Positions 1 to 64,000 of a DNA stretch of 64,000 nt are shown in pieces. Source of the stretch: Nitrosomonadales bacterium (lineage in GTDB: Bacteria > Pseudomonadota > Gammaproteobacteria > Burkholderiales > SG8-39); the NCBI GenBank assembly GCA_036676355.1, contig JAKFDA010000071.1:29924-93923 (forward strand), given 5' to 3'. A program made the translations under genes and the position numbers. Under the pieces are notes generated by a model. It had not been told where the DNA came from. It saw only the letters and a list, made by a program, of their open reading frames with translations, and did not search any database. How positions within the stretch are numbered: position 1 is the first letter of the stretch; every line of letters begins with the position of its first letter.

Positions 1-681
1 AAGGTTGAAGTGAGAAATGCGCTGCCTTCCATCGTGTTCGGCCAGACAGACGGCTTGAGCGTGGGCGATGTCGTGCTTGCCATCGGCAATCCCTTCGGTG
101 TCGGCCAGACCGTGACCATGGGCATCGTCAGCGCACTCGGTCGCACGCACCTCGGCATCAACACGTACGAGAACTTCATTCAGACCGATGCGGCGATCAA
201 CCCGGGCAATTCGGGCGGCGCGCTCATCGATACCGCCGGCAATCTCATCGGCATCAACACCGCGATTTTTTCGCGCACCGGCGGCTCGCTCGGCATCGGC
301 TTCGCGATTCCGGCCTCAACCGCCAAGGAAGTGATGGAGCAGATCATCGAAACCGGCAGCGTCACGCGCGGTTTCATCGGTGTCGAAGCGCAGGAAATTA
401 CGCCCGAACTGGCGGAAGCGTTTGCCCTGTCTACCGTGCAGGGCGCGTTGATTGCCGGCGTTGTCGGCGGCGGCCCTGCCGATCAGGCCGGCGTGCGGCC
501 GCGCGACGTGTTGATCGCGATCGGCGACCAGCCGGTGGATGATCCGACAACGATGCTTAACATCGTGGCCGATCTCAAACCCGGTAGCCGGGTACCGATG
601 CGCCTGCGTCGTGACGGCAAGGATTTCGAAGTGGAAATCGTGGTTGGGCGTCGACCGCGGGCGAGCGCCGAGCGTCGCTAG
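1..681 (+). CDS. HtrA/DegS-family periplasmic serine endoprotease, C-terminal part (N-terminus upstream of window)
   Basis: The frame is open from base 1 (ORF track 10..681). It has the TDAAINPGNSGGAL catalytic-serine motif of trypsin-like HtrA proteases, followed by a single PDZ-like segment. Confidence 0.9.
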   Translation, partial: KVEVRNALPSIVFGQTDGLSVGDVVLAIGNPFGVGQTVTMGIVSALGRTHLGINTYENFIQTDAAINPGNSGGALIDTAGNLIGINTAIFSRTGGSLGIGFAIPASTAKEVMEQIIETGSVTRGFIGVEAQEITPELAEAFALSTVQGALIAGVVGGGPADQAGVRPRDVLIAIGDQPVDDPTTMLNIVADLKPGSRVPMRLRRDGKDFEVEIVVGRRPRASAERR

Positions 682-754
682 CAGTCAGGCATTGCGGATC
701 CGCATACTCGACTTCGGTCTATCGACTTCGACCGTGGGCTGACGCCGCGCGGCG

Positions 755-1555
755 TTACTTCGATTGCTGCTCCGAGCGATCGAGCTCTTCCTCCATCTCC
801 GCATCGCTCAGCGCCTTCCAGTCGCTGCGGGAGACGGGCCGCCCCATCAAACCGGACAGCAGAATGCCGAGTTCGTAGAGCAGCCAAAGCGGTACGGCGA
901 GCATGAACTGTGAAACCACATCGGGCGGCGTGAAAATAGCCGCGACGATGAACGCGCCGACGATCACATACGGCCGCGCCGACTTCAGTTTCTCGATCGA
1001 GACGATGCCCATGCGCACCAGCACGATCACCACGACCGGCACTTCGAATGTCAAACCGAAAGCGAAGAAAGTGGTGAGTGCGAAACTGAAATACTTCTCG
1101 ATGTCCGTCATCCACGCGACACCTTCCGGCGCAACCGCGCTCATGAACGCGAAGACGACCGGAAAGACCAGCGCGTAGGCGAACGACATACCCATCAGGA
1201 ACAACAGGAAGCTGGCGATGACCAGCGGCAGCATGAGGCGTTTTTCGTGGGTATACAGACCGGGCGCGACGAATGCCCAAAGCTGATAAAGCACGACCGG
1301 CAGCGCGATCACGAAAGCAAGCAAGGCCGCCACCTTGATGGGCACCAGGAAAACGCCGACCACGTCGGTCGCGATCATCTGCCCGCCCTGAGGTAACGCG
1401 GCGAGCATCGGCTCGGCGAAAATGCTGTAGATCTTCTGTGACCCCGGCCAGCCGAATGCCACGATCACGAAAACCACCGCGACCGCGAGTACGGCCTTGA
1501 CCACCCGCGAGCGCAACTCGATCAGATGGGAGATGAAACCGTCCTGGGTGTTCAT
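755..1555 (-). CDS. tatC: Twin-arginine translocase subunit TatC
   Basis: 266-aa polytopic protein with an N-terminal HLIELR motif, six hydrophobic spans and an FTPPD loop. Its start overlaps the tatB stop as ATGA. Confidence 0.95.
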   Translation of the reverse strand: MNTQDGFISHLIELRSRVVKAVLAVAVVFVIVAFGWPGSQKIYSIFAEPMLAALPQGGQMIATDVVGVFLVPIKVAALLAFVIALPVVLYQLWAFVAPGLYTHEKRLMLPLVIASFLLFLMGMSFAYALVFPVVFAFMSAVAPEGVAWMTDIEKYFSFALTTFFAFGLTFEVPVVVIVLVRMGIVSIEKLKSARPYVIVGAFIVAAIFTPPDVVSQFMLAVPLWLLYELGILLSGLMGRPVSRSDWKALSDAEMEEELDRSEQQSK

Positions 1556-1929
1556 TTAGCTTTGGATTCTTCGCTGACCGCAGGCGTAGTCGTAGTGTCC
1601 GGATTTTCGCTCGGCGCGACGGTGTCCGGGCTGTTGAGCGAAGCGACGCCTTTCTGGATTTCGTGTTCGGCGGCGTGAACTTCGTCGGTCACCTGCTTCA
1701 TCGATTCCTTCATCGACTGCGCGGCGCCTTCGAATTCGCTGCGCAGCTTGCGTAGTTCATCGAGTTCCATTTCACGACCGATATCCGCTTTCACGTCGCT
1801 GACATAGCGCTGCATGCGGCCGAACAAGTGGCCCGCGGTACGCGCCACTTTGGGCAGTCGCTCGGGGCCGATGACGACCAGCGCCACCACACCGATGACA
1901 AATAGTTCAAAAAAGCTGATATCGAACAT
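1552..1929 (-). CDS. tatB: Twin-arginine translocase subunit TatB
   Basis: ORF 1552..1989 trimmed to the ATG at 1929. This gives MFDISFFELFVIGVVALVVIGPERLPK, the TatA/B helix-hinge N-terminus, followed by an amphipathic and acidic tail. Confidence 0.9.
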   Translation of the reverse strand: MFDISFFELFVIGVVALVVIGPERLPKVARTAGHLFGRMQRYVSDVKADIGREMELDELRKLRSEFEGAAQSMKESMKQVTDEVHAAEHEIQKGVASLNSPDTVAPSENPDTTTTPAVSEESKAK

Positions 1930-1960
1930 GAGGAACCCAGGTCGAAGGGGGGCCGCCGCC

Positions 1961-1987
1961 GAAAAAAAGACGCCGGGCGGCCCCGGC
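1961..1987 (-). terminator. Intrinsic terminator/attenuator between tatA and tatB
   Basis: On the minus strand, hairpin GCCGGG-GCCG-CCCGGC is followed by G-TCTTTTTTTC. It lies in the 116-nt spacer between the tatA stop (2046) and the tatB start (1929). Confidence 0.6.
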
Positions 1988-2045
1988 ATCTTGTTCGTGA
2001 TTGCTACGGAAACGCCGGCCGCGGTCGACGGAGGCGTACAGCACC

Positions 2046-2270
2046 TCAGACTTTATTGCTGTTTTCCTGTTTCACTTCGGCGTCGATGGTGTGACCTGTG
2101 ACTTGCGGCTGGACTGCGCCGGACGACTCGTCGGTCGAACGCATGCCTTCCTTGAAGCCCTTCACCGCGCCTCCCAGATCCGCGCCCATGTTCCGCAACT
2201 TCTTGGTGCCGAACACCAGCATGACGATCAGCAGGACGATCAACCAGTGCCAGATGCTGAATGAACCCAT
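2046..2270 (-). CDS. tatA: Twin-arginine translocase subunit TatA
   Basis: 74 aa starting [29 protein letters not shown], a canonical TatA N-terminus. Confidence 0.95.
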
Positions 2271-2282
2271 AGCCGTACTCCT

Positions 2283-2639
2283 TTAATCGCGCCGCAGCAT
2301 GGGCGGCAGTGCGGTCGGTCCGGAGAGAATGTGGACGTGAAGATGATACACCTCCTGCCCGCCGATTCGCCCCGTGTTGATGATAGTGCGGAAGCCATCC
2401 GTAGCGCCCTGTTCGCGTGCCAGTTTGGGCACCAGAAGCATGATTTTTCCAAGCACCGCTTGATGGCTAATATCACATTCGGCAAGCGATGCGACGTGAA
2501 GTTTCGGAATCACGAGCACATGTACAGGCGCATGCGGACGAATGTCATGAAACGCGATGATTTCATCGTCCTCGTATACCTTCTCGCACGGCAATTCGCC
2601 GCGCCCGATTTTGCAGAAAATGCAGTTTTCGTCCGTCAT
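2283..2639 (-). CDS. HIT-family (histidine triad) nucleotide hydrolase
   Basis: 118 aa with the histidine triad HLHVHIL near the C-terminus and N-terminal CIFCKI. Confidence 0.9.
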   Translation of the reverse strand: MTDENCIFCKIGRGELPCEKVYEDDEIIAFHDIRPHAPVHVLVIPKLHVASLAECDISHQAVLGKIMLLVPKLAREQGATDGFRTIINTGRIGGQEVYHLHVHILSGPTALPPMLRRD

Positions 2640-2649
2640 GCCATCCGCC

Positions 2650-3012
2650 CTAGCGCTTCTCGCTCGCCACTCTCACATCATTCCCCCGGGCGGCCTTCTC
2701 ATCCAGGCCCGAGAGGCCTTCCCGCCGGGCCAACTCCGCCAGCACATCGCGCGGGCGCAGATCGTAGTGCGCCAGCGCGACCAGGCAGTGGAACCATAGA
2801 TCGGCCATTTCCGCGACGATGGCGGGGCGATTGCCGTCCTTGGAAGCCATCACCACCTCAGTGGCTTCCTCGCCGATTTTCTTCAGAATCGCATCGTCGC
2901 CTTTGGTCAGCAGGCGCGCGACATAGGATTTGTCGGGGTCGCCGCCCTTGCGGCTCTCCACCACATCGGCCAGCCGCTCCAGCACATTCATCGATTCGTT
3001 CATATTCGCCAC
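2650..3012 (-). CDS. hisE: Phosphoribosyl-ATP pyrophosphatase
   Basis: 120 aa with a HisE-like pattern ([25 protein letters not shown]). It sits directly downstream of hisI in the his operon. Confidence 0.9.
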
Positions 3013-3019
3013 TGCCCGT

Positions 3020-3412
3020 CTACTTGGTCCGATACATGGTCGCGGGGTCTTTCAGCGGCTGGTCCATGACGACCCACTCACCGTCCACCAGCTTCTGATA
3101 GAAACAACTCGGCCGCCCGGTATGGCAGGCGATCCCGCCCGCCTGTTCGATCTTGAGCAGCACCACGTCGTTGTCGCAGTCGAGACGGATCTCACGCACG
3201 CGCTGGGTATGCCCCGATTCTTCGCCCTTGCGCCAGAGTTTGCCGCGCGAACGTGAAAAGTAAACGACATCGCCGGTCGACGCGGTCTGCGCCAGCGCCT
3301 CGCGATTCATCCACGCGAACATGAGAATCCGGCCGCTGCGGTCGTCCTGGGCAATAACGGGAACGAGACCGTTCGCGTCCCACGCGACCGAATCCAGCCA
3401 CGCCTCGCTCAC
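3020..3412 (-). CDS. hisI: Phosphoribosyl-AMP cyclohydrolase
   Basis: ORF 3020..3700 trimmed to GTG 3412, which forms a GTGA overlap with the hisF stop. The 130-aa product has the motif [20 protein letters not shown]...[26 protein letters not shown]. Confidence 0.88.
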
Positions 3413-4167
3413 TGACGGACCTCGATACCGCGCTCGGCCATCACCGCCTTGGCCTGCGCCACGGTGTATTCGCCGAAATGAAAAATACTCGCTGCCAGCA
3501 CTGCGTCCGCGCCGCCTGTCTGTACGCCATCGGCCAGATGTTCGAGCGATCCGACGCCACCGCTGGCAATGACCGGGATGTTGACCGCGCCCGCGACCGC
3601 GCGCGTCAGTTCGAGATCGAAACCTTCGCGCGTGCCGTCGCGGTCCATGCTGGTCAGCAGGATTTCGCCTGCGCCCAGCGCTTCGACCTTGCGCGCCCAT
3701 TCAACGGCATCCAGGCCACTCGCTGTGCGCCCGCCATGAGTGAATACTTCCCAGCGATCATCGACCCGTTTGGCGTCGATCGCCACCACGATGCATTGCG
3801 AGCCGTAGCGATCGGTGGCGTCCTGGACGAGTTGTGGATTCTGCACCGCGGAAGTATTGATCGACACCTTGTCGGCGCCTGCATTCAGCAGCCGGCGCAC
3901 GTCTTCGACCTTGCGCACGCCACCGCCCACGGTGAGCGGAATGAACACCTGGGAAGCAACCTGTTCGATGACGTGCAGAATGAGATCGCGGTCATCGGAA
4001 GTCGCCGTGATATCGAGGAAGCACAATTCGTCGGCGCCCTGTTCGTCATAGCGACGTGCGATTTCGACGGGATCGCCGGCGTCGCGCAGTTCGACGAAAT
4101 TGACCCCTTTGACGACCCGTCCGCTGGTCACGTCGAGACAGGGAATGATGCGTTTGGCGAGACTCAT
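3409..4167 (-). CDS. hisF: Imidazole glycerol phosphate synthase cyclase subunit
   Basis: 252 aa with [16 protein letters not shown] at the N-terminus and [10 protein letters not shown] at the C-terminus. Confidence 0.95.
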
Positions 4168-4196
4168 GACATACGAGCAGCAGGTCGCACGGCGAC

Positions 4197-4955
4197 CTAC
4201 TCTTCGGCCTCGTCTTCGCCGGAGAGCGCATCGGCGACGGCCTGCGCTTCAGCGAAGTCGAGCGTGCCTTCATAGACGGCACGGCCGGTAATGACGCCCA
4301 TGACGCCTTCGGACTCCACCGCGCACAAGGCCTTCACGCCTTCGATATCGCTCAAGCCGCCGCTGGCGATCACCGGGATGCGCAGCTGACGCGCCAGCGC
4401 AACCGTCGCGTCGACGTTGACGCCGGTGAGCATGCCGTCGCGCCCGATGTCGGTGTAGAGAATCGCCTCGACGCCGTAATCCTGGAATTTTTTGGCCAGA
4501 TCGACGACATCGTGGCGGGTCATTTTCGACCAGCCTTCGACCGCAACCTTGCCGTCCTTGGCATCGAGCGCAACGATGATGTTGCCCTGGAACGCGGTGC
4601 ACGCGTCCTGCAGGAAGCCCGGGTTCTTCACCGCCGCCGTACCGATGACGATGTAGCTCACGCCGCAATCGATGTAGCGCTCGATGGTGTCGAGATCGCG
4701 GATGCCGCCGCCCAACTGGATCGGCAGTTCGTCGCCGACCGCATCGACGATCCGGCGAATCACCGCCTCGTTCTTCGGCTTGCCGGCCACGGCACCGTTC
4801 AGATCGACCACATGCAGGCGCCGCGCACCGAGTTCGAGCCAGTGGCGCGCCATACCGACGGGGTCTTCGGAGAAGACGGTGGCATCGTCCATATCGCCTT
4901 GCTTCAGGCGTACACAGCGGCCGTCTTTGAGATCTATCGCAGGAATGATGACCAT
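4197..4955 (-). CDS. hisA: ProFAR isomerase
   Basis: 252 aa starting [21 protein letters not shown], with the duplicated phosphate-binding GGGIR / ASGG motifs. Confidence 0.95.
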
Positions 4956-5022
4956 CGCGTCAGGGTTCGCGTGGGAGTGGAAAGGAAGTTAGTAGGTTTG
5001 CAGAGAATTGGTGCGTTCGGTC

Positions 5023-5664
5023 TCAGGGATGCCAGGAGACGAAATTCGACAGCAACTGCAACCCAGCCGTATGGCTTTTTTCGGGGTGAAACTGAACTGC
5101 GAAAATGTTATCCCGAGCCACCGCACAGGTAAAGCGAAAAGCGTAATCAGCATAACCGGCGACGAGTTCTTTTACATTCGTCTCGACATAGTAACTGTGC
5201 ACGAAATAAAAGCGCTCCGCGTCCGCGATATTCCGCCATAGCGCGTGCGCCTGTGCATGATGCACGTTATTCCAGCCCATATGGGGCACTTTCAACCGCT
5301 CGCCCTGTGCGTCATGCATGGCCTCGGCCGGAAAGCGGCGCACCCGCCCCGGCAATACGCCAAGACCGGCCACACCCCCACCTTCTTCGCTATGTTCGAA
5401 CAGCATCTGCAGTCCGATGCAGATTCCCAGGAAAGGCTTGGTCCTGGCGGCCTCGAGCAACGCCGCGCGCAAACCGCGCGCATCCATTTCGCGCATGCAA
5501 TCGCGCATCGCGCCCTGTCCGGGGAAAACGACACGCTCGGCCGCGGCGATATCGGCCGGATTGTCGGTCACGCGGACTTCCGCGTCCGGCGCGATATGCT
5601 CGATCGCTTTTGAGACCGAGCGCAGATTGCCCATGCCGTAGTCGACGACGGCGATAGCGGTCAT
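5023..5664 (-). CDS. hisH: Imidazole glycerol phosphate synthase glutaminase subunit
   Basis: 213 aa starting MTAIAVVDYGMGNLRSV, with catalytic GICIGLQ and FHPEKS near the C-terminus. Confidence 0.95.
   Translation of the reverse strand: MTAIAVVDYGMGNLRSVSKAIEHIAPDAEVRVTDNPADIAAAERVVFPGQGAMRDCMREMDARGLRAALLEAARTKPFLGICIGLQMLFEHSEEGGGVAGLGVLPGRVRRFPAEAMHDAQGERLKVPHMGWNNVHHAQAHALWRNIADAERFYFVHSYYVETNVKELVAGYADYAFRFTCAVARDNIFAVQFHPEKSHTAGLQLLSNFVSWHP
5631..5655. repeat. 25-nt direct repeat, copy 1 (true hisH 5' end)
   Basis: CCATGCCGTAGTCGACGACGGCGAT is identical to 5759..5783, 128 nt away. Confidence 0.95.
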
Positions 5665-5714
5665 GCTGAGAAATCCATATCGGAGTCAAACGGCGCCGCC
5701 CCGGCATCTGACTC

Positions 5715-5748
5715 GGGGGATATACAAGGGGACATCGCCACCTTGTTC
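5715..5748. repeat. Short hairpin repeat element, copy A
   Basis: GGGGGATATACAAGGGG-ACATCGCCAC-CTTGTTC, with ACAAGG/CCTTGT forming the stem. A closely similar string occurs at 39832..39862. Confidence 0.6.
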
Positions 5749-5758
5749 AAGCAGCGTT

Positions 5759-5783
5759 CCATGCCGTAGTCGACGACGGCGAT
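5759..5783. repeat. 25-nt direct repeat, copy 2 (duplicated hisH 5' fragment abutting hisB stop)
   Basis: Identical to 5631..5655. Confidence 0.95.
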
Positions 5784-5788
5784 CGAAG

Positions 5789-6388
5789 TCATGCGGACAG
5801 TGTTCCCTTGGTCGAAGGCACGACGCCCGCCGCACGCGGATCGACCTCCAGCGCCACACGCAGCGCGCGCGCGAAGGCCTTGAACACCGTCTCGCACTGA
5901 TGGTGCGCGTTCACGCCGCGCAAATTATCGATGTGCAAAGTGACCAGCGCGTGATTGACGAAGCCCTGGAAAAACTCGTGTACCAGGTCGACATCGAACT
6001 CGCCGATCATGGCGCGCGTGAAGGGCACGTGAAACTCCAACCCCGGGCGGCCGGAAAAATCGATAACCACACGCGACAGCGCTTCATCCAGCGGCACATA
6101 GGCGTGGCCGTAGCGGCGCAGCCCCTTCTTGTCGCCGACCGCTTTGGCAAACGCCTGACCAAGCGTGATGCCGATGTCCTCGACCGTGTGATGGGCATCG
6201 ATATGCAAATCGCCCTTGGCGCTGACGTCGATATCGATCAGACCATGACGCACGATCTGGTCGAGCATGTGATCGAGGAACGGTACACCGGTTGCGAGCT
6301 TGCCTATACCCGTGCCGTCGAGATTGATCGATACGGCAATCTGCGTTTCGTTGGTATTGCGAGTGATCTGGGCGGTTCTCATTTTCAA
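5789..6388 (-). CDS. hisB: Imidazoleglycerol-phosphate dehydratase
   Basis: 199 aa with RNTNETQI and the metal-binding motifs [11 protein letters not shown] and NAHHQCE. It is the monofunctional form. Confidence 0.95.
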
Positions 6389-6400
6389 TGCTCCCTGGCG

Positions 6401-7477
6401 CTACAGGCTCGCCCGCAATGCGGCCAGCAGTTGTTGATTTTCCTCCGGCGTCCCGACCGTGAAGCGCAAACAGTTTTCCAGCAACCGGTGGGTGCCGTGT
6501 AAATTGCGCACCAGCACCTTGCGCGCTTCCAGTCGGCGGTACAGATCGTCAGCGTTCGGCACACGCGCCAGTATAAAGTTCGCTTCGCTCGCATAGAGCG
6601 TCAACTGCGGCAAGGTTCGCAATGCCGTTACGAGGTGCGCCCGATCGGCGCGAATCCGCGCCGCCTGCGCATCCAGCACATCGAGCCGTTCCAGCGCACG
6701 TCCCGCAATCGCTTGCGTCAGGACATTGACGTTATACGGCGGCCTGAGTTTGTCGAACTCGCGTATCCATTCCGGCCGCGCGGCGGCATAGCCGAGGCGG
6801 ATACCCGCCAAGCCGAGCTTGGACACGGTGCGCATGACCATGAGGTTGGAATAACGCGCCAGACGGTCCATGAAGCTTTTGCCGGCGAAAGCGTGATACG
6901 CCTCGTCGACCACGACGAAGCCGGGCGAGGCTTCGATAATCGCTTCCACATCGCGCTCGGCAAACAGATTGCCGGTCGGATTATTCGGATAGGCGATGAA
7001 CGTCAACGCCGGCTGGTGCTCGCGCACCGCGGCAAGAAAACGCCCCGCATCCAGGCTGAAATCGTCCGCCAGCGGCACGCCGACATAACGCATGCGCGAG
7101 TAAATCGCGTTCATGCGATACATCGCGAACGAAGGCTCCGGCGCGAGCATGACCGCGTCGGGACGCGCCAGCGTCTGCGTCACCATCGTGATGATTTCGT
7201 CCGAGCCGTTGCCGATCAGCACGTCGCAGTCGGCCGGAATGCCGAATGCCTTTCGCAGGTGCGCGCGCAACGCCGGCGCGTTCGGATCGGGGTAGCGATT
7301 CAACGGCGTGTCGGCGATGAGATCGCCGAGTTCCGCGCGCATGTCGGGCGGCAGCACGTAAGGGTTCTCCATCGCATCCAGCTTCACCATGCCGGCGGCC
7401 GGCGCGACGTGATAGGCGTTGAGGTCAAGAATTTCCTCGCGCACCAGCGCGGCCGGAGTTTTGTCGGCGGCGCCCAT
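6401..7477 (-). CDS. hisC: Histidinol-phosphate aminotransferase
   Basis: ORF 6401..7822 trimmed to ATG 7477, which forms a TAATG junction with the hisD stop. The product has LNRYPDP and a PLP-lysine context MRTVSKLGLAG. Confidence 0.9.
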   Translation of the reverse strand: MGAADKTPAALVREEILDLNAYHVAPAAGMVKLDAMENPYVLPPDMRAELGDLIADTPLNRYPDPNAPALRAHLRKAFGIPADCDVLIGNGSDEIITMVTQTLARPDAVMLAPEPSFAMYRMNAIYSRMRYVGVPLADDFSLDAGRFLAAVREHQPALTFIAYPNNPTGNLFAERDVEAIIEASPGFVVVDEAYHAFAGKSFMDRLARYSNLMVMRTVSKLGLAGIRLGYAAARPEWIREFDKLRPPYNVNVLTQAIAGRALERLDVLDAQAARIRADRAHLVTALRTLPQLTLYASEANFILARVPNADDLYRRLEARKVLVRNLHGTHRLLENCLRFTVGTPEENQQLLAALRASL

Positions 7478-8781
7478 TACTTGCCCTTCAGCCGGTATTC
7501 GGCCGAGCGCGCGTGCGCCTGCAACCCCTCGCCGTATGCCAGGGTCGCGGCAATGCGGCCGAGCGTATCGGCGCCCTCGCGCGACACCTTGATCAGGCTC
7601 GAACGCTTCTGGAAATCGTACACGCCGAGCGGCGAGGAAAAGCGCGCGGTACGCGAGGTGGGCAGCACATGATTGGGACCGGCGCAGTAATCGCCCAGCG
7701 ATTCGGAGGTGTACGGTCCCATGAAAATGGCGCCGGCGTGGCGAATCTTTTTTGCCCACACATCTGCATCGCGTACAGACAGTTCCAGATGTTCGGGCGC
7801 GATACGATTGGCGATCTCGCACGCCTCGTCCAGATTGCGCACCTGGATCAGCGCACCGCGATTGGTAAGCGACGTTGCGATCACTTCACGACGCGGCATG
7901 TCGGCCAACTGCCGATCGACGCTCGCCGCAACGCGTTCGATGAATTCCGCGCTCGGCGAAATCAGGATCGCCTGCGCCACCTCGTCGTGCTCGGCCTGCG
8001 AGAACAGATCCATGGCGATCCAGTCGGGATCGGTTTCGCCGTCGCAAATCACCAGGATTTCGGATGGCCCGGCCACCATGTCGATGCCGACCACACCGAA
8101 CACGCGACGCTTCGCCGCGGCGACATACGCGTTGCCCGGACCGACGACCTTGTCCACCTGCGGAATCGTTTCAGTACCGTAAGCGAGCGCACCGACAGCC
8201 TGCGCGCCGCCGATGGCGAAGACACGATCGACGCCGGCAATCGCCGCCGCGGCAAGCACCAGTTCGTTCCGTTCGCCGCCCGGCGTGGGCACCACCATGA
8301 TCAACTCGTGCACGCCGGCCACTTTGGCGGGTATCGCATTCATCAGCACCGACGACGGGTACGCAGCCTTGCCGCCCGGCACGTACAGGCCGGCGCGATC
8401 GAGCGCTGTGATCTGCTGACCGAGCACGGTGCCGTCGGGTTCCGTGTAGCTCCACGATTCGGCACACTGCCGTTCGTGATACCGGCGCACGCGCTCGGCC
8501 GCCTGCTCCAGCGCTTCGCGACGCTCGCGCGGCAACCCCTCGAGTGCGGCCGCGAGTTCTGCACGCGGAATTTCCAGCTCGGCGAGCGAAGCCGCGGACA
8601 CGCGATCGAAGCGCTCGGTGTATTCGAGCACCGCGGCGTCGCCGCGCTTGCGCACGTCGGCAAGAATGCCGGCCACCGCGCGATCGACGTTTTCGTCCTG
8701 CGCCGCTTCGAGCGCCGTCAACGCGGCAAGTTGCGCATCGAAATCGGACTGCGCGATATTGAGCCGTCTGATATCAACCAT
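7477..8781 (-). CDS. hisD: Histidinol dehydrogenase
   Basis: 434 aa of full-length HisD-like sequence. It has an 8-nt overlap with the hisG stop. Confidence 0.95.
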
Positions 8782-9424
8782 TGCTTGTCACTGCGGATTC
8801 GAACGCATCGAGCACGGGCTGCAGCAACTCGCGTTTCAGTTTCAGCGCCGCCCGGTTGACGATCAGGCGCGAACTGATGGGCATGATCTCTTCCACCGCA
8901 CGCAGATTGTTCGCCTTCAATGTCCCCCCGCTGCTGACCAGATCGACGATTGCATCGGCCAAGCCCACCAACGGCGCGAGTTCCATCGAGCCGTACAGCT
9001 TGATGAGGTCCACGTGCACGCCTTTGCGGGCGAAGTGCTCGCGCGCGATGCGGATGTACTTGGTCGCCACCCTCAGCCGCGCGCCCTGGCACACTGCGGA
9101 TTCGTAGTCGAAACCTTCCGGCACCGCGACCATCATGCGGCACTTGGCGATTTCCAGGTCGAGCGGCTGATACAAACCTTCGCCGCCGTGTTCGTAGAGC
9201 ACATCCTTGCCGGCGATGCCGACGTCCGCCGCGCCGTATTGCACGTAGGTCGGCGTGTCCGAGGCGCGCACGATCACGAGTCGCACGTCCGGCCGGTTGG
9301 TGCCGATAATGAGTTTGCGCGAGGTCTCGGGATTCTCCTGCGGAGCGATCCCGGCGGCGGCGAGCAAGGGCGCCGTCTCGTCGAAAATGCGGCCCTTCGA
9401 CAGGGCGATGGTAATGCCGGACAC
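8774..9424 (-). CDS. hisG: ATP phosphoribosyltransferase, short form
   Basis: ORF 8774..9523 trimmed to GTG 9424, giving (M)[12 protein letters not shown]. The 216-aa length matches short-form HisG, which works with HisZ in characterised systems. hisZ is not in the window. Confidence 0.88.
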
Positions 9425-9667
9425 TGAAATGATCCGTTCAGATGCTAAGAATGATGGCAAGCACGCCAGTTGCGTGAGCCGGAAGGCCTTCACGACGACA
9501 TCGATCCGTCGCGCGCCGAACAAGCCCGCGGAATGCTCCGGCTGGCGCTAATGCACGGATTCTACTCGAAAGACTGTACGAAAGACCGGCCCGGCGAGAA
9601 CAGCGTATCCACGCACGACGCTGTCCGGTGCGCGCGATACCCGTCAGCGCACACCGCGTGATGCTGT

Positions 9668-11936
<2,269 letters not shown>

Positions 11937-11940
<4 letters not shown>

Positions 11941-12842
11941 CGCGTCGCCTCGCTGTGCATGATGTTGACAAAGACCTCTTCCAGATCGGGATGGGCGACT
12001 TCCATCTCCAGGATGCGGCAGCCGGCGTTGCGCAAAGCGGCGAGCGTGATTTCGACATCGGCATAATCGTCGAGCTTGAAGCGATAGTGCCCATTTTGGT
12101 CATGCGTCGCCTTCGCCAGCAGCGCATCGGGCAGCTTGCCCTCCATGCGTACCTGCAAATGCAGCCCGGGAAGCCGACGAATCAAATTGGCCGGTGTATC
12201 CAGTGCGACCAGCCGCCCCTGCTTCAGCATGCCGATGCGATTGCACAGCATCTCCGCCTCTTCGAGGTAATGCGTGGTCAGCACGATGGTGTGGCCGGCA
12301 CGGTTCAACTGACGGACGAATGCCCACAGTCCCTGGCGCAACTCCACATCGACGCCGGCAGTCGGTTCGTCGAGCACGATGACGGGCGGACGATGAACCA
12401 GCGCCTGCGCAACCAGCACGCGTCGTTTCATGCCGCCCGACAGCGCGCGCATATTGGCGTCCGCCTTGTCGGTCAGATCGAGGTGATGCATCACTTCGTC
12501 GATCCAGGCGTCATTGCGCTTCAAGCCGAAATAACCCGACTGAATGCGCAGAGTCTCGCGCACCGTGAAAAACGGATCGAACACGAGTTCCTGCGGCACC
12601 ACACCGAGCAGACGACGGGCGGCGCGATATTCGGTGACGACGTCGCGCCCCATGACGCGTGCGCTCCCCGCGGTCGGCCTGACCAGTCCGGCGAGGATGC
12701 TGATGAGCGTGGTTTTGCCGGCGCCGTTTGGGCCCAGCAAGCCGAAAAACTCGCCTTCCTGAATTTGCAGATCGACGCCTGCCAGCGCCTGCAGCGCACG
12801 GTAGCGCTTGGCCAGCCCATTGATATCGATTGCCGCAATCAT
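11937..12842 (-). CDS. ABC transporter ATP-binding protein (partner of ABC-2 permease)
   Basis: Walker [10 protein letters not shown], signature LSGGMKRR and Walker B VIVLDEPT. Confidence 0.9.
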
Positions 12843-12872
12843 GAAGCGTGTTTGCCGAAAGGCCGCGCCACG

Positions 12873-13163
12873 CTAGGCGTGCGCGTCGGCGAACAGATCG
12901 GAGACGTTGTACAGCCGTGCGAGGTTGATGAACTTGGGAGAAAGATTACTGAAGGTCAGTGTGCGGTTCAGCGCCCGCGCTTCGCGTGCGCATTGCAGCG
13001 CGAGCGCGACGGCGGCGGAATCCACGTCGGTCACCCCTGTGAAATCCACCGATTCGGCGCCGTTGCGTACATGGGCAAGGCTGACACCCACCAGCGCGGC
13101 CACGGTCGCGCTGTTGACATCCCCTTCCAGAATGAGGCGATTGCCGTCGAGTAGCGCGGGCAT
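12873..13163 (-). CDS. mlaB: STAS-domain protein, MlaB-like
   Basis: 96-aa STAS-like protein immediately downstream of mlaC. Confidence 0.7.
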   Translation of the reverse strand: MPALLDGNRLILEGDVNSATVAALVGVSLAHVRNGAESVDFTGVTDVDSAAVALALQCAREARALNRTLTFSNLSPKFINLARLYNVSDLFADAHA

Positions 13164-13768
13164 CAGTTGCTGGCGAGTTGCCGGTTCTTGTCCGACAGCG
13201 TCTTGATCAAGCCATCGATGCCGGCATTACGAACTTCGGTGTTGAAAGTATCGCGATAAGTGGTTACCAAGCTTACTCCGCCCACCGACATGTCGTAGAC
13301 CTTCCAGCCACCGTCTCGTTTTTCCATGCTGTAGTCGATATTGACCGCCTGCGCGCCCGGCTGGCGGACCAGCGAACGTACCGTGACCTCGGTGTCCTCC
13401 GGCTGCATGCGCAGCGGCTTGTAGTCGATCACCTGATTACGATACGAAGTGAGCGCGGTCGAGTAGGTGCGCACCAGCAAGGTACGGAACTGATCGACCA
13501 GCGCGGCGCGCTGGTCGGGCGTTGCCTTGCGCCAGCTCGGTCCCATGGCAAGCGCCGTCATGCGTGTGAAATTGAAGTGCGGCAGTACCTTCTCCTGCAC
13601 CAGTGCGGCAGCCTTACGCGGGTCACCGGCCTGGATGTCCTTGTCGTTCTTGATGATCTCGATCACTTCGTTGGTCACCGACTTGACCAGTTCATCAGGC
13701 GCGGACGTCTGCGCATGAGTCGCCGGCAGCAGGCCGAAGGCAAGCAGAAACAGCAGGGCAATACGCAT
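13163..13768 (-). CDS. mlaC: Periplasmic phospholipid-binding protein MlaC (Ttg2D family)
   Basis: 201 aa with a signal peptide (MRIALLFLLAFGLLPATHA), Ttg2D-like sequence and mla operon context. Confidence 0.88.
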   Translation of the reverse strand: MRIALLFLLAFGLLPATHAQTSAPDELVKSVTNEVIEIIKNDKDIQAGDPRKAAALVQEKVLPHFNFTRMTALAMGPSWRKATPDQRAALVDQFRTLLVRTYSTALTSYRNQVIDYKPLRMQPEDTEVTVRSLVRQPGAQAVNIDYSMEKRDGGWKVYDMSVGGVSLVTTYRDTFNTEVRNAGIDGLIKTLSDKNRQLASN

Positions 13769-13789
13769 ATATGCTTTCCGGTGAAGAGG

Positions 13790-14647
13790 TTAGCGCGTCC
13801 GTGCCGGCGCGCCACGCTGGTCGGTCTCGGGCGGTACGACTGGCGCCTTGCCACTTGGTTCAGCACCATGCGCCTCAGGCGCCGCCGCCGGCGCCTCCTG
13901 ATAATAATCCTCGTCGTCGCGCAGTGAGGGCGCATTGCCGTCGTACACCTGACTGCGGCGCCGCTGCAGATAGGCGTCACGCACGAAAGCGTAGCGATCG
14001 AGCGCGGCCTCTTCCAGAACGTTGCTCGCATCCAGCAACCCGGCGCGAGTCTGGATCGTGTCAACCGCCGTCAGGCTGTTGCGGATCGCCACTTCATCAC
14101 CCGCATCCGCCCATCCCGGCCCTTCCCAGGGGACATAAGCGGCGCTGTCCGCGACACGCCCCGCACCGTCCCGCACGTTGCTCGGCCCGAGAATCGGCAG
14201 CACCAGATAAGGACCCGTATCGAGCCCCCAGACGCCCAGTGTCTGGCCGAAATCCTCGTCGTGCTTTTCCATGCCGCCTTCGCTGGCAACATCGAAAATA
14301 CCGGCCAGACCGAAGGTTGTATTGGTCACGAAGCGCATGAAATCGGTCGCGCCCTCTTCAATCTTGCCTTGCAGGATCTGATTCAGGGCAATCCACGGAT
14401 CGCGCAGATTGGCGAAGAAGTTGGTCACGCCGGTGCGGACCGGGCCGGGCAATATCGCCCTATAACCTTGTGCGACCGGCTTCAGCACCGCTTTATCGAC
14501 GGTGTCGTTGAACTGGAAGACCGCTCGATTGACCGGCTCGATCGGATCGCGCGGGTCTGCGCCGGTCGTCGCACAGCCGCTCAAAGCGACAAGCGCAATC
14601 AGGCTTGCCGCGGCACAGAATCGTAACTGCAGAAAGTTGTTCTTCAT
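13790..14647 (-). CDS. mlaA: Outer-membrane lipoprotein MlaA/VacJ
   Basis: Lipobox LSGC and the VacJ pattern DPIEPVNRAVFQFND. Confidence 0.9.
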   Translation of the reverse strand: MKNNFLQLRFCAAASLIALVALSGCATTGADPRDPIEPVNRAVFQFNDTVDKAVLKPVAQGYRAILPGPVRTGVTNFFANLRDPWIALNQILQGKIEEGATDFMRFVTNTTFGLAGIFDVASEGGMEKHDEDFGQTLGVWGLDTGPYLVLPILGPSNVRDGAGRVADSAAYVPWEGPGWADAGDEVAIRNSLTAVDTIQTRAGLLDASNVLEEAALDRYAFVRDAYLQRRRSQVYDGNAPSLRDDEDYYQEAPAAAPEAHGAEPSGKAPVVPPETDQRGAPARTR

Positions 14648-14700
14648 TTCATTCTCTTCGCAAGCCTTATGACCGATCGCCGTTGCAATCGGCCATGCGC

Positions 14701-15189
14701 TCAGCGTGTTTGGGGCGATGGCTCATCGTCGCCGGCGGCTTTACTGTACAGGAACTGTCCGATCAGATTCTCCAGCACGATCGCCGACTGGGTGATCTTG
14801 ATCGTGTCGCCGTCCTTCAGATTCGCGAGATCGCCACCGGCCATGAGGCCGATGTATTGCTCGCCCAGCAAGCCGGACGTCAGGACCTTCGCGGACGTGT
14901 CCTTGGGAAAGGCAAAATGCTTGTCGAGACTGAGCGTGACGACCGCCTCGAAGCTTTCGTTATCGAATTGGATGCGATCCACCCGGCCCACCACGACGCC
15001 CGCGCTGCGCACCGGCGCGCGGGCCTTCAAGCCGCCGATATTCTCGAAACGCGCCTGCACGTGATAGCCCGCGCCGTTGGTAAAGGTGTTGCTGCTGCTC
15101 GCGACTTTCAGGGCAAGAAAGAACAACGCCGCCAGACTTGCCAGCACGAACATTCCCACCCAGACGTCAATCGCCTTACGGCTCATCAT
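14701..15189 (-). CDS. mlaD: MCE-domain protein MlaD
   Basis: ORF 14701..15228 trimmed to ATGATG at 15189, just after the mlaE stop. The product has an N-terminal anchor and an MCE domain. Confidence 0.88.
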   Translation of the reverse strand: MMSRKAIDVWVGMFVLASLAALFFLALKVASSSNTFTNGAGYHVQARFENIGGLKARAPVRSAGVVVGRVDRIQFDNESFEAVVTLSLDKHFAFPKDTSAKVLTSGLLGEQYIGLMAGGDLANLKDGDTIKITQSAIVLENLIGQFLYSKAAGDDEPSPQTR

Positions 15190-15193
15190 CGCT

Positions 15194-15985
15194 TCAATTC
15201 CCCCGAAACATAAAGGCGGTAAGGGCAAAGTCCAGCATCAGAATCGCCAGCGCCGAAATAACCACCGTGCGCGTCGTGGCGCGCGAGACGCCCTCCGCCG
15301 TCGGCATTGCATCGTAACCTTCGAAAACGGCAATCCAGGACACTGCGATGCCGAACACGAAGGACTTCAAAATACCGTTGACCACATCGCTTTGCCAATC
15401 GACTGCGGCGCGCATCTGCGACCAGAACGAACCGAAATCCACGCCGATGAGGACGACGGCAATCAGATAACCGCCGAAAATGCCGATGGCCGAAAAGATC
15501 GCCGCGAGCAAAGGCATGGAGACCACGCCGCCCCAGAATCGCGGGCCGACGACACGCGCGATCGGATCGACCGCCATCATTTCCATCGCGGCAAGCTGCT
15601 CGGTCGCTTTCATCAGGCCGATTTCGGCCGTGATCGCCGATCCCGCCCGGCTGGCAAACAACAGTGCCGCGATCACCGGCCCGAGTTCGCGCACCAGCGA
15701 GAGCGCCACCAGCGTACCGACCGCCTCCGAAGCGCCATAGCGCACCAGCGTATCGTAGCCCTGCAGCGCCAGCACCATTCCGACGAATAGCGCCGAAACG
15801 GACACGATAATCAACGACAGGACGCCGGCGAAATAAATCTCGCGAATGGTGAGGTGCAGGCGCAGCAGGCTCGTGCCGGAGACCTTGAGCATCACCCACA
15901 GGAAACGGGCGGCGAACCCCAGCCGCGAAACCCGCTGGTTGACGTACGCGCCAAGGCGTTCAGCGAAATCCAGCAGCGTACCCAT
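15194..15985 (-). CDS. mlaE: Mla ABC transporter permease MlaE
   Basis: 263-aa polytopic MlaE/Ttg2B-like protein. Confidence 0.92.
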
Positions 15986-15987
15986 CG

Positions 15988-16842
15988 TTATCCGAGCAGT
16001 TCCTGTTGATACGCGCGTTGCGCGGGGTAATGAAAAGGCACGGGACCGTCGGTCTCAGCCTGAACGAACTGCTTCACAAAGGGGATGTCGGAGCGGCGCA
16101 CTTCATCCGGCGTGCCGTCCGCGACGATTTTTCCTTCGGAGACGAAATAAACACGATCGACAATCTGCAGCGATTCCTGCACGTCGTGCGTCACGATGAC
16201 CGATGTGGCGCCAAGCGCGTCGTTGAGATCGCGAATCAGCTTGCCGGTAATGGCAAGGGAAATCGGGTCGAGGCCTGCGAACGGTTCGTCATACAGAACC
16301 AATTGCGGATCCAGCGCGATCGCCCGTGCCAGAGCAACGCGACGCGCCATCCCGCCCGAAAGCTGCTGCGGACGCATCTGCGCGGCGCCGCGCAACCCCA
16401 CCGTTTCGAGCTTCATCAGCACGAGATCGCGCACAATCGCTTCCGGCAGATCCGTACGTTCGCGTATCGGAAAGGCAACGTTTTCGAAAACGCTCAGATC
16501 GGTGAACAGCGCGCCGAACTGAAAGAGCATGCCCATGTCGCGCCGCAGATCGTAGAGTTCGCGCGTCCGCATGCGATTGAGCGACTGCCCGAATGCGCGA
16601 ACCGTCCCGCGCGTCGGTCGCAACGAACCGCCCATCAGGCGCAATACCGTCGTCTTTCCGGAGCCGCTCGCGCCCATGATGGCGACGACCTGCCCTCTCG
16701 GAATGGAAATGGACATACCGTCGAGAATGGCGCGCGGGCCATACGCGAAGGAAACATCTTCAAACTCGACTAAAGGCGGCAAGTCCACTCGGGGGCTCTG
16801 TGAAAACGCCGCATTGTAATGGATGCGCGCGTCTCTCTCCAC
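15988..16842 (-). CDS. mlaF: Mla ABC transporter ATPase MlaF
   Basis: Walker [10 protein letters not shown] and signature LSGGMARR. The start is GTG 16842; an alternative GTG at 16788 is possible. Confidence 0.9.
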
Positions 16843-17083
16843 TCGGCCGCTCGACTAAACCCCCGCCGCGCTTACGGAAATCGCTCGCCGCTCGGGCACT
16901 TTGGCCCTTCGGGCAAAAAGGTCATCACCAATCCGCTGAAACAGGGAGCGTCATCACCGCCGGTTGATGGTCTTGCGCCCGGGTGTGCTGTATTTCGCAG
17001 GCCGACTCGGCGCCCTATGCGACCATTGCCGCGTTCTTGTCTGGGGGGACTCCCCGCTGTATTGCAGCGAGGGGCTCACACAA

Positions 17084-18520
17084 ATGCCTAACAACACTAC
17101 AAAACCGGCACTTCTGATTGTTGATGACGATCCGCTCATCGCCGATACCCTCGCCTTCGCGCTGGGCAATGACTTTGCCGTCACACTGAGCGATTCACGC
17201 GCGCACGCCATCAGTTTGTTGCGTCAGATGGACGAGCCGCCGCACCTGGCGCTGGTGGATCTCGGCCTGCCTCCGACTCCGCATCGGCCCGATGAAGGCT
17301 TTCAGCTCATCGCGGACCTGCTTGCCCATTCGCCGAGCATCAAGATCCTCGTGCTTTCCGGCCAAAATGACGCCGCCAATGCGCGCCACGCGCGCACCCT
17401 CGGCGCCGCCGAGTTCGTGGCGAAGCCATGCGACCCGGACCACCTCAAGAAAATCCTGCTGCATGCGCTCGAATTCCGCAGCGCCGAAGTGTCGAGCAGT
17501 GCCGCGGTCGAAGCCGGCATGCTTATCGGCCGCAGCGCGGCGATGCAGAAGTTGCGCAGCCAGATCGGCCAGTACGCGGACTCGCCCTTCCCCGCGCTGA
17601 TCGAAGGCGAATCCGGCAGCGGCAAGGAAATCGTGTCCAATGCACTGCATCGCCTGTCGAGCCGCAAGGACAAACCCTGCCTGGCGTTGAACTGCGCGGC
17701 GATTGCGCCAACGCTGGTCGAGCCGACGCTGTTCGGCTACGTGAAGGGCGCTTTCACAGGCGCGCAGACCACCAAATCGGGCTACTTCGAAGACGCGGCC
17801 GACGGCACGCTGTTCCTCGACGAAATCGGTGAATTGCCGATGGAGTTGCAGGCCAAGCTGCTGCGGGTGCTGGAAAACGGCGAATATCAGCGCGTCGGCG
17901 AGACGCAACGTCGCTACAGCCGCGCCCGCGTCATCGCCGCGACCAACCGCGACCTGCGGCAGGAAATCAAAAAAGGGAATTTCCGCGCCGACCTGTATCA
18001 CCGCCTGTCGGTTTTCACTATCGGCGTGCCACCGCTGCGTGAAATGGATGAAGACAAACTGATGTTGCTCGAGCACTTCAGCGCCTTCTACGCCGAGCGC
18101 GCGAACCTGCCGCCGTTCATGCTCGACGAAAGCGCATTGAAACTGTGGCGGCACTATCACTTTCCCGGCAACGTGCGCGAACTGCGCAACATCGTCATTC
18201 GCCTGACGACGAAGTACGCGGGCCAGCGCTTGTCCTCGGTCGAACTGGAAGTCGAGCTCGACGTCGAGCATCAGGAGGGGTCGGGCGCACCCGAACTGGC
18301 GCTGCCGAATGATCCGGAAATCATCGTCGAACAGGCGCAGCGCCATTTGCAGCGCGAGCGCGCGTTCAATCTCGACGACATGCTGAAATCCTGGGAGCAG
18401 GGCTATATCGAAGCCGCGATGAAACTCACCCGCGGCAATGTCAGCCAGGCGGCCAAGTTGCTCGGCATCAACCGAACCACGCTCTACAGTCGAATGGAGT
18501 CGCTGCAAAAGCAGGCTTGA
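17084..18520 (+). CDS. Sigma-54-dependent response regulator (receiver + AAA+ EBP + Fis-type HTH), PrsR/AtoC-like
   Basis: ORF 16964..18520 trimmed to ATG 17084. The receiver carries LVDLGLPPTPHRPDEG. The AAA+ domain has Walker A GESGSGKE and the GAFTGA loop. The C-terminus has the HTH QAAKLLGINRTTLYSRM. Confidence 0.9.
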   Translation: MPNNTTKPALLIVDDDPLIADTLAFALGNDFAVTLSDSRAHAISLLRQMDEPPHLALVDLGLPPTPHRPDEGFQLIADLLAHSPSIKILVLSGQNDAANARHARTLGAAEFVAKPCDPDHLKKILLHALEFRSAEVSSSAAVEAGMLIGRSAAMQKLRSQIGQYADSPFPALIEGESGSGKEIVSNALHRLSSRKDKPCLALNCAAIAPTLVEPTLFGYVKGAFTGAQTTKSGYFEDAADGTLFLDEIGELPMELQAKLLRVLENGEYQRVGETQRRYSRARVIAATNRDLRQEIKKGNFRADLYHRLSVFTIGVPPLREMDEDKLMLLEHFSAFYAERANLPPFMLDESALKLWRHYHFPGNVRELRNIVIRLTTKYAGQRLSSVELEVELDVEHQEGSGAPELALPNDPEIIVEQAQRHLQRERAFNLDDMLKSWEQGYIEAAMKLTRGNVSQAAKLLGINRTTLYSRMESLQKQA

Positions 18521-18656
18521 GTTTTTCGCATAGAGGTACCGCTTTCTGAGCTTTTAAGGCAAAAGTAAGATCGCGGCCCTGCCCGACATTCGATCGAGCG
18601 GTCTGTCGAATCTGCTAGGCTGGCGCGACTTTTATTGAGCGGTCTTAAGTGGTCTT

Positions 18657-20036
18657 ATGTACCTGGCGCATTTCGGACTCGACGAACCACCCTTCCGCAT
18701 CACTCCGCACACCGAGTTCTTTTTTGAAGGTGCCAGGCGCGGAGCAACGCTCGAAGGGCTGATCTACGCCATCACCCACGACGAAGGCATCGTCAAGGTG
18801 ACGGGCGAAGTGGGCAGCGGCAAGACCATGTTGTGCCGCGTCCTGCTCGAACGAATGCCTGAATCGGTCGAGGTGCTCTACCTCGCCAACCCCTCCGTCT
18901 CGCGCGATGAGATCCTCGATGTGCTGGCCGCCGATCTCAAGGCCGAATCGGAGAGCAGCCACACCACCATCCGGATGCGCGCGCTGCAGGAGCGCCTTAT
19001 CGGGTTGTACGCTCAGGGTCGTCGGGTCGTCGTGCTGATCGACGAAGCGCACGCCATGCCGCTCGAAACCCTCGAAGAAATCCGGCTGCTGTCCAACCTC
19101 GAATCCAACCGCCACAAGCTGCTGCAGATCGTGCTGTTCGGCCAGCCGGAGCTGGATGAGCAGCTCGCACTGCCGCACATGCGGCAGCTGCGCGAACGCA
19201 TCACGCACAGTTTCCGCCTCGAACCGCTGGTCCGTCAGGACATCGAGAAATACATCGACTTTCGCATGCGCGCCGCAGGTTTTCGCGGACCGAATGTTTT
19301 CTCGGCGCCGGCACTGCGCGCCATCGTGGAGGCGTCAGAAGGACTGACGCGCCGCATCAACATCCTCGCCGACAAGGCGCTGCTCGCCGCTTTCGCCGAC
19401 GGCACGCACGAAGTGACAGCCAAGCACGCGCGCGCGGCGATTCTGGATTCGGACTACCGGAAACCACGGCCACGCCCCGGTCCATGGGCCATTGCGATCG
19501 CCGCGCTGGTCGTCGGCATCGCCATCGGTTTCGGCATGCGGTTCTTCGATACGCCCATTGCGGCTTCCGCCGCGACCGACATCGCCCCGATCGAGCCCGC
19601 TGTGGCGCCGGCGGGAACTGCATCCGGCGTATCGTCCGAAACGCCGCTTGCGCAACAGCCGGCCGACGTCGGCGCGCAAGTCGGAGCGGCGAACGATCAA
19701 CCGCAACTCGGGCCGCTTTCCCGCGAACGGTATGAGGCGACGCAAGCCTGGCTCGATACCGCGCCGGACGGACACTTCACCATCCACCTGATGACGGCGA
19801 CGAGCGCTCTACGCCTTGAGCACTTTCTGGCTGAAAGCGGCAAAGTTTTGGACCCGCAGCACTTCCACGTCTATGGCGTGAAACATGATGGTAAACAGCA
19901 CTACGCCGTCGCCTATGGGTTGTACCCGTCGGTCGAGACGACCATCGCCGCAATGGGCGACCTACCGGCTGCACTGAGAGCGAAAGGCCCATACCAACGC
20001 AGCATCGTTGTGATGCGTCGGCAAAACGCGCAATAA
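18657..20036 (+). CDS. ExeA/GspA/MshM-like AAA ATPase with TM anchor and C-terminal SPOR domain
   Basis: Walker A GEVGSGKTM and Walker B VVLIDEAH. One TM helix (WAIAIAALVVGIAIGFGM) is followed by a Pro/Ala linker. The C-terminal ~80 aa (HFTIHLM...HYAVAYGLYPSVETTIAAMGDLPAALRAKGPYQRSI) resembles the DamX-type SPOR fold. Confidence 0.85.
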   Translation: MYLAHFGLDEPPFRITPHTEFFFEGARRGATLEGLIYAITHDEGIVKVTGEVGSGKTMLCRVLLERMPESVEVLYLANPSVSRDEILDVLAADLKAESESSHTTIRMRALQERLIGLYAQGRRVVVLIDEAHAMPLETLEEIRLLSNLESNRHKLLQIVLFGQPELDEQLALPHMRQLRERITHSFRLEPLVRQDIEKYIDFRMRAAGFRGPNVFSAPALRAIVEASEGLTRRINILADKALLAAFADGTHEVTAKHARAAILDSDYRKPRPRPGPWAIAIAALVVGIAIGFGMRFFDTPIAASAATDIAPIEPAVAPAGTASGVSSETPLAQQPADVGAQVGAANDQPQLGPLSRERYEATQAWLDTAPDGHFTIHLMTATSALRLEHFLAESGKVLDPQHFHVYGVKHDGKQHYAVAYGLYPSVETTIAAMGDLPAALRAKGPYQRSIVVMRRQNAQ

Positions 20037-20166
20037 GTCGCAACTTCGACAGGCAACTGTTCGCATCCACATTCAGACGGCAAAACAATTTCTTAGCGTC
20101 GATGGTTATACTCGCCGCTAAACAACAACAAGCGGGCGCAATGCCCGCCTGATGTATGGGGATTCG

Positions 20167-21951
20167 ATGCTAAGACCTCTGATTGTTTGTGGGCTGGTCG
20201 TGGCGCTCGGGGGATGCTTTCAACCAATGAAAGCCTCGGACGGCCATCTCGAGCAATCTTCCGCGCCGCCCCCGGCGGCGAGCATTCCCATGCCCGTACA
20301 AACGCTACCGGCGTTGCCTCTGCCCAAACCCGCAGCGAAACTCGAAACCTTCAGCGTCACGGTGCACAACGTGCCGGCGCAGGAACTGCTCTTCGCGCTC
20401 GCGCGCGACGCCAATCTGAACGTCGACATCCATCCCGGCATTACCGGCACGGTGTCGTTGAACGCACTCGATCAAACACTGCCGCAGTTACTCGATCGCA
20501 TTTCAAAGCAGGTCGACATGCGTTACGAACTGGATGGGCCGAATCTGATGGTGATGCCCGATTCGCCCTTTCTGCGCATCTACAAAATCGATTACGTGAA
20601 CATGAGCCGGGAAGCGGAAGGCAAGATAAGCGCATCCGGTCAGATTACCAGCACCGGCACGAGCGGCGGCCAGACGGGCAGCGCGGCGAGCGGTTCCAGC
20701 ACGGCGAATTCGTCCACCATGACGATCACCAATCGATCCACCAATCAGTTCTGGTCGCGACTGGAACAGAATGTGCGCGACATCCTGCGAGAGACGGACA
20801 AGATTCTCCCCGCTCCCGCCACCGCGAGCGCAACCCCTTCGTCGGGCCCCGCCTCTGCGGTTTCAAATCTGGTAAACCAAGTAACGGGTACCGCAACAGC
20901 ACCCGCTCAACCCAGCGTCACTTTTCGCGAAGCAGCCTCTGTCATCGCGAACCCTGAAGCAGGCGTACTCTCGATTCGAGCAACAGCGCGACAGCACGAG
21001 AAACTCCAGGAATTTCTGGATCAGGTGCTGGTCAGCGCCAAGCGACAGGTATTGATCGAAGCGACGATTGTCGAGGTCCAACTCAGCAACGATTATCAGC
21101 AAGGTATCGACTGGGCGGCGCTGAGTGGCAGCGCCGGCTTCCAGTTACTGCAAGGCGGTCTTTATCGCGATCCCGCCACAACGCCCGGATTGCAACCACC
21201 GATACCGCTCACCGGCCTGCTGCCCGCCGATCCAACCCATAACCTGCAAGCCGCGCAGTACAACTCGAGCAACTTCAGAGCCACCCTGCGCCTTCTGGAA
21301 AGCTTCGGCAACGTGCGGGTGCTGTCGAGCCCGCGCATCAGCGTCATCAACAACCAGACCGCGGTCCTCAAGGTCGTCGACAACCTGGTCTACTTCAACG
21401 TCACTGCCGAAACCAATCAGAACGAGAGCACTTCGCTGACCACCTTCACCACGACGCCGCAAACCGTTTCGGTCGGTTTCATCATGAACGTAACGCCACA
21501 GATCGGCGAAGACGACTCCGTACTGCTGAATGTCAAGCCGACCATCCGCCGACTGATACGGATGGTCCCCGATCCGAATCCAACTCTGGCGCGCGAACAA
21601 ATCAATAACTTCGTGCCCGAAATACGAGAGCGGGAACTGGAATCCATGCTCAAGGTTGTCAACGGGCAGACTGCGGTCATGGGCGGTTTGATTCAGGACG
21701 AACTGGCAAACAACACCGATACGCTGCCGGGCGTGGGCGACATCCCGATTCTCGGCAATCTCTTCACCAACAAAAACAATGCAAACACCAAAACCGAGTT
21801 GGTGATTTTCCTCCGCCCAGTCGTGATTCGCGATCCAAGCATTAATGGTGATTACAACGAATACCGAGCCATGCTGCCCGGCGACGACTTCATGCGCCAA
21901 CCGCATCCGGCGCGCGCGCGCACCGCTCTCGGAAGCGAAGCGGCGCGATGA
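20167..21951 (+). CDS. Secretin, lipoprotein type (MshL/PilQ/GspD family)
   Basis: ORF 20152..21951; the second ATG at 20167 has a GGGGA RBS and gives MLRPLIVCGLVVALGGC with a lipobox. Ser/Thr-rich linkers follow. The C-terminal secretin domain reads VLSSPRISVINNQTAVLKV...LPGVGDIPILGNLF...TELVIFLRP. Confidence 0.9.
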   Translation: MLRPLIVCGLVVALGGCFQPMKASDGHLEQSSAPPPAASIPMPVQTLPALPLPKPAAKLETFSVTVHNVPAQELLFALARDANLNVDIHPGITGTVSLNALDQTLPQLLDRISKQVDMRYELDGPNLMVMPDSPFLRIYKIDYVNMSREAEGKISASGQITSTGTSGGQTGSAASGSSTANSSTMTITNRSTNQFWSRLEQNVRDILRETDKILPAPATASATPSSGPASAVSNLVNQVTGTATAPAQPSVTFREAASVIANPEAGVLSIRATARQHEKLQEFLDQVLVSAKRQVLIEATIVEVQLSNDYQQGIDWAALSGSAGFQLLQGGLYRDPATTPGLQPPIPLTGLLPADPTHNLQAAQYNSSNFRATLRLLESFGNVRVLSSPRISVINNQTAVLKVVDNLVYFNVTAETNQNESTSLTTFTTTPQTVSVGFIMNVTPQIGEDDSVLLNVKPTIRRLIRMVPDPNPTLAREQINNFVPEIRERELESMLKVVNGQTAVMGGLIQDELANNTDTLPGVGDIPILGNLFTNKNNANTKTELVIFLRPVVIRDPSINGDYNEYRAMLPGDDFMRQPHPARARTALGSEAAR

Positions 21952-23291
21952 GCCTGCTGCTCGATGCCCTGAAGCGCGCCGAAGAAGCCAAAAAGGCGCA
22001 GCGCGACGCGAATGAAGCGTCGCCGACTTCCACGGGCAACGAGCCGTTAAGCCTGGCGCCGCTGGACGAGCAGGGGTTCAGTGTAAGCGAAGGTGAAGTG
22101 CCGCCGCCGCTGATGACGCGCGACAAGCTGCCGAACATCAGTCAGTCGATGAGCATTCTGCCGGAAGATCTGTCAGTGCCACCGCAGCACCAGGCGAAGC
22201 CCGTCGAAAGCGTGAAGCGATCGAGCGACAATCGCCCGGCAAAGCAGTCCACGCAGAGCGCCTCGCTCGCATCCGCGCAGGCCGATCGAAACACCGCGCG
22301 ACAACTGTTCGAAGCCAAGGCGCCGAATTACGATCCACGTCGGCCCTTCTACATCGTGCTCGGTGCGCTGGGCATCTTCGCCGTCGGCGCAATCGCCTAT
22401 TTCTGGTATCAGCTTCAACCACCCGCTTTCGCGAGTCGCAAGACAACACCGCCGCAAAGCGCAGTGGAACGCACCACTGAAGCACGCGTCGCCTCGAACA
22501 CTCAATCGATTAGCAATGCTTTAGCCGCAACCGGCGGGGCATCGCCCGAAACGGCGGCTGCAAATGACGCGACCGCAATTTCGGTGGAGCCGCCGACGCC
22601 ACCAATGCGTCCCGCTCAATCTCGAGCAACGCCGGCGCCTCGTGAGACCCTCACCGCTCCGACAGCGCCCGCGCAACGCGACACGCGTAACGCCGATCAC
22701 ATCACGCTGATCAAATCCAGGCCGCACGGTCCGTCAGCGGCGGAACGGGGTTATACGGCTTTCGAGAGCGGCGATCTGGTCGCGGCGCGCACCCATTACC
22801 AGGCGGCGCTTACTGAAGATCCGCTCAGTCGCGACGCGCTGCTGGGCCTGGCCGCGATCGACATGCGTGAGCAGCATTACACGAGCGCCGAAGCACGCTA
22901 CGTCAGGCTGCTGGAAATCGATCCGCGCGACCCGTACGCACATGCCGGCCTGATCGGACTGCGCGGCCGCAGCGATCCCGTTGCGACGGAAAGCCGCATC
23001 AAGAATCTGCTCGCGCAACGACCGGATGCGAATGTCCTGCACTTCACGCTCGGCAATCAATATGCGACTCAGGGACGCTGGCCCGAGGCACAGCAAGCCT
23101 ATTTCAGGGCCTACTCGACCGACCCTGCGAATCCGGATTATGCGTTCAACCTTGCGGTGAGCCTCGATCAACTGCGGCAAAGCAAGCTGGCGCTCGAGTA
23201 CTATCGGAAGGCGCTGTCGCTTTCGAGCGCGCGGCCGGCGACTTTTCTTCCCTCTCAAGCGGAAGCTCGCATTCGTGAACTCGGCCGCTAA
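21948..23291 (+). CDS. TPR-repeat assembly protein with one TM segment (MshN-like)
   Basis: ATGA overlap with the secretin stop. The N-terminus is MSLLLDALKRAEEAKK, with a TM segment FYIVLGALGIFAVGAIAYFWYQL and TPR-like repeats in the C-terminal ~200 aa. Confidence 0.75.
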   Translation: MSLLLDALKRAEEAKKAQRDANEASPTSTGNEPLSLAPLDEQGFSVSEGEVPPPLMTRDKLPNISQSMSILPEDLSVPPQHQAKPVESVKRSSDNRPAKQSTQSASLASAQADRNTARQLFEAKAPNYDPRRPFYIVLGALGIFAVGAIAYFWYQLQPPAFASRKTTPPQSAVERTTEARVASNTQSISNALAATGGASPETAAANDATAISVEPPTPPMRPAQSRATPAPRETLTAPTAPAQRDTRNADHITLIKSRPHGPSAAERGYTAFESGDLVAARTHYQAALTEDPLSRDALLGLAAIDMREQHYTSAEARYVRLLEIDPRDPYAHAGLIGLRGRSDPVATESRIKNLLAQRPDANVLHFTLGNQYATQGRWPEAQQAYFRAYSTDPANPDYAFNLAVSLDQLRQSKLALEYYRKALSLSSARPATFLPSQAEARIRELGR

Positions 23292-23310
23292 TGTCACGGA
23301 GATTTTGCCA

Positions 23311-25014
23311 ATGGGCGCTTCGGCGCACGTCAAGCGCCACATCGGACAGATACTGATCTCGCAGGGCATCCTGACCGAAGATCAGTTGCGCATCGCGCTG
23401 CTGGAGCAGCTCAAATCGCGTCAGCCGGTCGGCCGATTGCTCGTGCAACTTGGATTCGTCTCGGAAGCAACGCTGCGCGACGCACTGTCCGAAAAGCTCG
23501 GACTCAAGAGTGTCGACCTGTCGCAGATCGTGGTCGACTCCACCGCCATCCGTCTGGTGCCGCGCGAGTTCGCCAAGCGTTACAACGTATTCCCGGTCGC
23601 GGTCGATCGCGAACGCGATGTGCTGATCCTGGCCATCTCGGACACGAACAATATCGTCGCGCTCGATCAGGTACGCGCGCAACTGCGCGGTCAATACGAA
23701 CTTGAATTGCGCCTGTCGGGCGAGTCGGAAATCGCCCGCGCCGTCGATCACTTCTACGGCCATGAATTGTCGATCGACGGCATCCTGCACGAGATCGAAA
23801 CCGGCGAAATCGATTACCAGAGTCTGCAAGCCGCAGGCGACGAATACAGTCAACCGGTTGTGCGGCTCGTATCCGCCCTGCTGGCCGATGCGGTGGAACG
23901 CAACGCCTCGGACATTCACTTCGAGCCGGAAGCGAATTTTCTGCGCATCCGCTATCGCATCGACGGTGTGTTGCGACAGATCCGCTCACTGCACAAGACC
24001 TACTGGCCGGCGATGGCGGTGCGCATCAAGGTGATGGCGAAAATGAATATCGCCGAAACCCGTGCGCCGCAGGACGGCCGGATTTCGCTTTCGCTCACCG
24101 GTCGGCAAGTCGATTTCCGCGTCGCATCGCAAGTGACGACGCACGGCGAGAACATCGTCCTGCGGATTCTCGATCGGCAGAAGGGCATCGTGCCGCTGGA
24201 CGGTCTCGGTCTGCAGGAAGAGCACCTCACCATGCTCAAGCGCATGATCGCGCGTCCCGAAGGCATCATTCTCGTCACCGGCCCGACCGGCAGCGGAAAA
24301 ACCACGACGCTGTATTCGATCCTGAATCACATCAATCACGACGGGGTCAACATCATGACCCTCGAAGATCCGGTCGAATATCCGATGACGCTGATTCGCC
24401 AGACCTCGGTGAACGAAGCGGCCAAGCTGGATTTCGGCAACGGCATCCGGTCGTTGATGCGACAGGACCCGGACATCATTCTGGTCGGCGAAATTCGCGA
24501 CGAAGACACGGCGCAAATGGCTTTTCGCGCATCGATGACCGGCCACCAGGTGTATTCGACGCTGCATTCCAATTCGGCCATCGGCGCGATCCCGCGTCTG
24601 CTCGACACCGGGCTGTCGGCCGAGGTGCTCGCCGGCAACGTCATCGGCATCATCGCGCAGCGCCTGGTACGCCGGCTGTGCAAACACTGCCGCCAGATTC
24701 ACGAGCCAAGCGATATCGAACGCAGGCTGCTCGGCATCCAGCCAGGCAACTCACAACGCATCTACCGGGCGGTCGGGTGTGACCACTGCGAGTTCCAGGG
24801 TTACAAGGGGCGGCTCGCCATCATGGAGTTGCTCAAGATCGATCCGGAAATCGACGAAATGATGGCTAATCGAGCCACCGCCCGGGAACTGCTGCGCAAG
24901 GCGCTGGAAAAAGGTTTCCATACCCTGGCGGATGACGGCGTCCGGCGCGTGCTGGACGGCTCGACCGCGCTGGACGAACTCATGCGCGTGGTGGATCTGA
25001 CCGACCGGATGTAG
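23311..25014 (+). CDS. GspE/PilB/MshE-family type IV filament assembly ATPase
   Basis: Walker A GPTGSGKTTTLYS, tetracysteine CKHC...CDHC and an N-terminal T2SSE_N/MshEN-like tandem motif. The start is ATG 23311; GTG 23275 is an alternative. Confidence 0.93.
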   Translation: MGASAHVKRHIGQILISQGILTEDQLRIALLEQLKSRQPVGRLLVQLGFVSEATLRDALSEKLGLKSVDLSQIVVDSTAIRLVPREFAKRYNVFPVAVDRERDVLILAISDTNNIVALDQVRAQLRGQYELELRLSGESEIARAVDHFYGHELSIDGILHEIETGEIDYQSLQAAGDEYSQPVVRLVSALLADAVERNASDIHFEPEANFLRIRYRIDGVLRQIRSLHKTYWPAMAVRIKVMAKMNIAETRAPQDGRISLSLTGRQVDFRVASQVTTHGENIVLRILDRQKGIVPLDGLGLQEEHLTMLKRMIARPEGIILVTGPTGSGKTTTLYSILNHINHDGVNIMTLEDPVEYPMTLIRQTSVNEAAKLDFGNGIRSLMRQDPDIILVGEIRDEDTAQMAFRASMTGHQVYSTLHSNSAIGAIPRLLDTGLSAEVLAGNVIGIIAQRLVRRLCKHCRQIHEPSDIERRLLGIQPGNSQRIYRAVGCDHCEFQGYKGRLAIMELLKIDPEIDEMMANRATARELLRKALEKGFHTLADDGVRRVLDGSTALDELMRVVDLTDRM

Positions 25015-25148
25015 CGGCTTCCGGCGTCTGTTCCGTCGCCCCGCAGGCTGAAAAGGGTGAAGGGCTTCACAAGCGTCCGCCTCTGCCGGTTTGACCATTC
25101 CCTTCAACGCGTTAACGTAGGCATCCGGATCTTCCCGACGTTCCATTC

Positions 25149-26348
25149 ATGGCGCTATACAGCTACAAGGCAATCGACGTCGCCGGCAAGGCGGTAGTCG
25201 GTCAGCTCGACGCGCTGAACGTCGTCGATCTGGAGTTGCGCCTTAAACGCATGGGGCTCGATCTCATTGTGGGCGGCCCGGCCGGGCGCAGCGGCGGCAG
25301 CGGTCGCGGCGTGAAGCGCACCGATCTGATCAATTTCTGCTTTCAGCTCGAACAGCTCACGACGTCGGGCGTGCCGATGATCGAAGGGCTGACCGATCTG
25401 CGCGACAGCCTCGACAACTCGCGCTTTCGCGAAATCATTTCCGGCCTCATCGAAGCGATCCAGGGCGGCCAGACGTTCTCCAGTTCGATGGCGAACTATC
25501 CTCATGTCTTCTCGCCGGTGATGCGAGCGCTCATCAAGGCGGGCGAAGACACCGGTCGACTGCCCGAGGTGCTGCGCAGCCTGACCGAAACCCTGAAGTG
25601 GGAAGATGAACTCGCCGCGCAGACCAAACGCATCATGATTTATCCGGCGATCGTCGGTACGCTGGTGATCGCCGTGACGTTCTTCCTGATGATCTACCTC
25701 GTGCCGCAGATGATGACCTTCATCAAGACGATGGGGCAGACCATCCCGATGCACACCCGGATCCTGATCGCCGTTTCCGATTTTTTCGTCAACTACTGGT
25801 GGTTCGTCATCCTCGCTCCGATCATCGGATTCGCGGTGCTGAAAATGCTCATCGCGCGCAACCCCCTTGTTCGTTATCGCGTCGACGCGATGAAGCTGCG
25901 CATGCCGGTCGTCGGCCCGATTCTCGAGAAAATCATTCTGTCGCGCTTCGCCAGCATCTTTGCGCTGATGTATTCGTCGGGCATCACGATCACGGAGTCG
26001 ATTCGCGCCGCCGAAGAATCGGCCGGCAACGCGGTCATCCAGGACGGCCTGCACCGCGTCGGCCAGCAGATCGCCGACGGCAAGAACGTCACGACCGCGT
26101 TTCGCGAAGTGGGGCTGTTCCCGCCGCTGGTCGTTCGCATGGTGAGCGTCGGCGAAAGCACCGGCATGCTGGATCGCGCCCTGTTGAACGTCGGGTACTT
26201 CTATAACCGCGAGGTACGCGAAGCGATTCCCAAGGCGCAAGCCATGATCGAACCCGCCATGACCATCGTTCTCGGCGCCTTGATGTTGTGGGTGATGATG
26301 TCGGTGCTCGGGCCGATCTACGACACAATCAGCAAGATCAAGTTCTAG
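25149..26348 (+). CDS. GspF/PilC/MshG-family inner-membrane platform protein
   Basis: 399 aa with a duplicated T2SSF-type architecture and three hydrophobic spans. It starts MALYSYKAIDVAGK. Confidence 0.93.
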   Translation: MALYSYKAIDVAGKAVVGQLDALNVVDLELRLKRMGLDLIVGGPAGRSGGSGRGVKRTDLINFCFQLEQLTTSGVPMIEGLTDLRDSLDNSRFREIISGLIEAIQGGQTFSSSMANYPHVFSPVMRALIKAGEDTGRLPEVLRSLTETLKWEDELAAQTKRIMIYPAIVGTLVIAVTFFLMIYLVPQMMTFIKTMGQTIPMHTRILIAVSDFFVNYWWFVILAPIIGFAVLKMLIARNPLVRYRVDAMKLRMPVVGPILEKIILSRFASIFALMYSSGITITESIRAAEESAGNAVIQDGLHRVGQQIADGKNVTTAFREVGLFPPLVVRMVSVGESTGMLDRALLNVGYFYNREVREAIPKAQAMIEPAMTIVLGALMLWVMMSVLGPIYDTISKIKF

Positions 26349-26358
26349 GCAACGCAAC

Positions 26359-27891
26359 GTGGCGCAAACACGACTCCTTTATTTCTCGCCGACCGGCGTC
26401 GCACTGTACCGATGGCGCGCCGGCGTGCTGAGCGAAGATGCCCGCTTCGAGCAATCGGACGCCGGCCTCGCGCGTTTTTCGGCCCATGTAGGCATACTTA
26501 AATCGAGCGTCGTTCACGTGCTGGTCGACGTCGTCGAAGAAGGCTTTCATATCGATACCATTCCGTTCGTGCGCGGCACGGACCGGAAAGCACTGATACA
26601 GCGCCGTCTTGCACAACGATTCCGCGATGTCACCCTGGCGACCAGCATTTCCCTCGGTTACGAGAAAACGCAACGACGCGAAGAACGAGTACTACTGACC
26701 TCGTGCACGAACCCCGGGGAAATCCAGCCCTGGCTTCGCGCGCTGGAACAGGCCGAAGTGCCGGTCTCGGGCGTGTACTCGCCTGCCCTCTTGGCGAACG
26801 CGCTTGCGACCACGTTAAAGCTCGCCAAGCCGCGCATGCTGGTCGTCGGCGTGCATGAGTGCGGCGTGCGTCAGAGCTATGTTCACAGCGGCTGCGTACG
26901 CTTCAGCCGCTTGAACCCATTCGCCGGCGAAGACGTCGCGACATCGCAGACCGTCATGGCCGCGCTCGAACGCGAAACCGAGCGGCTCTATCAATATCTG
27001 CGCGTCACGCACGAACTGAGCGACGACAGCCAGATCGTCAATGCGATCGTTATCGCACCACCCGGGCAAACCGCGCGCGTGCAGGACTTCAGCATCGGCT
27101 CCCCGACCCAACTGCGGATCGAAGTGGTCGATCAAAGTTTTGCGGCGAAGCGCATCGGCCTGAAGAACGCACCCGCTCACCTCGGCGTCGAAGCACTGTA
27201 CCTGCACCTGCTCGCCAGGAAGCGACCGGCGCAGCAATACGCCTCCAGGACCACACAGGCACTTTACGGCACGCGCAACCTGCAACTCGGTCTGGTCGCA
27301 TCCGGCGCGCTGGTCGGCCTGGCCTGCCTGTTCGCGGCGGGGATTCAACTGGTACAAGGATTCGATCTCAGCAGGGAGATCGAGTCGGATCAAGCCCGAC
27401 GTCAGGCGGCAGATTCCACATACAACGCCATTACCGCGGCCTTCCCGACGCTGCCGACCACGCTGGAGAATCTGCGCGCGGCTCTGCAGCAATACGATGC
27501 GTTGAACAACATCAACGCCCATCCCGCGCAGTTCGCGAGTCGGATCAGCCGGGCACTCGACCGCTTTCCTCAAATGAAACTGGAGCACCTGGCCTGGCGC
27601 ATGGAAACCGCGGTAAAAGACGCCGCCACCGGCTCTGCCCGCGCCGCCCCATATGAAGCGGCCGACATCAGTGCCACGGTGACGGGAATCGGTGCGAAGG
27701 ACTACCGCACACTCGGCAACTCCATCGAAGCCTTTGCCGAGGAACTGAAAGCCGCGCAAGGATTCGACGTGCTGGCGGCCGATCTGCCCTTCGATCTCGG
27801 CACCGAGAAAGCGGTCAGCAGCGAAGCAACCGGCAAAGCGCGCGAAAACGCCGCGCGTTTTTCCATCACCATCGCGAACAAAGCGCTATGA
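26359..27891 (+). CDS. Bitopic assembly protein, tentatively GspL / PilM-PilN-fusion (MshI)-like
   Basis: GTG start 10 nt after the platform gene. The ~300-aa cytoplasmic part is followed by a single TM (LQLGLVASGALVGLACLFAAGIQLV) and a ~170-aa periplasmic part. I recognised no catalytic motifs. The assignment rests on topology and position only. Confidence 0.5.
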   Translation: MAQTRLLYFSPTGVALYRWRAGVLSEDARFEQSDAGLARFSAHVGILKSSVVHVLVDVVEEGFHIDTIPFVRGTDRKALIQRRLAQRFRDVTLATSISLGYEKTQRREERVLLTSCTNPGEIQPWLRALEQAEVPVSGVYSPALLANALATTLKLAKPRMLVVGVHECGVRQSYVHSGCVRFSRLNPFAGEDVATSQTVMAALERETERLYQYLRVTHELSDDSQIVNAIVIAPPGQTARVQDFSIGSPTQLRIEVVDQSFAAKRIGLKNAPAHLGVEALYLHLLARKRPAQQYASRTTQALYGTRNLQLGLVASGALVGLACLFAAGIQLVQGFDLSREIESDQARRQAADSTYNAITAAFPTLPTTLENLRAALQQYDALNNINAHPAQFASRISRALDRFPQMKLEHLAWRMETAVKDAATGSARAAPYEAADISATVTGIGAKDYRTLGNSIEAFAEELKAAQGFDVLAADLPFDLGTEKAVSSEATGKARENAARFSITIANKAL

Positions 27892-28490
27892 ACGGCCGTC
27901 GTTTCCATCTTCTCGGCGCCGCGGGAATTGGCGCAGCCCTGATCGTCGCAGGTGTCGCCGCCTTGTACGCAGCAACGTCCTATGTCGATGCGCTTAAGGC
28001 GGAACAGAAGAACGCATTGCAACAACGAAAGCAGTCGGAAGAAAAACTCGCGCGGATTCGTATCGAGGGAGAGGAAATCGATTTGCGCGTGGCGAAGTAC
28101 GAACTGCTCGTCGCGCGCGGCGTGATCGGCGACGAACGCAGGCTCGACTGGATCGAGGCGCTGGAGCAGATCCGCGCGAGCGATCCTGCGCGGCAACTCC
28201 GCTACGCGATCGCGCCGCAGAAGGCGCTCGATTACGCCGTAGCCGGGACGGCGGACGTATCCGCACGTACCAGCCAGCTAAAGCTGGATGCAGTCGTCCT
28301 GCATGAAGAGCGCTTCCTGGGATTGCTGAGCGAACTGCGCGCCGCACTGCCGGCCCATATGCTGATCAGATCGTGCGCGCTCGATCGGCCGGTCGCCGCA
28401 GTCGCGACCGCGGCCGGCGCCGGCCTGAACGTCAGTTGCGTGCTGGACCTCGTCACGATCACCGATCAGGGAAAGGAAAAGGCGCCATGA
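27888..28490 (+). CDS. Bitopic assembly protein, tentatively PilO/GspM/MshJ-like
   Basis: ATGA overlap with the upstream gene. The 200-aa product has an N-terminal TM (LLGAAGIGAALIVAGVAALYA), a charged coiled-coil-like stretch and a C-terminal globular part. Confidence 0.5.
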   Translation: MNGRRFHLLGAAGIGAALIVAGVAALYAATSYVDALKAEQKNALQQRKQSEEKLARIRIEGEEIDLRVAKYELLVARGVIGDERRLDWIEALEQIRASDPARQLRYAIAPQKALDYAVAGTADVSARTSQLKLDAVVLHEERFLGLLSELRAALPAHMLIRSCALDRPVAAVATAAGAGLNVSCVLDLVTITDQGKEKAP

Positions 28491-28858
28491 AACGCAACGT
28501 GACGCTTTTCGCACTTCCCCTCGTACTAATGCTTTCGGGCTATTTCACCGAAGCCTTCGCTGAACAAAGATTGGGGCGGCTGTTCTACACCCCCGACCAA
28601 CGCGTCGCGATGGAGCGCCAAGTCGTCGACGACAGCGCTGCAACCACCGATTCACGCATAACGATCAATGGACGCATTACCCGATCGGACGGCAAAAGCA
28701 TCACCTGGGTCAACGGCACGCCCGACTATGACTCGCAATCCCCTGGCACGCCGAATCGCCGCAGCAAGGTCGGTCAATCCATCGACGCAGGAACGGGCGA
28801 AGTGCATGATGGTTTGCGGGGAGGTAGCCTTGTTATCAAACGCAAACCGACACATTAG
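28487..28858 (+). CDS. Small secreted protein, tentatively PilP/MshK/GspC-HR-like
   Basis: ORF 28373..28858 trimmed to ATG 28487, which forms an ATGA overlap. The signal peptide is MKRNVTLFALPLVLMLSGYFTEAFA. The product is 123 aa, with RITINGRITRSDGKSITWVNG suggesting a beta-rich domain. Confidence 0.5.
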   Translation: MKRNVTLFALPLVLMLSGYFTEAFAEQRLGRLFYTPDQRVAMERQVVDDSAATTDSRITINGRITRSDGKSITWVNGTPDYDSQSPGTPNRRSKVGQSIDAGTGEVHDGLRGGSLVIKRKPTH

Positions 28859-30521
28859 GCAACATGGCCGCCGCGTTAAACAGCGCGGATATACCGCGAT
28901 ATTGATGGTTGTCGCCTTGGTAATGGGCTCTCTGGCGTTTGTCGTACGAGGCATGACCAGTTCGGACATGAGGCACGCGCAAGAAGGACAGACCCGACAA
29001 GCACTTGCTCAAGCAAAAGAAGCTCTTATAGCCTGGTCCGCTACGCATGCATCACAACCCGGAGCGTTGCCGTGCCCGGATACAAACGGTGACGGATACG
29101 CGGATACTGATATAGCGCCAGCGAATAGCGTCCTTGACGCCACTCCTACACCTGCTCAAGACGCCACACGTAACAATAACGCCTTGGCGGGTGGTTATTG
29201 CAGTACTGCGGCACGGCGAATTGGTCGTCTGCCCTGGAGAACATTGCGGCTGCCCGAGTTAACCGACGTCTCTGGAGAACCGCTTTGGTACGCTCTTTCG
29301 GACCATTTTCGGCGATTAGGAAGCCGAAAAATCAATAGCAACACCCGCGGGCAACTGACTATTACTGGCGTTGCGCGAGCGAATGATGTTGTAGCGATTA
29401 TTTTCGCGCCCGGCCCAGCAATTGATGGACAGAATCGCAATGCTGCGAATCTCAATAACATCGCGCATTACCTTGAAGGCGCGAACGCAGACGCCGATGC
29501 ATTGAACCAATTTGAAACGGCGATCGGAAGTGCGTCATTTAACGACCAATTGATGCCCGTACGAGAAGATGATCTGTTCGAAATTGTAGAAAACGCTGTC
29601 GCCAGCCGGGTAACCTCAATGCTGCGGTATTACCGCGATCAATGGAAACAGCCCTCACCTTCCGGCATTGCAAAACCGATTTTCCCCTTCGCTGCGCCTG
29701 CCGATCCCAATCAAACAGTGGCTGACTTCTGCGGAGTTATACCGCCAGCAGGACAACCAAGCGAAGGACTGTTGCCAATTAGCGAAGAGCCAACCTGCAT
29801 CAGATGGACTAACCCATCAATATCGGAACCTGCCGGACGAGTTACGAACCTAGTCTGCCAAGATCAATCGGGGTCTGTCCCACCGTCTGAACCAGATGAG
29901 GATCGGATGGCTGCCATGGTATGCACATTCGACTACAGCGTTGGAAGCGGAAGTAACTCACCGTTTGTCATCCGCGCACGTGTTCAGAGTGCTGCAATGA
30001 CCTTGGCTTTACCGATAAAGCTAAGTGATATTAAGTATGGGGCCGCACCATATGCGGGCCAAAATCTTGGGCTAGAAATTGCTCAGTCTTTTATAGGTGG
30101 CGACTTAGAAGTGATGTACACAGGAGTAATTCCCCCGGGCGCAGGGTCCGCCAGGATCGTTTTTCCCATCTACTCCTTGCGAATCAAATATCCTTTATCG
30201 GAGGGAAAGACAACTGCGTGGTTTTTCAACAATGAGTGGTATCGCTTTACTTACTACGCAGTGATCCCACAACGATTAGCCAACTCGTCGGGGAATTGTT
30301 TGCCGGGAACTGATTGCTTAACGGTGTCCGGTTTATCTGCGCCTGCCGACGCAGAGGCTATCTTGGTATCTGCCGGTGGCGCGCTTCAAAATCAAACAAG
30401 GCCGAGCAGCGATATCAGCGACTATTTTGAATGGCAAAACGCTTCTGTCGGTGATCGTGTATTTGAAAAGCATCGCAGGACGCCTCAATTTAACGATCAG
30501 ATGCGCATAGTTTCGCCATGA
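28806..30521 (+). CDS. Large GspK/PilX-like minor pseudopilin (prepilin-like N-terminus lacking Glu5)
   Basis: ORF 28668..30521. The N-terminal KQRG|YTAILMVVALVMGSLAF resembles a prepilin cleavage site and hydrophobic helix, but with Leu at +5. The start is uncertain (ATG 28806/28809, TTG 28827 or ATG 28908). The product is about 570 aa and the gene has lower GC. Confidence 0.6.
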   Translation: MMVCGEVALLSNANRHIRQHGRRVKQRGYTAILMVVALVMGSLAFVVRGMTSSDMRHAQEGQTRQALAQAKEALIAWSATHASQPGALPCPDTNGDGYADTDIAPANSVLDATPTPAQDATRNNNALAGGYCSTAARRIGRLPWRTLRLPELTDVSGEPLWYALSDHFRRLGSRKINSNTRGQLTITGVARANDVVAIIFAPGPAIDGQNRNAANLNNIAHYLEGANADADALNQFETAIGSASFNDQLMPVREDDLFEIVENAVASRVTSMLRYYRDQWKQPSPSGIAKPIFPFAAPADPNQTVADFCGVIPPAGQPSEGLLPISEEPTCIRWTNPSISEPAGRVTNLVCQDQSGSVPPSEPDEDRMAAMVCTFDYSVGSGSNSPFVIRARVQSAAMTLALPIKLSDIKYGAAPYAGQNLGLEIAQSFIGGDLEVMYTGVIPPGAGSARIVFPIYSLRIKYPLSEGKTTAWFFNNEWYRFTYYAVIPQRLANSSGNCLPGTDCLTVSGLSAPADAEAILVSAGGALQNQTRPSSDISDYFEWQNASVGDRVFEKHRRTPQFNDQMRIVSP

Positions 30522-31189
30522 ATGTAGGTCCACCGCGTCGCGCCTTGATGCAACACGGCTTCACTTTGGTCGAAGTGGCCATCGTAATGATAATTGTCGG
30601 CCTGCTTCTAGGTGGGGCCATCATGACTCTGACCGCGCAAATGGAAATCCGAAACAGAGCCGAAACCCGGGACACACTGGAGCGCGCACGTGAGGCGCTG
30701 TTAGGCTTTGCCGCAGCCAATGGAAGGCTTCCTTGCACAGCATCGGGGATCGGGGCGACACCACAGGTTAGAGCTAGCGAAAACTGTACGATTAGCTCTG
30801 ACGGATTCTTTCCGGCATCAACGCTCGCTATTGGCCCTACTGACCCTGAGAGCGGTCTACTAATCGATGCCTGGGGACGTCCGATTCGCTATGCGGTCAC
30901 CGATCAAGGCGGCAACGCATTCACAACATCGGGCAAGATGCAGGCACTGGGCATATCGAACCTGGATCCCGATCTAGTCATCAAAAACCGGAGCAATCAG
31001 ATCCTCACCGATAAAGTGGTAGCGGTGCTGATCTCGACCGGCAAGACGACGACTAGTGGTGTCGATGAAAATACTAATAGCGACCGTTTTTTTGTAAGCG
31101 ATGCCGAAGACGCCACGTTCGATGATCTTGTACTACCGCTTTCCCCGTACACGCTCTACAGCCGCATGATCGCCGCTGGCGCACTCTGA
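30518..31189 (+). CDS. Prepilin-type N-terminal cleavage/methylation domain protein (minor pilin/pseudopilin)
   Basis: ATGA overlap with the upstream gene. The N-terminus is MNVGPPRRALMQHG|FTLVEVAIVMIIVGLLLGG, with Glu5 present. The product is 223 aa. Confidence 0.88.
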   Translation: MNVGPPRRALMQHGFTLVEVAIVMIIVGLLLGGAIMTLTAQMEIRNRAETRDTLERAREALLGFAAANGRLPCTASGIGATPQVRASENCTISSDGFFPASTLAIGPTDPESGLLIDAWGRPIRYAVTDQGGNAFTTSGKMQALGISNLDPDLVIKNRSNQILTDKVVAVLISTGKTTTSGVDENTNSDRFFVSDAEDATFDDLVLPLSPYTLYSRMIAAGAL

Positions 31190-31335
31190 GACTTTTTCCT
31201 CATTCCTTAATGTGCACTGCCGACAATTAGCCAAGTTGCGGCAGCATTTCGTGGTTCTTGCTCATCCGGCTTCGTAGAATCGATTCCGCATGCAGATCGC
31301 ATGTACCGATCGGCGGCATTCCAACACCAAAAAAT

Positions 31336-32625
31336 ATGAGCACGCTTCAAGAGCTGGCCAACCGTCTGCGTACCGCGGGCATCGAACCCGGCGATTCGGA
31401 GGAACTGCGCCTCAAGAAATCGCTGCTGATGTTCGCCATGGGGCTGACCACCATCGCACCGGTGGCATGGCTGGTCGTGTACTGGGCGCTCGGCTCGAAG
31501 ATCTCCGCGACGGTGCCGTTCGCGTACCAACTCGTATCGCTTTCGACGCTGGTGCTGTATCTCGCCACGCGGAATTTCGATCTGTTCCGCATCCTGCAGC
31601 TCAGCCTTTATCTCTTCTTTCCTTTTTTCCTGCAGTGGTCGCTCGGCAATTTCATTACCTCCAGCGGCGTGGTGTTGTGGGGTTTGCTGGCGCCGGTCGG
31701 TGCGATTCTCGTTTATAGCGCGCGCGATTCGATTCCCTGGTTTGTCGCGTACATCGCGCTCATCGCCGTTTCGGCCTTCTTCGACTATCAACTGGCCGAT
31801 GCGGCAGCGGCCACGGCCCTGGAGATTCCACAACAGGCGAGCGTGATCATCTTCGCGCTGAATTTCGCCGCGATGTCGAGCCTCGTTTATTTCATGCTGC
31901 GCTATGCGTCCATCGAGCGTGAAAAATCGAACGCGCGCCTGGCAGATGCGCACGTCAAACTCAAGATTGAGCAGGAACGATCGGAGCGACTGCTGTTGAA
32001 CATTCTCCCCGGCCCGATCGCGGAGCGACTGAAGCAGCAGGACGGCACGATTGCGGACGGCTTCGCCGACGTGACGGTGATGTTCGCCGACATCGTGAAT
32101 TTCACGACCATCGCGGAAGGCATGTCACCGAATCAGATCTTCGCCATGCTGAACAAGGTGTTTTCATCGTTCGATGCGCTGGCGGACAAGCACGGGTTGG
32201 AAAAAATCAAGACGATCGGTGATGCCTATATGGTCGCGGGCGGCTTGAATGACGGCGACACCGATTACGCGGAAGCGATCGCACAAATGGCGATCGACAT
32301 GCATGAAGTGCTGGCGCAGGAACCAGCGCTGAACGATCAACGCCTCGAACTGCGTATCGGCATCGGGACCGGACCGGTCGTTGCGGGTGTCGTCGGCAAG
32401 AAGAAGTTCATCTACGACCTGTGGGGCGATACGGTGAATATCGCCAGCCGCATTACCGGCGAAGGCGCACCGGGAAATATCCACGTCGATGCGACGACCT
32501 ATCGCCGCATCCGCAGCCGATTCGATTTCGATTCGCCGCGAACGGTGTATTTGAAAGGCAAGGGCGACACGGCCGTTTATCGGTTGATAAGCCGCAAGGC
32601 TGTGGCAAAGCAGGCGGTCGGTTAA
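31336..32625 (+). CDS. Membrane-anchored class III adenylate cyclase
   Basis: ORF 31258..32625 trimmed to ATG 31336. The N-terminal ~200 aa form a polytopic domain. The CHD catalytic domain has metal-Asp FADIVNFT, EKIKTIGDAYM and YDLWGDTVNIASR. The Lys/Asp specificity pair is typical of ATP-utilising enzymes. Confidence 0.88.
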   Translation: MSTLQELANRLRTAGIEPGDSEELRLKKSLLMFAMGLTTIAPVAWLVVYWALGSKISATVPFAYQLVSLSTLVLYLATRNFDLFRILQLSLYLFFPFFLQWSLGNFITSSGVVLWGLLAPVGAILVYSARDSIPWFVAYIALIAVSAFFDYQLADAAAATALEIPQQASVIIFALNFAAMSSLVYFMLRYASIEREKSNARLADAHVKLKIEQERSERLLLNILPGPIAERLKQQDGTIADGFADVTVMFADIVNFTTIAEGMSPNQIFAMLNKVFSSFDALADKHGLEKIKTIGDAYMVAGGLNDGDTDYAEAIAQMAIDMHEVLAQEPALNDQRLELRIGIGTGPVVAGVVGKKKFIYDLWGDTVNIASRITGEGAPGNIHVDATTYRRIRSRFDFDSPRTVYLKGKGDTAVYRLISRKAVAKQAVG

Positions 32626-32687
32626 TACCCGACCATTCCATTTGCCCCGATATTCAATGGATGGCGACCATTCATACTTGCCCCGCC

Positions 32688-32788
32688 CATCCTTCGACTC
32701 GCGCGCTGCGCGCCCGGCTCAGGACAAACGGAAAAAAAACGCTTCCGTTCGTTCATGGTTCGAACCCGTCCTGAGTCTGCCGAAGAGG
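32688..32788. repeat. Palindromic dispersed intergenic repeat (copy 1)
   Basis: CATCCTTCGACTC...GGCTCAGGACAAACGGAA-(A-rich loop)-TTCCGTTCGTTCATGGTTCGAACCCGTCCTGAGTC. It shares the CATCCTTCGACTC, GGCTCAG and GAC(A/G)AACGG blocks and a GTTCGAACCATG block with 39907..40019. It lies between two convergent genes. Confidence 0.7.
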
Positions 32789-32828
32789 CTCATCACCAAC
32801 GGCCTCACCATGCGCTCACCAGCATTGC

Positions 32829-34547
32829 TTAGGCGGCGAGCACGTGCCGCTCCACGGAAAGCGCCCCGGCGAGTTGAAAGCACACGCGCCCCGGCAAATT
32901 CGAAACGATGCTGAGTTCGAATCCCGCTTCACGCGCCTGGCGCGCCACCTGATACAAGCCCACACCGTATCCGGTCTCCGAATGCACCGGACCCCGCAAC
33001 AGTTTGCGCATGATGTCGTCCGGGACCGGTGCGCCGGTATCGAAAACGGCGAATTGCACGCGCTCGCCGCAGTCGAAACGTACCTGCACTCTTACCGAAG
33101 GATCGAGCCGGCGTTTGCCCAGCGCGTTCTGCAACAGATTTTCAGCCGCGGTATCGAACAGTTCCTTCGGCAGCAGAATGTTCGCGCCGATCTCGACGCC
33201 CTCGAATTCGACGTCGAGCGTCTGGTGCAATTTCTTGAGCTGGTCCCACCACGCTACGGCCTGGATCAGGCGCGTGCTGTCGGTTTCGGGACGCTGCAGC
33301 TTCTCCATGGTGCCCTGCAGACGCTGAGCGATGGTCGGCAAATGCCGGCGTATCAGCGCGTTGAGCGCGACCGGATCTTCGTTTCGTTCCGCCGCCGAAC
33401 ACAGCACATTGAGCGACTGCAGCAGGTTCTTCACGTCATGCGTCACCTTCGCGCCGGTCTGGTGCAGGGCGTGCATATAGGTTTGCTCGCGCAGCGTGCG
33501 CTCCTTCAATTTTGCGACATAGAACTGCGCCAGCAACTGGCCAAGCAAATTGAAATGCCACATGAGCGCGGGCCCCGGGCGCACGCGGCTGTACAGACGC
33601 ACCGTAAACTCGTTGCACTCGTATTCGATCGGGAAATTCGTTTCCGTGCCGAAATCGCCGGCGGCAAGCACCGTTTCCCAACGCCCTCCGGCGACCCACG
33701 GCAGACGCCCCAGATCTTCGCAAGCGCCATTCAAGAGCTGATCGGGATCCGTTTCGGCGCGCGATAGCGACGCGAGAAAGCGCAGCCATTGTTCGAACGG
33801 CAAGCCGATGGACAACAGATAGCGCGAGAACAGCATCGAAAGGCCGGAAACGCCCGCTCGGGGATTCCACGCCAGACTGAGTACGATCAATACCGATGCG
33901 ATGGTCAGCAACGTGTACGTCAGCGCCATCGGGTAGTTGATGCTCTGAACCACCATGAACGCAAAGCTGCCGAGCGCCAGCGCAAGCAGGAGCAGGAAGA
34001 GCAGCGCGGCGTAGAACAGATCGACGATCTGCGGCTCGGCCGGATCCGACTCGGACGGCATCAGCCACATGCCGACGAAGAGCAGCGGCAGGCCGTACTG
34101 CACGACTTGTAACAGGGCGGGATCCTGCACGCCCATGGCGAAACCGTTCGGCACGACCCACACGAGGAACAGTGTGGCGAGGTAGAAGAAGGTCATCAGG
34201 TAAAACAAACGCTGCCAGCGCGCGCGGAACAGAAACACCTTGCCGCCGACAATGCCCGCCAGCAGCGCCGTCCACAGACCGAGCATGGCCCAGTTGAGGA
34301 AGGCCATCAGCGCGGTCGCGACGACGGCGATCAGCAGAATCTGCGTGATGCGCAGTTGTTGCTGCGTGCGCATGAACGGTTGCCACAGCATGAAGAGTCC
34401 GATGTGCGCAACCATCAACCCGCGCGCCCACAGATCATCCACGCCCATCATGGCGGCCACGTGGAGACAGCCAAGCATGGCGATGACCAGCGACGGCCAA
34501 TGGCGACCGGAGACCTTTTCCGCGAACTGATAGACTTGTTGCCTCAC
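32829..34547 (-). CDS. Polytopic sensor histidine kinase (PrsK-like H-box)
   Basis: 572 aa with a GTG start. The N-terminal ~280 aa are almost entirely hydrophobic segments with short loops. The H-box is TGAKVTHDVKNLLQSL, the N-box AAENLLQNALGK, and the G-boxes FDTGAPVP and GYGVGLY. Confidence 0.88.
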   Translation of the reverse strand: MRQQVYQFAEKVSGRHWPSLVIAMLGCLHVAAMMGVDDLWARGLMVAHIGLFMLWQPFMRTQQQLRITQILLIAVVATALMAFLNWAMLGLWTALLAGIVGGKVFLFRARWQRLFYLMTFFYLATLFLVWVVPNGFAMGVQDPALLQVVQYGLPLLFVGMWLMPSESDPAEPQIVDLFYAALLFLLLLALALGSFAFMVVQSINYPMALTYTLLTIASVLIVLSLAWNPRAGVSGLSMLFSRYLLSIGLPFEQWLRFLASLSRAETDPDQLLNGACEDLGRLPWVAGGRWETVLAAGDFGTETNFPIEYECNEFTVRLYSRVRPGPALMWHFNLLGQLLAQFYVAKLKERTLREQTYMHALHQTGAKVTHDVKNLLQSLNVLCSAAERNEDPVALNALIRRHLPTIAQRLQGTMEKLQRPETDSTRLIQAVAWWDQLKKLHQTLDVEFEGVEIGANILLPKELFDTAAENLLQNALGKRRLDPSVRVQVRFDCGERVQFAVFDTGAPVPDDIMRKLLRGPVHSETGYGVGLYQVARQAREAGFELSIVSNLPGRVCFQLAGALSVERHVLAA

Positions 34548-34862
34548 GCTATTCCCCGATTGCGATGTGCTGAGCGGTGACTAAAGCGACGATTATTCCA
34601 GCGTCGTTGAACAACGCGCGGCACTACTTGTCATCTATGCCTTTCGGATAAATGAAATCGGCATGAATCCTGATTAAGCTTGCATGTGCTGAAGCTGCGG
34701 TGAGGAAGCGAAAGCAAAAAACACGATGGCTCAAGGCAGACGATGTTGAACAGATGGCCGATCGCGATGCACGTATGTCGCCAAATCGACGTTTTCGTCG
34801 ACTCTCCGACATCGGCGTCGCCCGAAACACGTGATTTCGTTGATAAACACGCAAAAATCCGC

Positions 34863-34878
34863 TGGCATCCAGCTTGCT
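34863..34878 (+). promoter_or_regulatory. Sigma-54 (-24/-12) promoter of the pilin gene
   Basis: TGGCAT-CCAGC-TTGCT matches the consensus TGGCAC-N5-TTGCW, with GG-N10-GC spacing exact. It lies 56 nt upstream of ATG 34934. Confidence 0.8.
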
Positions 34879-34933
34879 CACGCCAGTCATAAAACCGCTC
34901 ATCAGAGCGAGACAACCGAGTAGGAAATAGAAC

Positions 34934-35596
34934 ATGTCCAATTACACGATGGAGCGCCGTCAGAAGGGCTTCACCCTTGTCGAGATCGCCATCGTTCTCG
35001 TCATCATCGGCCTGCTGCTCGGCGGTGTGCTGAAGGGGCAGGAGTTGATCAATAGCGCGAAAGTCAAGAATATGGCCAACGACTTTCGTAACGTGCCGCT
35101 CTATATTTACGGCTATCAGGATCGCTTCAAGGCGCTGCCTGGTGACGACATCAAAGCGAACACCAACCTTCCTAAGGACAGCGCCGGTGTTGACGCTAAA
35201 GAAGGGGATGGCGACGGCAAAATCGGGGGTATTTGGTCCAGCACTACCCCCAGCGATGAATCCGCGCGCTTCTGGCAGCATGTACGTCTTGCTGGTCTAG
35301 CCACCGGCGCAACAAGCCCGGGCGACGATGGGTACTATCCGACGAACGTCGACGGCGGGCGTATTGGCGTGCAAAGTATGGCTTCGTCCTACATCAGCGG
35401 AATGACCGGCGCCTATCTCGTTTGTTCGGGCGGCATTCAGGGACGATATGCCAAACAGCTTGATGCGACCTTGGATGACGGTATACATAACACTGGCTCC
35501 ATGCGGGTTGTGCCAAAGAATCACACCGCAGGAAACGCCGCGCCCGCTACTGCACTCGTGGATGACGACACATACAGCGTTTGCATGGCTCTCTAA
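34934..35596 (+). CDS. Prepilin-type major pilin candidate (220 aa)
   Basis: An AGGA RBS sits 8 nt upstream. The N-terminus is MSNYTMERRQKG|FTLVEIAIVLVIIGLLLGGVL, with Glu5 present. There are exactly two Cys (LVCSGG and SVCMAL) near the C-terminus. It is followed by a strong terminator. Confidence 0.88.
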   Translation: MSNYTMERRQKGFTLVEIAIVLVIIGLLLGGVLKGQELINSAKVKNMANDFRNVPLYIYGYQDRFKALPGDDIKANTNLPKDSAGVDAKEGDGDGKIGGIWSSTTPSDESARFWQHVRLAGLATGATSPGDDGYYPTNVDGGRIGVQSMASSYISGMTGAYLVCSGGIQGRYAKQLDATLDDGIHNTGSMRVVPKNHTAGNAAPATALVDDDTYSVCMAL

Positions 35597-35628
35597 AATC
35601 GTCGCGTTAGCCGTCAGAGTTTGTGAGG

Positions 35629-35651
35629 AGCCCGCTTCGGCGGGCTTTTTC
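35629..35651 (+). terminator. Rho-independent terminator after the pilin gene
   Basis: AGCCCGC-TTCG-GCGGGCT followed by TTTTTC. Confidence 0.85.
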
Positions 35652-35660
35652 ATTTCCGCC

Positions 35661-37631
35661 CTACCCCTTCAGCAAGCGCGTTTCGCCGAAAGCAACCGCC
35701 TCCGGTGCGCCGAGCAGTACGACCACATCGCCGTCCCGAAAGCGCGTCTCCGGGCCCGGCTCTTCGGCGCGGATGTTCCGTCGCCGCACGGCGGTGACGA
35801 CGATGCCGCGATCGGTGAGGCCGAGTTCTTCGATGCTTTTGCCGATGGCGTAGGCCTTGCCGTCGAGCGTCACGGTGTGCATGCGCGGCAGGTTGCTGTC
35901 GTCGATGTCGTCAATCTCGTCGCTGGTGCCGCGAAAAAAGCCGCGAAGCATGTGGTAGCGCTCGCCGCGCACCTCACGCAGCCGACTCATCACGCGACGC
36001 GCCGGCACGCCGGCCATGAGCATGGCGTGCGAGGCGAGCATCAGGCTGGACTCGAACGTATCGGGAACGACTTCGGCGGCGCCCGCTTCCGACAGCTTGT
36101 CGAAGGGGCCATCGTCACGCGTGCGGACGATGACCGGCAAGCCGGGATTGATCGAGCGGGCGTGATGCAGGATTTTCATCGACCCCGGCGTGTCGATGAA
36201 CGAAACGACCAGCGCGCGTGCGCGACCGAGCCCCGCCGCGATCAGCGTTTCGCGCCGCGCGGCATCGCCGTACACCACATTTTCCCCTGCTGCGGAAGCG
36301 GCCAGCACGCGTTCCGGATCGAGATCGAGCGCGACATAGCTGACACCTTCACGTTCGAGAAAGCGCGCAAGGCTCTGGCCGGTGCGTCCGTAGCCGCAGA
36401 TCACCACATGCCGCTCGGCGCTGATGCTGGTCGCGGCGACCTGATGCAGCTGCAGGGACCGGCGCATCCATTCCGTGCGCGAAATGCGCAGCGCGATCCG
36501 GTCGCTATGCTGAATGAGAAAGGGTGAAGCGAGCATCGACAACACAACGCCCGCGATTGCCGCTTGTGCTATCGCCGGTTCGAACAATTTCAGATCACTG
36601 CCGAGCGCAAGCAGGACGAGCCCGAATTCGCCCGCCTGGGCGAGGCACAGACCAGACCTGATAGCCGTTCCGGGGGTGCCGCCGAGCAATCGCGACAAGC
36701 CGGCGACAATGGCGAATTTAAGCAGCATCGGCCCGATGAACAGCGCTGCAACGATCGGTGCATAGTCGACGACCGAATGCAGTTCCAGGCGCATGCCGGT
36801 GGTGATGAAGAACAGTCCGAGCAGTACATCGCGGAAGGGACGGATGTCCTCTTCCACCCGATGGCGGTATTCCGTTTCGGAAATCAGCATGCCGGCCACG
36901 AACGCACCCAGTGCCAGCGACAGCCCGGCCAACTCGGTGACGTAGGCCAGACCCAGTGTAATGAACAGCACGTTGATGATGAACAGTTCGTTCGAGCGTC
37001 GCCGCGCAACGAGGTTGAACCATCCGCGCATCAGCCGCTGCCCGAAGAACAGCACCAGCGTCAGGATCACCGCGGCTTTCACGAATGCCCAGCCGAGCAC
37101 GCCCGCAAGATTTTCGCTTGCGCCCGCCAGCGCGGGGAAGATCACCAGCAAGGGCACGATCACCAGGTCCTGGAACAGCAGCACGCCGATGACTTCGCGA
37201 CCATGAGGCGTCTCCGTCTCCATGCGGTCGGACAGCATGCGGATGACGATGGCAGTGGACGAGACCGCCAGTGCGGCGGCCAAAGCCACGGCGGGCTCCC
37301 ATGACATGCCGAAGGCGATAAGAACGCCGCCCAGCCCGACCATGGTCAACAGCACCTGCGCGCCGCCCAGTCCGAACACCAGACGACGCATATGGAACAA
37401 CCGGGCGAGGCTGAATTCCAGGCCGATGGTGAACATGAGGAACACCACGCCGAATTCGGCCAGATGCTGCGTTTCTTCCAGATCGAAGGTGGGTCCCGGC
37501 AGATTGGGCCCGATCAGGACACCGACAATCAGATAGCCCAGCAGTGGCGGCAGCTGCAGACTGCGAAAGATGACCACCACGAACACTGCGCTGGCCAGCA
37601 GAATCAGCACCAATTGCAGGGTATCGGTCAT
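35661..37631 (-). CDS. CPA2-family monovalent cation:proton antiporter with RCK (TrkA-N/TrkA-C) domains (KefB/YbaL-like)
   Basis: ORF 35661..37766 trimmed to ATG 37631 (MTDTLQLVLILLASAVF). The polytopic Na_H exchanger region is followed by the Rossmann motif VVICGYGRTGQ and a C-terminal TrkA-C-like part. Confidence 0.9.
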   Translation of the reverse strand: MTDTLQLVLILLASAVFVVVIFRSLQLPPLLGYLIVGVLIGPNLPGPTFDLEETQHLAEFGVVFLMFTIGLEFSLARLFHMRRLVFGLGGAQVLLTMVGLGGVLIAFGMSWEPAVALAAALAVSSTAIVIRMLSDRMETETPHGREVIGVLLFQDLVIVPLLVIFPALAGASENLAGVLGWAFVKAAVILTLVLFFGQRLMRGWFNLVARRRSNELFIINVLFITLGLAYVTELAGLSLALGAFVAGMLISETEYRHRVEEDIRPFRDVLLGLFFITTGMRLELHSVVDYAPIVAALFIGPMLLKFAIVAGLSRLLGGTPGTAIRSGLCLAQAGEFGLVLLALGSDLKLFEPAIAQAAIAGVVLSMLASPFLIQHSDRIALRISRTEWMRRSLQLHQVAATSISAERHVVICGYGRTGQSLARFLEREGVSYVALDLDPERVLAASAAGENVVYGDAARRETLIAAGLGRARALVVSFIDTPGSMKILHHARSINPGLPVIVRTRDDGPFDKLSEAGAAEVVPDTFESSLMLASHAMLMAGVPARRVMSRLREVRGERYHMLRGFFRGTSDEIDDIDDSNLPRMHTVTLDGKAYAIGKSIEELGLTDRGIVVTAVRRRNIRAEEPGPETRFRDGDVVVLLGAPEAVAFGETRLLKG

Positions 37632-37688
37632 GCTTGCGGGCGCATTCAGGCAGCGGGAAGGAGGGGGCCGTTTGCTATACTTTTGCGC

Positions 37689-38693
37689 ATGATAAAGGCC
37701 GCCCCACCAACGCAACAGGTCGAAGTGCCGAAAGATGCTTTGCGGCTCGCTCGCGAAGTGTTGCAAATCGAGGCTGCGGCCGTCACCGCACTGATCGATC
37801 GCCTCGATGATTCATTTCTACGCGCAATCGAGCTCATTCTGTCTTGCAGCGGACGCGTCGTCGTCAGCGGTATCGGCAAGTCCGGCCATGTCGGACGCAA
37901 GATCGCCTCCACGCTCGCCAGCACCGGCACGCCGGCATTCTTCGTGCACCCCGCCGAAGCGAGCCACGGCGATCTGGGAATGATCACCCGGCACGACGTA
38001 CTGATCGCCATTTCCTACTCCGGCGAGAGCGAAGAGTTGTTGCGGATCATTCCGCTGACCAAGCGCGGAGGCGCGAAGTTGATCGCCATGACCGGCAATG
38101 CCGGATCGACGCTCGCCAAAGAGGCCGATGCGCACCTCGACATTCACGTCAGCAAGGAAGCGTGTCCGCTCAACCTCGCGCCCACGGCGAGCACCACCGC
38201 GACGCTTGCGCTCGGTGATGCGCTGGCGGTGGCCCTGCTCGACGCGCACGGCTTCAAACCGGACGACTTCGCCCGTTCTCATCCGGGCGGCGCGCTGGGA
38301 CGGCGATTGCTCACCCATGTGCATGACGTCATGAAATCGGGCGATCAAACGCCTGCGGTGATGAACGGCGCCGCGCTGACCGACGCGATCCTGGAGATCT
38401 CGCGCAAAGGCATGGGCATGACGGCGATCGTCGATGAAAACCGGCAAGTGCTCGGGATTTTCACCGACGGCGACTTGCGCCGCGCGGTCGAGCGCGGCGT
38501 GGATCTGCGCGGCGCGCGGATCGGCGAGCTCATGACGCCGGCGCCGCTGACCATCGGGCCGGACGAATTGGCCGTCGAGGCGGTCGCGGTGATGGAGCAG
38601 CGCCGCATCAATCAACTGTTGGTGACCGACGAGACGGGCCGACTCATCGGCGCGCTGAACATGCACGACCTGTTCGAAGCGAAAGTCGTCTAG
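37689..38693 (+). CDS. kdsD: Arabinose-5-phosphate isomerase
   Basis: ORF 37392..38693 trimmed to ATG 37689. The SIS domain reads GIGKSGHVGRKIASTLASTGTPAFFVHPAEASHGDLG, and a CBS pair follows. Confidence 0.93.
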   Translation: MIKAAPPTQQVEVPKDALRLAREVLQIEAAAVTALIDRLDDSFLRAIELILSCSGRVVVSGIGKSGHVGRKIASTLASTGTPAFFVHPAEASHGDLGMITRHDVLIAISYSGESEELLRIIPLTKRGGAKLIAMTGNAGSTLAKEADAHLDIHVSKEACPLNLAPTASTTATLALGDALAVALLDAHGFKPDDFARSHPGGALGRRLLTHVHDVMKSGDQTPAVMNGAALTDAILEISRKGMGMTAIVDENRQVLGIFTDGDLRRAVERGVDLRGARIGELMTPAPLTIGPDELAVEAVAVMEQRRINQLLVTDETGRLIGALNMHDLFEAKVV

Positions 38694-38695
38694 GC

Positions 38696-39226
38696 ATGGG
38701 CGTGAACGAGGCGCTTGAACGCGCGCGCGGCATCAGGCTGATGGGCTTCGACGTGGACGGCATTCTGACCGACGGCACGCTGTATCTGAGCGACTCGGGC
38801 GAGGAAACCAAAGGTTTCAGCACGCTCGACGGGCTGGGCCTCAAGCTGCTGCAGGAGAACGGCGTCGAACTGGCGATCATCACCGGTCGCGAATCCAGGC
38901 TGGTGGCGCTGCGCGCGCAGCACCTCGGTATCGGTCGGCTGCATCAGGGCGTCGAGCACAAGTTCGAGATTTTCGACGCGTTGCGCCGGGATCTTGGTCT
39001 TGAACTGAGCCAGTGCGGCTACATGGGCGACGATCTGCCCGATCTCGGCATCCTGAGCCGCTGCGGTTTTGCCGCGACCGTGCCGCAGGCTCCGAAGACG
39101 GTGCGCGCCCGTGTGCACTATGTGACCGAAGCGCCGGCCGGCCGCGGCGCGGCGCGCGAAGTGTGCGAATTCATTCTGCAATCGCAAGGCAAGCTGGATC
39201 AGGCGATCGCGCGCTTCCTGGCATGA
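38696..39226 (+). CDS. kdsC: KDO-8-phosphate phosphatase
   Basis: 176 aa with HAD motif FDVDGILTDG and GDDLPD. Confidence 0.93.
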   Translation: MGVNEALERARGIRLMGFDVDGILTDGTLYLSDSGEETKGFSTLDGLGLKLLQENGVELAIITGRESRLVALRAQHLGIGRLHQGVEHKFEIFDALRRDLGLELSQCGYMGDDLPDLGILSRCGFAATVPQAPKTVRARVHYVTEAPAGRGAAREVCEFILQSQGKLDQAIARFLA

Positions 39227-39807
39227 GAGCTCGCTCCAGCACCCTCTTTCCGCTGGTGCTCGTCATTGGACTCGCTCTGATGAGCGCGTGGCTGGAATAC
39301 GCAGTGCGAGGACCCGATCAGGACACCAAGGCTGCGCTCCGCCACGATCCCGATTTCATTATCGAGAACTTCACGACAACGGAAATCGGCAAACAGGGGC
39401 AACCCGGCGCTACGCTCAGCGCGCTTCGAATGGTACATTTCCCCGACGATGAGACCAGCGAACTGGAGCGGCCGCATCTCATTCACCTGAGCCCGACGCG
39501 ACCGCCGATCCATATCACGGCCGATCGCGGCGTCGTGAATGGCACCGGTGAAGAGGTCCGTCTATACGGCAATGTTGTCGTCAGACGTGTTGCCACGGCA
39601 CGGCATCCCGAATTGCGCGTGGAAACGAAGTACCTGCAAGTGTTTCCGGATGATCAGCTGGCGCGCACGCCCGAGGAAGTCCTGATCACCGAAGGCGCAT
39701 CGCGGCTGAAGGGCGTCGGCATGGAAGTGAACAGCAGCACGGGGCACATTCAGCTTCGGTCCAGAGTGACCGGTGTTTATATGAAATCGGACGGAAGCGC
39801 TCAATAG
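39223..39807 (+). CDS. lptC: LPS export protein LptC
   Basis: ORF 39013..39807 trimmed to ATG 39223, which forms an ATGA overlap with kdsC. The product has an N-terminal anchor and a beta-jellyroll-like sequence. Confidence 0.85.
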   Translation: MRARSSTLFPLVLVIGLALMSAWLEYAVRGPDQDTKAALRHDPDFIIENFTTTEIGKQGQPGATLSALRMVHFPDDETSELERPHLIHLSPTRPPIHITADRGVVNGTGEEVRLYGNVVVRRVATARHPELRVETKYLQVFPDDQLARTPEEVLITEGASRLKGVGMEVNSSTGHIQLRSRVTGVYMKSDGSAQ

Positions 39808-39831
39808 GAATCCCACGCGCGCATCCTGTTA

Positions 39832-39862
39832 GGGGAGATACAAGGGGCGGGTCCTCTTGTTC
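39832..39862. repeat. Short hairpin repeat element, copy B
   Basis: GGGGAGATACAAGGGG-CGGGTCCT-CTTGTTC. Compare 5715..5748. Confidence 0.6.
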
Positions 39863-39906
39863 GCACATTGCGAAAATTCAAGGAATATCTGATCAAGTAT
39901 CTCGTG

Positions 39907-40019
39907 GAGCCGTTCGTGGTGAGCGCGAGCTTGCGAGCAGTCGAACCATGGACGGCACATGGCCAAGACGCCCGTTCATCCTTCGACTCTCCGACGGGCT
40001 CAGAGCTCTGGACGAACGG
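39907..40019. repeat. Palindromic dispersed intergenic repeat (copy 2)
   Basis: GAGCCGTTCGTGGTGAGC...GTCGAACCATGG...CATCCTTCGACTC...GGGCTCAGAGCTCTGGACGAACGG. The arms CCGTTCGT.../...GACGAACGG are inverted, and sequence blocks are shared with 32688..32788. Confidence 0.7.
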
Positions 40020-40083
40020 AAGAAACGTATTGAGCCGATTTAATCAGCGCGTCCTTAACGTACATAATCGTTTCCGCACTCGC

Positions 40084-40656
40084 ATGCTGGTGGCAATCTG
40101 CCTTGCCGCCCTGTCGGTCCATGCTGCGTTTGCACAGTCCGCGGATCGCGATCAGCCGGTCAATATCGAATCCGATCGTTTGACCGCCGACGACAGCAAG
40201 CAGATCGCCATCTTTGAAGGCCGCGTTATTCTGACTCAGGGCAGTTTCACCCTGCGCGCCGACAAGCTGATCGTGCGCAAGGACGAAAGCGGCTTTCAGC
40301 ACGCTACCGCTTACGGCAATCCGGCCACCTTTCGCCAGCGGCGCGAAAACACCAACGAGTGGATCGACGGCGAGTCGCTGCGCATCGAATATGACGGCAA
40401 GAAGGAATTCGTCGAGTTGTTCGACAAGGCCCGACTCACGCGGGACAAGGACGAAGTGCGAGGTAATTACATTTCCTACGATTCACGCGCGGATTTCTTC
40501 ACCGTGAAGAGCGACAAGAACGCCGCGCCGGAAGCGAGCGGCGATTCGCGCGTGCGCGCCGTGATTCAACCGAAGCCGAAAGCAGGCAGCGAAAAGCCGG
40601 CGAATCCCGCCGTGCGTCTGCAGCCATCCACGGAACTCCAGGGCGGTACACCATGA
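40084..40656 (+). CDS. lptA: LPS export periplasmic protein LptA
   Basis: ORF 39868..40656 (TTG) trimmed to ATG 40084, giving the signal peptide [17 protein letters not shown]|[14 protein letters not shown]. The region upstream of the ATG consists of repeat elements. Confidence 0.88.
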
Positions 40657-41423
40657 ACGCGCCCACGTTGGCTCTGGCCGAAGCGCCGGCGATCGTCCGG
40701 AACAGTCGATTGCAGGCGGTCGCGCTGAACAAACGCTATAAGAAACGCACTGTTGTCCATGACGTCTCGCTTGAAGTCAAGAGCGGTGAAGTCGTCGGGC
40801 TGCTCGGCCCCAACGGCGCCGGCAAGACGACCTGCTTCTATATGATCGTCGGGCTTGTCGCCGCCAATGGCGGTCGTATTTATATCGACGAGCGCGATAT
40901 CACGCGCATGCCGATCCATCAGCGCGCCCGCATGGGATTGTCCTATCTGCCACAGGAAGCTTCCGTATTCCGCAGACTGACGGTGCAGGAAAACGTGCGC
41001 GCGGTGCTCGAACTGATGGACCATGATGAAGACGAGATCGAAGAGCGGTTGAATAATCTGCTCGACGAACTTCATATCGCGCATCTGCGCGACGCCACCG
41101 CGTTGTCGCTGTCCGGCGGCGAGCGTCGTCGCGTCGAGATCGCCCGCGCACTCGCCACCCACCCGGCGTTCATTCTGCTCGATGAACCGTTCGCCGGCGT
41201 CGACCCGATCGCGGTCCTGGACATTCAGCGCATCATCGGTTTTCTGAAAGAGCGCGGCATCGGCGTCCTTATTACTGATCACAATGTGCGCGAAACGCTC
41301 GGCATTTGCGATAGGGCGTACATAATTAACGAAGGTTCGGTCCTCGCATCCGGGAAGCCGGATGAGATTGTTTATAATGAAAACGTCCGTCGGGTCTATC
41401 TGGGCGAGCACTTCCGCCTGTAG
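40653..41423 (+). CDS. lptB: LPS export ABC ATPase LptB
   Basis: Walker [10 protein letters not shown] and signature LSGGERRR. It has a 4-nt overlap with lptA. Confidence 0.95.
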
Positions 41424-41495
41424 CGTGAGGCCCGTACGCAATGGACAGCGCTGGTCCTCCAACCCCGGCCTCTCAAGCCCCAGTCCGCCGTATCG

Positions 41496-42935
41496 ATGAA
41501 ACAAACCCTGCAACTCAAGCTTTCTCAGCACCTCACGCTGACGCCGCAGTTGCAGCAGTCCATCCGTCTTCTGCAGCTATCCACGCTCGAACTGAATCAG
41601 GAGCTGGAAAAATTCCTGGCTGACAATCCGCTGCTCGAACGCGAGGAAGGCGATGATGAGCCCGTCGCCCCCATCGTCGCGCTGAACGGCAGCAGCGCCG
41701 CAGCGGAGACGCCGGTCAGCGAGGCCAAGCCCGAAACCGAGCCCAGCTACGACGATCCGCGCAGCGGTGAGATGGACTGGAATTTCGACGGCGGCAGCGG
41801 CAACCCGCGCGACGACAACGACGAAAGCGATTACCCGCAACTGCCGGCCGAATCGCCGACGCTACGCGACCACCTGATGCAGCAGTTGCTGCTCACCAAA
41901 CTGCCGGCGCGCGACCGCAGCCTGGTCGCGCTGCTGATCGATGCGCTCGATGAAGACGGCTATCTGACCCAGCCGCTGCAGGAAATCGTCGATATGCTTC
42001 CCGCAGAGTTGGAAGTCGAGGCCGATGAGCTGCACATTGCGCTCAGACATTTACAGAATATGGACCCTACCGGCGTCGGCGCTCGCTCGCCGGCGGAGTG
42101 CCTCGCACTGCAGTTGTTGACGCTGCCGGCGGACACGCCCGGATACGCGCACGCGCTCCAGATCGTGCAGGAACATCTGCCCCTGCTCGCCGCACGCGAT
42201 TTCATGCGGTTGCGGCGACTGCTCGGCTGCGACGATCAGGCGCTGCGCATCGCGCAGCGCCTGATCCAGAGCCTCAATCCCCGACCCGGCGCGGAATATG
42301 GCCCGCTCGAAACGCGCTATGTCGTGCCGGATGTGACGGTGCGCAAGATCAAAGGCGTCTGGGTGGCAGGCCTGAATCCGGACGCGATGCCGAAATTGCG
42401 CATCAACCGGATTTACGCCGACATCCTGCAGAATCAGCGGAACGCCGCCGGCGGACAGTTGTCCACTCAACTACAAGAAGCACGCTGGCTGATCAAAAAC
42501 ATACAACAGCGTTTCGAAACCATACAAAGAGTGTCCCAAGCCATTGTCGACCGGCAACGTCATTTCTTCGAACACGGCGAAGTCGCCATGCGACCGCTGG
42601 TGTTACGAGAAATCGCCGACACGCTGGGTCTGCACGAATCCACGGTATCGCGAGTCACGACGCAGAAGTTCATGGCGTCGCCACAGGGAATTTTCGAACT
42701 CAAGTATTTTTTCGGCAGCCATGTGGCGACCGAAACGGGCGGTGCGTGTTCGGCAACGGCGATTCGCGCACTTATCAAGCAACTGGTCAGCGCGGAGGAC
42801 GGAAAGAAACCCCTATCGGACAGCAAAATTTCGGAAATTCTGGGCCAGCAAGGGATCGTGGTCGCGCGCCGCACGATTGCCAAATATCGCGAATCGATGC
42901 ACATCCCGCCTGTCAGCCTGAGAAAGTCGCTTTAA
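41496..42935 (+). CDS. rpoN: RNA polymerase sigma-54 factor
   Basis: Starts [33 protein letters not shown], followed by an acidic region II and the C-terminal RpoN box [10 protein letters not shown]. Confidence 0.97.
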
Positions 42936-43001
42936 TGCCAAGGCTGTAAGCGTTGCACGCAGCCGGTCGTACGTTGGTACGTCCTTAAAACGAGGAGCTG
43001 A

Positions 43002-43328
43002 ATGATGAATCTGAACATCACGGGCCATCACATTGAAATCACGCCGGCTCTCCGAAGCTATATTGAAACAAAGATGGAGCGGGTCCTCCGTCACTCCGAC
43101 AACGTCATCGACGTCAACGTGGTGCTTTCCGTGGAAAAACTCAGGCAACGCGCGGAAGTCGTCGTGCGCGTTCCCGGCAGAGACATCTGCATCTCGGGCG
43201 ATGAGGAAGATATGTACGCAGCCATCGACGACCTGATCGACAAACTCGACCGACAACTGCTCAAACACAAGGACCGGACCTACTCTCATCAGCACGAAGC
43301 GATCAAACGGCGCACCGTGGAGCAATAA
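43002..43328 (+). CDS. hpf: Ribosome hibernation promoting factor (sigma-54 modulation protein family)
   Basis: 108 aa starting MNLNITGHHIEITPALR.YIE.K. Confidence 0.92.
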   Translation: MMNLNITGHHIEITPALRSYIETKMERVLRHSDNVIDVNVVLSVEKLRQRAEVVVRVPGRDICISGDEEDMYAAIDDLIDKLDRQLLKHKDRTYSHQHEAIKRRTVEQ

Positions 43329-43342
43329 CGCGCCTGTTAGGG

Positions 43343-43374
43343 AACGCGCGATATAGTGGCTATAATCGCGCGTT
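43343..43374 (+). other. 10-bp perfect hairpin between hpf and ptsN (possible attenuator/processing site)
   Basis: AACGCGCGAT-(12 nt)-ATCGCGCGTT followed by TCAA. The loop contains TATAAT. Confidence 0.4.
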
Positions 43375-43434
43375 TCAATCGCCGGCTCGGGCCTTGCATC
43401 TGCCCGACCAGAGCCTGCTGACCGGAAGTAGCAG

Positions 43435-43920
43435 ATGAATCTCATCGCAAAGCTGCTCGCGCCCGCGAATATCGTTCTCGATCTTGAGGTGAGCAGCAAA
43501 AAACGGATGTTCGAACAGGTGGGCCTGCTGTTCGAAAATCACCAGGGTATTGCACGCAGTTTGGTGTTCGACAGCCTGTTCGCTCGCGAACGGCTCGGAT
43601 CCACCGGACTGGGTCAGGGCGTCGCCATTCCGCACGGCCGTATCAAGGGATTGCGCGAATCGGTGGGCGCGTTCGTGCGCCTCTCCACCCCCGTTCCCTT
43701 CGACGCCCCGGACGGACAACCGGTCAATCTGATCTTCGTCCTGCTGGTTCCGGAGCAGGCCACCGAACAGCATTTGCAGATTCTTTCCGAGCTGGCGCAA
43801 ATGTTCAGCGACCGGGAACTGCGCCAGGCGCTTGCCGAAGCAACCGATCCAAGCGCACTGCATCAGCTCATCACCGCCTGGCAGCCGCATGTTGCAGATC
43901 AGCGTCGCGCAACTCTATGA
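43435..43920 (+). CDS. ptsN: PTS-Ntr EIIA
   Basis: 161 aa with the phospho-His context GLGQGVAIPHGRI. Confidence 0.93.
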   Translation: MNLIAKLLAPANIVLDLEVSSKKRMFEQVGLLFENHQGIARSLVFDSLFARERLGSTGLGQGVAIPHGRIKGLRESVGAFVRLSTPVPFDAPDGQPVNLIFVLLVPEQATEQHLQILSELAQMFSDRELRQALAEATDPSALHQLITAWQPHVADQRRATL

Positions 43921-44830
43921 AGCGAATCACGAAAAACTGGCGCTTGCCTGGGTAGGCGGGCGCGCCGGGGATACCGCGCTCATTCGTCAGGATCCCACCG
44001 AATCGGCAGCATTCGTCGGTCATCTCAACCTGATTCACCCCAACCGCATCCAGGTTCTTGGCAAGCATGAGCAGGCGCATCTCGATGCGCTCGATCACGG
44101 CCGACTGAAACGGCTGATCGAGCGCGGCACCGCGGCCGCGCCCGCCGCGATTCTGCTGGCCGACGACGTGCCCGGCCATCCGATGCTGACCGCAATGACC
44201 GAAGCGCGCGGTATTCCGCTGTGGCGGTCGAGGATGCCGGCTGCGCTCCTGATCGACGAACTGCGTCGTCACTTGTCCAAAGCATTGGCCGAATCCACCA
44301 CCCGGCATGGCGTATTCATGGATGTCCTCGGTCTCGGTGTATTGATTACCGGCGATTCCGGTGTGGGCAAAAGCGAGTTGGGACTGGAGCTCATCAGCCG
44401 CAGCCACGGTCTTGTCGCCGACGACGTGGTCGAAATTTCCCGCATCGCGGCATCGACCCTGGTCGGTCGTGCACCGCCCATGCTGAAGGACTTCCTCGAA
44501 GTACGCGGTCTGGGCGTACTCAATATCCGCACCATTTTCGGGGAAACCGCCGTACGGCCGAAAATGAATCTGCACCTGATAGTGCATCTTGCGCGCCCCA
44601 ATCAACCCGGCGGAACCGCGGTGGACCGCCTGCCTCTGCATGAGCTATCCGAAGACATCCTGGGCCTCACCGTGCGCAAGGTCGTCATTCCCGTTGCCGC
44701 CGGCCGCAACATCGCCGTGCTGATCGAAGCGGCGGTACGCAATTACATCCTGCAACTTCGTGGTTATCACAGCACGGAAGAATTCATGCAGCGGCAACGC
44801 GCCGAAATGAATCGGGAACAACCGGATTAA
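43889..44830 (+). CDS. hprK: HPr kinase/phosphorylase
   Basis: ORF 43832..44830 trimmed to ATG 43889. It has the P-loop GDSGVGKSE and LEVRGLGVLNI. Confidence 0.9.
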   Translation: MLQISVAQLYEANHEKLALAWVGGRAGDTALIRQDPTESAAFVGHLNLIHPNRIQVLGKHEQAHLDALDHGRLKRLIERGTAAAPAAILLADDVPGHPMLTAMTEARGIPLWRSRMPAALLIDELRRHLSKALAESTTRHGVFMDVLGLGVLITGDSGVGKSELGLELISRSHGLVADDVVEISRIAASTLVGRAPPMLKDFLEVRGLGVLNIRTIFGETAVRPKMNLHLIVHLARPNQPGGTAVDRLPLHELSEDILGLTVRKVVIPVAAGRNIAVLIEAAVRNYILQLRGYHSTEEFMQRQRAEMNREQPD

Positions 44831-44990
44831 GCGCCGGCCGGTTTTGTGAAACGCGTTCGCGCTTCGCAAAATTACCCATCCATCGTCTCGCATCAGCCGG
44901 TCTAGTCCGTCCGAGATATCGGCAGCCGCCTCCCCTCGCGTCAACAATATGCAGCCCGTTCTGGGGCCAACACATCATTGGGGAGCGAAC

Positions 44991-45191
44991 ATGAAAACAC
45001 TCGTTGCAATGGTATTGGTTGTCATGTGGTCGGTGGGTACGGTGCATGCCGAAGCCACCAAGTCGCCTGCGCAAACGGCGCAGCAGCAGAAAATGAAGGT
45101 GTGCAATCAGCAGGCGAAAGAACAGAAGCTTAAAGGCGACGAACGCAAGGCTTTTATGAGCCAGTGTTTGAAGAAGGACAAGCAAGCATAG
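44991..45191 (+). CDS. Small secreted PsiF-repeat-like protein
   Basis: ORF 44949..45191 trimmed to ATG 44991, which has a GGGGAG RBS. After the signal peptide comes QQQKMKVCNQQAKEQKLKGDERKAFMSQCLKK, the PsiF-type motif. Confidence 0.75.
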   Translation: MKTLVAMVLVVMWSVGTVHAEATKSPAQTAQQQKMKVCNQQAKEQKLKGDERKAFMSQCLKKDKQA

Positions 45192-45213
45192 TCGCGGTAT
45201 GCCATCCCTCCTC

Positions 45214-45236
45214 AGGGCGCTGCGGCGCCCTTTTTC
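45214..45236 (+). terminator. Rho-independent terminator after psiF-like gene
   Basis: AGGGCGC-TGCG-GCGCCCT followed by TTTTC. Confidence 0.8.
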
Positions 45237-45302
45237 ATGCGCGCGTTTCGCGCGGAGGCATTCTTTGCCCGCCTTTGGCGCATCGGATATGCTTGACCGG
45301 CC

Positions 45303-46145
45303 ATGCAACTCATTCTCATCAGCGGTCTCTCCGGCTCGGGCAAAAGTATCGCGCTGAACGTCCTTGAAGACGCACGCTACTACTGTGTCGACAACCTGCC
45401 GGCGCCGCTGCTGTTCGAAGCGGTGGGTCTGTTACGCGAATCCGGCTACGACCGCATCGCAGTCAGCATCGATGCACGCAGCGGTAGCGCGTTATCCGAG
45501 CTTCCGGCCGCGGTGCTTACCCTCAAAAGCCAGGGCGTCGATGTGCGCCTCTTGTTTCTGGATGCCACCAACGAGACGCTGATCAAGCGCTTCTCCGAGA
45601 CGCGCCGCAAACACCCGCTGTCCGACGGCAAGCGAACGCTGGAAGAGTGCATCGCGCGCGAGCGCGATCTGCTGCAGGATATCGGCGTGCTGGGACACCA
45701 TATCGACACGAGCGATGCCGCGCCGAGCAGTTTGCGCGCATGGATCAAGGAACTGGTGGAAATCGATCGATCGGGCACGACGCTGCTGTTCCAGTCGTTC
45801 GGTTTCAAGGAAGGCATCCCGCTCGATTCCGATATGGTCTTCGATGTCCGCTGCCTGCCCAATCCTTATTACGACCCCAAGCTGCGACCGCTATGCGGGC
45901 TGGATGGCGACGTCTGCGATTTCCTCGACGCCATTCCCGATGTCGGCAGCATGCTGCAGGATATTGGCGATTTCGTCGCGCGCTGGCTGCCGCTCTTTCT
46001 GCGTGACAACCGCGCCTATCTCACCGTCGCCATCGGCTGCACCGGGGGACAACACCGCTCGGTCTACATGGTGGAGCGGCTGGCGACGCGTTTTCAGGGA
46101 GAAGTCCCGGTGCTCATCCGCCACCGTCAACTGCCTCCAAAATAA
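45303..46145 (+). CDS. rapZ: RNase adapter protein RapZ
   Basis: Starts [31 protein letters not shown]. The product is 280 aa. Confidence 0.95.
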
Positions 46146-46154
46146 CGCCCATCG

Positions 46155-46790
46155 ATGACCTTGCCCGTACAAACCGTCACCGTGGGACTGACCGGTGCTT
46201 CCGGCCTGATCTACGGCCTGCGTCTGATCGAGTGTCTGCTCGAAGCACGCATTCGCGTCGGTCTGGCCTACACCCAGGCGGCGCAGATCGTCGCCAAACA
46301 AGAACTCGATCTTGTGCTGCCGACGCGCCCGAACGAAGCGCTGCACGTGCTCATCGAACGGTTCAAGACAAGCACCGGCCAACTCTCGGTGTATGCGCGC
46401 GAAGACTGGTACGCGCCGATTGCTTCCGGCTCGAATCCCACCGATGCGATGGTGATCTGCCCCTGCTCGATGGGCACGCTGGCCGCCGTTGCGGGCGGGC
46501 TGTCCGACAATCTTATCGAACGCGCCGCCGACGTCGCGCTCAAGGAGCGCCGGCCGCTGATCCTCGTGCCGCGCGAAACGCCGCTGTCCCTGCTGCATCT
46601 GGAAAACATGACGCGCCTGGCGCGCGCAGGCGCAATCGTGCTGCCGGCCAATCCCGGTTTCTACCATCGGCCGCAATCGGTCGAGGCGCTGGTCGATTAC
46701 GTCGTTGCGCGCATTCTCGATCATCTGCGTATTCCGCACACACTCATGCAACGCTGGGGCGACGACGCAGCCGCTTCGGCTTCCGCATAG
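46155..46790 (+). CDS. ubiX: Flavin prenyltransferase UbiX
   Basis: 211 aa with GLTGASG, ICPCSMGTLA and LVPRETPL. Confidence 0.92.
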   Translation: MTLPVQTVTVGLTGASGLIYGLRLIECLLEARIRVGLAYTQAAQIVAKQELDLVLPTRPNEALHVLIERFKTSTGQLSVYAREDWYAPIASGSNPTDAMVICPCSMGTLAAVAGGLSDNLIERAADVALKERRPLILVPRETPLSLLHLENMTRLARAGAIVLPANPGFYHRPQSVEALVDYVVARILDHLRIPHTLMQRWGDDAAASASA

Positions 46791-46805
46791 AAAGCCATCG
46801 TTTTC

Positions 46806-47411
46806 ATGGGCCAGCGCAGCACGCTCGATATTCCGCTCTTTCCGCTCAACGCAGTCCTGTTTCCCGGCGGCCGCCTGCCGCTGCGTGTGTTCGAAGCGCG
46901 CTACATGGACATGACGCGCGATTGCCTGCGCAACGAACAGCCTTTCGGCGTTTGTCTCATCAAACAGGGCAAGGAAGTGGGCGAAGTGGCCGTGCCGGAA
47001 GAAATCGGCTGCCTGGCGCATATCGCCGAGTGCGACATGCAGCAGCTCGGCGTGCTGACCTTGCGCGCATGCGGCGGCTTGCGTTTTCGCATACTCAAGA
47101 CACAGGCAGACAAAAACGGACTTTTGCGTGCAAGTGCGGAACCGATCGCGCCCGAGTCGAATACACCCGTACCACCGAAATTTTTTGGCTGCGCGAATCT
47201 GCTGCGACTGATTGCTGCCGATGACAGCAAGGTGCATTTCGACGCGCCCTATCGCTTCGACGATGCCGCATGGGTGGGATACCGCCTGACCGAAGCGCTG
47301 CCGGTACCGCTGCTCGCCAAGCAGAAACTGCTTGAACTGAACGATCCTGTCGTACGCCTAGAGATCCTGCACCGCTTCCTCGAACAGCGCGGCCTGCTTG
47401 CCTCGCGCTGA
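46806..47411 (+). CDS. LON N-terminal (substrate-binding) domain protein
   Basis: 201 aa with IPLFPLNAVLFPGGRLPLRVFEARY, typical of the Lon N-domain. Confidence 0.85.
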   Translation: MGQRSTLDIPLFPLNAVLFPGGRLPLRVFEARYMDMTRDCLRNEQPFGVCLIKQGKEVGEVAVPEEIGCLAHIAECDMQQLGVLTLRACGGLRFRILKTQADKNGLLRASAEPIAPESNTPVPPKFFGCANLLRLIAADDSKVHFDAPYRFDDAAWVGYRLTEALPVPLLAKQKLLELNDPVVRLEILHRFLEQRGLLASR

Positions 47412-48446
47412 AGCGTGCAGTTCGCGCAGGATGCGCTTGGCCGGCGTCGGCAGCGCCCCGGCGAGCGCGTCTTCAACGGTCAGCCAAACCACGCCGGGCT
47501 GTGCCGCGCGCGGCACGCGACGTGACACATGCGTCAACAGCGGCGTGATGTTGAGATGAAAATGCGTGAAGCTGTGCTTGAGCAGGCCGAGGCGCTGTGT
47601 GCTCGACACTTCACAGCCGTATAAACGTTCGCCGATACGGCGGGCTTCCGCTTCGTCGCCCACTTCCGGAAAGCACCACAGGCCGCCCCAGATGCCGGTG
47701 GCCGGACGCTTTTGCAATAACACTTCGCCGGCATGCACAAGCACGACCATGTTCGTGTCGCGCGTGGGCAAGGCCTTGCGCGGGCGCGGCGTGGGCAGTT
47801 CGTGCACTTGATTCCGAGCATGTGCGACACAAGTGTCCGCAACGGGACAACGATTGCAGTCCGGTCGCTTGGTCATACAGATCGTTGCGCCCAGATCCAT
47901 CGAACCTTGTATGTACGCTTCGATATCGCGCGCGGGCAGCAGCGATTCGGCCAGCGACCAGAGTTGCTGTTCGACCGCGCGCTCGCCGGGATAGCCCGCG
48001 ACACCGAAATGGCGCGCCAGCACGCGCTTCACGTTGCCGTCGAGAATCGCAGCGCGCGCACCGAACGCGAAACCGGCAATCGCTGCCGCAGTGGAGCGTC
48101 CGATCCCGGGCAACGCTTCGATGTCCGCCAGCGCAGTCGGGAACACGCCGCCGTGCCGTTCGACAACCAGACGCGCCGCCTGATGCAGATTGCGCGCGCG
48201 CGAGTAATAGCCGAGCCCGCTCCAAAGCCGCAGTACCTCGTTGTCATCCGCCCGCGCGAGAGCGCGGATATCGGGAAAGCGTTCGCGAAAGCGCTGATAG
48301 TAGGGAATGACCGTCGCGACCTGCGTCTGCTGCAGCATGATTTCCGACAGCCAGATCGCATACGGATCGCACGTGCGCTGCCACGGCAGATCGTGACGAC
48401 CGTGCGCGCGTTGCCATGCGATGAGGCGCTCGGCGAATTGCGCCAT
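47358..48446 (-). CDS. mutY: A/G-specific adenine DNA glycosylase
   Basis: HhH-GPD region, the 4Fe-4S motif C-X6-C-X2-C-X5-C (CMTKRPDCNRCPVADTC) and a NUDIX-like C-terminal domain. Confidence 0.95.
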   Translation of the reverse strand: MAQFAERLIAWQRAHGRHDLPWQRTCDPYAIWLSEIMLQQTQVATVIPYYQRFRERFPDIRALARADDNEVLRLWSGLGYYSRARNLHQAARLVVERHGGVFPTALADIEALPGIGRSTAAAIAGFAFGARAAILDGNVKRVLARHFGVAGYPGERAVEQQLWSLAESLLPARDIEAYIQGSMDLGATICMTKRPDCNRCPVADTCVAHARNQVHELPTPRPRKALPTRDTNMVVLVHAGEVLLQKRPATGIWGGLWCFPEVGDEAEARRIGERLYGCEVSSTQRLGLLKHSFTHFHLNITPLLTHVSRRVPRAAQPGVVWLTVEDALAGALPTPAKRILRELHASARGKQAALFEEAVQDL

Positions 48447-48451
48447 GACGA

Positions 48452-50797
48452 CTATTTGATCAGCCCGCGCAGCAATTGCTCGCCCAGGCTGCCGCCGCGC
48501 TTGTCGTTCTTATCGGCCGGCGCATCGGCCTCGCCTTGCTGCGCGTCCTGTTTACCGCCCAGGCGCCGCTCGAGTTGACGACGCAATTCGTCCTTCGCCC
48601 TGTCTTCGACCAGCGCACGCGTGTCGAGCCGATACTTGAGACTGTCCGTCGGGCCGCTGATCGTGACCGGCACGGTGATACTGCCAACCTTGTCCAGTCC
48701 CTTGCCGCCCTGCCCGGTGGATGTGTTCACCAATGAGGCTTTCACCTGGTAATCGAGACTCGATTCGGGAATGTTCACATCGCCGCTGCCGTTCACGCGC
48801 AGGAAGGGCGAGCGCAGCAACAGATCATTGTTGTGCGCGATACCGTTCTGAACCTTGAAGCTGGCACTGAGGTCGGAAAAATCCGTCTGCTCGCCGCCTT
48901 TTGCCTGCTCCTCGGCCGCGCTCCTGGAGCCCAGCACCGCCTTCGCTTTGCGCAACGCTTCAGCGAGGTTGAAACCTTTGACCGCACCGTCCTTGAGCAC
49001 CACGCTCGCCGTCCCGCCCAGTGCACGCTTCAAGGCGTCGGGCGTGGTGCCGACGGTTTGCAAATCGAGTTCGACGTTGCCACGCCCTTCGAGCAGATCC
49101 TTCTCGGCGACGTCGCGCAGCAGCGGGCCGATGTTCACCCCGACGAGGCGCTGTTTGATGACGTAGCTATTGCGATGCGCGTTGACGACCGCGCTGCCCT
49201 GCAGGCTGCCGCGATAGAGGTTCGCACGAATCGGGCTGACCGCAAGATGGCCCTTATCGGCATCGACATTGACATTGACGTTCTGCGCCTTGATGTTCGA
49301 AACCACCAGTTCACCGACCTTGACGCCGCCTTGCGCCTGCAGCGTTTTCAGCCAGCCCAGGTCGATGGGCGATTCCTTTGCGGCCGGCGACGAAGCGGCG
49401 CTGCCGCCTTTCGCGCCGCCTGAGGAACCGGCACCCGCTTGCGCCTTGTCGGCGGGCGGCAGATACCGATCGATGTTCAATCGATCGGCGTTGACATCGA
49501 ATTTCACCGCCGGCGAATCAAAGCCTTTCACCGCGAATTTGGCGTTTACCGTGCCATCTTCCAACCGTGCGCGCAGATCGGCCTGCGCGGTCTCCTGCCC
49601 CCAATCGACATGCTTCGAGCCTTCCAGATGCAGCTTCGCGCTCTTGTTCGGCACCTTCGGCCCCGAGAAGACAAAGTCTCCGACAATCGTGGCCAGTTGC
49701 AGACGCTTTGCGTCGAGATCAAGCAGGACGGGAGAGCCGATTTTGCCGGTCACGGCAAGCGTGTCCTGTTTCAGCTGCATGTCGATGTCCGCACTCGCAA
49801 ACTGAATTTGCTTACCTGCCGCATTCAGCGCGGACAGCACGACATGCGCCTCGATGGCACGCTCCGGCGTCTTGTACTTGAGATCGACGGCAATCGGTTT
49901 GCTCTCCGAACGATCCGGTGAGATGAGCAGTTTAGGCACGGTGAAGCGCGCGTCGAGCATGTCGCCCGATCTGGCGGTCGCTTCGACACCGGTCAGATCC
50001 ACCCGCCCGGCGTTCCGATCGAAGCCGGCAGTGTCGCCTTTGACATGCAACTGCAGCGCATCGAGTGCCGCCGCATCGCCTTCGGCCGTGAGGTCCATGT
50101 TCGACAGTTGCGCCGCGCCCTTCTCGATATCGAAGCGGTACCCCGCCTGGAGATTGATCTGCAATGCGAGTTTGGGCTGGGTGCCGTCCACGCGCGCGGA
50201 GAAATCCATTTTCCCCGGCACGCCGCTGGCGATGCGGCCGGTATTGAGATTGACGTTGGAAGCGCGCAATTGCGTGCCGTTCGTCTGATCCTGCCAGCCG
50301 ACCGTGGCATCGCGCAGCGCAATGCCGCCGATATCGATCGCCGGCATCTTGGCGGGTTTAGTCGGCTCGGCTTCTTTGGGCTTGGTCGTTTCTTTGGTCT
50401 TTTCGCCGAGCAGATCATCGAAATTGGTGCTGCCGTTCTTGTACTTGACGAGATCGGCTTCAAGTCCGGTCAGCGTCACTTCATCGACGATGAACTGTTT
50501 CGAAAGCAAGGGCAGCAGGGCCAACGCCACACGCGCCTCATCGACCTGAGCGAAGCGTTGATCGCTGTTCGGTGCCGATAGCGTCACACCCTGTACGGCG
50601 GCGCCGATTTTCGGATAAAACTTGAGTTCTATGTCGCCGCTGACGGTGAGCGTGCGGCCGGTATGATCTTTCACCATCTTGATCAGATCCGGCTTGTACT
50701 CGTTCGGATCGACGGTCAGCGCAATGAACGCCACCGCCCCGACAACCAGAACGACCAATCCCACTACGATCCACAGCAACCACTTCACGACTCTCAT
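48452..50797 (-). CDS. AsmA-family outer-membrane biogenesis protein
   Basis: 781 aa with the N-terminal anchor MRVVKWLLWIVVGLVVLVVGAVAFIALTV. A long beta-rich repetitive body and an AsmA-like C-terminus follow. Confidence 0.88.
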   Translation of the reverse strand: MRVVKWLLWIVVGLVVLVVGAVAFIALTVDPNEYKPDLIKMVKDHTGRTLTVSGDIELKFYPKIGAAVQGVTLSAPNSDQRFAQVDEARVALALLPLLSKQFIVDEVTLTGLEADLVKYKNGSTNFDDLLGEKTKETTKPKEAEPTKPAKMPAIDIGGIALRDATVGWQDQTNGTQLRASNVNLNTGRIASGVPGKMDFSARVDGTQPKLALQINLQAGYRFDIEKGAAQLSNMDLTAEGDAAALDALQLHVKGDTAGFDRNAGRVDLTGVEATARSGDMLDARFTVPKLLISPDRSESKPIAVDLKYKTPERAIEAHVVLSALNAAGKQIQFASADIDMQLKQDTLAVTGKIGSPVLLDLDAKRLQLATIVGDFVFSGPKVPNKSAKLHLEGSKHVDWGQETAQADLRARLEDGTVNAKFAVKGFDSPAVKFDVNADRLNIDRYLPPADKAQAGAGSSGGAKGGSAASSPAAKESPIDLGWLKTLQAQGGVKVGELVVSNIKAQNVNVNVDADKGHLAVSPIRANLYRGSLQGSAVVNAHRNSYVIKQRLVGVNIGPLLRDVAEKDLLEGRGNVELDLQTVGTTPDALKRALGGTASVVLKDGAVKGFNLAEALRKAKAVLGSRSAAEEQAKGGEQTDFSDLSASFKVQNGIAHNNDLLLRSPFLRVNGSGDVNIPESSLDYQVKASLVNTSTGQGGKGLDKVGSITVPVTISGPTDSLKYRLDTRALVEDRAKDELRRQLERRLGGKQDAQQGEADAPADKNDKRGGSLGEQLLRGLIK

Positions 50798-51714
50798 GCG
50801 CCGTCCTTGTTTTCGTTCGCAATGCCGAAAGGCACGTGACCCGTTGCAACATGCAGGCGCGCGGACTCGCAGTGGCCGCGCTGATCGTCGAAAAAGATGT
50901 CCGCACCGAACACCTTGAGGAAATTGCCCTTCTCGAGGCCGCCGAGAAACAACGCTTCATCGATGCGAATGTCCCAGGCGCGCAGGGTGCGCACCACACG
51001 CTCATGTGCGGGCGCGCTGCGTGCCGTCACCAGCGCAGTGCGGATCGGCGATGCATCGGGCGGGTATTCGGACTGAATGTGCTGCAGCGCGGCAAGAAAA
51101 TTTTTGAACGGCCCGCCGGTAAGCGGATTGTGCGCGGCCGATACTTCAGCGGCATGAAAGCGATCGAGGCCGTCCTGCTTGTAGACGCGCTCCGCTTCGT
51201 CCGAGAAAATCACTGCGTCGCCGTCGAAGGCGATACGCAACTGTTCGCTCTGGGAGAGATTCTGTCCGACGTTGGAAGGCAGAATCGTCGCCGCTGCATG
51301 CCCCGCGTCCAGCGCCTTGCGCACGTCGACCGGGTTGGCCGATAAAAACAGGTCGGCATCGAAGGCGGGTACATAGGAGTAAGTGCTTTCGCCACCGGTG
51401 AACGCCGCGCGCGTAATGTCGAGCTTGTAATGCTCGATGGAATTCATGATGCGTAAACCGGTGTCGGCCGTGTTGCGCGAAAGCAGAATCACTTCCACCC
51501 GCGGCCGCGCCGGCAGCATGCCGTTGAGGGCCAGCAGCTTTCTCACCAGCGGAAAGGCGATGCCCGGCGCCAGCACTTCCTCCTCGCGCGCGCGCTGGTA
51601 TTGGAAATACGCCTCCACGCCGTCCTGCTCGAACACGCGATTGCTTTCTTCGAGATCGAACAAGGCGCGGGATGAGATTGCTACAACCAACTTACCGTCA
51701 AAGGTGGCGGGCAT
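50794..51714 (-). CDS. 5'-nucleotidase (PF06189-like, HAD-related)
   Basis: ORF 50794..51768 trimmed to ATG 51714 (MPATFDGKLVVAISSRALFDLEE). It has an ATGA overlap with the asmA-family start. Confidence 0.8.
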   Translation of the reverse strand: MPATFDGKLVVAISSRALFDLEESNRVFEQDGVEAYFQYQRAREEEVLAPGIAFPLVRKLLALNGMLPARPRVEVILLSRNTADTGLRIMNSIEHYKLDITRAAFTGGESTYSYVPAFDADLFLSANPVDVRKALDAGHAAATILPSNVGQNLSQSEQLRIAFDGDAVIFSDEAERVYKQDGLDRFHAAEVSAAHNPLTGGPFKNFLAALQHIQSEYPPDASPIRTALVTARSAPAHERVVRTLRAWDIRIDEALFLGGLEKGNFLKVFGADIFFDDQRGHCESARLHVATGHVPFGIANENKDGA

Positions 51715-51888
51715 TTGAGTTGTCTGGCTCCAGTGACGCGCGATGGAACATTGATTGACGCGCAACATCGGTTGCGCTCATGGACGAGTGGCATTTTAAC
51801 CCCCGCGGGCCTCTTTCTTGATAGGAACGCCGGTAAGTCTCTGTCGCGCCGACATATATGCAAGCGCAGGCTTCGAGGGATGCCAATC

Positions 51889-52899
51889 ATGGGATTTGCA
51901 ACGCGGTTGCAGCGGACGCTGCTCATCGCCACCATGCTGACCGTCGCCACGCCCGTTTCCGCGTCGGATTGGTTTGCAACGGCGCCTCGCCCAGCCATGT
52001 CGACCGCCGCAACAGCGGATTATTCAACCGGTGGACCTCTGCGGCCGGCCACTTCGACCTTGCAACAGGAGCCGCTTTATCGCCTGCACCCTTTCAATCC
52101 CGATCTCACCCACGCCGATCGGCGCCAGGCCAAGCTCTTTCTCGGCACTTCGGTCGGTCTGGTATTGCTCTATGGCGCTTCGCAATGGTGGGACGATGGC
52201 CTGAACACCACGTTTCGCAGCAAGAGTGAAGGCTGGTTCAGCCAGCACACGGTCGAAGGCGGCGCGGACAAGCTGGGACACTTTTATTCCGCCTATGCGG
52301 GAACACGCGTCGTCACCCGCGTCATGGAGTGGCTGGGAGATGATCACGATACCGCCCTCGCCGTCGGCATGGTGGCGGCCGCCGGCACGCTGTCGCTGGT
52401 CGAGGTGATCGACGGCTTCTCCGAAAAATACCGCTTCAGTCACGAAGATCTGTTGATGGGTCTGGGCGGCGCGGCGCTGGGCTGGTTCGCCGAGACGCAT
52501 CCGGCAATCGACGAAAAATTCGATTTTCGTTTTTACTACTGGCCGTCCGATTACGCGCGCGATAACGACAAGATCGACCCCTTCGGCGATTACTCCGGAC
52601 AGAAATATTTTCTCGTTACCAAGGCCAGCGGCTTCGACGCAACACGCTCTCACCCCCTGTTGCACTACCTCGAGCTGGTGGTCGGATACGGCGCGCGCAA
52701 TTACGAAACCAACGCGGACGACGATCCGACGCGAAGCTTCTATTACGGCGTTTCGCTCAATCTCACCGAGGTCTTGCGACACACGGCATTCAAGAATGAC
52801 AAGCCGCGCAGCAACACCGCGCAATGGACCGGCATGGCGCTGGAACTGTGGCAGCCACCCGGGAGCGTCGTATTCGCGCGGCACAACCTGCCGCGATAA
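51889..52899 (+). CDS. Predicted periplasmic/outer-membrane protein (DUF2279/YfiM-like)
   Basis: ORF 51715..52899 trimmed to ATG 51889, which has a GAGGGA RBS 8 nt upstream. It has a signal peptide, and GGADKLGHFYSAY resembles DUF2279. Confidence 0.7.
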   Translation: MGFATRLQRTLLIATMLTVATPVSASDWFATAPRPAMSTAATADYSTGGPLRPATSTLQQEPLYRLHPFNPDLTHADRRQAKLFLGTSVGLVLLYGASQWWDDGLNTTFRSKSEGWFSQHTVEGGADKLGHFYSAYAGTRVVTRVMEWLGDDHDTALAVGMVAAAGTLSLVEVIDGFSEKYRFSHEDLLMGLGGAALGWFAETHPAIDEKFDFRFYYWPSDYARDNDKIDPFGDYSGQKYFLVTKASGFDATRSHPLLHYLELVVGYGARNYETNADDDPTRSFYYGVSLNLTEVLRHTAFKNDKPRSNTAQWTGMALELWQPPGSVVFARHNLPR

Positions 52900-52962
52900 T
52901 TTCGATCGATCATTGCCGCCGCGTTGCCGGACGATGAGCAGGTCGCATAGAATCGGCGCGTC

Positions 52963-53036
52963 GCGGGTGTAGTTCAATGGCAGAACCTCAGCTTCCCAAG
53001 CTGATGGTGTGGGTTCGATTCCCATCACCCGCTCCA
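52963..53036 (+). tRNA. tRNA-Gly (anticodon CCC)
   Basis: Hand-folded 74-nt cloverleaf. The acceptor stem is GCGGGTG/CACCCGC, the D-arm GTTC/GAAC and the anticodon stem TCAGC/GCTGA. The anticodon loop is TTCCCAA and the T-loop TTCGATT. It ends with an encoded CCA. Confidence 0.93.
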
Positions 53037-53079
53037 GATATACAAAGGGAGCCCTTCAGGGCTCCCTTTGTATATCTGG
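53034..53079 (+). other. Perfect 21-bp inverted repeat starting at the tRNA CCA end (terminator-like hairpin)
   Basis: CCAGATATACAAAGGGAGCCC-TTCA-GGGCTCCCTTTGTATATCTGG. No T-tract follows. Confidence 0.7.
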
Positions 53080-53103
53080 ATAGGACGACGGGTGAAGTAC
53101 CCA
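53060..53103. repeat. Direct repeat, copy 1
   Basis: GGCTCCCTTTGTATATCTGGATAGGACGACGGGTGAAGTACCCA. An imperfect copy lies at 53270..53326. Confidence 0.7.
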
Positions 53104-53113
53104 CCGGTTCGAC

Positions 53114-53140
53114 AACTGAATGTCCGGGGGACATTCAGTT
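53114..53140. other. 12-bp perfect hairpin
   Basis: AACTGAATGTCC-GGG-GGACATTCAGTT. Confidence 0.7.
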
Positions 53141-53269
53141 GGACGCCGAGGCGTTCCAGCGACTTGGCGGTCCCGAGCAGCATGCCGCGAGGGATGAGCG
53201 GATCGCATCAAGCGAGACGCTCACATTCCCATCACATTCAAGCCATCCGAAAAGCGCAGTTCCTTCCAA

Positions 53270-53326
53270 GGCTCCCTTTCGTATGTGGATTGGACGATGA
53301 GCAGAGTGCCTTTCGTGAAGTACCCA
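53270..53326. repeat. Direct repeat, copy 2
   Basis: GGCTCCCTTTCGTATGTGGATTGGACGATGAGCAGAGTGCCTTTCGTGAAGTACCCA. Confidence 0.7.
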
Positions 53327-53413
53327 AATTCTCATGTGGCAGTTGTTTACAATTCCGCCTAAAAAATTGCCATCTCAGTCAAATTTGTATTTCTTTACAA
53401 TCATTTAACGCTG

Positions 53414-53429
53414 CGGCATAGACATTGCC
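53414..53429 (+). promoter_or_regulatory. Candidate sigma-54 (-24/-12) promoter of the PEP-CTERM protein gene
   Basis: CGGCAT-AGACA-TTGCC has exact GG-N10-GC spacing. It lies 47 nt upstream of ATG 53476 and is preceded by an AT-rich stretch. Confidence 0.6.
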
Positions 53430-53475
53430 TCGCGCTTGGCGAATCCCATCACATCCACCATTAAGGGTGATCGCC

Positions 53476-54342
53476 ATGAGAAGGCCCACAATGAAGTGCT
53501 TGTTACTGAGTGCGCTGTTTGTCGGAACACTCGCGTCGGCGGCAGTGCAAGCGGCATCGGTGGCAATTGTCGGTCAGACAAACCGCTGGACACAGGTCGT
53601 ACCGCTGTTCGAGGGCCTGGGCGACACCGTCGCGCTACACGGCTCGTATGCCAGCATTCCCAATCTTCAAACCTACGACATCATCTGGGACGCGGATTTC
53701 TTTGCCAATGCGGGGGCGGCCGAAGCACAACGCGTAATCGATTTCGTCAACAGCGGTCGTGGCTTCTACGGGCAAGTGGAACGCCCGTGCTGCGAAGCAC
53801 ACAACGACTGGCTGCAGGACATATTCAGAACCTTGACCGGCGATTCCGACATCGTGTTCGGCGATGCCGGCGACAGCCCCATTGCCGGGCCGAGCCAGTT
53901 TCTCTTTCCCGACCTCAGCATTCTGCTGGAACCGAACGATATTCGCGGCACGACCTTCGACACCTCCGCGCCGGGTCAACTCGCCAATATCGACCCCGCG
54001 CGCATCTTCGCCACGATTCAGGCAGCCGGCGGTTTCAACGTCGGTGCGGCGTGGGCCACCGATGATCTCGTTAACGACGAAGGCCGTCTCGTCGTCGTCA
54101 GCGACGTCGACTGGCTGAACAGCATCAGCGCCGATGAAGCCGACGCCCTGGAGAATTTCCGTATATTCCTGCTGGCCGGTGAGCCACTGCCTCCGGGCTG
54201 CGGCGAAGACCCCAGCCTGCCCGGTTGCGGTGGCGGCCCGGGCCCGGTTCCCGGGGTGCCGGAACCCGGCACATTGGCGCTTTTCGGCCTCGCTCTGGTG
54301 GCATTCCGTTTGACCCGCAAGGGACCGCGTCGGTCCGCGTAG
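53476..54342 (+). CDS. PEP-CTERM sorting-domain protein
   Basis: ORF 53425..54342 trimmed to ATG 53476, which has an AAGGGTGA RBS. The signal peptide is MRRPTMKCLLLSALFVGTLASAAVQA. The C-terminus is VPEPGTLALFGLALVAFRLTRKGPRR: a PEP motif, a TM helix and a basic tail. A Gly/Pro/Cys linker precedes it. Confidence 0.88.
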   Translation: MRRPTMKCLLLSALFVGTLASAAVQAASVAIVGQTNRWTQVVPLFEGLGDTVALHGSYASIPNLQTYDIIWDADFFANAGAAEAQRVIDFVNSGRGFYGQVERPCCEAHNDWLQDIFRTLTGDSDIVFGDAGDSPIAGPSQFLFPDLSILLEPNDIRGTTFDTSAPGQLANIDPARIFATIQAAGGFNVGAAWATDDLVNDEGRLVVVSDVDWLNSISADEADALENFRIFLLAGEPLPPGCGEDPSLPGCGGGPGPVPGVPEPGTLALFGLALVAFRLTRKGPRRSA

Positions 54343-54364
54343 CAACTGCACGACGCGTTCACAA

Positions 54365-54391
54365 CCCCGCCTGCCCGGCGGGGTTTTTTTA
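54365..54391 (+). terminator. Rho-independent terminator after PEP-CTERM gene
   Basis: CCCCGCC-TGCC-CGGCGGGG followed by TTTTTTTA. Confidence 0.85.
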
Positions 54392-54504
54392 TTTATTTCA
54401 CGGCGCACGTGACGGCAGCAATGCTGCGCCACGTCAACGCGATGGCCGGATAGCCGGTGCTATGATTGCAGTTCGTTTTTCAGCCCTAAATCCGCCCTTC
54501 TGCA

Positions 54505-54708
54505 ATGATCCAGCTTTCCGTGAACGGGGAGCCCAAACAGGTTCCCGCGCCAATCCACGTCGCCGGCTTGCTCGACGTCCTGACGCTGACCGGCAGGAAG
54601 GTCGCCGTCGAGCGCAACGGCGAAATCGTGCCCCGCAGCCACTACGCCCAGACGCAGTTGGCCGAGGGCGATCAGCTTGAAATCGTCGTCGCCGTCGGCG
54701 GCGGCTAA
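54505..54708 (+). CDS. thiS: Sulfur carrier protein ThiS
   Basis: 67 aa with a ubiquitin-like fold pattern, ending in VAVGGG. Confidence 0.9.
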
Positions 54709-54770
54709 CGAGCACTGATCAAGGCCACTCCGCACGCCTTATCGCGCCGGTTCTGCTCAGGCTCTCCCCC

Positions 54771-55610
54771 ATGCGAGATTCCGCACCCATGAACGCACCG
54801 CTTACTTCCTCTCAAATCGCCAACGACGCCCTCGTCATCGGCGGCAAGGCCTATGGCTCGCGCCTCCTGGTCGGCACCGGAAAGTACAAGGATTTCGATG
54901 AGACGCGTCGCGCCATCGAGGCCAGCGGCGCTGAGATCGTGACCGTTGCGATTCGCCGCACCAATATCGGCCAGAATGCCAACGAGCCGTCGCTGCTCGA
55001 TGCGGTACCGCCGTCGCAATATACCTACCTGCCGAACACGGCCGGCTGCTACAGCGCCGATGACGCCGTGCGCACGCTGCGCCTGGCGCGCGAACTGCTG
55101 GACGGCCATTCGTTGGTGAAGCTGGAAGTGCTGGGCGATCCGCACACTTTGTTCCCCAACGTGCTGGAAACGCTGAAGGCCGCCGAGACGCTGGTGAAGG
55201 ATGGTTTTCAGGTGATGGTGTACACCAGCGACGACCCGATCATCGCCAAGCAACTGGAAGATATCGGCTGCGTCGCCATCATGCCGCTCGCCTCGCTGAT
55301 CGGTTCGGGCATGGGCATCCTCAATCCCTGGAACCTGCAACTGATTATCGAAAAAGCGACTGTGCCGGTGATCGTGGATGCCGGCGTCGGCACGGCTTCC
55401 GATGCGGCCATTGCGCTGGAAGTGGGTTGCGCAGGGGTCTTGATGAACACCGCCATTGCCAAGGCCAAAGACCCGGTGCTGATGGCGCAGGCCATGAAAA
55501 AAGCGGTCGAGGCCGGCCGCGAGGCCTATCGCGCCGGTCGCATGCCGAAGAAGCTGTACTCGGCAACGCCAAGCTCGCCGACCGGCGGCTTGATCACGCC
55601 GGCGCGTTAA
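54771..55610 (+). CDS. thiG: Thiazole synthase
   Basis: [12 protein letters not shown] and a (beta/alpha)8 ThiG-like sequence. The start is ATG 54771 or 54789. Confidence 0.93.
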
Positions 55611-55662
55611 CGCTCCCTACATTCGTGGCTCGCACTACGCGAGCCGCTCACCATCCTTTCCC

Positions 55663-56346
55663 ATGACTGAAGACGCCACCACGTCGCATCGCGCCGTGCG
55701 CAGTTTCGTACTGCGCCAAGGGCGCGTATCCAACGCGCAGGCCCGCGCCCATGAAACGCTGATGCCGGTGTACGGTATTCCTTACACCGGCCGGCCGCTC
55801 GATCTCGCCGCCGTGTTCGGCCGCAGCGCGCCGAAAATTCTGGAGATCGGCTTCGGCATGGGTGAGACGACCGCCACGATCGCTGCCGCCAATCCGGACA
55901 AGGATTACCTCGGCATCGAAGTGCATACGCCCGGCGTGGGCAGTCTGCTCAAGCAGATCGAGGAGCAGGGCCTGCGCAATCTGCGCGTGATCCAGCACGA
56001 CGCGGTGGAAGTGCTGCAGATGATTCCGCCCGAGTCACTCGACGGTGTGCAGATTTTCTTTCCCGATCCCTGGCCGAAAAAACGCCACCACAAACGACGT
56101 CTCGTGCAGGCGCCGCTGATTGCGTTGCTCGCGACGAAGTTGAGGCCCGGCGGCACGCTGCATGTCGCGACGGACTGGCAGGACTATGCCGAGCAGATTC
56201 TCGCCGTGTTGAGCGCCGAACCGACGCTGCGCAATACCGTCGAAGCTTATGCGCCGCGCCCGGCCGGTCGCCCGCAAACCAAATTCGAATCGCGCGGTCT
56301 GCGTCTCGGCCACGGCGTGTGGGATATCGTCTTCAGCAAGCGCTGA
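55663..56346 (+). CDS. trmB: tRNA (guanine46-N7)-methyltransferase
   Basis: [12 protein letters not shown] motif and [15 protein letters not shown]. Confidence 0.95.
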
Positions 56347-56355
56347 GTTCGCCGA

Positions 56356-58452
56356 CTACGGTTTTTTCTCGTTATCCGTGCCGGCCACGGCGGCCAGCGC
56401 GCGATTGAGCACGTTGTCGCGTTCGACCGGACGAACAGCGCCGTTGGCAAGTGCGTTCGAAAGCGCGTCCGCCGTCAGCGTACGGGAATGCGCACCGCCC
56501 GCACTGAACAGATAGCGGCTGCGCGCCGGACTCACCCAGATCAACTTGGCCCGCAGCGTCTGCTCCTGATCGCACAGCTCGACGACATCGCCGCGCTGCA
56601 GCAACGCGCTCGTGGGGCGTGCAACATCATATGCAACCGTTTCGGACGCCACGGTGGGCGCGTCTTTCGTCGGCGCGACGCGCGGCGCGGCCGCCATGCT
56701 GCGCATCTGCAGGATCGCCGTGTGCGTCGCCATCAATTCATCCATGAACGGCCGCACGGCCTCGGCCGACGTCCCGGCGGCCCTGATGCCGGCCTGAACG
56801 TCGCGCACCAGACCGGGCAACGATGCGACGAATGGCGGCAACTCGTGCCTGAGCCTGGGTTTCACACTGTTCTGCAATACTTCCATGACGCGAAGGCGCT
56901 CGTCCCATCGCTCGTCACCGACATGATTCATGCGCGCATCGGTCAATGCGAGCGCCCAGGTCTGTTCAAGGAAGGCGCGCAAAAATGCTGGCGTGTCTTG
57001 ACGCAAGCGCTTGGCGACCGCTTCGGCCGCTGCGTCCTGTGCATGCGCCAACCGTTCTTCCGCCAGCAGCGCTGCAGTCGTTTCGGCCAGGGCCTGCTCG
57101 TCCTCGGCAGCGGCTTCGGCGGAAATCGTGCGCAGTTGCGCGGCCGCCATATCGAACAGGCTCAAATCGGCTTCGAACGCGGTGAGCACCTCGTCGACGA
57201 TATCGCGCAGGCCGGAGACAAAGCGCCCGTCTGCACTTACATCGAGCGCGGGATCGCTGCCCAGTCGTACGATTTCGTCGAGCAGCACGCGCAGAGGATG
57301 TTCGCGGCGGGCGAAAAAACTGCGATCAAGCAGCGCCGCTTTCAAGGCCACGATTTGCAGCCGCGCCAGTTCGCTTCTGACCGTCTCGGGCAATGCGCGA
57401 TCCCGCAACAGAAAATCGAATACGACCGTGACCAGTTCGCCGGTCAATCGATCGAGCGGATGCGCATCCTCGCTCGCCATGTGTTCGACCATGGCATGGA
57501 GTTCCCGTGCATGATCGGCGCCGGCCATGTGCGCCGCTCCCCGCTGTCTTTCGGTCAGCGAGCGCAGCAGGTCATCACTGACCGGCGTATCGATGGCGTT
57601 GGCATACAGACTGCCTTCCTCGTCCGCCAGCATGCGCGCGCCGTATTGCCGGTTGCCTGCAGAGCCGGCCAGCAAGGCGGCGAGAATCTCTTTCAGATCG
57701 AGTGGCGATGAGGTGCGATTGGGCAACAGATCGCGCAGCGACATGACCTGGCTGACCGTCATGTTTCCATCCGCGTTGCGCTTGGCAAAGCGATTCAAGG
57801 TATCGCGTTCGATGGACGGCCGGTAATCGGGAAGCACCCGCGCCTCGATCAGCATACCGTTGAGTTCACGATAGAACTGGCCCAAGCCGAAGGCCAGATG
57901 CGGCTGAAGCGCGTTGATCAACGTGGCCAGCACCGCTTCGTCTTCGAGGTCGGTGGCGCACGCACGCTGCGCGGCTTTGATGATCGTGCCGGGTCCGACC
58001 GGATTGCGGGCGCCGTCGACCGACGTCTCGAACAGATCGCGCAAGCGGGCTTCGATGCCGACGAAGTCGCCCTTGTCGATTTCCTCCAGCGTCTTCTGCA
58101 CCAGCTTCTTGAGCGCGACCTGCCGTGCGAACTCGTCGTCGCCGAGCAGATTGAATTCGCCGAATGCGCGCGGTGCGCCGCCCTTGCGATCGCCCTCGTT
58201 GAGCCAGCCCAGTTTCTCCTCGTACAAGGCAAGCAGATGCCGTTCGAACGCTTCGGCCAGACCGCGCTTGTTGCGGTGGATATGCTCGAGCGTCTGCAGA
58301 ATGAGACGATGGTCTTCAGTCGTGCGCGATTGCTTGCCGAGCTCCAGCAAATTGTCGAGCAGCGACGTCAGGCCATCCGCAAAGCTGATTCTGAAGCGTT
58401 GCCGCAACGATTCGCGGATGCGCGGAATCAGCGTTGCGGCCTGTGTCTTCAC
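56356..58452 (-). CDS. Large conserved protein of unknown function (DUF1631-like)
   Basis: 698 aa, helical, with no catalytic motifs recognised. Its C-terminus (GDVVELCDQEQTLRAKLIWVSPARSRYLFS) is as I recall for DUF1631. Its start has a 4-nt overlap with the hemY stop. Confidence 0.7.
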   Translation of the reverse strand: MKTQAATLIPRIRESLRQRFRISFADGLTSLLDNLLELGKQSRTTEDHRLILQTLEHIHRNKRGLAEAFERHLLALYEEKLGWLNEGDRKGGAPRAFGEFNLLGDDEFARQVALKKLVQKTLEEIDKGDFVGIEARLRDLFETSVDGARNPVGPGTIIKAAQRACATDLEDEAVLATLINALQPHLAFGLGQFYRELNGMLIEARVLPDYRPSIERDTLNRFAKRNADGNMTVSQVMSLRDLLPNRTSSPLDLKEILAALLAGSAGNRQYGARMLADEEGSLYANAIDTPVSDDLLRSLTERQRGAAHMAGADHARELHAMVEHMASEDAHPLDRLTGELVTVVFDFLLRDRALPETVRSELARLQIVALKAALLDRSFFARREHPLRVLLDEIVRLGSDPALDVSADGRFVSGLRDIVDEVLTAFEADLSLFDMAAAQLRTISAEAAAEDEQALAETTAALLAEERLAHAQDAAAEAVAKRLRQDTPAFLRAFLEQTWALALTDARMNHVGDERWDERLRVMEVLQNSVKPRLRHELPPFVASLPGLVRDVQAGIRAAGTSAEAVRPFMDELMATHTAILQMRSMAAAPRVAPTKDAPTVASETVAYDVARPTSALLQRGDVVELCDQEQTLRAKLIWVSPARSRYLFSAGGAHSRTLTADALSNALANGAVRPVERDNVLNRALAAVAGTDNEKKP

Positions 58453-59633
58453 GCCGGTATGGCTTCGTCCGCAGCGAAGCGGTAGTGCCGGTCGGCCTCG
58501 GTCTCGCGTCCGATGCGCTCATAGAGGCGCGCCAGTTCACGATGTGCCGACCGCGTGGGTTGCTGCGAGAGACTCGCCTCGAAAAAGCTCTGCGCCTTGC
58601 CCCAAAGCTGACGATAGGTGCACAGCCGACCGAGCGTCAGCAACAGCGCAGCATCGCGCGGATGCTCGAGCAGCCAGGTCTCGCAATACTGGATGCGATC
58701 GAGCGCATCATCATCCTGACACTCGCCGTACAACAGTACGAGCTCCTGCGACCAGTTGGCGTTGAGCGCATCGGCGATGATGCGGTGCGCTTCCTTGCAA
58801 CCGCCCAGCCGGATGAACAATTGCGCCGCGGTCGTGGCGATGCGTGGCTCCAGTTTGTCTTCCCGGCGCAGACGTTTCCAGAACTCGCGCAGCGCCGTGG
58901 CGTCGAGTCCCTTTTGCTTGAGGTTCTCCACCGCGGCAGTAACCCGCAACGGCTGAGTAAAGGGGCGTGAACGCACGTCGCGCTTGTCCAGAATGGTCAA
59001 CAGGCGCAGCACTTCGTCCCAGTTCTGCAGGCCCTGCTCCGCGCGCAACAGCAAGCGCAGCGTGGCGACGTGCTTGGGGCCGCTTTCGTGCATCTCGCGC
59101 AGAATGGTGCGCGCTTCCTCGTAACGTCTTTCGTCAAGCAGCATTTCCGCGCGCGTCGACAGGCGCGCGTTACGCGATTCGCCCGGGACCTGCGCAGCGC
59201 GCTCTAGCCATTCATCGCGCTGTCCGAAATCGCGCAGTGAATGCGCCGACCGCGCCGCGAGCAGCGCCGAAAGCGCCGGCGCGGCCTTCATTCCATAGGC
59301 ACGCGCAGCGTATTTCTGTGCGCGCCCGAAGCGCCCTTCCAGAAATGCTTCCCAGGCGTTGCGCAGCGCCGCGGTCCCGCGCGTCTCGCGCCGGCGTTGC
59401 CGGAACGTGGCCACATACGTCGGCAGGCGCAAGGTGTGCGAAACGGCGAGGAACAGCGCATGCAGCGCGAAAAAAGTCGCCAGCAGTCCCAGCACCAGAA
59501 CGGGAACCGACACTTCGATACGATAGGGCGGATACACCAGCAGCGCATAGCCGTCGCTATATCGCGCCACGAGCGAAATCGCCACCGCAAGCGCGAATAC
59601 GATGACGAAACGAATCAGCCACCTCATCGACAC
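58449..59633 (-). CDS. hemY: HemY-like TPR membrane protein
   Basis: 394 aa with two N-terminal TM segments followed by TPR-like repeats. It is in the hemCDXY context. Confidence 0.85.
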   Translation of the reverse strand: MSMRWLIRFVIVFALAVAISLVARYSDGYALLVYPPYRIEVSVPVLVLGLLATFFALHALFLAVSHTLRLPTYVATFRQRRRETRGTAALRNAWEAFLEGRFGRAQKYAARAYGMKAAPALSALLAARSAHSLRDFGQRDEWLERAAQVPGESRNARLSTRAEMLLDERRYEEARTILREMHESGPKHVATLRLLLRAEQGLQNWDEVLRLLTILDKRDVRSRPFTQPLRVTAAVENLKQKGLDATALREFWKRLRREDKLEPRIATTAAQLFIRLGGCKEAHRIIADALNANWSQELVLLYGECQDDDALDRIQYCETWLLEHPRDAALLLTLGRLCTYRQLWGKAQSFFEASLSQQPTRSAHRELARLYERIGRETEADRHYRFAADEAIPA

Positions 59634-59640
59634 GGCCCCG

Positions 59641-60699
59641 TCACGGCTGACGCTCCTGCGGCGCTCTCAGATTGCGCACGGCATTGAGACTGTCGGCGAT
59701 GGAAGGCAACTCGACCGCCACCGCCGCCTCGCGCATCTGTTCCAGCGCGGCCAACGCACTCGCAGTCGTTTGATCGCTTGTGTCGAAATAACGTTTGAAC
59801 CAGCTTATGCCGGCCTGCAAATCGTTGCGAAACGCCTGCTCGTCGCGCTGCAGCAATGCCAGTCGCGCATGCAGCAGCCGCAGCTTGAGGTTTTCGCGCA
59901 GGAAATAGCGCTGATCCGGGGCGAGCAACGTGGGATCCTGCGCATCGAGTCGTTCAACGCGGATCAATTGCTTGATTTCGGCCCAGCCCGAATACAGCGC
60001 GTCCTTCCACCAAACCCCCTCCGCGGCGGTTGTCTGGGCACCGGGTGTTTCATGCGGATGCGCTTCGACCACGATCGGCATGGTATCGACGTTTTCGAGC
60101 ATCTGATCCAGCCGCAGCGTCATGCCGGTCACATCAAGCATCGGCGCCGCTTGCAAGCGTTGAATGTCGCGCGCCAGCACTTTGCGTACAGCCAGAAACT
60201 GCGGCCGATCGGGCCGTGCGAGGCGCGCATCGACTGTCTGCAACGCGGTCAGCGCCGCCCGCACATTGCCCGCCAGTTGCAACTGCTGTGCGGCGATGCT
60301 GAGCGTTTGTTCGGCTTCAGCAAGCAGCCAGTCGTCGCGACTGCGATTCATCTCCTGATAAAGCGACTCCAGCGCATCCTGCTGGCCTTGCGATTCCAGC
60401 AGTTTGAGTTCGATGCCGGCGGTGGTGCCTTGCAATGCCCGCAACGCCTCCTGCACGTCGCTCGCAATGACCCGCGCCGCTTTCGCTTCATCGCGATTGT
60501 CGCGCAGCTGCGCCGCGACTTCGCTACGCATGTTCTCCAGTTGTCGGCCCGTATCCCACCAGCTCCATGCCAGTGCCAGCGCCAGCGCGACGGTGATGAG
60601 CGCCAGTACGCCCACTCCGCGACGACGGGCATGCGACGGGGTGGCGATTCGCTCGGGCGTTTCGGGCGGCAGCGTCGTTGAATTCGCTTGTTCTGTCAT
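59641..60699 (-). CDS. hemX: HemX-like membrane protein (uroporphyrinogen-III C-methyltransferase-like)
   Basis: 352 aa with a single TM (VGVLALITVALALALAWSWW) and a long coiled-coil periplasmic part. It lies between hemD and hemY. Confidence 0.85.
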   Translation of the reverse strand: MTEQANSTTLPPETPERIATPSHARRRGVGVLALITVALALALAWSWWDTGRQLENMRSEVAAQLRDNRDEAKAARVIASDVQEALRALQGTTAGIELKLLESQGQQDALESLYQEMNRSRDDWLLAEAEQTLSIAAQQLQLAGNVRAALTALQTVDARLARPDRPQFLAVRKVLARDIQRLQAAPMLDVTGMTLRLDQMLENVDTMPIVVEAHPHETPGAQTTAAEGVWWKDALYSGWAEIKQLIRVERLDAQDPTLLAPDQRYFLRENLKLRLLHARLALLQRDEQAFRNDLQAGISWFKRYFDTSDQTTASALAALEQMREAAVAVELPSIADSLNAVRNLRAPQERQP

Positions 60700-60719
60700 G
60701 GCTATAGGCTTGTGTGGGG

Positions 60720-61484
60720 CTAGACTTTAGCCCAAAACTGCGTCAGCGCCGACAGCAGACCGTCATCGCCGGGCGCCGTTACAACGATCCGTTCCAATCC
60801 GAGCGCTCTGGCCTGCTCGGCGATACGCGCATGCGGCACGAATAATTCGGCTGCGGCAAGCCGCGCCGCCCCCAACATCGACATGAGGTTGCGCAGGCCT
60901 TCGCTCGATGTCACGACAAAAGCATCGATCTGCGCTTGCGGCGCTCCGAGTGCTGCTTCGTCGCCGGCGGCCGGCCGCTCGCGCCGGTAGCAGGGCACGT
61001 AGTCGACCTGCGCGCCGCGCGCCTGCAGTGTGTTACCGAGCAATTCGCGCCCATCCTGGCCACGGAAAATGACGATTCGCTCGCCGCGCATCTCCGCAGG
61101 CAACAGCGCCAGCAGGTGTTCGCTGTCGAAGCGCGTTTGCGGCGCGATCACTTCCGTCACGCCATGCGCTTGCAATGCTGCGGCGCTCGCGCGTCCGACC
61201 GTCGCGGCGCGCAACGCGGTCGGCCACGAGCGCCGCGCCAGGATGAAACGCATGGCGCGTTCCACCGCGTTGGGGCTGATGAATATCGCCAGATCGTAGG
61301 AGTTCAGTTGCCCCGTGGCGCGTTCGAGCGGTTGCAGATCGTCGATGTCGCGAATGACCAGCGCCGGATACACCAGGGCTTCGCCGCCAAGCGCGCGGAT
61401 GCGCGCCGCGAGCGCTTCGTTCTGCCCGACGGGACGCGTCAGCACGATGCGTCGTCCCGACAAGGCGGTGGCGCCGCTTATCAA
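60720..61484 (-). CDS. hemD: Uroporphyrinogen-III synthase
   Basis: ORF 60720..61730 trimmed to TTG 61484, which forms a TTGA overlap with the hemC stop. The sequence GRRIVLTRP...IFISPNAV...FVTSSEG is HemD-like. A downstream GTG start is possible. Confidence 0.8.
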
Positions 61485-62407
61485 TGGGCGAGCGCCGCAA
61501 GAATGGCTTCCGCGCCTTCGGCCCGCAGCGCATCGGCCAGTCGCAAGCCCAGTTCCTCGGGCGCATCGCTCGATCCCTCGAGTTCGGCGCGCGCGATGCG
61601 CGTGCCGTCGGGCAGCGCAACCAGACCGCGCAAGCGCAAACGGCCCCGCGCATATTCGGCGAACGCCGCCAGGGGAACCTGGCAACTGCCCGCCAGCGCA
61701 CGGCTCACGGCGCGCTCGGCGCGCACGCACGCGGCGGTCTCGACATGGTTCAGCGGCGCCAGCGCAGCGATCACCTCATGGTCGTCGGCGCGGCATTCGA
61801 TGGCGAGCGCACCCTGGCCGGCGGCCGGCAAGCTGGACTCGGCGGGGATCAGGCTGCGAATGCGATCGCCCGCACCAAGCCGCTTCAACCCTGCGGCGGC
61901 CAGCACGATGGCGTCGTATTCGCCGCGATCGAGTTTCGCCATGCGCGTGTCCAGGTTGCCGCGCAGCGGACGCACGGTCAGATGAGGCAGGCGGTTGCGC
62001 AGCTGCGCCTCGCGTCGCAGACTGGAAGTGCCGACCACGGCGCCGGGCGGCAATTCTTCGAGCGCGGCATAGCGGTTGGAGACGAACGCGTCGCGCGCAT
62101 CTTCGCGCGGCAGAATGGCCGCAAGAGTGAAACCGGGCGGCAATTCCATCGGGACGTCCTTGGCGGAATGCACCGCGATATGCGCGCGGCCATCTTCCAG
62201 CGCCAACTCCAACTCTTTGACGAACAAGCCTTTACCGCCGACTTTGGCAAGCGAAACATCGAGGATTTGATCGCCTCGCGTCGTCATTCCCAGGATTTCC
62301 ACCGGGCAGCGCGGATATAATCGGTCGATTTCCGCGCGCACATGTTCGGCCTGCCACATCGCCAGGCGGCTCTCGCGCGAGGCGATGACAAGACGTTCGA
62401 GCATCAC
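61481..62407 (-). CDS. hemC: Porphobilinogen deaminase (hydroxymethylbilane synthase)
   Basis: 308 aa with [21 protein letters not shown] and KGLFVKELE. Confidence 0.95.
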
Positions 62408-62655
62408 AATAAATGGGGAGTGAAGAGGTATGGGTGCGAGGTAAATCGGCCCGGCAATTCTAGCATGCGGAGTGCAGGCTTTCTCGGAGGCTCACGCACC
62501 CGACCATCGCAGAATCGGCTGCGTTGACGCACCCGAATTGCGTCGATTCGACTTCCGCGCAAGAACATCTCCGACTCAGACGACGTACGCCGTCGCCGCG
62601 CCGCCGGCGCGCACGGCGTACGGGAAACCAGACTTAATCAGGTAAGGCAGCACTC

Positions 62656-64000
62656 ATGGCAACAGCAGGCACATCGAAAAAAACCAGCACCCGGACCACA
62701 CGGGCCGCGACGGAAAAGGATGCGCCGCTGCGCGAGGATATTCGCCTGCTTGGCCGCCTGCTCGGCGACACCCTGCGCGAGCAGGAAGGCGACAGGATGT
62801 ACCAGATCGTCGAGGAGATCCGCCAGACTGCCGTGCGCTTTCGCCGCGATGGCGATGTCCCGGCCCGCCAGCAACTCGACCGCATGCTGAACAAGCTGTC
62901 GCACGAAGAAACGATTTCGGTCGTGCGCGCGTTCAGCTACTTCTCCCATCTGGCCAATCTCGCCGAGGATCAGCATCACAACCGGCGGCGCCGCTTTCAC
63001 CGCATGCGCGGCACGGCGCCGCAGGACGGTTCGATCGAACTCGCCCTCGAACGCGCGCGCGGCGCCGGCATCAAGCCCAAGCAGATCAGGCAGTTCTTCG
63101 AGACCGCATTGATCAGCCCGGTGCTTACCGCGCATCCGACCGAAGTGCAGCGTAAAAGTATTCTCGATCGCGAAATCGAGATCGCACACCTGCTGGCCGA
63201 GCGCGACGAACGCATCATGACGCCCGATGAAGCGGCATTGAATCTGGATGCCTTGCGGCGCGAAATTCTGACGCTGTGGCAGACGCGCATGCTGCGTATG
63301 GTGAAGCTGACGGTGGAGGACGAAATCGACAATGCGCTGGCCTACTACCGCTACACCTTCCTCAAGGCGGTGCCGCATCTTTATGCGGACATCGAAGACG
63401 CCGTGGCGGCGGAGTTCAACGGCGAGCCGTGGGGACTTCCGCCCTTTCTCCGCCTCGGCAGCTGGATCGGCGGTGATCGCGACGGCAATCCCTTCGTCGA
63501 CCGCGACGTGCTGGCGCACGCGCTGCAACGCCAGGCCACGCTCGCCTTCGAGCACTACCTGCGTGAAGTGGCGAAGCTGAGTTCCGAGCTTCCCATTTCG
63601 GTCAGCCAGGTGGAAGTTTCGCCGGCGTTGTCCGCGCTCGCGGAAGCCGCGCCCGCCGCATCCGAGCATCGCCACGACGAACCCTATCGCCGCGCGCTGA
63701 TGTGGATGTACGGGCGACTCGCGTCCACCGCCAAACTCCTCACCGGACATGAAGTTTCCAGCGTTCTGACCGCGCCGCCGTATGACACCGCCGAGCAGTT
63801 CACCGCCGATCTGGAAGCGGTGCGCGCCTCGCTGATCGACCACAATTCCGGCGTGCTTGCGCGCGGCCGTCTGCGTCACCTCATAAGCGCCGCACGCGCC
63901 TTCCGCTTCAACCTCGCGACGCTCGACCTGCGCCAGAACTCGGACGTCCACGAAACCGTTATCGCCGAATTGTTCGCCCGCGCCGGCGTCGAAGCGAACT
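62656..64000 (+). CDS. ppc: Phosphoenolpyruvate carboxylase, N-terminal part (continues beyond window)
   Basis: This gene is not in the ORF track because no stop occurs in the window. Manual translation from ATG 62656 gives MATAGTSKK...LREDIRLLGRLLGDTLREQEG...VLTAHPTEVQRKSILD...LTVEDEIDNALAYYRYTF. The frame is open to base 64000. Confidence 0.93.
   Translation, partial: MATAGTSKKTSTRTTRAATEKDAPLREDIRLLGRLLGDTLREQEGDRMYQIVEEIRQTAVRFRRDGDVPARQQLDRMLNKLSHEETISVVRAFSYFSHLANLAEDQHHNRRRRFHRMRGTAPQDGSIELALERARGAGIKPKQIRQFFETALISPVLTAHPTEVQRKSILDREIEIAHLLAERDERIMTPDEAALNLDALRREILTLWQTRMLRMVKLTVEDEIDNALAYYRYTFLKAVPHLYADIEDAVAAEFNGEPWGLPPFLRLGSWIGGDRDGNPFVDRDVLAHALQRQATLAFEHYLREVAKLSSELPISVSQVEVSPALSALAEAAPAASEHRHDEPYRRALMWMYGRLASTAKLLTGHEVSSVLTAPPYDTAEQFTADLEAVRASLIDHNSGVLARGRLRHLISAARAFRFNLATLDLRQNSDVHETVIAELFARAGVEAN

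Follow-up and report, generated by a model that had tools for sequence, protein, structure and literature searches.

From our profile, structure and synteny comparisons, we consider it probable that an 18-kb stretch of the 64-kb window (the whole stretch of DNA analysed) codes for a type IV filament machine of the MSH/T2SS branch that is chromosomal and inherited vertically, most likely a surface pilus for attachment. The machine, a type IV pilus of the MSHA/type II secretion lineage, looks complete and comes with a sigma-54 two-component switch of its own (Table 1). The machine type itself is well known and the window locus is a variant of it, as follows from its gene-for-gene conservation in more than 200 species, which also shows the locus to be real.

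Distribution and genomic setting

A preceding sequence-only reading of this DNA had listed fourteen genes, and its list proved correct almost line by line: all lie where it had placed them, and their identities hold against Pfam and NCBIfam profiles. A related locus was found in 205 species-level genomes, every one an uncultured Burkholderiales or Betaproteobacteria MAG. Synteny was compared in the loci fetched from 80 of these 205 species-level genomes, and the gene order was identical in 80/80. Many related loci share the mla / kef-kdsDC-lptCAB-rpoN site, and the description of the region as accessory DNA was not borne out, since the locus is syntenic at this one chromosomal site in many related species. 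Identity across the 80 species-level genomes is 67-86% for the assembly ATPase and 26-46% for the structural parts. The carriers inhabit soil and groundwater.

Table 1. Predicted features of the filament locus, with positions in the window.
Feature	Position	Strand	Evidence
Probable relic, 3' end of ABC ATPase gene	16964..17026	+	Peptide LMVLRPGVLYFAGRLGALCDH vs MVVLHQGVPYFSGAPRALCEH of relative locus L004
NtrC-family sigma-54 enhancer-binding response regulator	17084..18520	+	Response_reg, Sigma54_activat, AAA_lid_14, HTH_8
MshM/GspA(ExeA)-like AAA ATPase	18657..20036	+	AAA_22 E 1.6e-27
MshL-type lipoprotein secretin	20152..21951	+	Secretin, Secretin_N_2; LGGC lipobox
Bitopic TPR protein, MshN position	21948..23291	+	TPR families, residues 260-430
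MshE/GspE/PilB-type assembly ATPase	23275..25014	+	T2SSE E 1.9e-125; N-terminal MshEN c-di-GMP-receptor domain
GspF/PilC/MshG-type inner-membrane platform protein	25149..26348	+	T2SSF, two repeats
u510, PilM-PilN fusion (510 aa)	26359..27891	+	AlphaFold and Foldseek
u200, bitopic (TM 8-26), PilO/GspM/MshJ position inferred	27888..28490	+	ATGA-coupled; TM helix
u123, small secreted periplasmic protein, PilP/MshK position inferred	28487..28858	+	Signal peptide
u617, large pilin-like protein (~570 aa)	28806..30521	+	Class III-type N-terminus without Glu5, QRG|YTAIL
Minor pilin, G|FTLVE, 223 aa	30518..31189	+	N_methyl; motif scan
Membrane-anchored class IIIa adenylate cyclase, Rv1625c/mammalian AC type	31336..32625	+	Guanylate_cyc E 1e-54
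Polytopic sensor histidine kinase	32829..34547	-	HATPase_c
Candidate upstream activator elements	34786..34839	+	Inverted repeat TCGACGTTTTCGTCGA, motif CGTGATTTCG
Sigma-54 (-24/-12) promoter of major pilin gene	34863..34878	+	TGGCATCCAGCTTGCT; TGGCAT-N5-TTGCT
Major type IVa-like pilin, 220 aa	34934..35596	+	N_methyl; short leader, G|FTLVE

Envelope-spanning core

The profile scores show the predicted outer-membrane channel to be an MshL-type lipoprotein secretin, which passes the NCBIfam MshL equivalog TIGR02519 with 265.1 bits (cut-off 250.2) and stays under the cut-offs of GspD (177, cut-off 351) and PilQ (127, cut-off 284). The earlier suggestion of a distinct subtype, which classification of secretin and ATPase squarely inside a known subtype was to count against, fared unevenly: the architecture is conserved lineage-wide and is not a one-off, but the secretin lies inside the MshL equivalog and to that extent speaks against it. 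The ATPase (GspE 525, PilB 505) and the platform (GspF 299 bits, cut-off 424; PilC 256) missed every NCBIfam equivalog cut-off.

Paired with a GspF platform, the predicted motor is shown by its domains and motifs to be an ATPase of the GspE/PilB class whose MshEN c-di-GMP-receptor domain is intact. Its N-domain matches that of V. cholerae MshE (5htl, E 3e-16) and scores 57 against the NF053729 c-di-GMP motif (cut-off 38). The tandem 24-residue motif with its 5-residue spacer is present in 58 of 59 orthologues, Walker A and the tetracysteine motif in all 59, and motif I of MshEN carries His where the canonical residue is Arg. Binding of c-di-GMP would gate filament extension, as with Vibrio MshE.

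The MshM-like protein combines a cytoplasmic AAA_22 domain, a TM helix (279-297) and a periplasmic SPOR-like tail; it reaches 218 bits against TIGR03015, under the cut-off, and is 41% identical to the AAA protein of a Legionella MSH locus. It had been read as an ATPase with a SPOR tail: the ATPase is upheld by AAA_22, while the tail has a weak likeness to the SPOR end of DamX (C-terminus, E 2.7e-6) and no match to Pfam SPOR. The TPR protein (TM 134-152, periplasmic TPRs) keeps its position among related loci. ExeA/ExeB and MshM/MshN are thought to assist secretin insertion through the wall, and the same may be done here by two bitopic proteins, the TPR protein and the AAA protein, whose tail is peptidoglycan-binding-like.

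In its AF2 model (pLDDT 84), u510 is shown as a predicted PilM-PilN fusion with the architecture of GspL/MshI, in which a PilM-like cytoplasmic actin-fold domain is followed by a TM helix (311-329) and a PilN-like periplasmic domain. Foldseek matched it to PilM (E 1e-10), FtsA and GspL-cyto (E 1e-6). GspL_C was weakly matched by 4/33 family members, and the family comprises 2966 clusters in metagenomes. The reported ATGA coupling can be read directly from the overlaps at 27888, 28487 and 30518. Conserved in 78 loci, u200 has no match in Pfam, NCBIfam or PDB sequences, and u123, with the conserved motifs LGRLFFTPQQR...VNG.V.RSSGKTTTW.NG...KVGQTLD, has no family match in the databases searched, Pfam and NCBIfam among them. 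For these two proteins and u617, no homology to any known alignment or minor-pilin protein was detected; u200 could take the PilO/GspM role and u123 the PilP/MshK role, filling the remaining places in the alignment complex.

By tblastn, neither a prepilin peptidase (query E. coli GspO) nor a second T2SSE ATPase (query the locus ATPase) was found in the 64-kb window. The absence of peptidase and retraction ATPase stands as the sequence-only reading had it, but not as a departure from known systems, since both absences are normal for MSH loci, which are generally single loci without a prepilin peptidase (PMC6668835). Both the peptidase and any retraction ATPase would be borrowed from other genome sites, as known MSH systems do.

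Pilin-like proteins

A regex search of all six frames found three prepilin-type N-termini and no more, of which two have Glu5 and the third lacks it, in agreement with the earlier count of three prepilin-like genes. T4aP, T2SS and Vibrio MSHA have four or more non-major pilin-like proteins. The window has two only, a number that we counted against reading it as an MSH-type pilus; the His in MshEN motif I, the lack of known homologues for u200, u123 and u617, the missed cut-offs of ATPase and platform and the missing ABC module (below) weigh in the same direction.

Type IVa hallmarks are shown by the sequence of the putative 220-aa major pilin, which lies behind a predicted sigma-54 promoter conserved in the family. 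About 208 residues long once mature, it has a C164-C217 pair. Aligned across 28 orthologues, it varies hardly at all in its first 60 residues and keeps the C-terminal Cys pair, and the profile matches Neisseria PilE (E 1e-4 over 110 residues). The minor pilin matches the N-terminal 69 residues of GspG (E 2.6e-8).

Only part of the label GspK-like, given earlier to u617, could be kept: the N-terminus without Glu5 agrees with it, but the remainder has neither a solved-fold match nor a Pfam match. The AF2 model (pLDDT 83.5, pTM 0.80) has a long N-terminal helix (29-80), and its globular body found no PDB fold match by Foldseek (best E 0.016). No Pfam match occurs among 35 family members, and alignment with a 563-aa pilin-like protein of Legionella is confined to the N-terminal TM segment. 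We propose u617 as the tip or initiator subunit, which, without Glu5, would cap and prime the filament, with the 223-aa pilin linking it to the major pilin.

We regard it as unlikely that the locus instead encodes a type II secretion-like machine, in which the three pilin-like proteins would form a short periplasmic pseudopilus that drives folded substrates out through the secretin. T2SS models do score above T4aP models for ATPase, platform and secretin alike, GspD matches score above PilQ matches when the secretin is compared with PDB, u510 is fused as is typical of GspL, the AAA protein shares the bitopic topology of GspA/ExeA, the 223-aa pilin resembles the GspG N-terminus, and u617 shares with GspK the lack of Glu5. 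Yet all T2SS equivalog cut-offs are missed, the secretin clears that of MshL and not that of GspD, and a GspC with a PDZ domain and the GspH/I/J set are absent. The fold of GspK was not found in u617, and there is no conserved candidate exoprotein gene within the locus. Moreover, the sigma-54-driven, PilE-like pilin with its C-terminal disulfide pair is unlike GspG, which is a calcium-stabilised protein of 140 aa.

A role in DNA uptake (competence), or as another non-adhesive type IV filament, is very improbable, although filaments of the same branch mediate DNA uptake in other bacteria (PMC6668835) and a small pilin set with a large tip protein is compatible with a specialised function. None of the 80 loci has a linked gene of the ComEA, ComEC or DprA type, and the c-di-GMP-receptor ATPase and MshL-type secretin point to an MSHA-type attachment pilus.

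Regulation

The small pilin set and the built-in sigma-54/two-component control noted earlier were both borne out, the latter by conservation of promoter, regulator and kinase. The regulator scores 365 bits against NtrC and 361 bits against PrsR, both under cut-off; its orthologues are 65-82% identical, and the GAFTGA motif is present in 49/49. About 7-8 TM segments occupy residues 1-225 of the kinase, a sensor part without a Pfam match, and precede a PrsK-like catalytic core (E 7e-18). The H-box THDVKNLLQSLN and the N and G boxes are invariant across 24 orthologues. Kinase and response regulator are present in every locus that extends to them, and the kinase is probably the cognate partner of the regulator.

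The sigma-54 promoter claimed for the pilin gene was found 56 nt upstream of the pilin ATG. Among 53 loci, 50 carry GG[CT]A[CT]N5[TA]TGC within 160 nt upstream of the pilin gene (0.3 expected), 22 a CGTGA[TA]T motif and 23 GTCG..CGAC repeats (about 1 expected for each). The signal sensed by the kinase may be membrane-borne, perhaps the pilin pool that PilS also senses; the kinase would then phosphorylate the regulator, which would switch on sigma-54 transcription of the pilin gene.

The cyclase ORF opens at 31258, and the ATG at 31336 is favoured as the start because it fits the orthologue lengths. Top PDB matches are AC9/AC8/AC5 and mycobacterial Cya, and a Lys/Asp pair, as is usual for enzymes specific for adenylate, is present (Lys in EKIKTIGD, Asp in YDLWGD). 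The cyclase had been described as built into the locus, which holds for the window; it is an optional module and not a constant feature, found in 26/57 loci, including every locus of the sub-clade nearest the window. It may add a cAMP output in one sub-lineage.

Loss of the ABC module

Nearly all relatives also have an ABC ATPase, an ABC-2 permease and a 240-aa partner, the intact ATPase gene lying directly upstream of the regulator gene and overlapping it. Judged from gene content, the window copy is a reduced form that has lost this module. At the ATPase position there is only the probable relic (52% identity over 21 aa to locus L004), and the permease and partner, kept in 55 or more relatives, are missing; the window copy could therefore be impaired. 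That it is a decaying remnant, whose machine ceased to work in its host after the module was lost, nevertheless seems quite improbable. Two relatives lend this reading some weight: L086 likewise has no ABC ATPase upstream of the regulator gene (it stops before the kinase-pilin gap, and the state of permease and partner is outside its reach), and in L083, also module-free, the cyclase is truncated and HATPase_c is not matched by the kinase-like ORF. Against it, the fourteen window genes are intact ORFs of orthologue-like length, the catalytic motifs of ATPase, kinase, regulator and cyclase are all present, and the sigma-54 promoter is intact. The loss is, moreover, common to the window and a relative only 57% identical, which indicates that it is old and tolerated.

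Comparison with known systems

Like the type IVb pili, in which one large (500+ aa) initiator minor pilin, TcpB or CofB, is presumed to occupy the tip and initiate assembly, the locus has a minimal minor-pilin set dominated by one large pilin-like protein. CofB and TcpB gave no fold or sequence match among the Foldseek matches of u617, and the window differs from type IVb systems in its short, type IVa-like pilin leader and in its PilM/N-type alignment proteins, which those systems lack.

In Pseudomonas aeruginosa, PilS-PilR controls pilA, and CyaB/cAMP-Vfr controls T4P. The logic is shared in both cases: a polytopic kinase with a sigma-54 enhancer-binding regulator acts on the promoter of the major pilin, and pilus function is linked to a class III adenylate cyclase in the membrane. 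Here, however, the machine locus itself contains the signalling genes, Pfam does not show in the kinase the PAS/HisKA organisation of PilS, and the cyclase, of the Rv1625c/mammalian type, has no MASE2 match.

The T4aP cluster of Myxococcus and Geobacter, pilS-pilR-pilA-pilGHI, has a kinase, an NtrC-type regulator and an ABC module by the pilin gene (PMC6060248, PMC11046646). Kinase, sigma-54 NtrC-type regulator and a large major pilin (~208 aa) are shared with the window, and the ABC module beside the pilin gene with the canonical form of the family, as a likeness in gene content. The core here is MshL/MSH-like and not PilQ/PilB-equivalog, PilT and PilD are absent from the locus, and the kinase differs in its sensor domain and in its PrsK-like core.

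With the T2SS (Gsp/Eps/Exe), the locus shares the GspL-like fused u510, an AAA protein that is bitopic and GspA/ExeA-like, a pilin-like protein that lacks Glu5 and would cap the filament, and core scores slightly nearer Gsp than Pil. It differs in having no GspC or GspH/I/J, in not reaching the Gsp equivalog cut-offs, in its major subunit, which is a large, disulfide-bonded pilin controlled by sigma-54, and in u617, which is not GspK by fold or Pfam.

Compared with the MSHA locus of Vibrio cholerae and Shewanella, the altered gene order reported earlier was confirmed, with M-L-N-E-G followed by I-J-K-like genes here and I-J-K-L-M-N-E-G there; an annotated Legionella MSH-like locus, ordered pilins-PilM-PilN-J-K-MshL-AAA-x-GspE, differs from the window as well. 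Further differences from MSHA are the bitopic AAA protein with its periplasmic tail, the two non-major pilin-like proteins, the larger of unmatched fold, J/K-like proteins without sequence similarity to known ones, a major pilin that is MshA-like at the N-terminus with no detectable likeness beyond, the dedicated sigma-54 two-component system, the ABC module of most members and the adenylate cyclase of one sub-lineage. Shared with MSHA are the TIGR02519-type lipoprotein secretin adjoined by an ExeA-like AAA protein (MshM) and a TPR protein (MshN), the MshE-type ATPase with its MshEN c-di-GMP domain, the MshG-type platform, a PilM-PilN-type (MshI-like) protein followed by two small partners, and the organisation as a single locus without prepilin peptidase or PilT.

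Gene content, conservation and genomic setting

The ORF map and the Pfam and NCBIfam scans bore out the gene list of the sequence-only reading, and direct reading of the sequence showed three ATGA overlaps. Four locus proteins are referred to here as u510, u200, u123 and u617.

Features of the locus, its surroundings and related loci. Positions are those of the window unless another record is named. Identities to the window are from tblastn against the fetched loci; one joint range is given for u510, u200, u123, u617 and the pilins.
Feature	Position	Strand	Identity
Stretch of 21 residues matching the ABC ATPase C-terminus	16964-17026		
NtrC-family sigma-54 response regulator	17084-18520	+	65-82%
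AAA_22 ATPase, TM helix 279-297, periplasmic tail weakly resembling the DamX SPOR end	18657-20036	+	
Secretin with LGGC lipobox	20152-21951	+	
Bitopic TPR protein	21948-23291	+	
T2SSE ATPase with MshEN domain	23275-25014	+	67-86%
First MshEN motif (ATPase residues 22-45)	23338-23409		
T2SSF platform	25149-26348	+	
u510, 510 aa	26359-27891	+	26-46%
u200, 200 aa	27888-28490	+	26-46%
u123, 123 aa	28487-28858	+	26-46%
Region of lower G+C	28001-32000		
u617, about 571 aa	28806-30521	+	26-46%
223-aa pilin	30518-31189	+	26-46%
Membrane class III cyclase	about 31336-32625	+	
Polytopic histidine kinase	32829-34547	minus	42-60%
Candidate upstream elements (TCGACG-N4-CGTCGA repeat and CGTGATTTCG element)	34786-34839		
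220-aa pilin	34934-35596	+	26-46%
kdsD, kdsC, lptC, lptA, lptB, rpoN, ptsN, hprK, rapZ	37392-46145		
rpoN	41496-42935		
tRNA gene	52963-53033		
ABC-module locus, L001	12767-14274		
ABC-module locus, L029	369-1106		
Partial cyclase and kinase-like ORFs, L083	12374-15086		
MSH-like locus, L081 (Legionella adelaidensis 'plasmid 24')	8018-19442		

In a pattern scan across GTDB, with one genome for each species, 205 species were found to encode a relative. The best 80 of these 205 were fetched, and all 80 are metagenome-assembled genomes labelled Burkholderiales, Betaproteobacteria or similar. Searches with the window proteins (tblastn) found one gene order in essentially all fetched loci, as far as the contigs reach: regulator, AAA protein, secretin, TPR protein, ATPase, platform, u510, u200, u123, u617, pilin, the cyclase where present, the kinase on the opposite strand, and then the major pilin. 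The major pilin gene follows the kinase in one or two copies in the relatives, often with a kef gene next, and the order is unchanged in remoter relatives found via u617. About 126 close relatives of u510 were found, all unnamed and without Pfam domains, and a HMMER search of 1.84 billion cluster representatives placed 2966 clusters in the family of u510, of which 1389 lie below 1e-30.

The locus is flanked by mlaE/mlaF (minus strand) on one side and by a KefB/C-type antiporter gene on the other, and the genes beyond kef, from kdsD to rapZ, place it inside a widely conserved neighbourhood of mla and lpt-rpoN genes. The sigma-54-dependent pilus locus thereby lies about 6 kb from the sigma-54 gene itself. 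A mobile island was ruled out: the kef flank recurs in many loci and mlaF in several, and neither an integrase nor an adjacent tRNA gene was seen at the locus. The description of this DNA as accessory therefore does not hold; shared gene order and conserved flanks identify the locus as a conserved unit. The sole Rfam match in the window is a single tRNA gene far from the locus. G+C content is 0.54-0.57 across u617, the 223-aa pilin and the start of the cyclase, versus about 0.61 elsewhere, and these low-G+C genes are also the least conserved of the locus.

Secretin, ATPases and platform

The secretin scored above the NCBIfam cut-off for the MshL equivalog TIGR02519 (265.1 vs 250.2 bits) and below those for GspD (177 vs 351) and PilQ (127 vs 284), and it failed other secretin models too. 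It shares 28% identity over 535 aa with a Legionella protein annotated MshL. The AAA protein (AAA_22, E 1.6e-27) adjoins the secretin, as the ExeA-like ATPase mshM does in MSH loci, and shares 41% identity over 296 aa with its counterpart in the Legionella MSH-like locus; its extra TM helix and periplasmic tail are atypical.

The ATPase combines T2SSE and MshEN domains. It exceeded the NCBIfam cut-off for the c-di-GMP motif model and stayed below the equivalog cut-offs for GspE (525 vs 630) and PilB (505 vs 676). Residues 1-164 match the N-domain of V. cholerae MshE (5htl, E 3e-16) and PilF c-di-GMP-binding domains; MshEN is also found in PilB/PilF and is thus not exclusive to MSH. Identity to the ATPase of the Legionella MSH-like locus is 38%. 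Walker A and tetracysteine motifs are universal among the orthologues, and 58 of 59 carry the tandem 24-residue MshEN motif with a 5-residue spacer, with His replacing the first Arg. In 58/59 orthologues the first motif reads His-Ile-Gly, not the canonical Arg-Leu-Gly. The MshEN domain, the c-di-GMP motif score, the N-domain match and the conserved motifs support an ATPase of MshE-like character. The platform has a T2SSF domain and scored 299 on GspF, vs a cut-off of 424.

The main rival explanation is a T2SS-type secretion machine, which would account for the slightly higher Gsp scores and the GspL/GspA-like architectures. None of the T2SS equivalog cut-offs for GspD, GspE and GspF was reached, however, and the secretin is assigned to MshL. 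Searches of the window with E. coli GspC, H, I, J, K, L and M (tblastn) gave zero matches, references that are too distant to inform on L, M, C and K, and the match of E. coli GspG is confined to the pilin N-terminus; the lack of GspC/H/I/J likewise speaks against a T2SS. The machine is a member of a well-known superfamily, with a recognisably MSH-like core.

Putative alignment complex

The AlphaFold2 model of u510, built on an alignment of 33 relatives, is confident (pLDDT 84); in it, an actin-like domain at the N-terminus is followed by a single long TM helix and an alpha/beta domain in the periplasm. Its PDB matches by Foldseek were PilM (E 1e-10), FtsA and the GspL/EpsL cytoplasmic domain (E 1e-6), and four of the 33 members weakly matched Pfam GspL_C. 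From the model and these matches, we conclude that u510 is a PilM-PilN fusion of the GspL/MshI type.

The u200 protein has one N-terminal TM helix, and u123 has a signal peptide and conserved beta-rich motifs. By size, topology and position they would fit the roles of PilO/GspM/MshJ and PilP/MshK, respectively, which we infer since the sequence methods tie neither of them to a family. Scans of u200, u123 and u617 with Pfam and NCBIfam gave nothing meaningful, either with single sequences or with each member of the 31-35-sequence alignments, and profiles of all four proteins against PDB sequences returned only a PilN TM/coiled-coil hint for u200 (E 0.18). The family profiles were also compared by hhalign with five proteins of the annotated Legionella MSH-like locus (PilM, PilN, the J-like and K-like proteins and the 563-aa pilin-like protein), and alignment was limited to the N-terminal TM segment of u617. 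In Legionella, the J-like and K-like proteins have no Pfam match either, so the absence of matches for u200 and u123 is not in itself unusual. A PilN/PilO-type paralogy between u200 and u510 was rejected (hhalign probability 3%).

Pilins and the large pilin-like protein u617

A six-frame motif scan found exactly three prepilin-type N-termini in the locus, in agreement with the number proposed from sequence alone; Glu5 is present in two and absent from u617. The 220-aa major pilin has a short leader and the sequence G|FTLVE; its first 60 residues hardly vary among orthologues, and a pair of Cys at the C-terminal end is conserved. The match of its profile to Neisseria PilE spans 110 residues, a better likeness than that to MshA (9lab), which covers only the N-terminal 21 residues (E 0.29). 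These properties argue further against a T2SS.

The u617 family has 690 detectable relatives, with a conserved QxG and a hydrophobic stretch at an N-terminus lacking Glu5, and several invariant Cys and Trp motifs. Its confident model (pLDDT 83.5, pTM 0.80) opens with a 50-residue pilin-like helix, and a PDB search of the model gave no fold match (best E 0.016, TM below 0.15) and no GspK. Since Pfam, T2SSK included, also gave zero family matches in 35 members, the earlier label 'GspK-like' fits the N-terminus only; that the fold is not GspK's is a further point against the secretion-machine reading. The MSH-like locus of L081, the Legionella adelaidensis reference record, encodes a 563-aa pilin-like protein with FG-GAP/beta-propeller-like matches. 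One very large pilin-like protein may thus recur among MSH-type loci, although the bodies of these proteins are unrelated.

Promoter and signalling genes

A sigma-54 element, TGGCAT-N5-TTGCT, lies 56 nt upstream of the ATG of the 220-aa pilin. In 50 of 53 loci, the corresponding -24/-12 pattern GG[CT]A[CT]N5[TA]TGC lies no more than 160 nt from the pilin gene, versus 0.3 expected from shuffles, and the remaining three loci have near-variants. Comparison of the upstream stretch with the matching regions of L001-L080, the fetched loci, revealed recurrent GTCG..CGAC inverted repeats further upstream (TCGACGTTTTCGTCGA in the window) and a CGTGATTT(C) motif some 25 nt ahead of the -24 box, often within a GTGA-N6-TCAC palindrome. 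The repeats and the motif are candidate activator or IHF sites.

The GAFTGA motif of the regulator is kept in 49/49 orthologues and the H, N and G boxes of the kinase in 24/24; no family assignment was found for the 340-residue membrane sensor of the kinase. The cyclase is of class IIIa, closest to mammalian AC9/8/5 and mycobacterial Rv1625c-type enzymes, and has the Lys and Asp that specify ATP. Cyclase and kinase had been described as embedded in the locus; both are present, and the cyclase is optional, being found in 26 of 57 loci, among them all those in the sub-clade closest to the window.

PrsR, the pepcterm ATPase, PrsT and PrsK are the best or near-best NCBIfam matches of four locus proteins (regulator, AAA protein, TPR protein and kinase), all below cut-off. 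Identity of the regulator pair with PrsK/PrsR of PEP-CTERM/XrtA systems was rejected (PrsR 361 vs a cut-off of 503, PrsK 64 vs 300), and the PrsK alignment is limited to the catalytic core of the kinase. The likeness may stem from a common origin of the regulatory pair and not from a link in function.

A reduced form without the ABC module

In 55 fetched loci, and in the further copies L084 and L085, genes for an ABC-2 family permease and a 240-aa membrane-anchored helical protein lie on the plus strand between kinase and pilin. Relatives with this pair have an ABC ATPase gene directly upstream of, and overlapping, the regulator gene. All three genes, carried by nearly all relatives, are missing from the window, which has just 386 nt between kinase and pilin. 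Close upstream of the regulator gene, 21 residues remain that match the ABC ATPase C-terminus (52% identity). With only this relic kept, the window represents a reduced form of the family's canonical locus; its remaining genes are all intact. The nearest relative with usable context (57% identity) has mlaF beside the regulator gene and no ABC ATPase between them, a comparison that covers the ATPase position alone, as the contig ends before the kinase-pilin gap. L083, a distant copy on a 1-Mb contig, is also without the module; there, the cyclase domain of a 322-aa ORF is only partial and a kinase-like ORF of 500 aa has no HATPase_c match, and this copy may be decaying.

Proposed mechanism and significance

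The MshL-type secretin would be inserted with the aid of the AAA and TPR pair, and a c-di-GMP-responsive ATPase would act on the GspF platform, with an alignment complex assembled around the GspL-like fusion protein u510. The filament of 220-aa pilin would be primed by u617 and the 223-aa pilin. The kinase-regulator pair would set pilin supply through sigma-54, with a cAMP output added in the sub-lineage of the window.

Type IV filaments have central roles in attachment, biofilm formation, motility, DNA uptake and secretion. To our knowledge, almost all of their described subtypes derive from cultured Gammaproteobacteria, Myxococcota and Firmicutes. Here, a widespread uncultured lineage of soil and groundwater Burkholderiales has its own conserved version, in which a minimal set of pilins and a proposed tip protein without a fold match are combined with sensing built into the operon (kinase, c-di-GMP receptor and sometimes cAMP). 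The locus overturns nothing known, and offers a test case for the minimum number of minor pilins of a secretin-dependent filament, for the role of the ABC module in some pilus clusters, given natural variants with and without it, and for the coupling of pilin expression to membrane sensing. Because every carrier is uncultured, experiments would need heterologous expression.

Comparison with known systems

MSH systems are defined by mshA, E, G, L and M, and occupy a single locus without a prepilin peptidase gene (Denise et al. 2019, PMC6668835). The locus matches this trait: E. coli GspO gave zero tblastn matches across the 64 kb, and the locus ATPase found no second T2SSE-family gene in the window. 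The absence of a peptidase and of a retraction ATPase from the window, as reported earlier, was thus confirmed; by the same MSH definition, both are ordinary for the class and not the departures they were taken for. The equivalog cut-offs of type IVa PilB and PilQ were not reached, and a PilT gene may lie elsewhere in the genome.

The gene order does depart from that of Vibrio MSHA, as had been noted: canonical MSH loci read I-J-K-L-M-N-E-G-(F)-pilins, whereas M-L-N-E-G-I-J-K-pilins is found in all 80 loci. A plasmid collection searched with the secretin yielded one MshL-annotated record, from Legionella, with the order pilins, PilM, PilN, J-like, K-like, MshL, AAA, x, GspE. As this reference keeps I-J-K-L-M-N-E, unlike the window locus, the rearranged order of the latter is real. 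Canonical MSH loci also have four or more minor pilins, in contrast to three prepilin-type N-termini in total here. In the Myxococcus pilus cluster, the ABC module pilGHI lies beside pilS-pilR-pilA (PMC6060248).

No described example of this arrangement was found in the literature searched. We tentatively consider, with somewhat more doubt than confidence, that the locus may represent an undescribed, distinct type IV filament subtype beside, not inside, the MSH clade, with at least 205 species-level genomes and about 3000 u510 metagenome clusters. Such a subtype may be defined by its gene order, by one giant tip protein that lacks Glu5 and has a new fold, by PilO/PilP substitutes beyond recognition, by a dedicated sigma-54 two-component system whose membrane sensor is new, and by the ABC module. 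Relative to known systems, the gene order, minimal pilin set, proposed tip protein of unmatched fold, built-in sensing and optional ABC module are the machine's own features, and they are kept across a large uncultured lineage.
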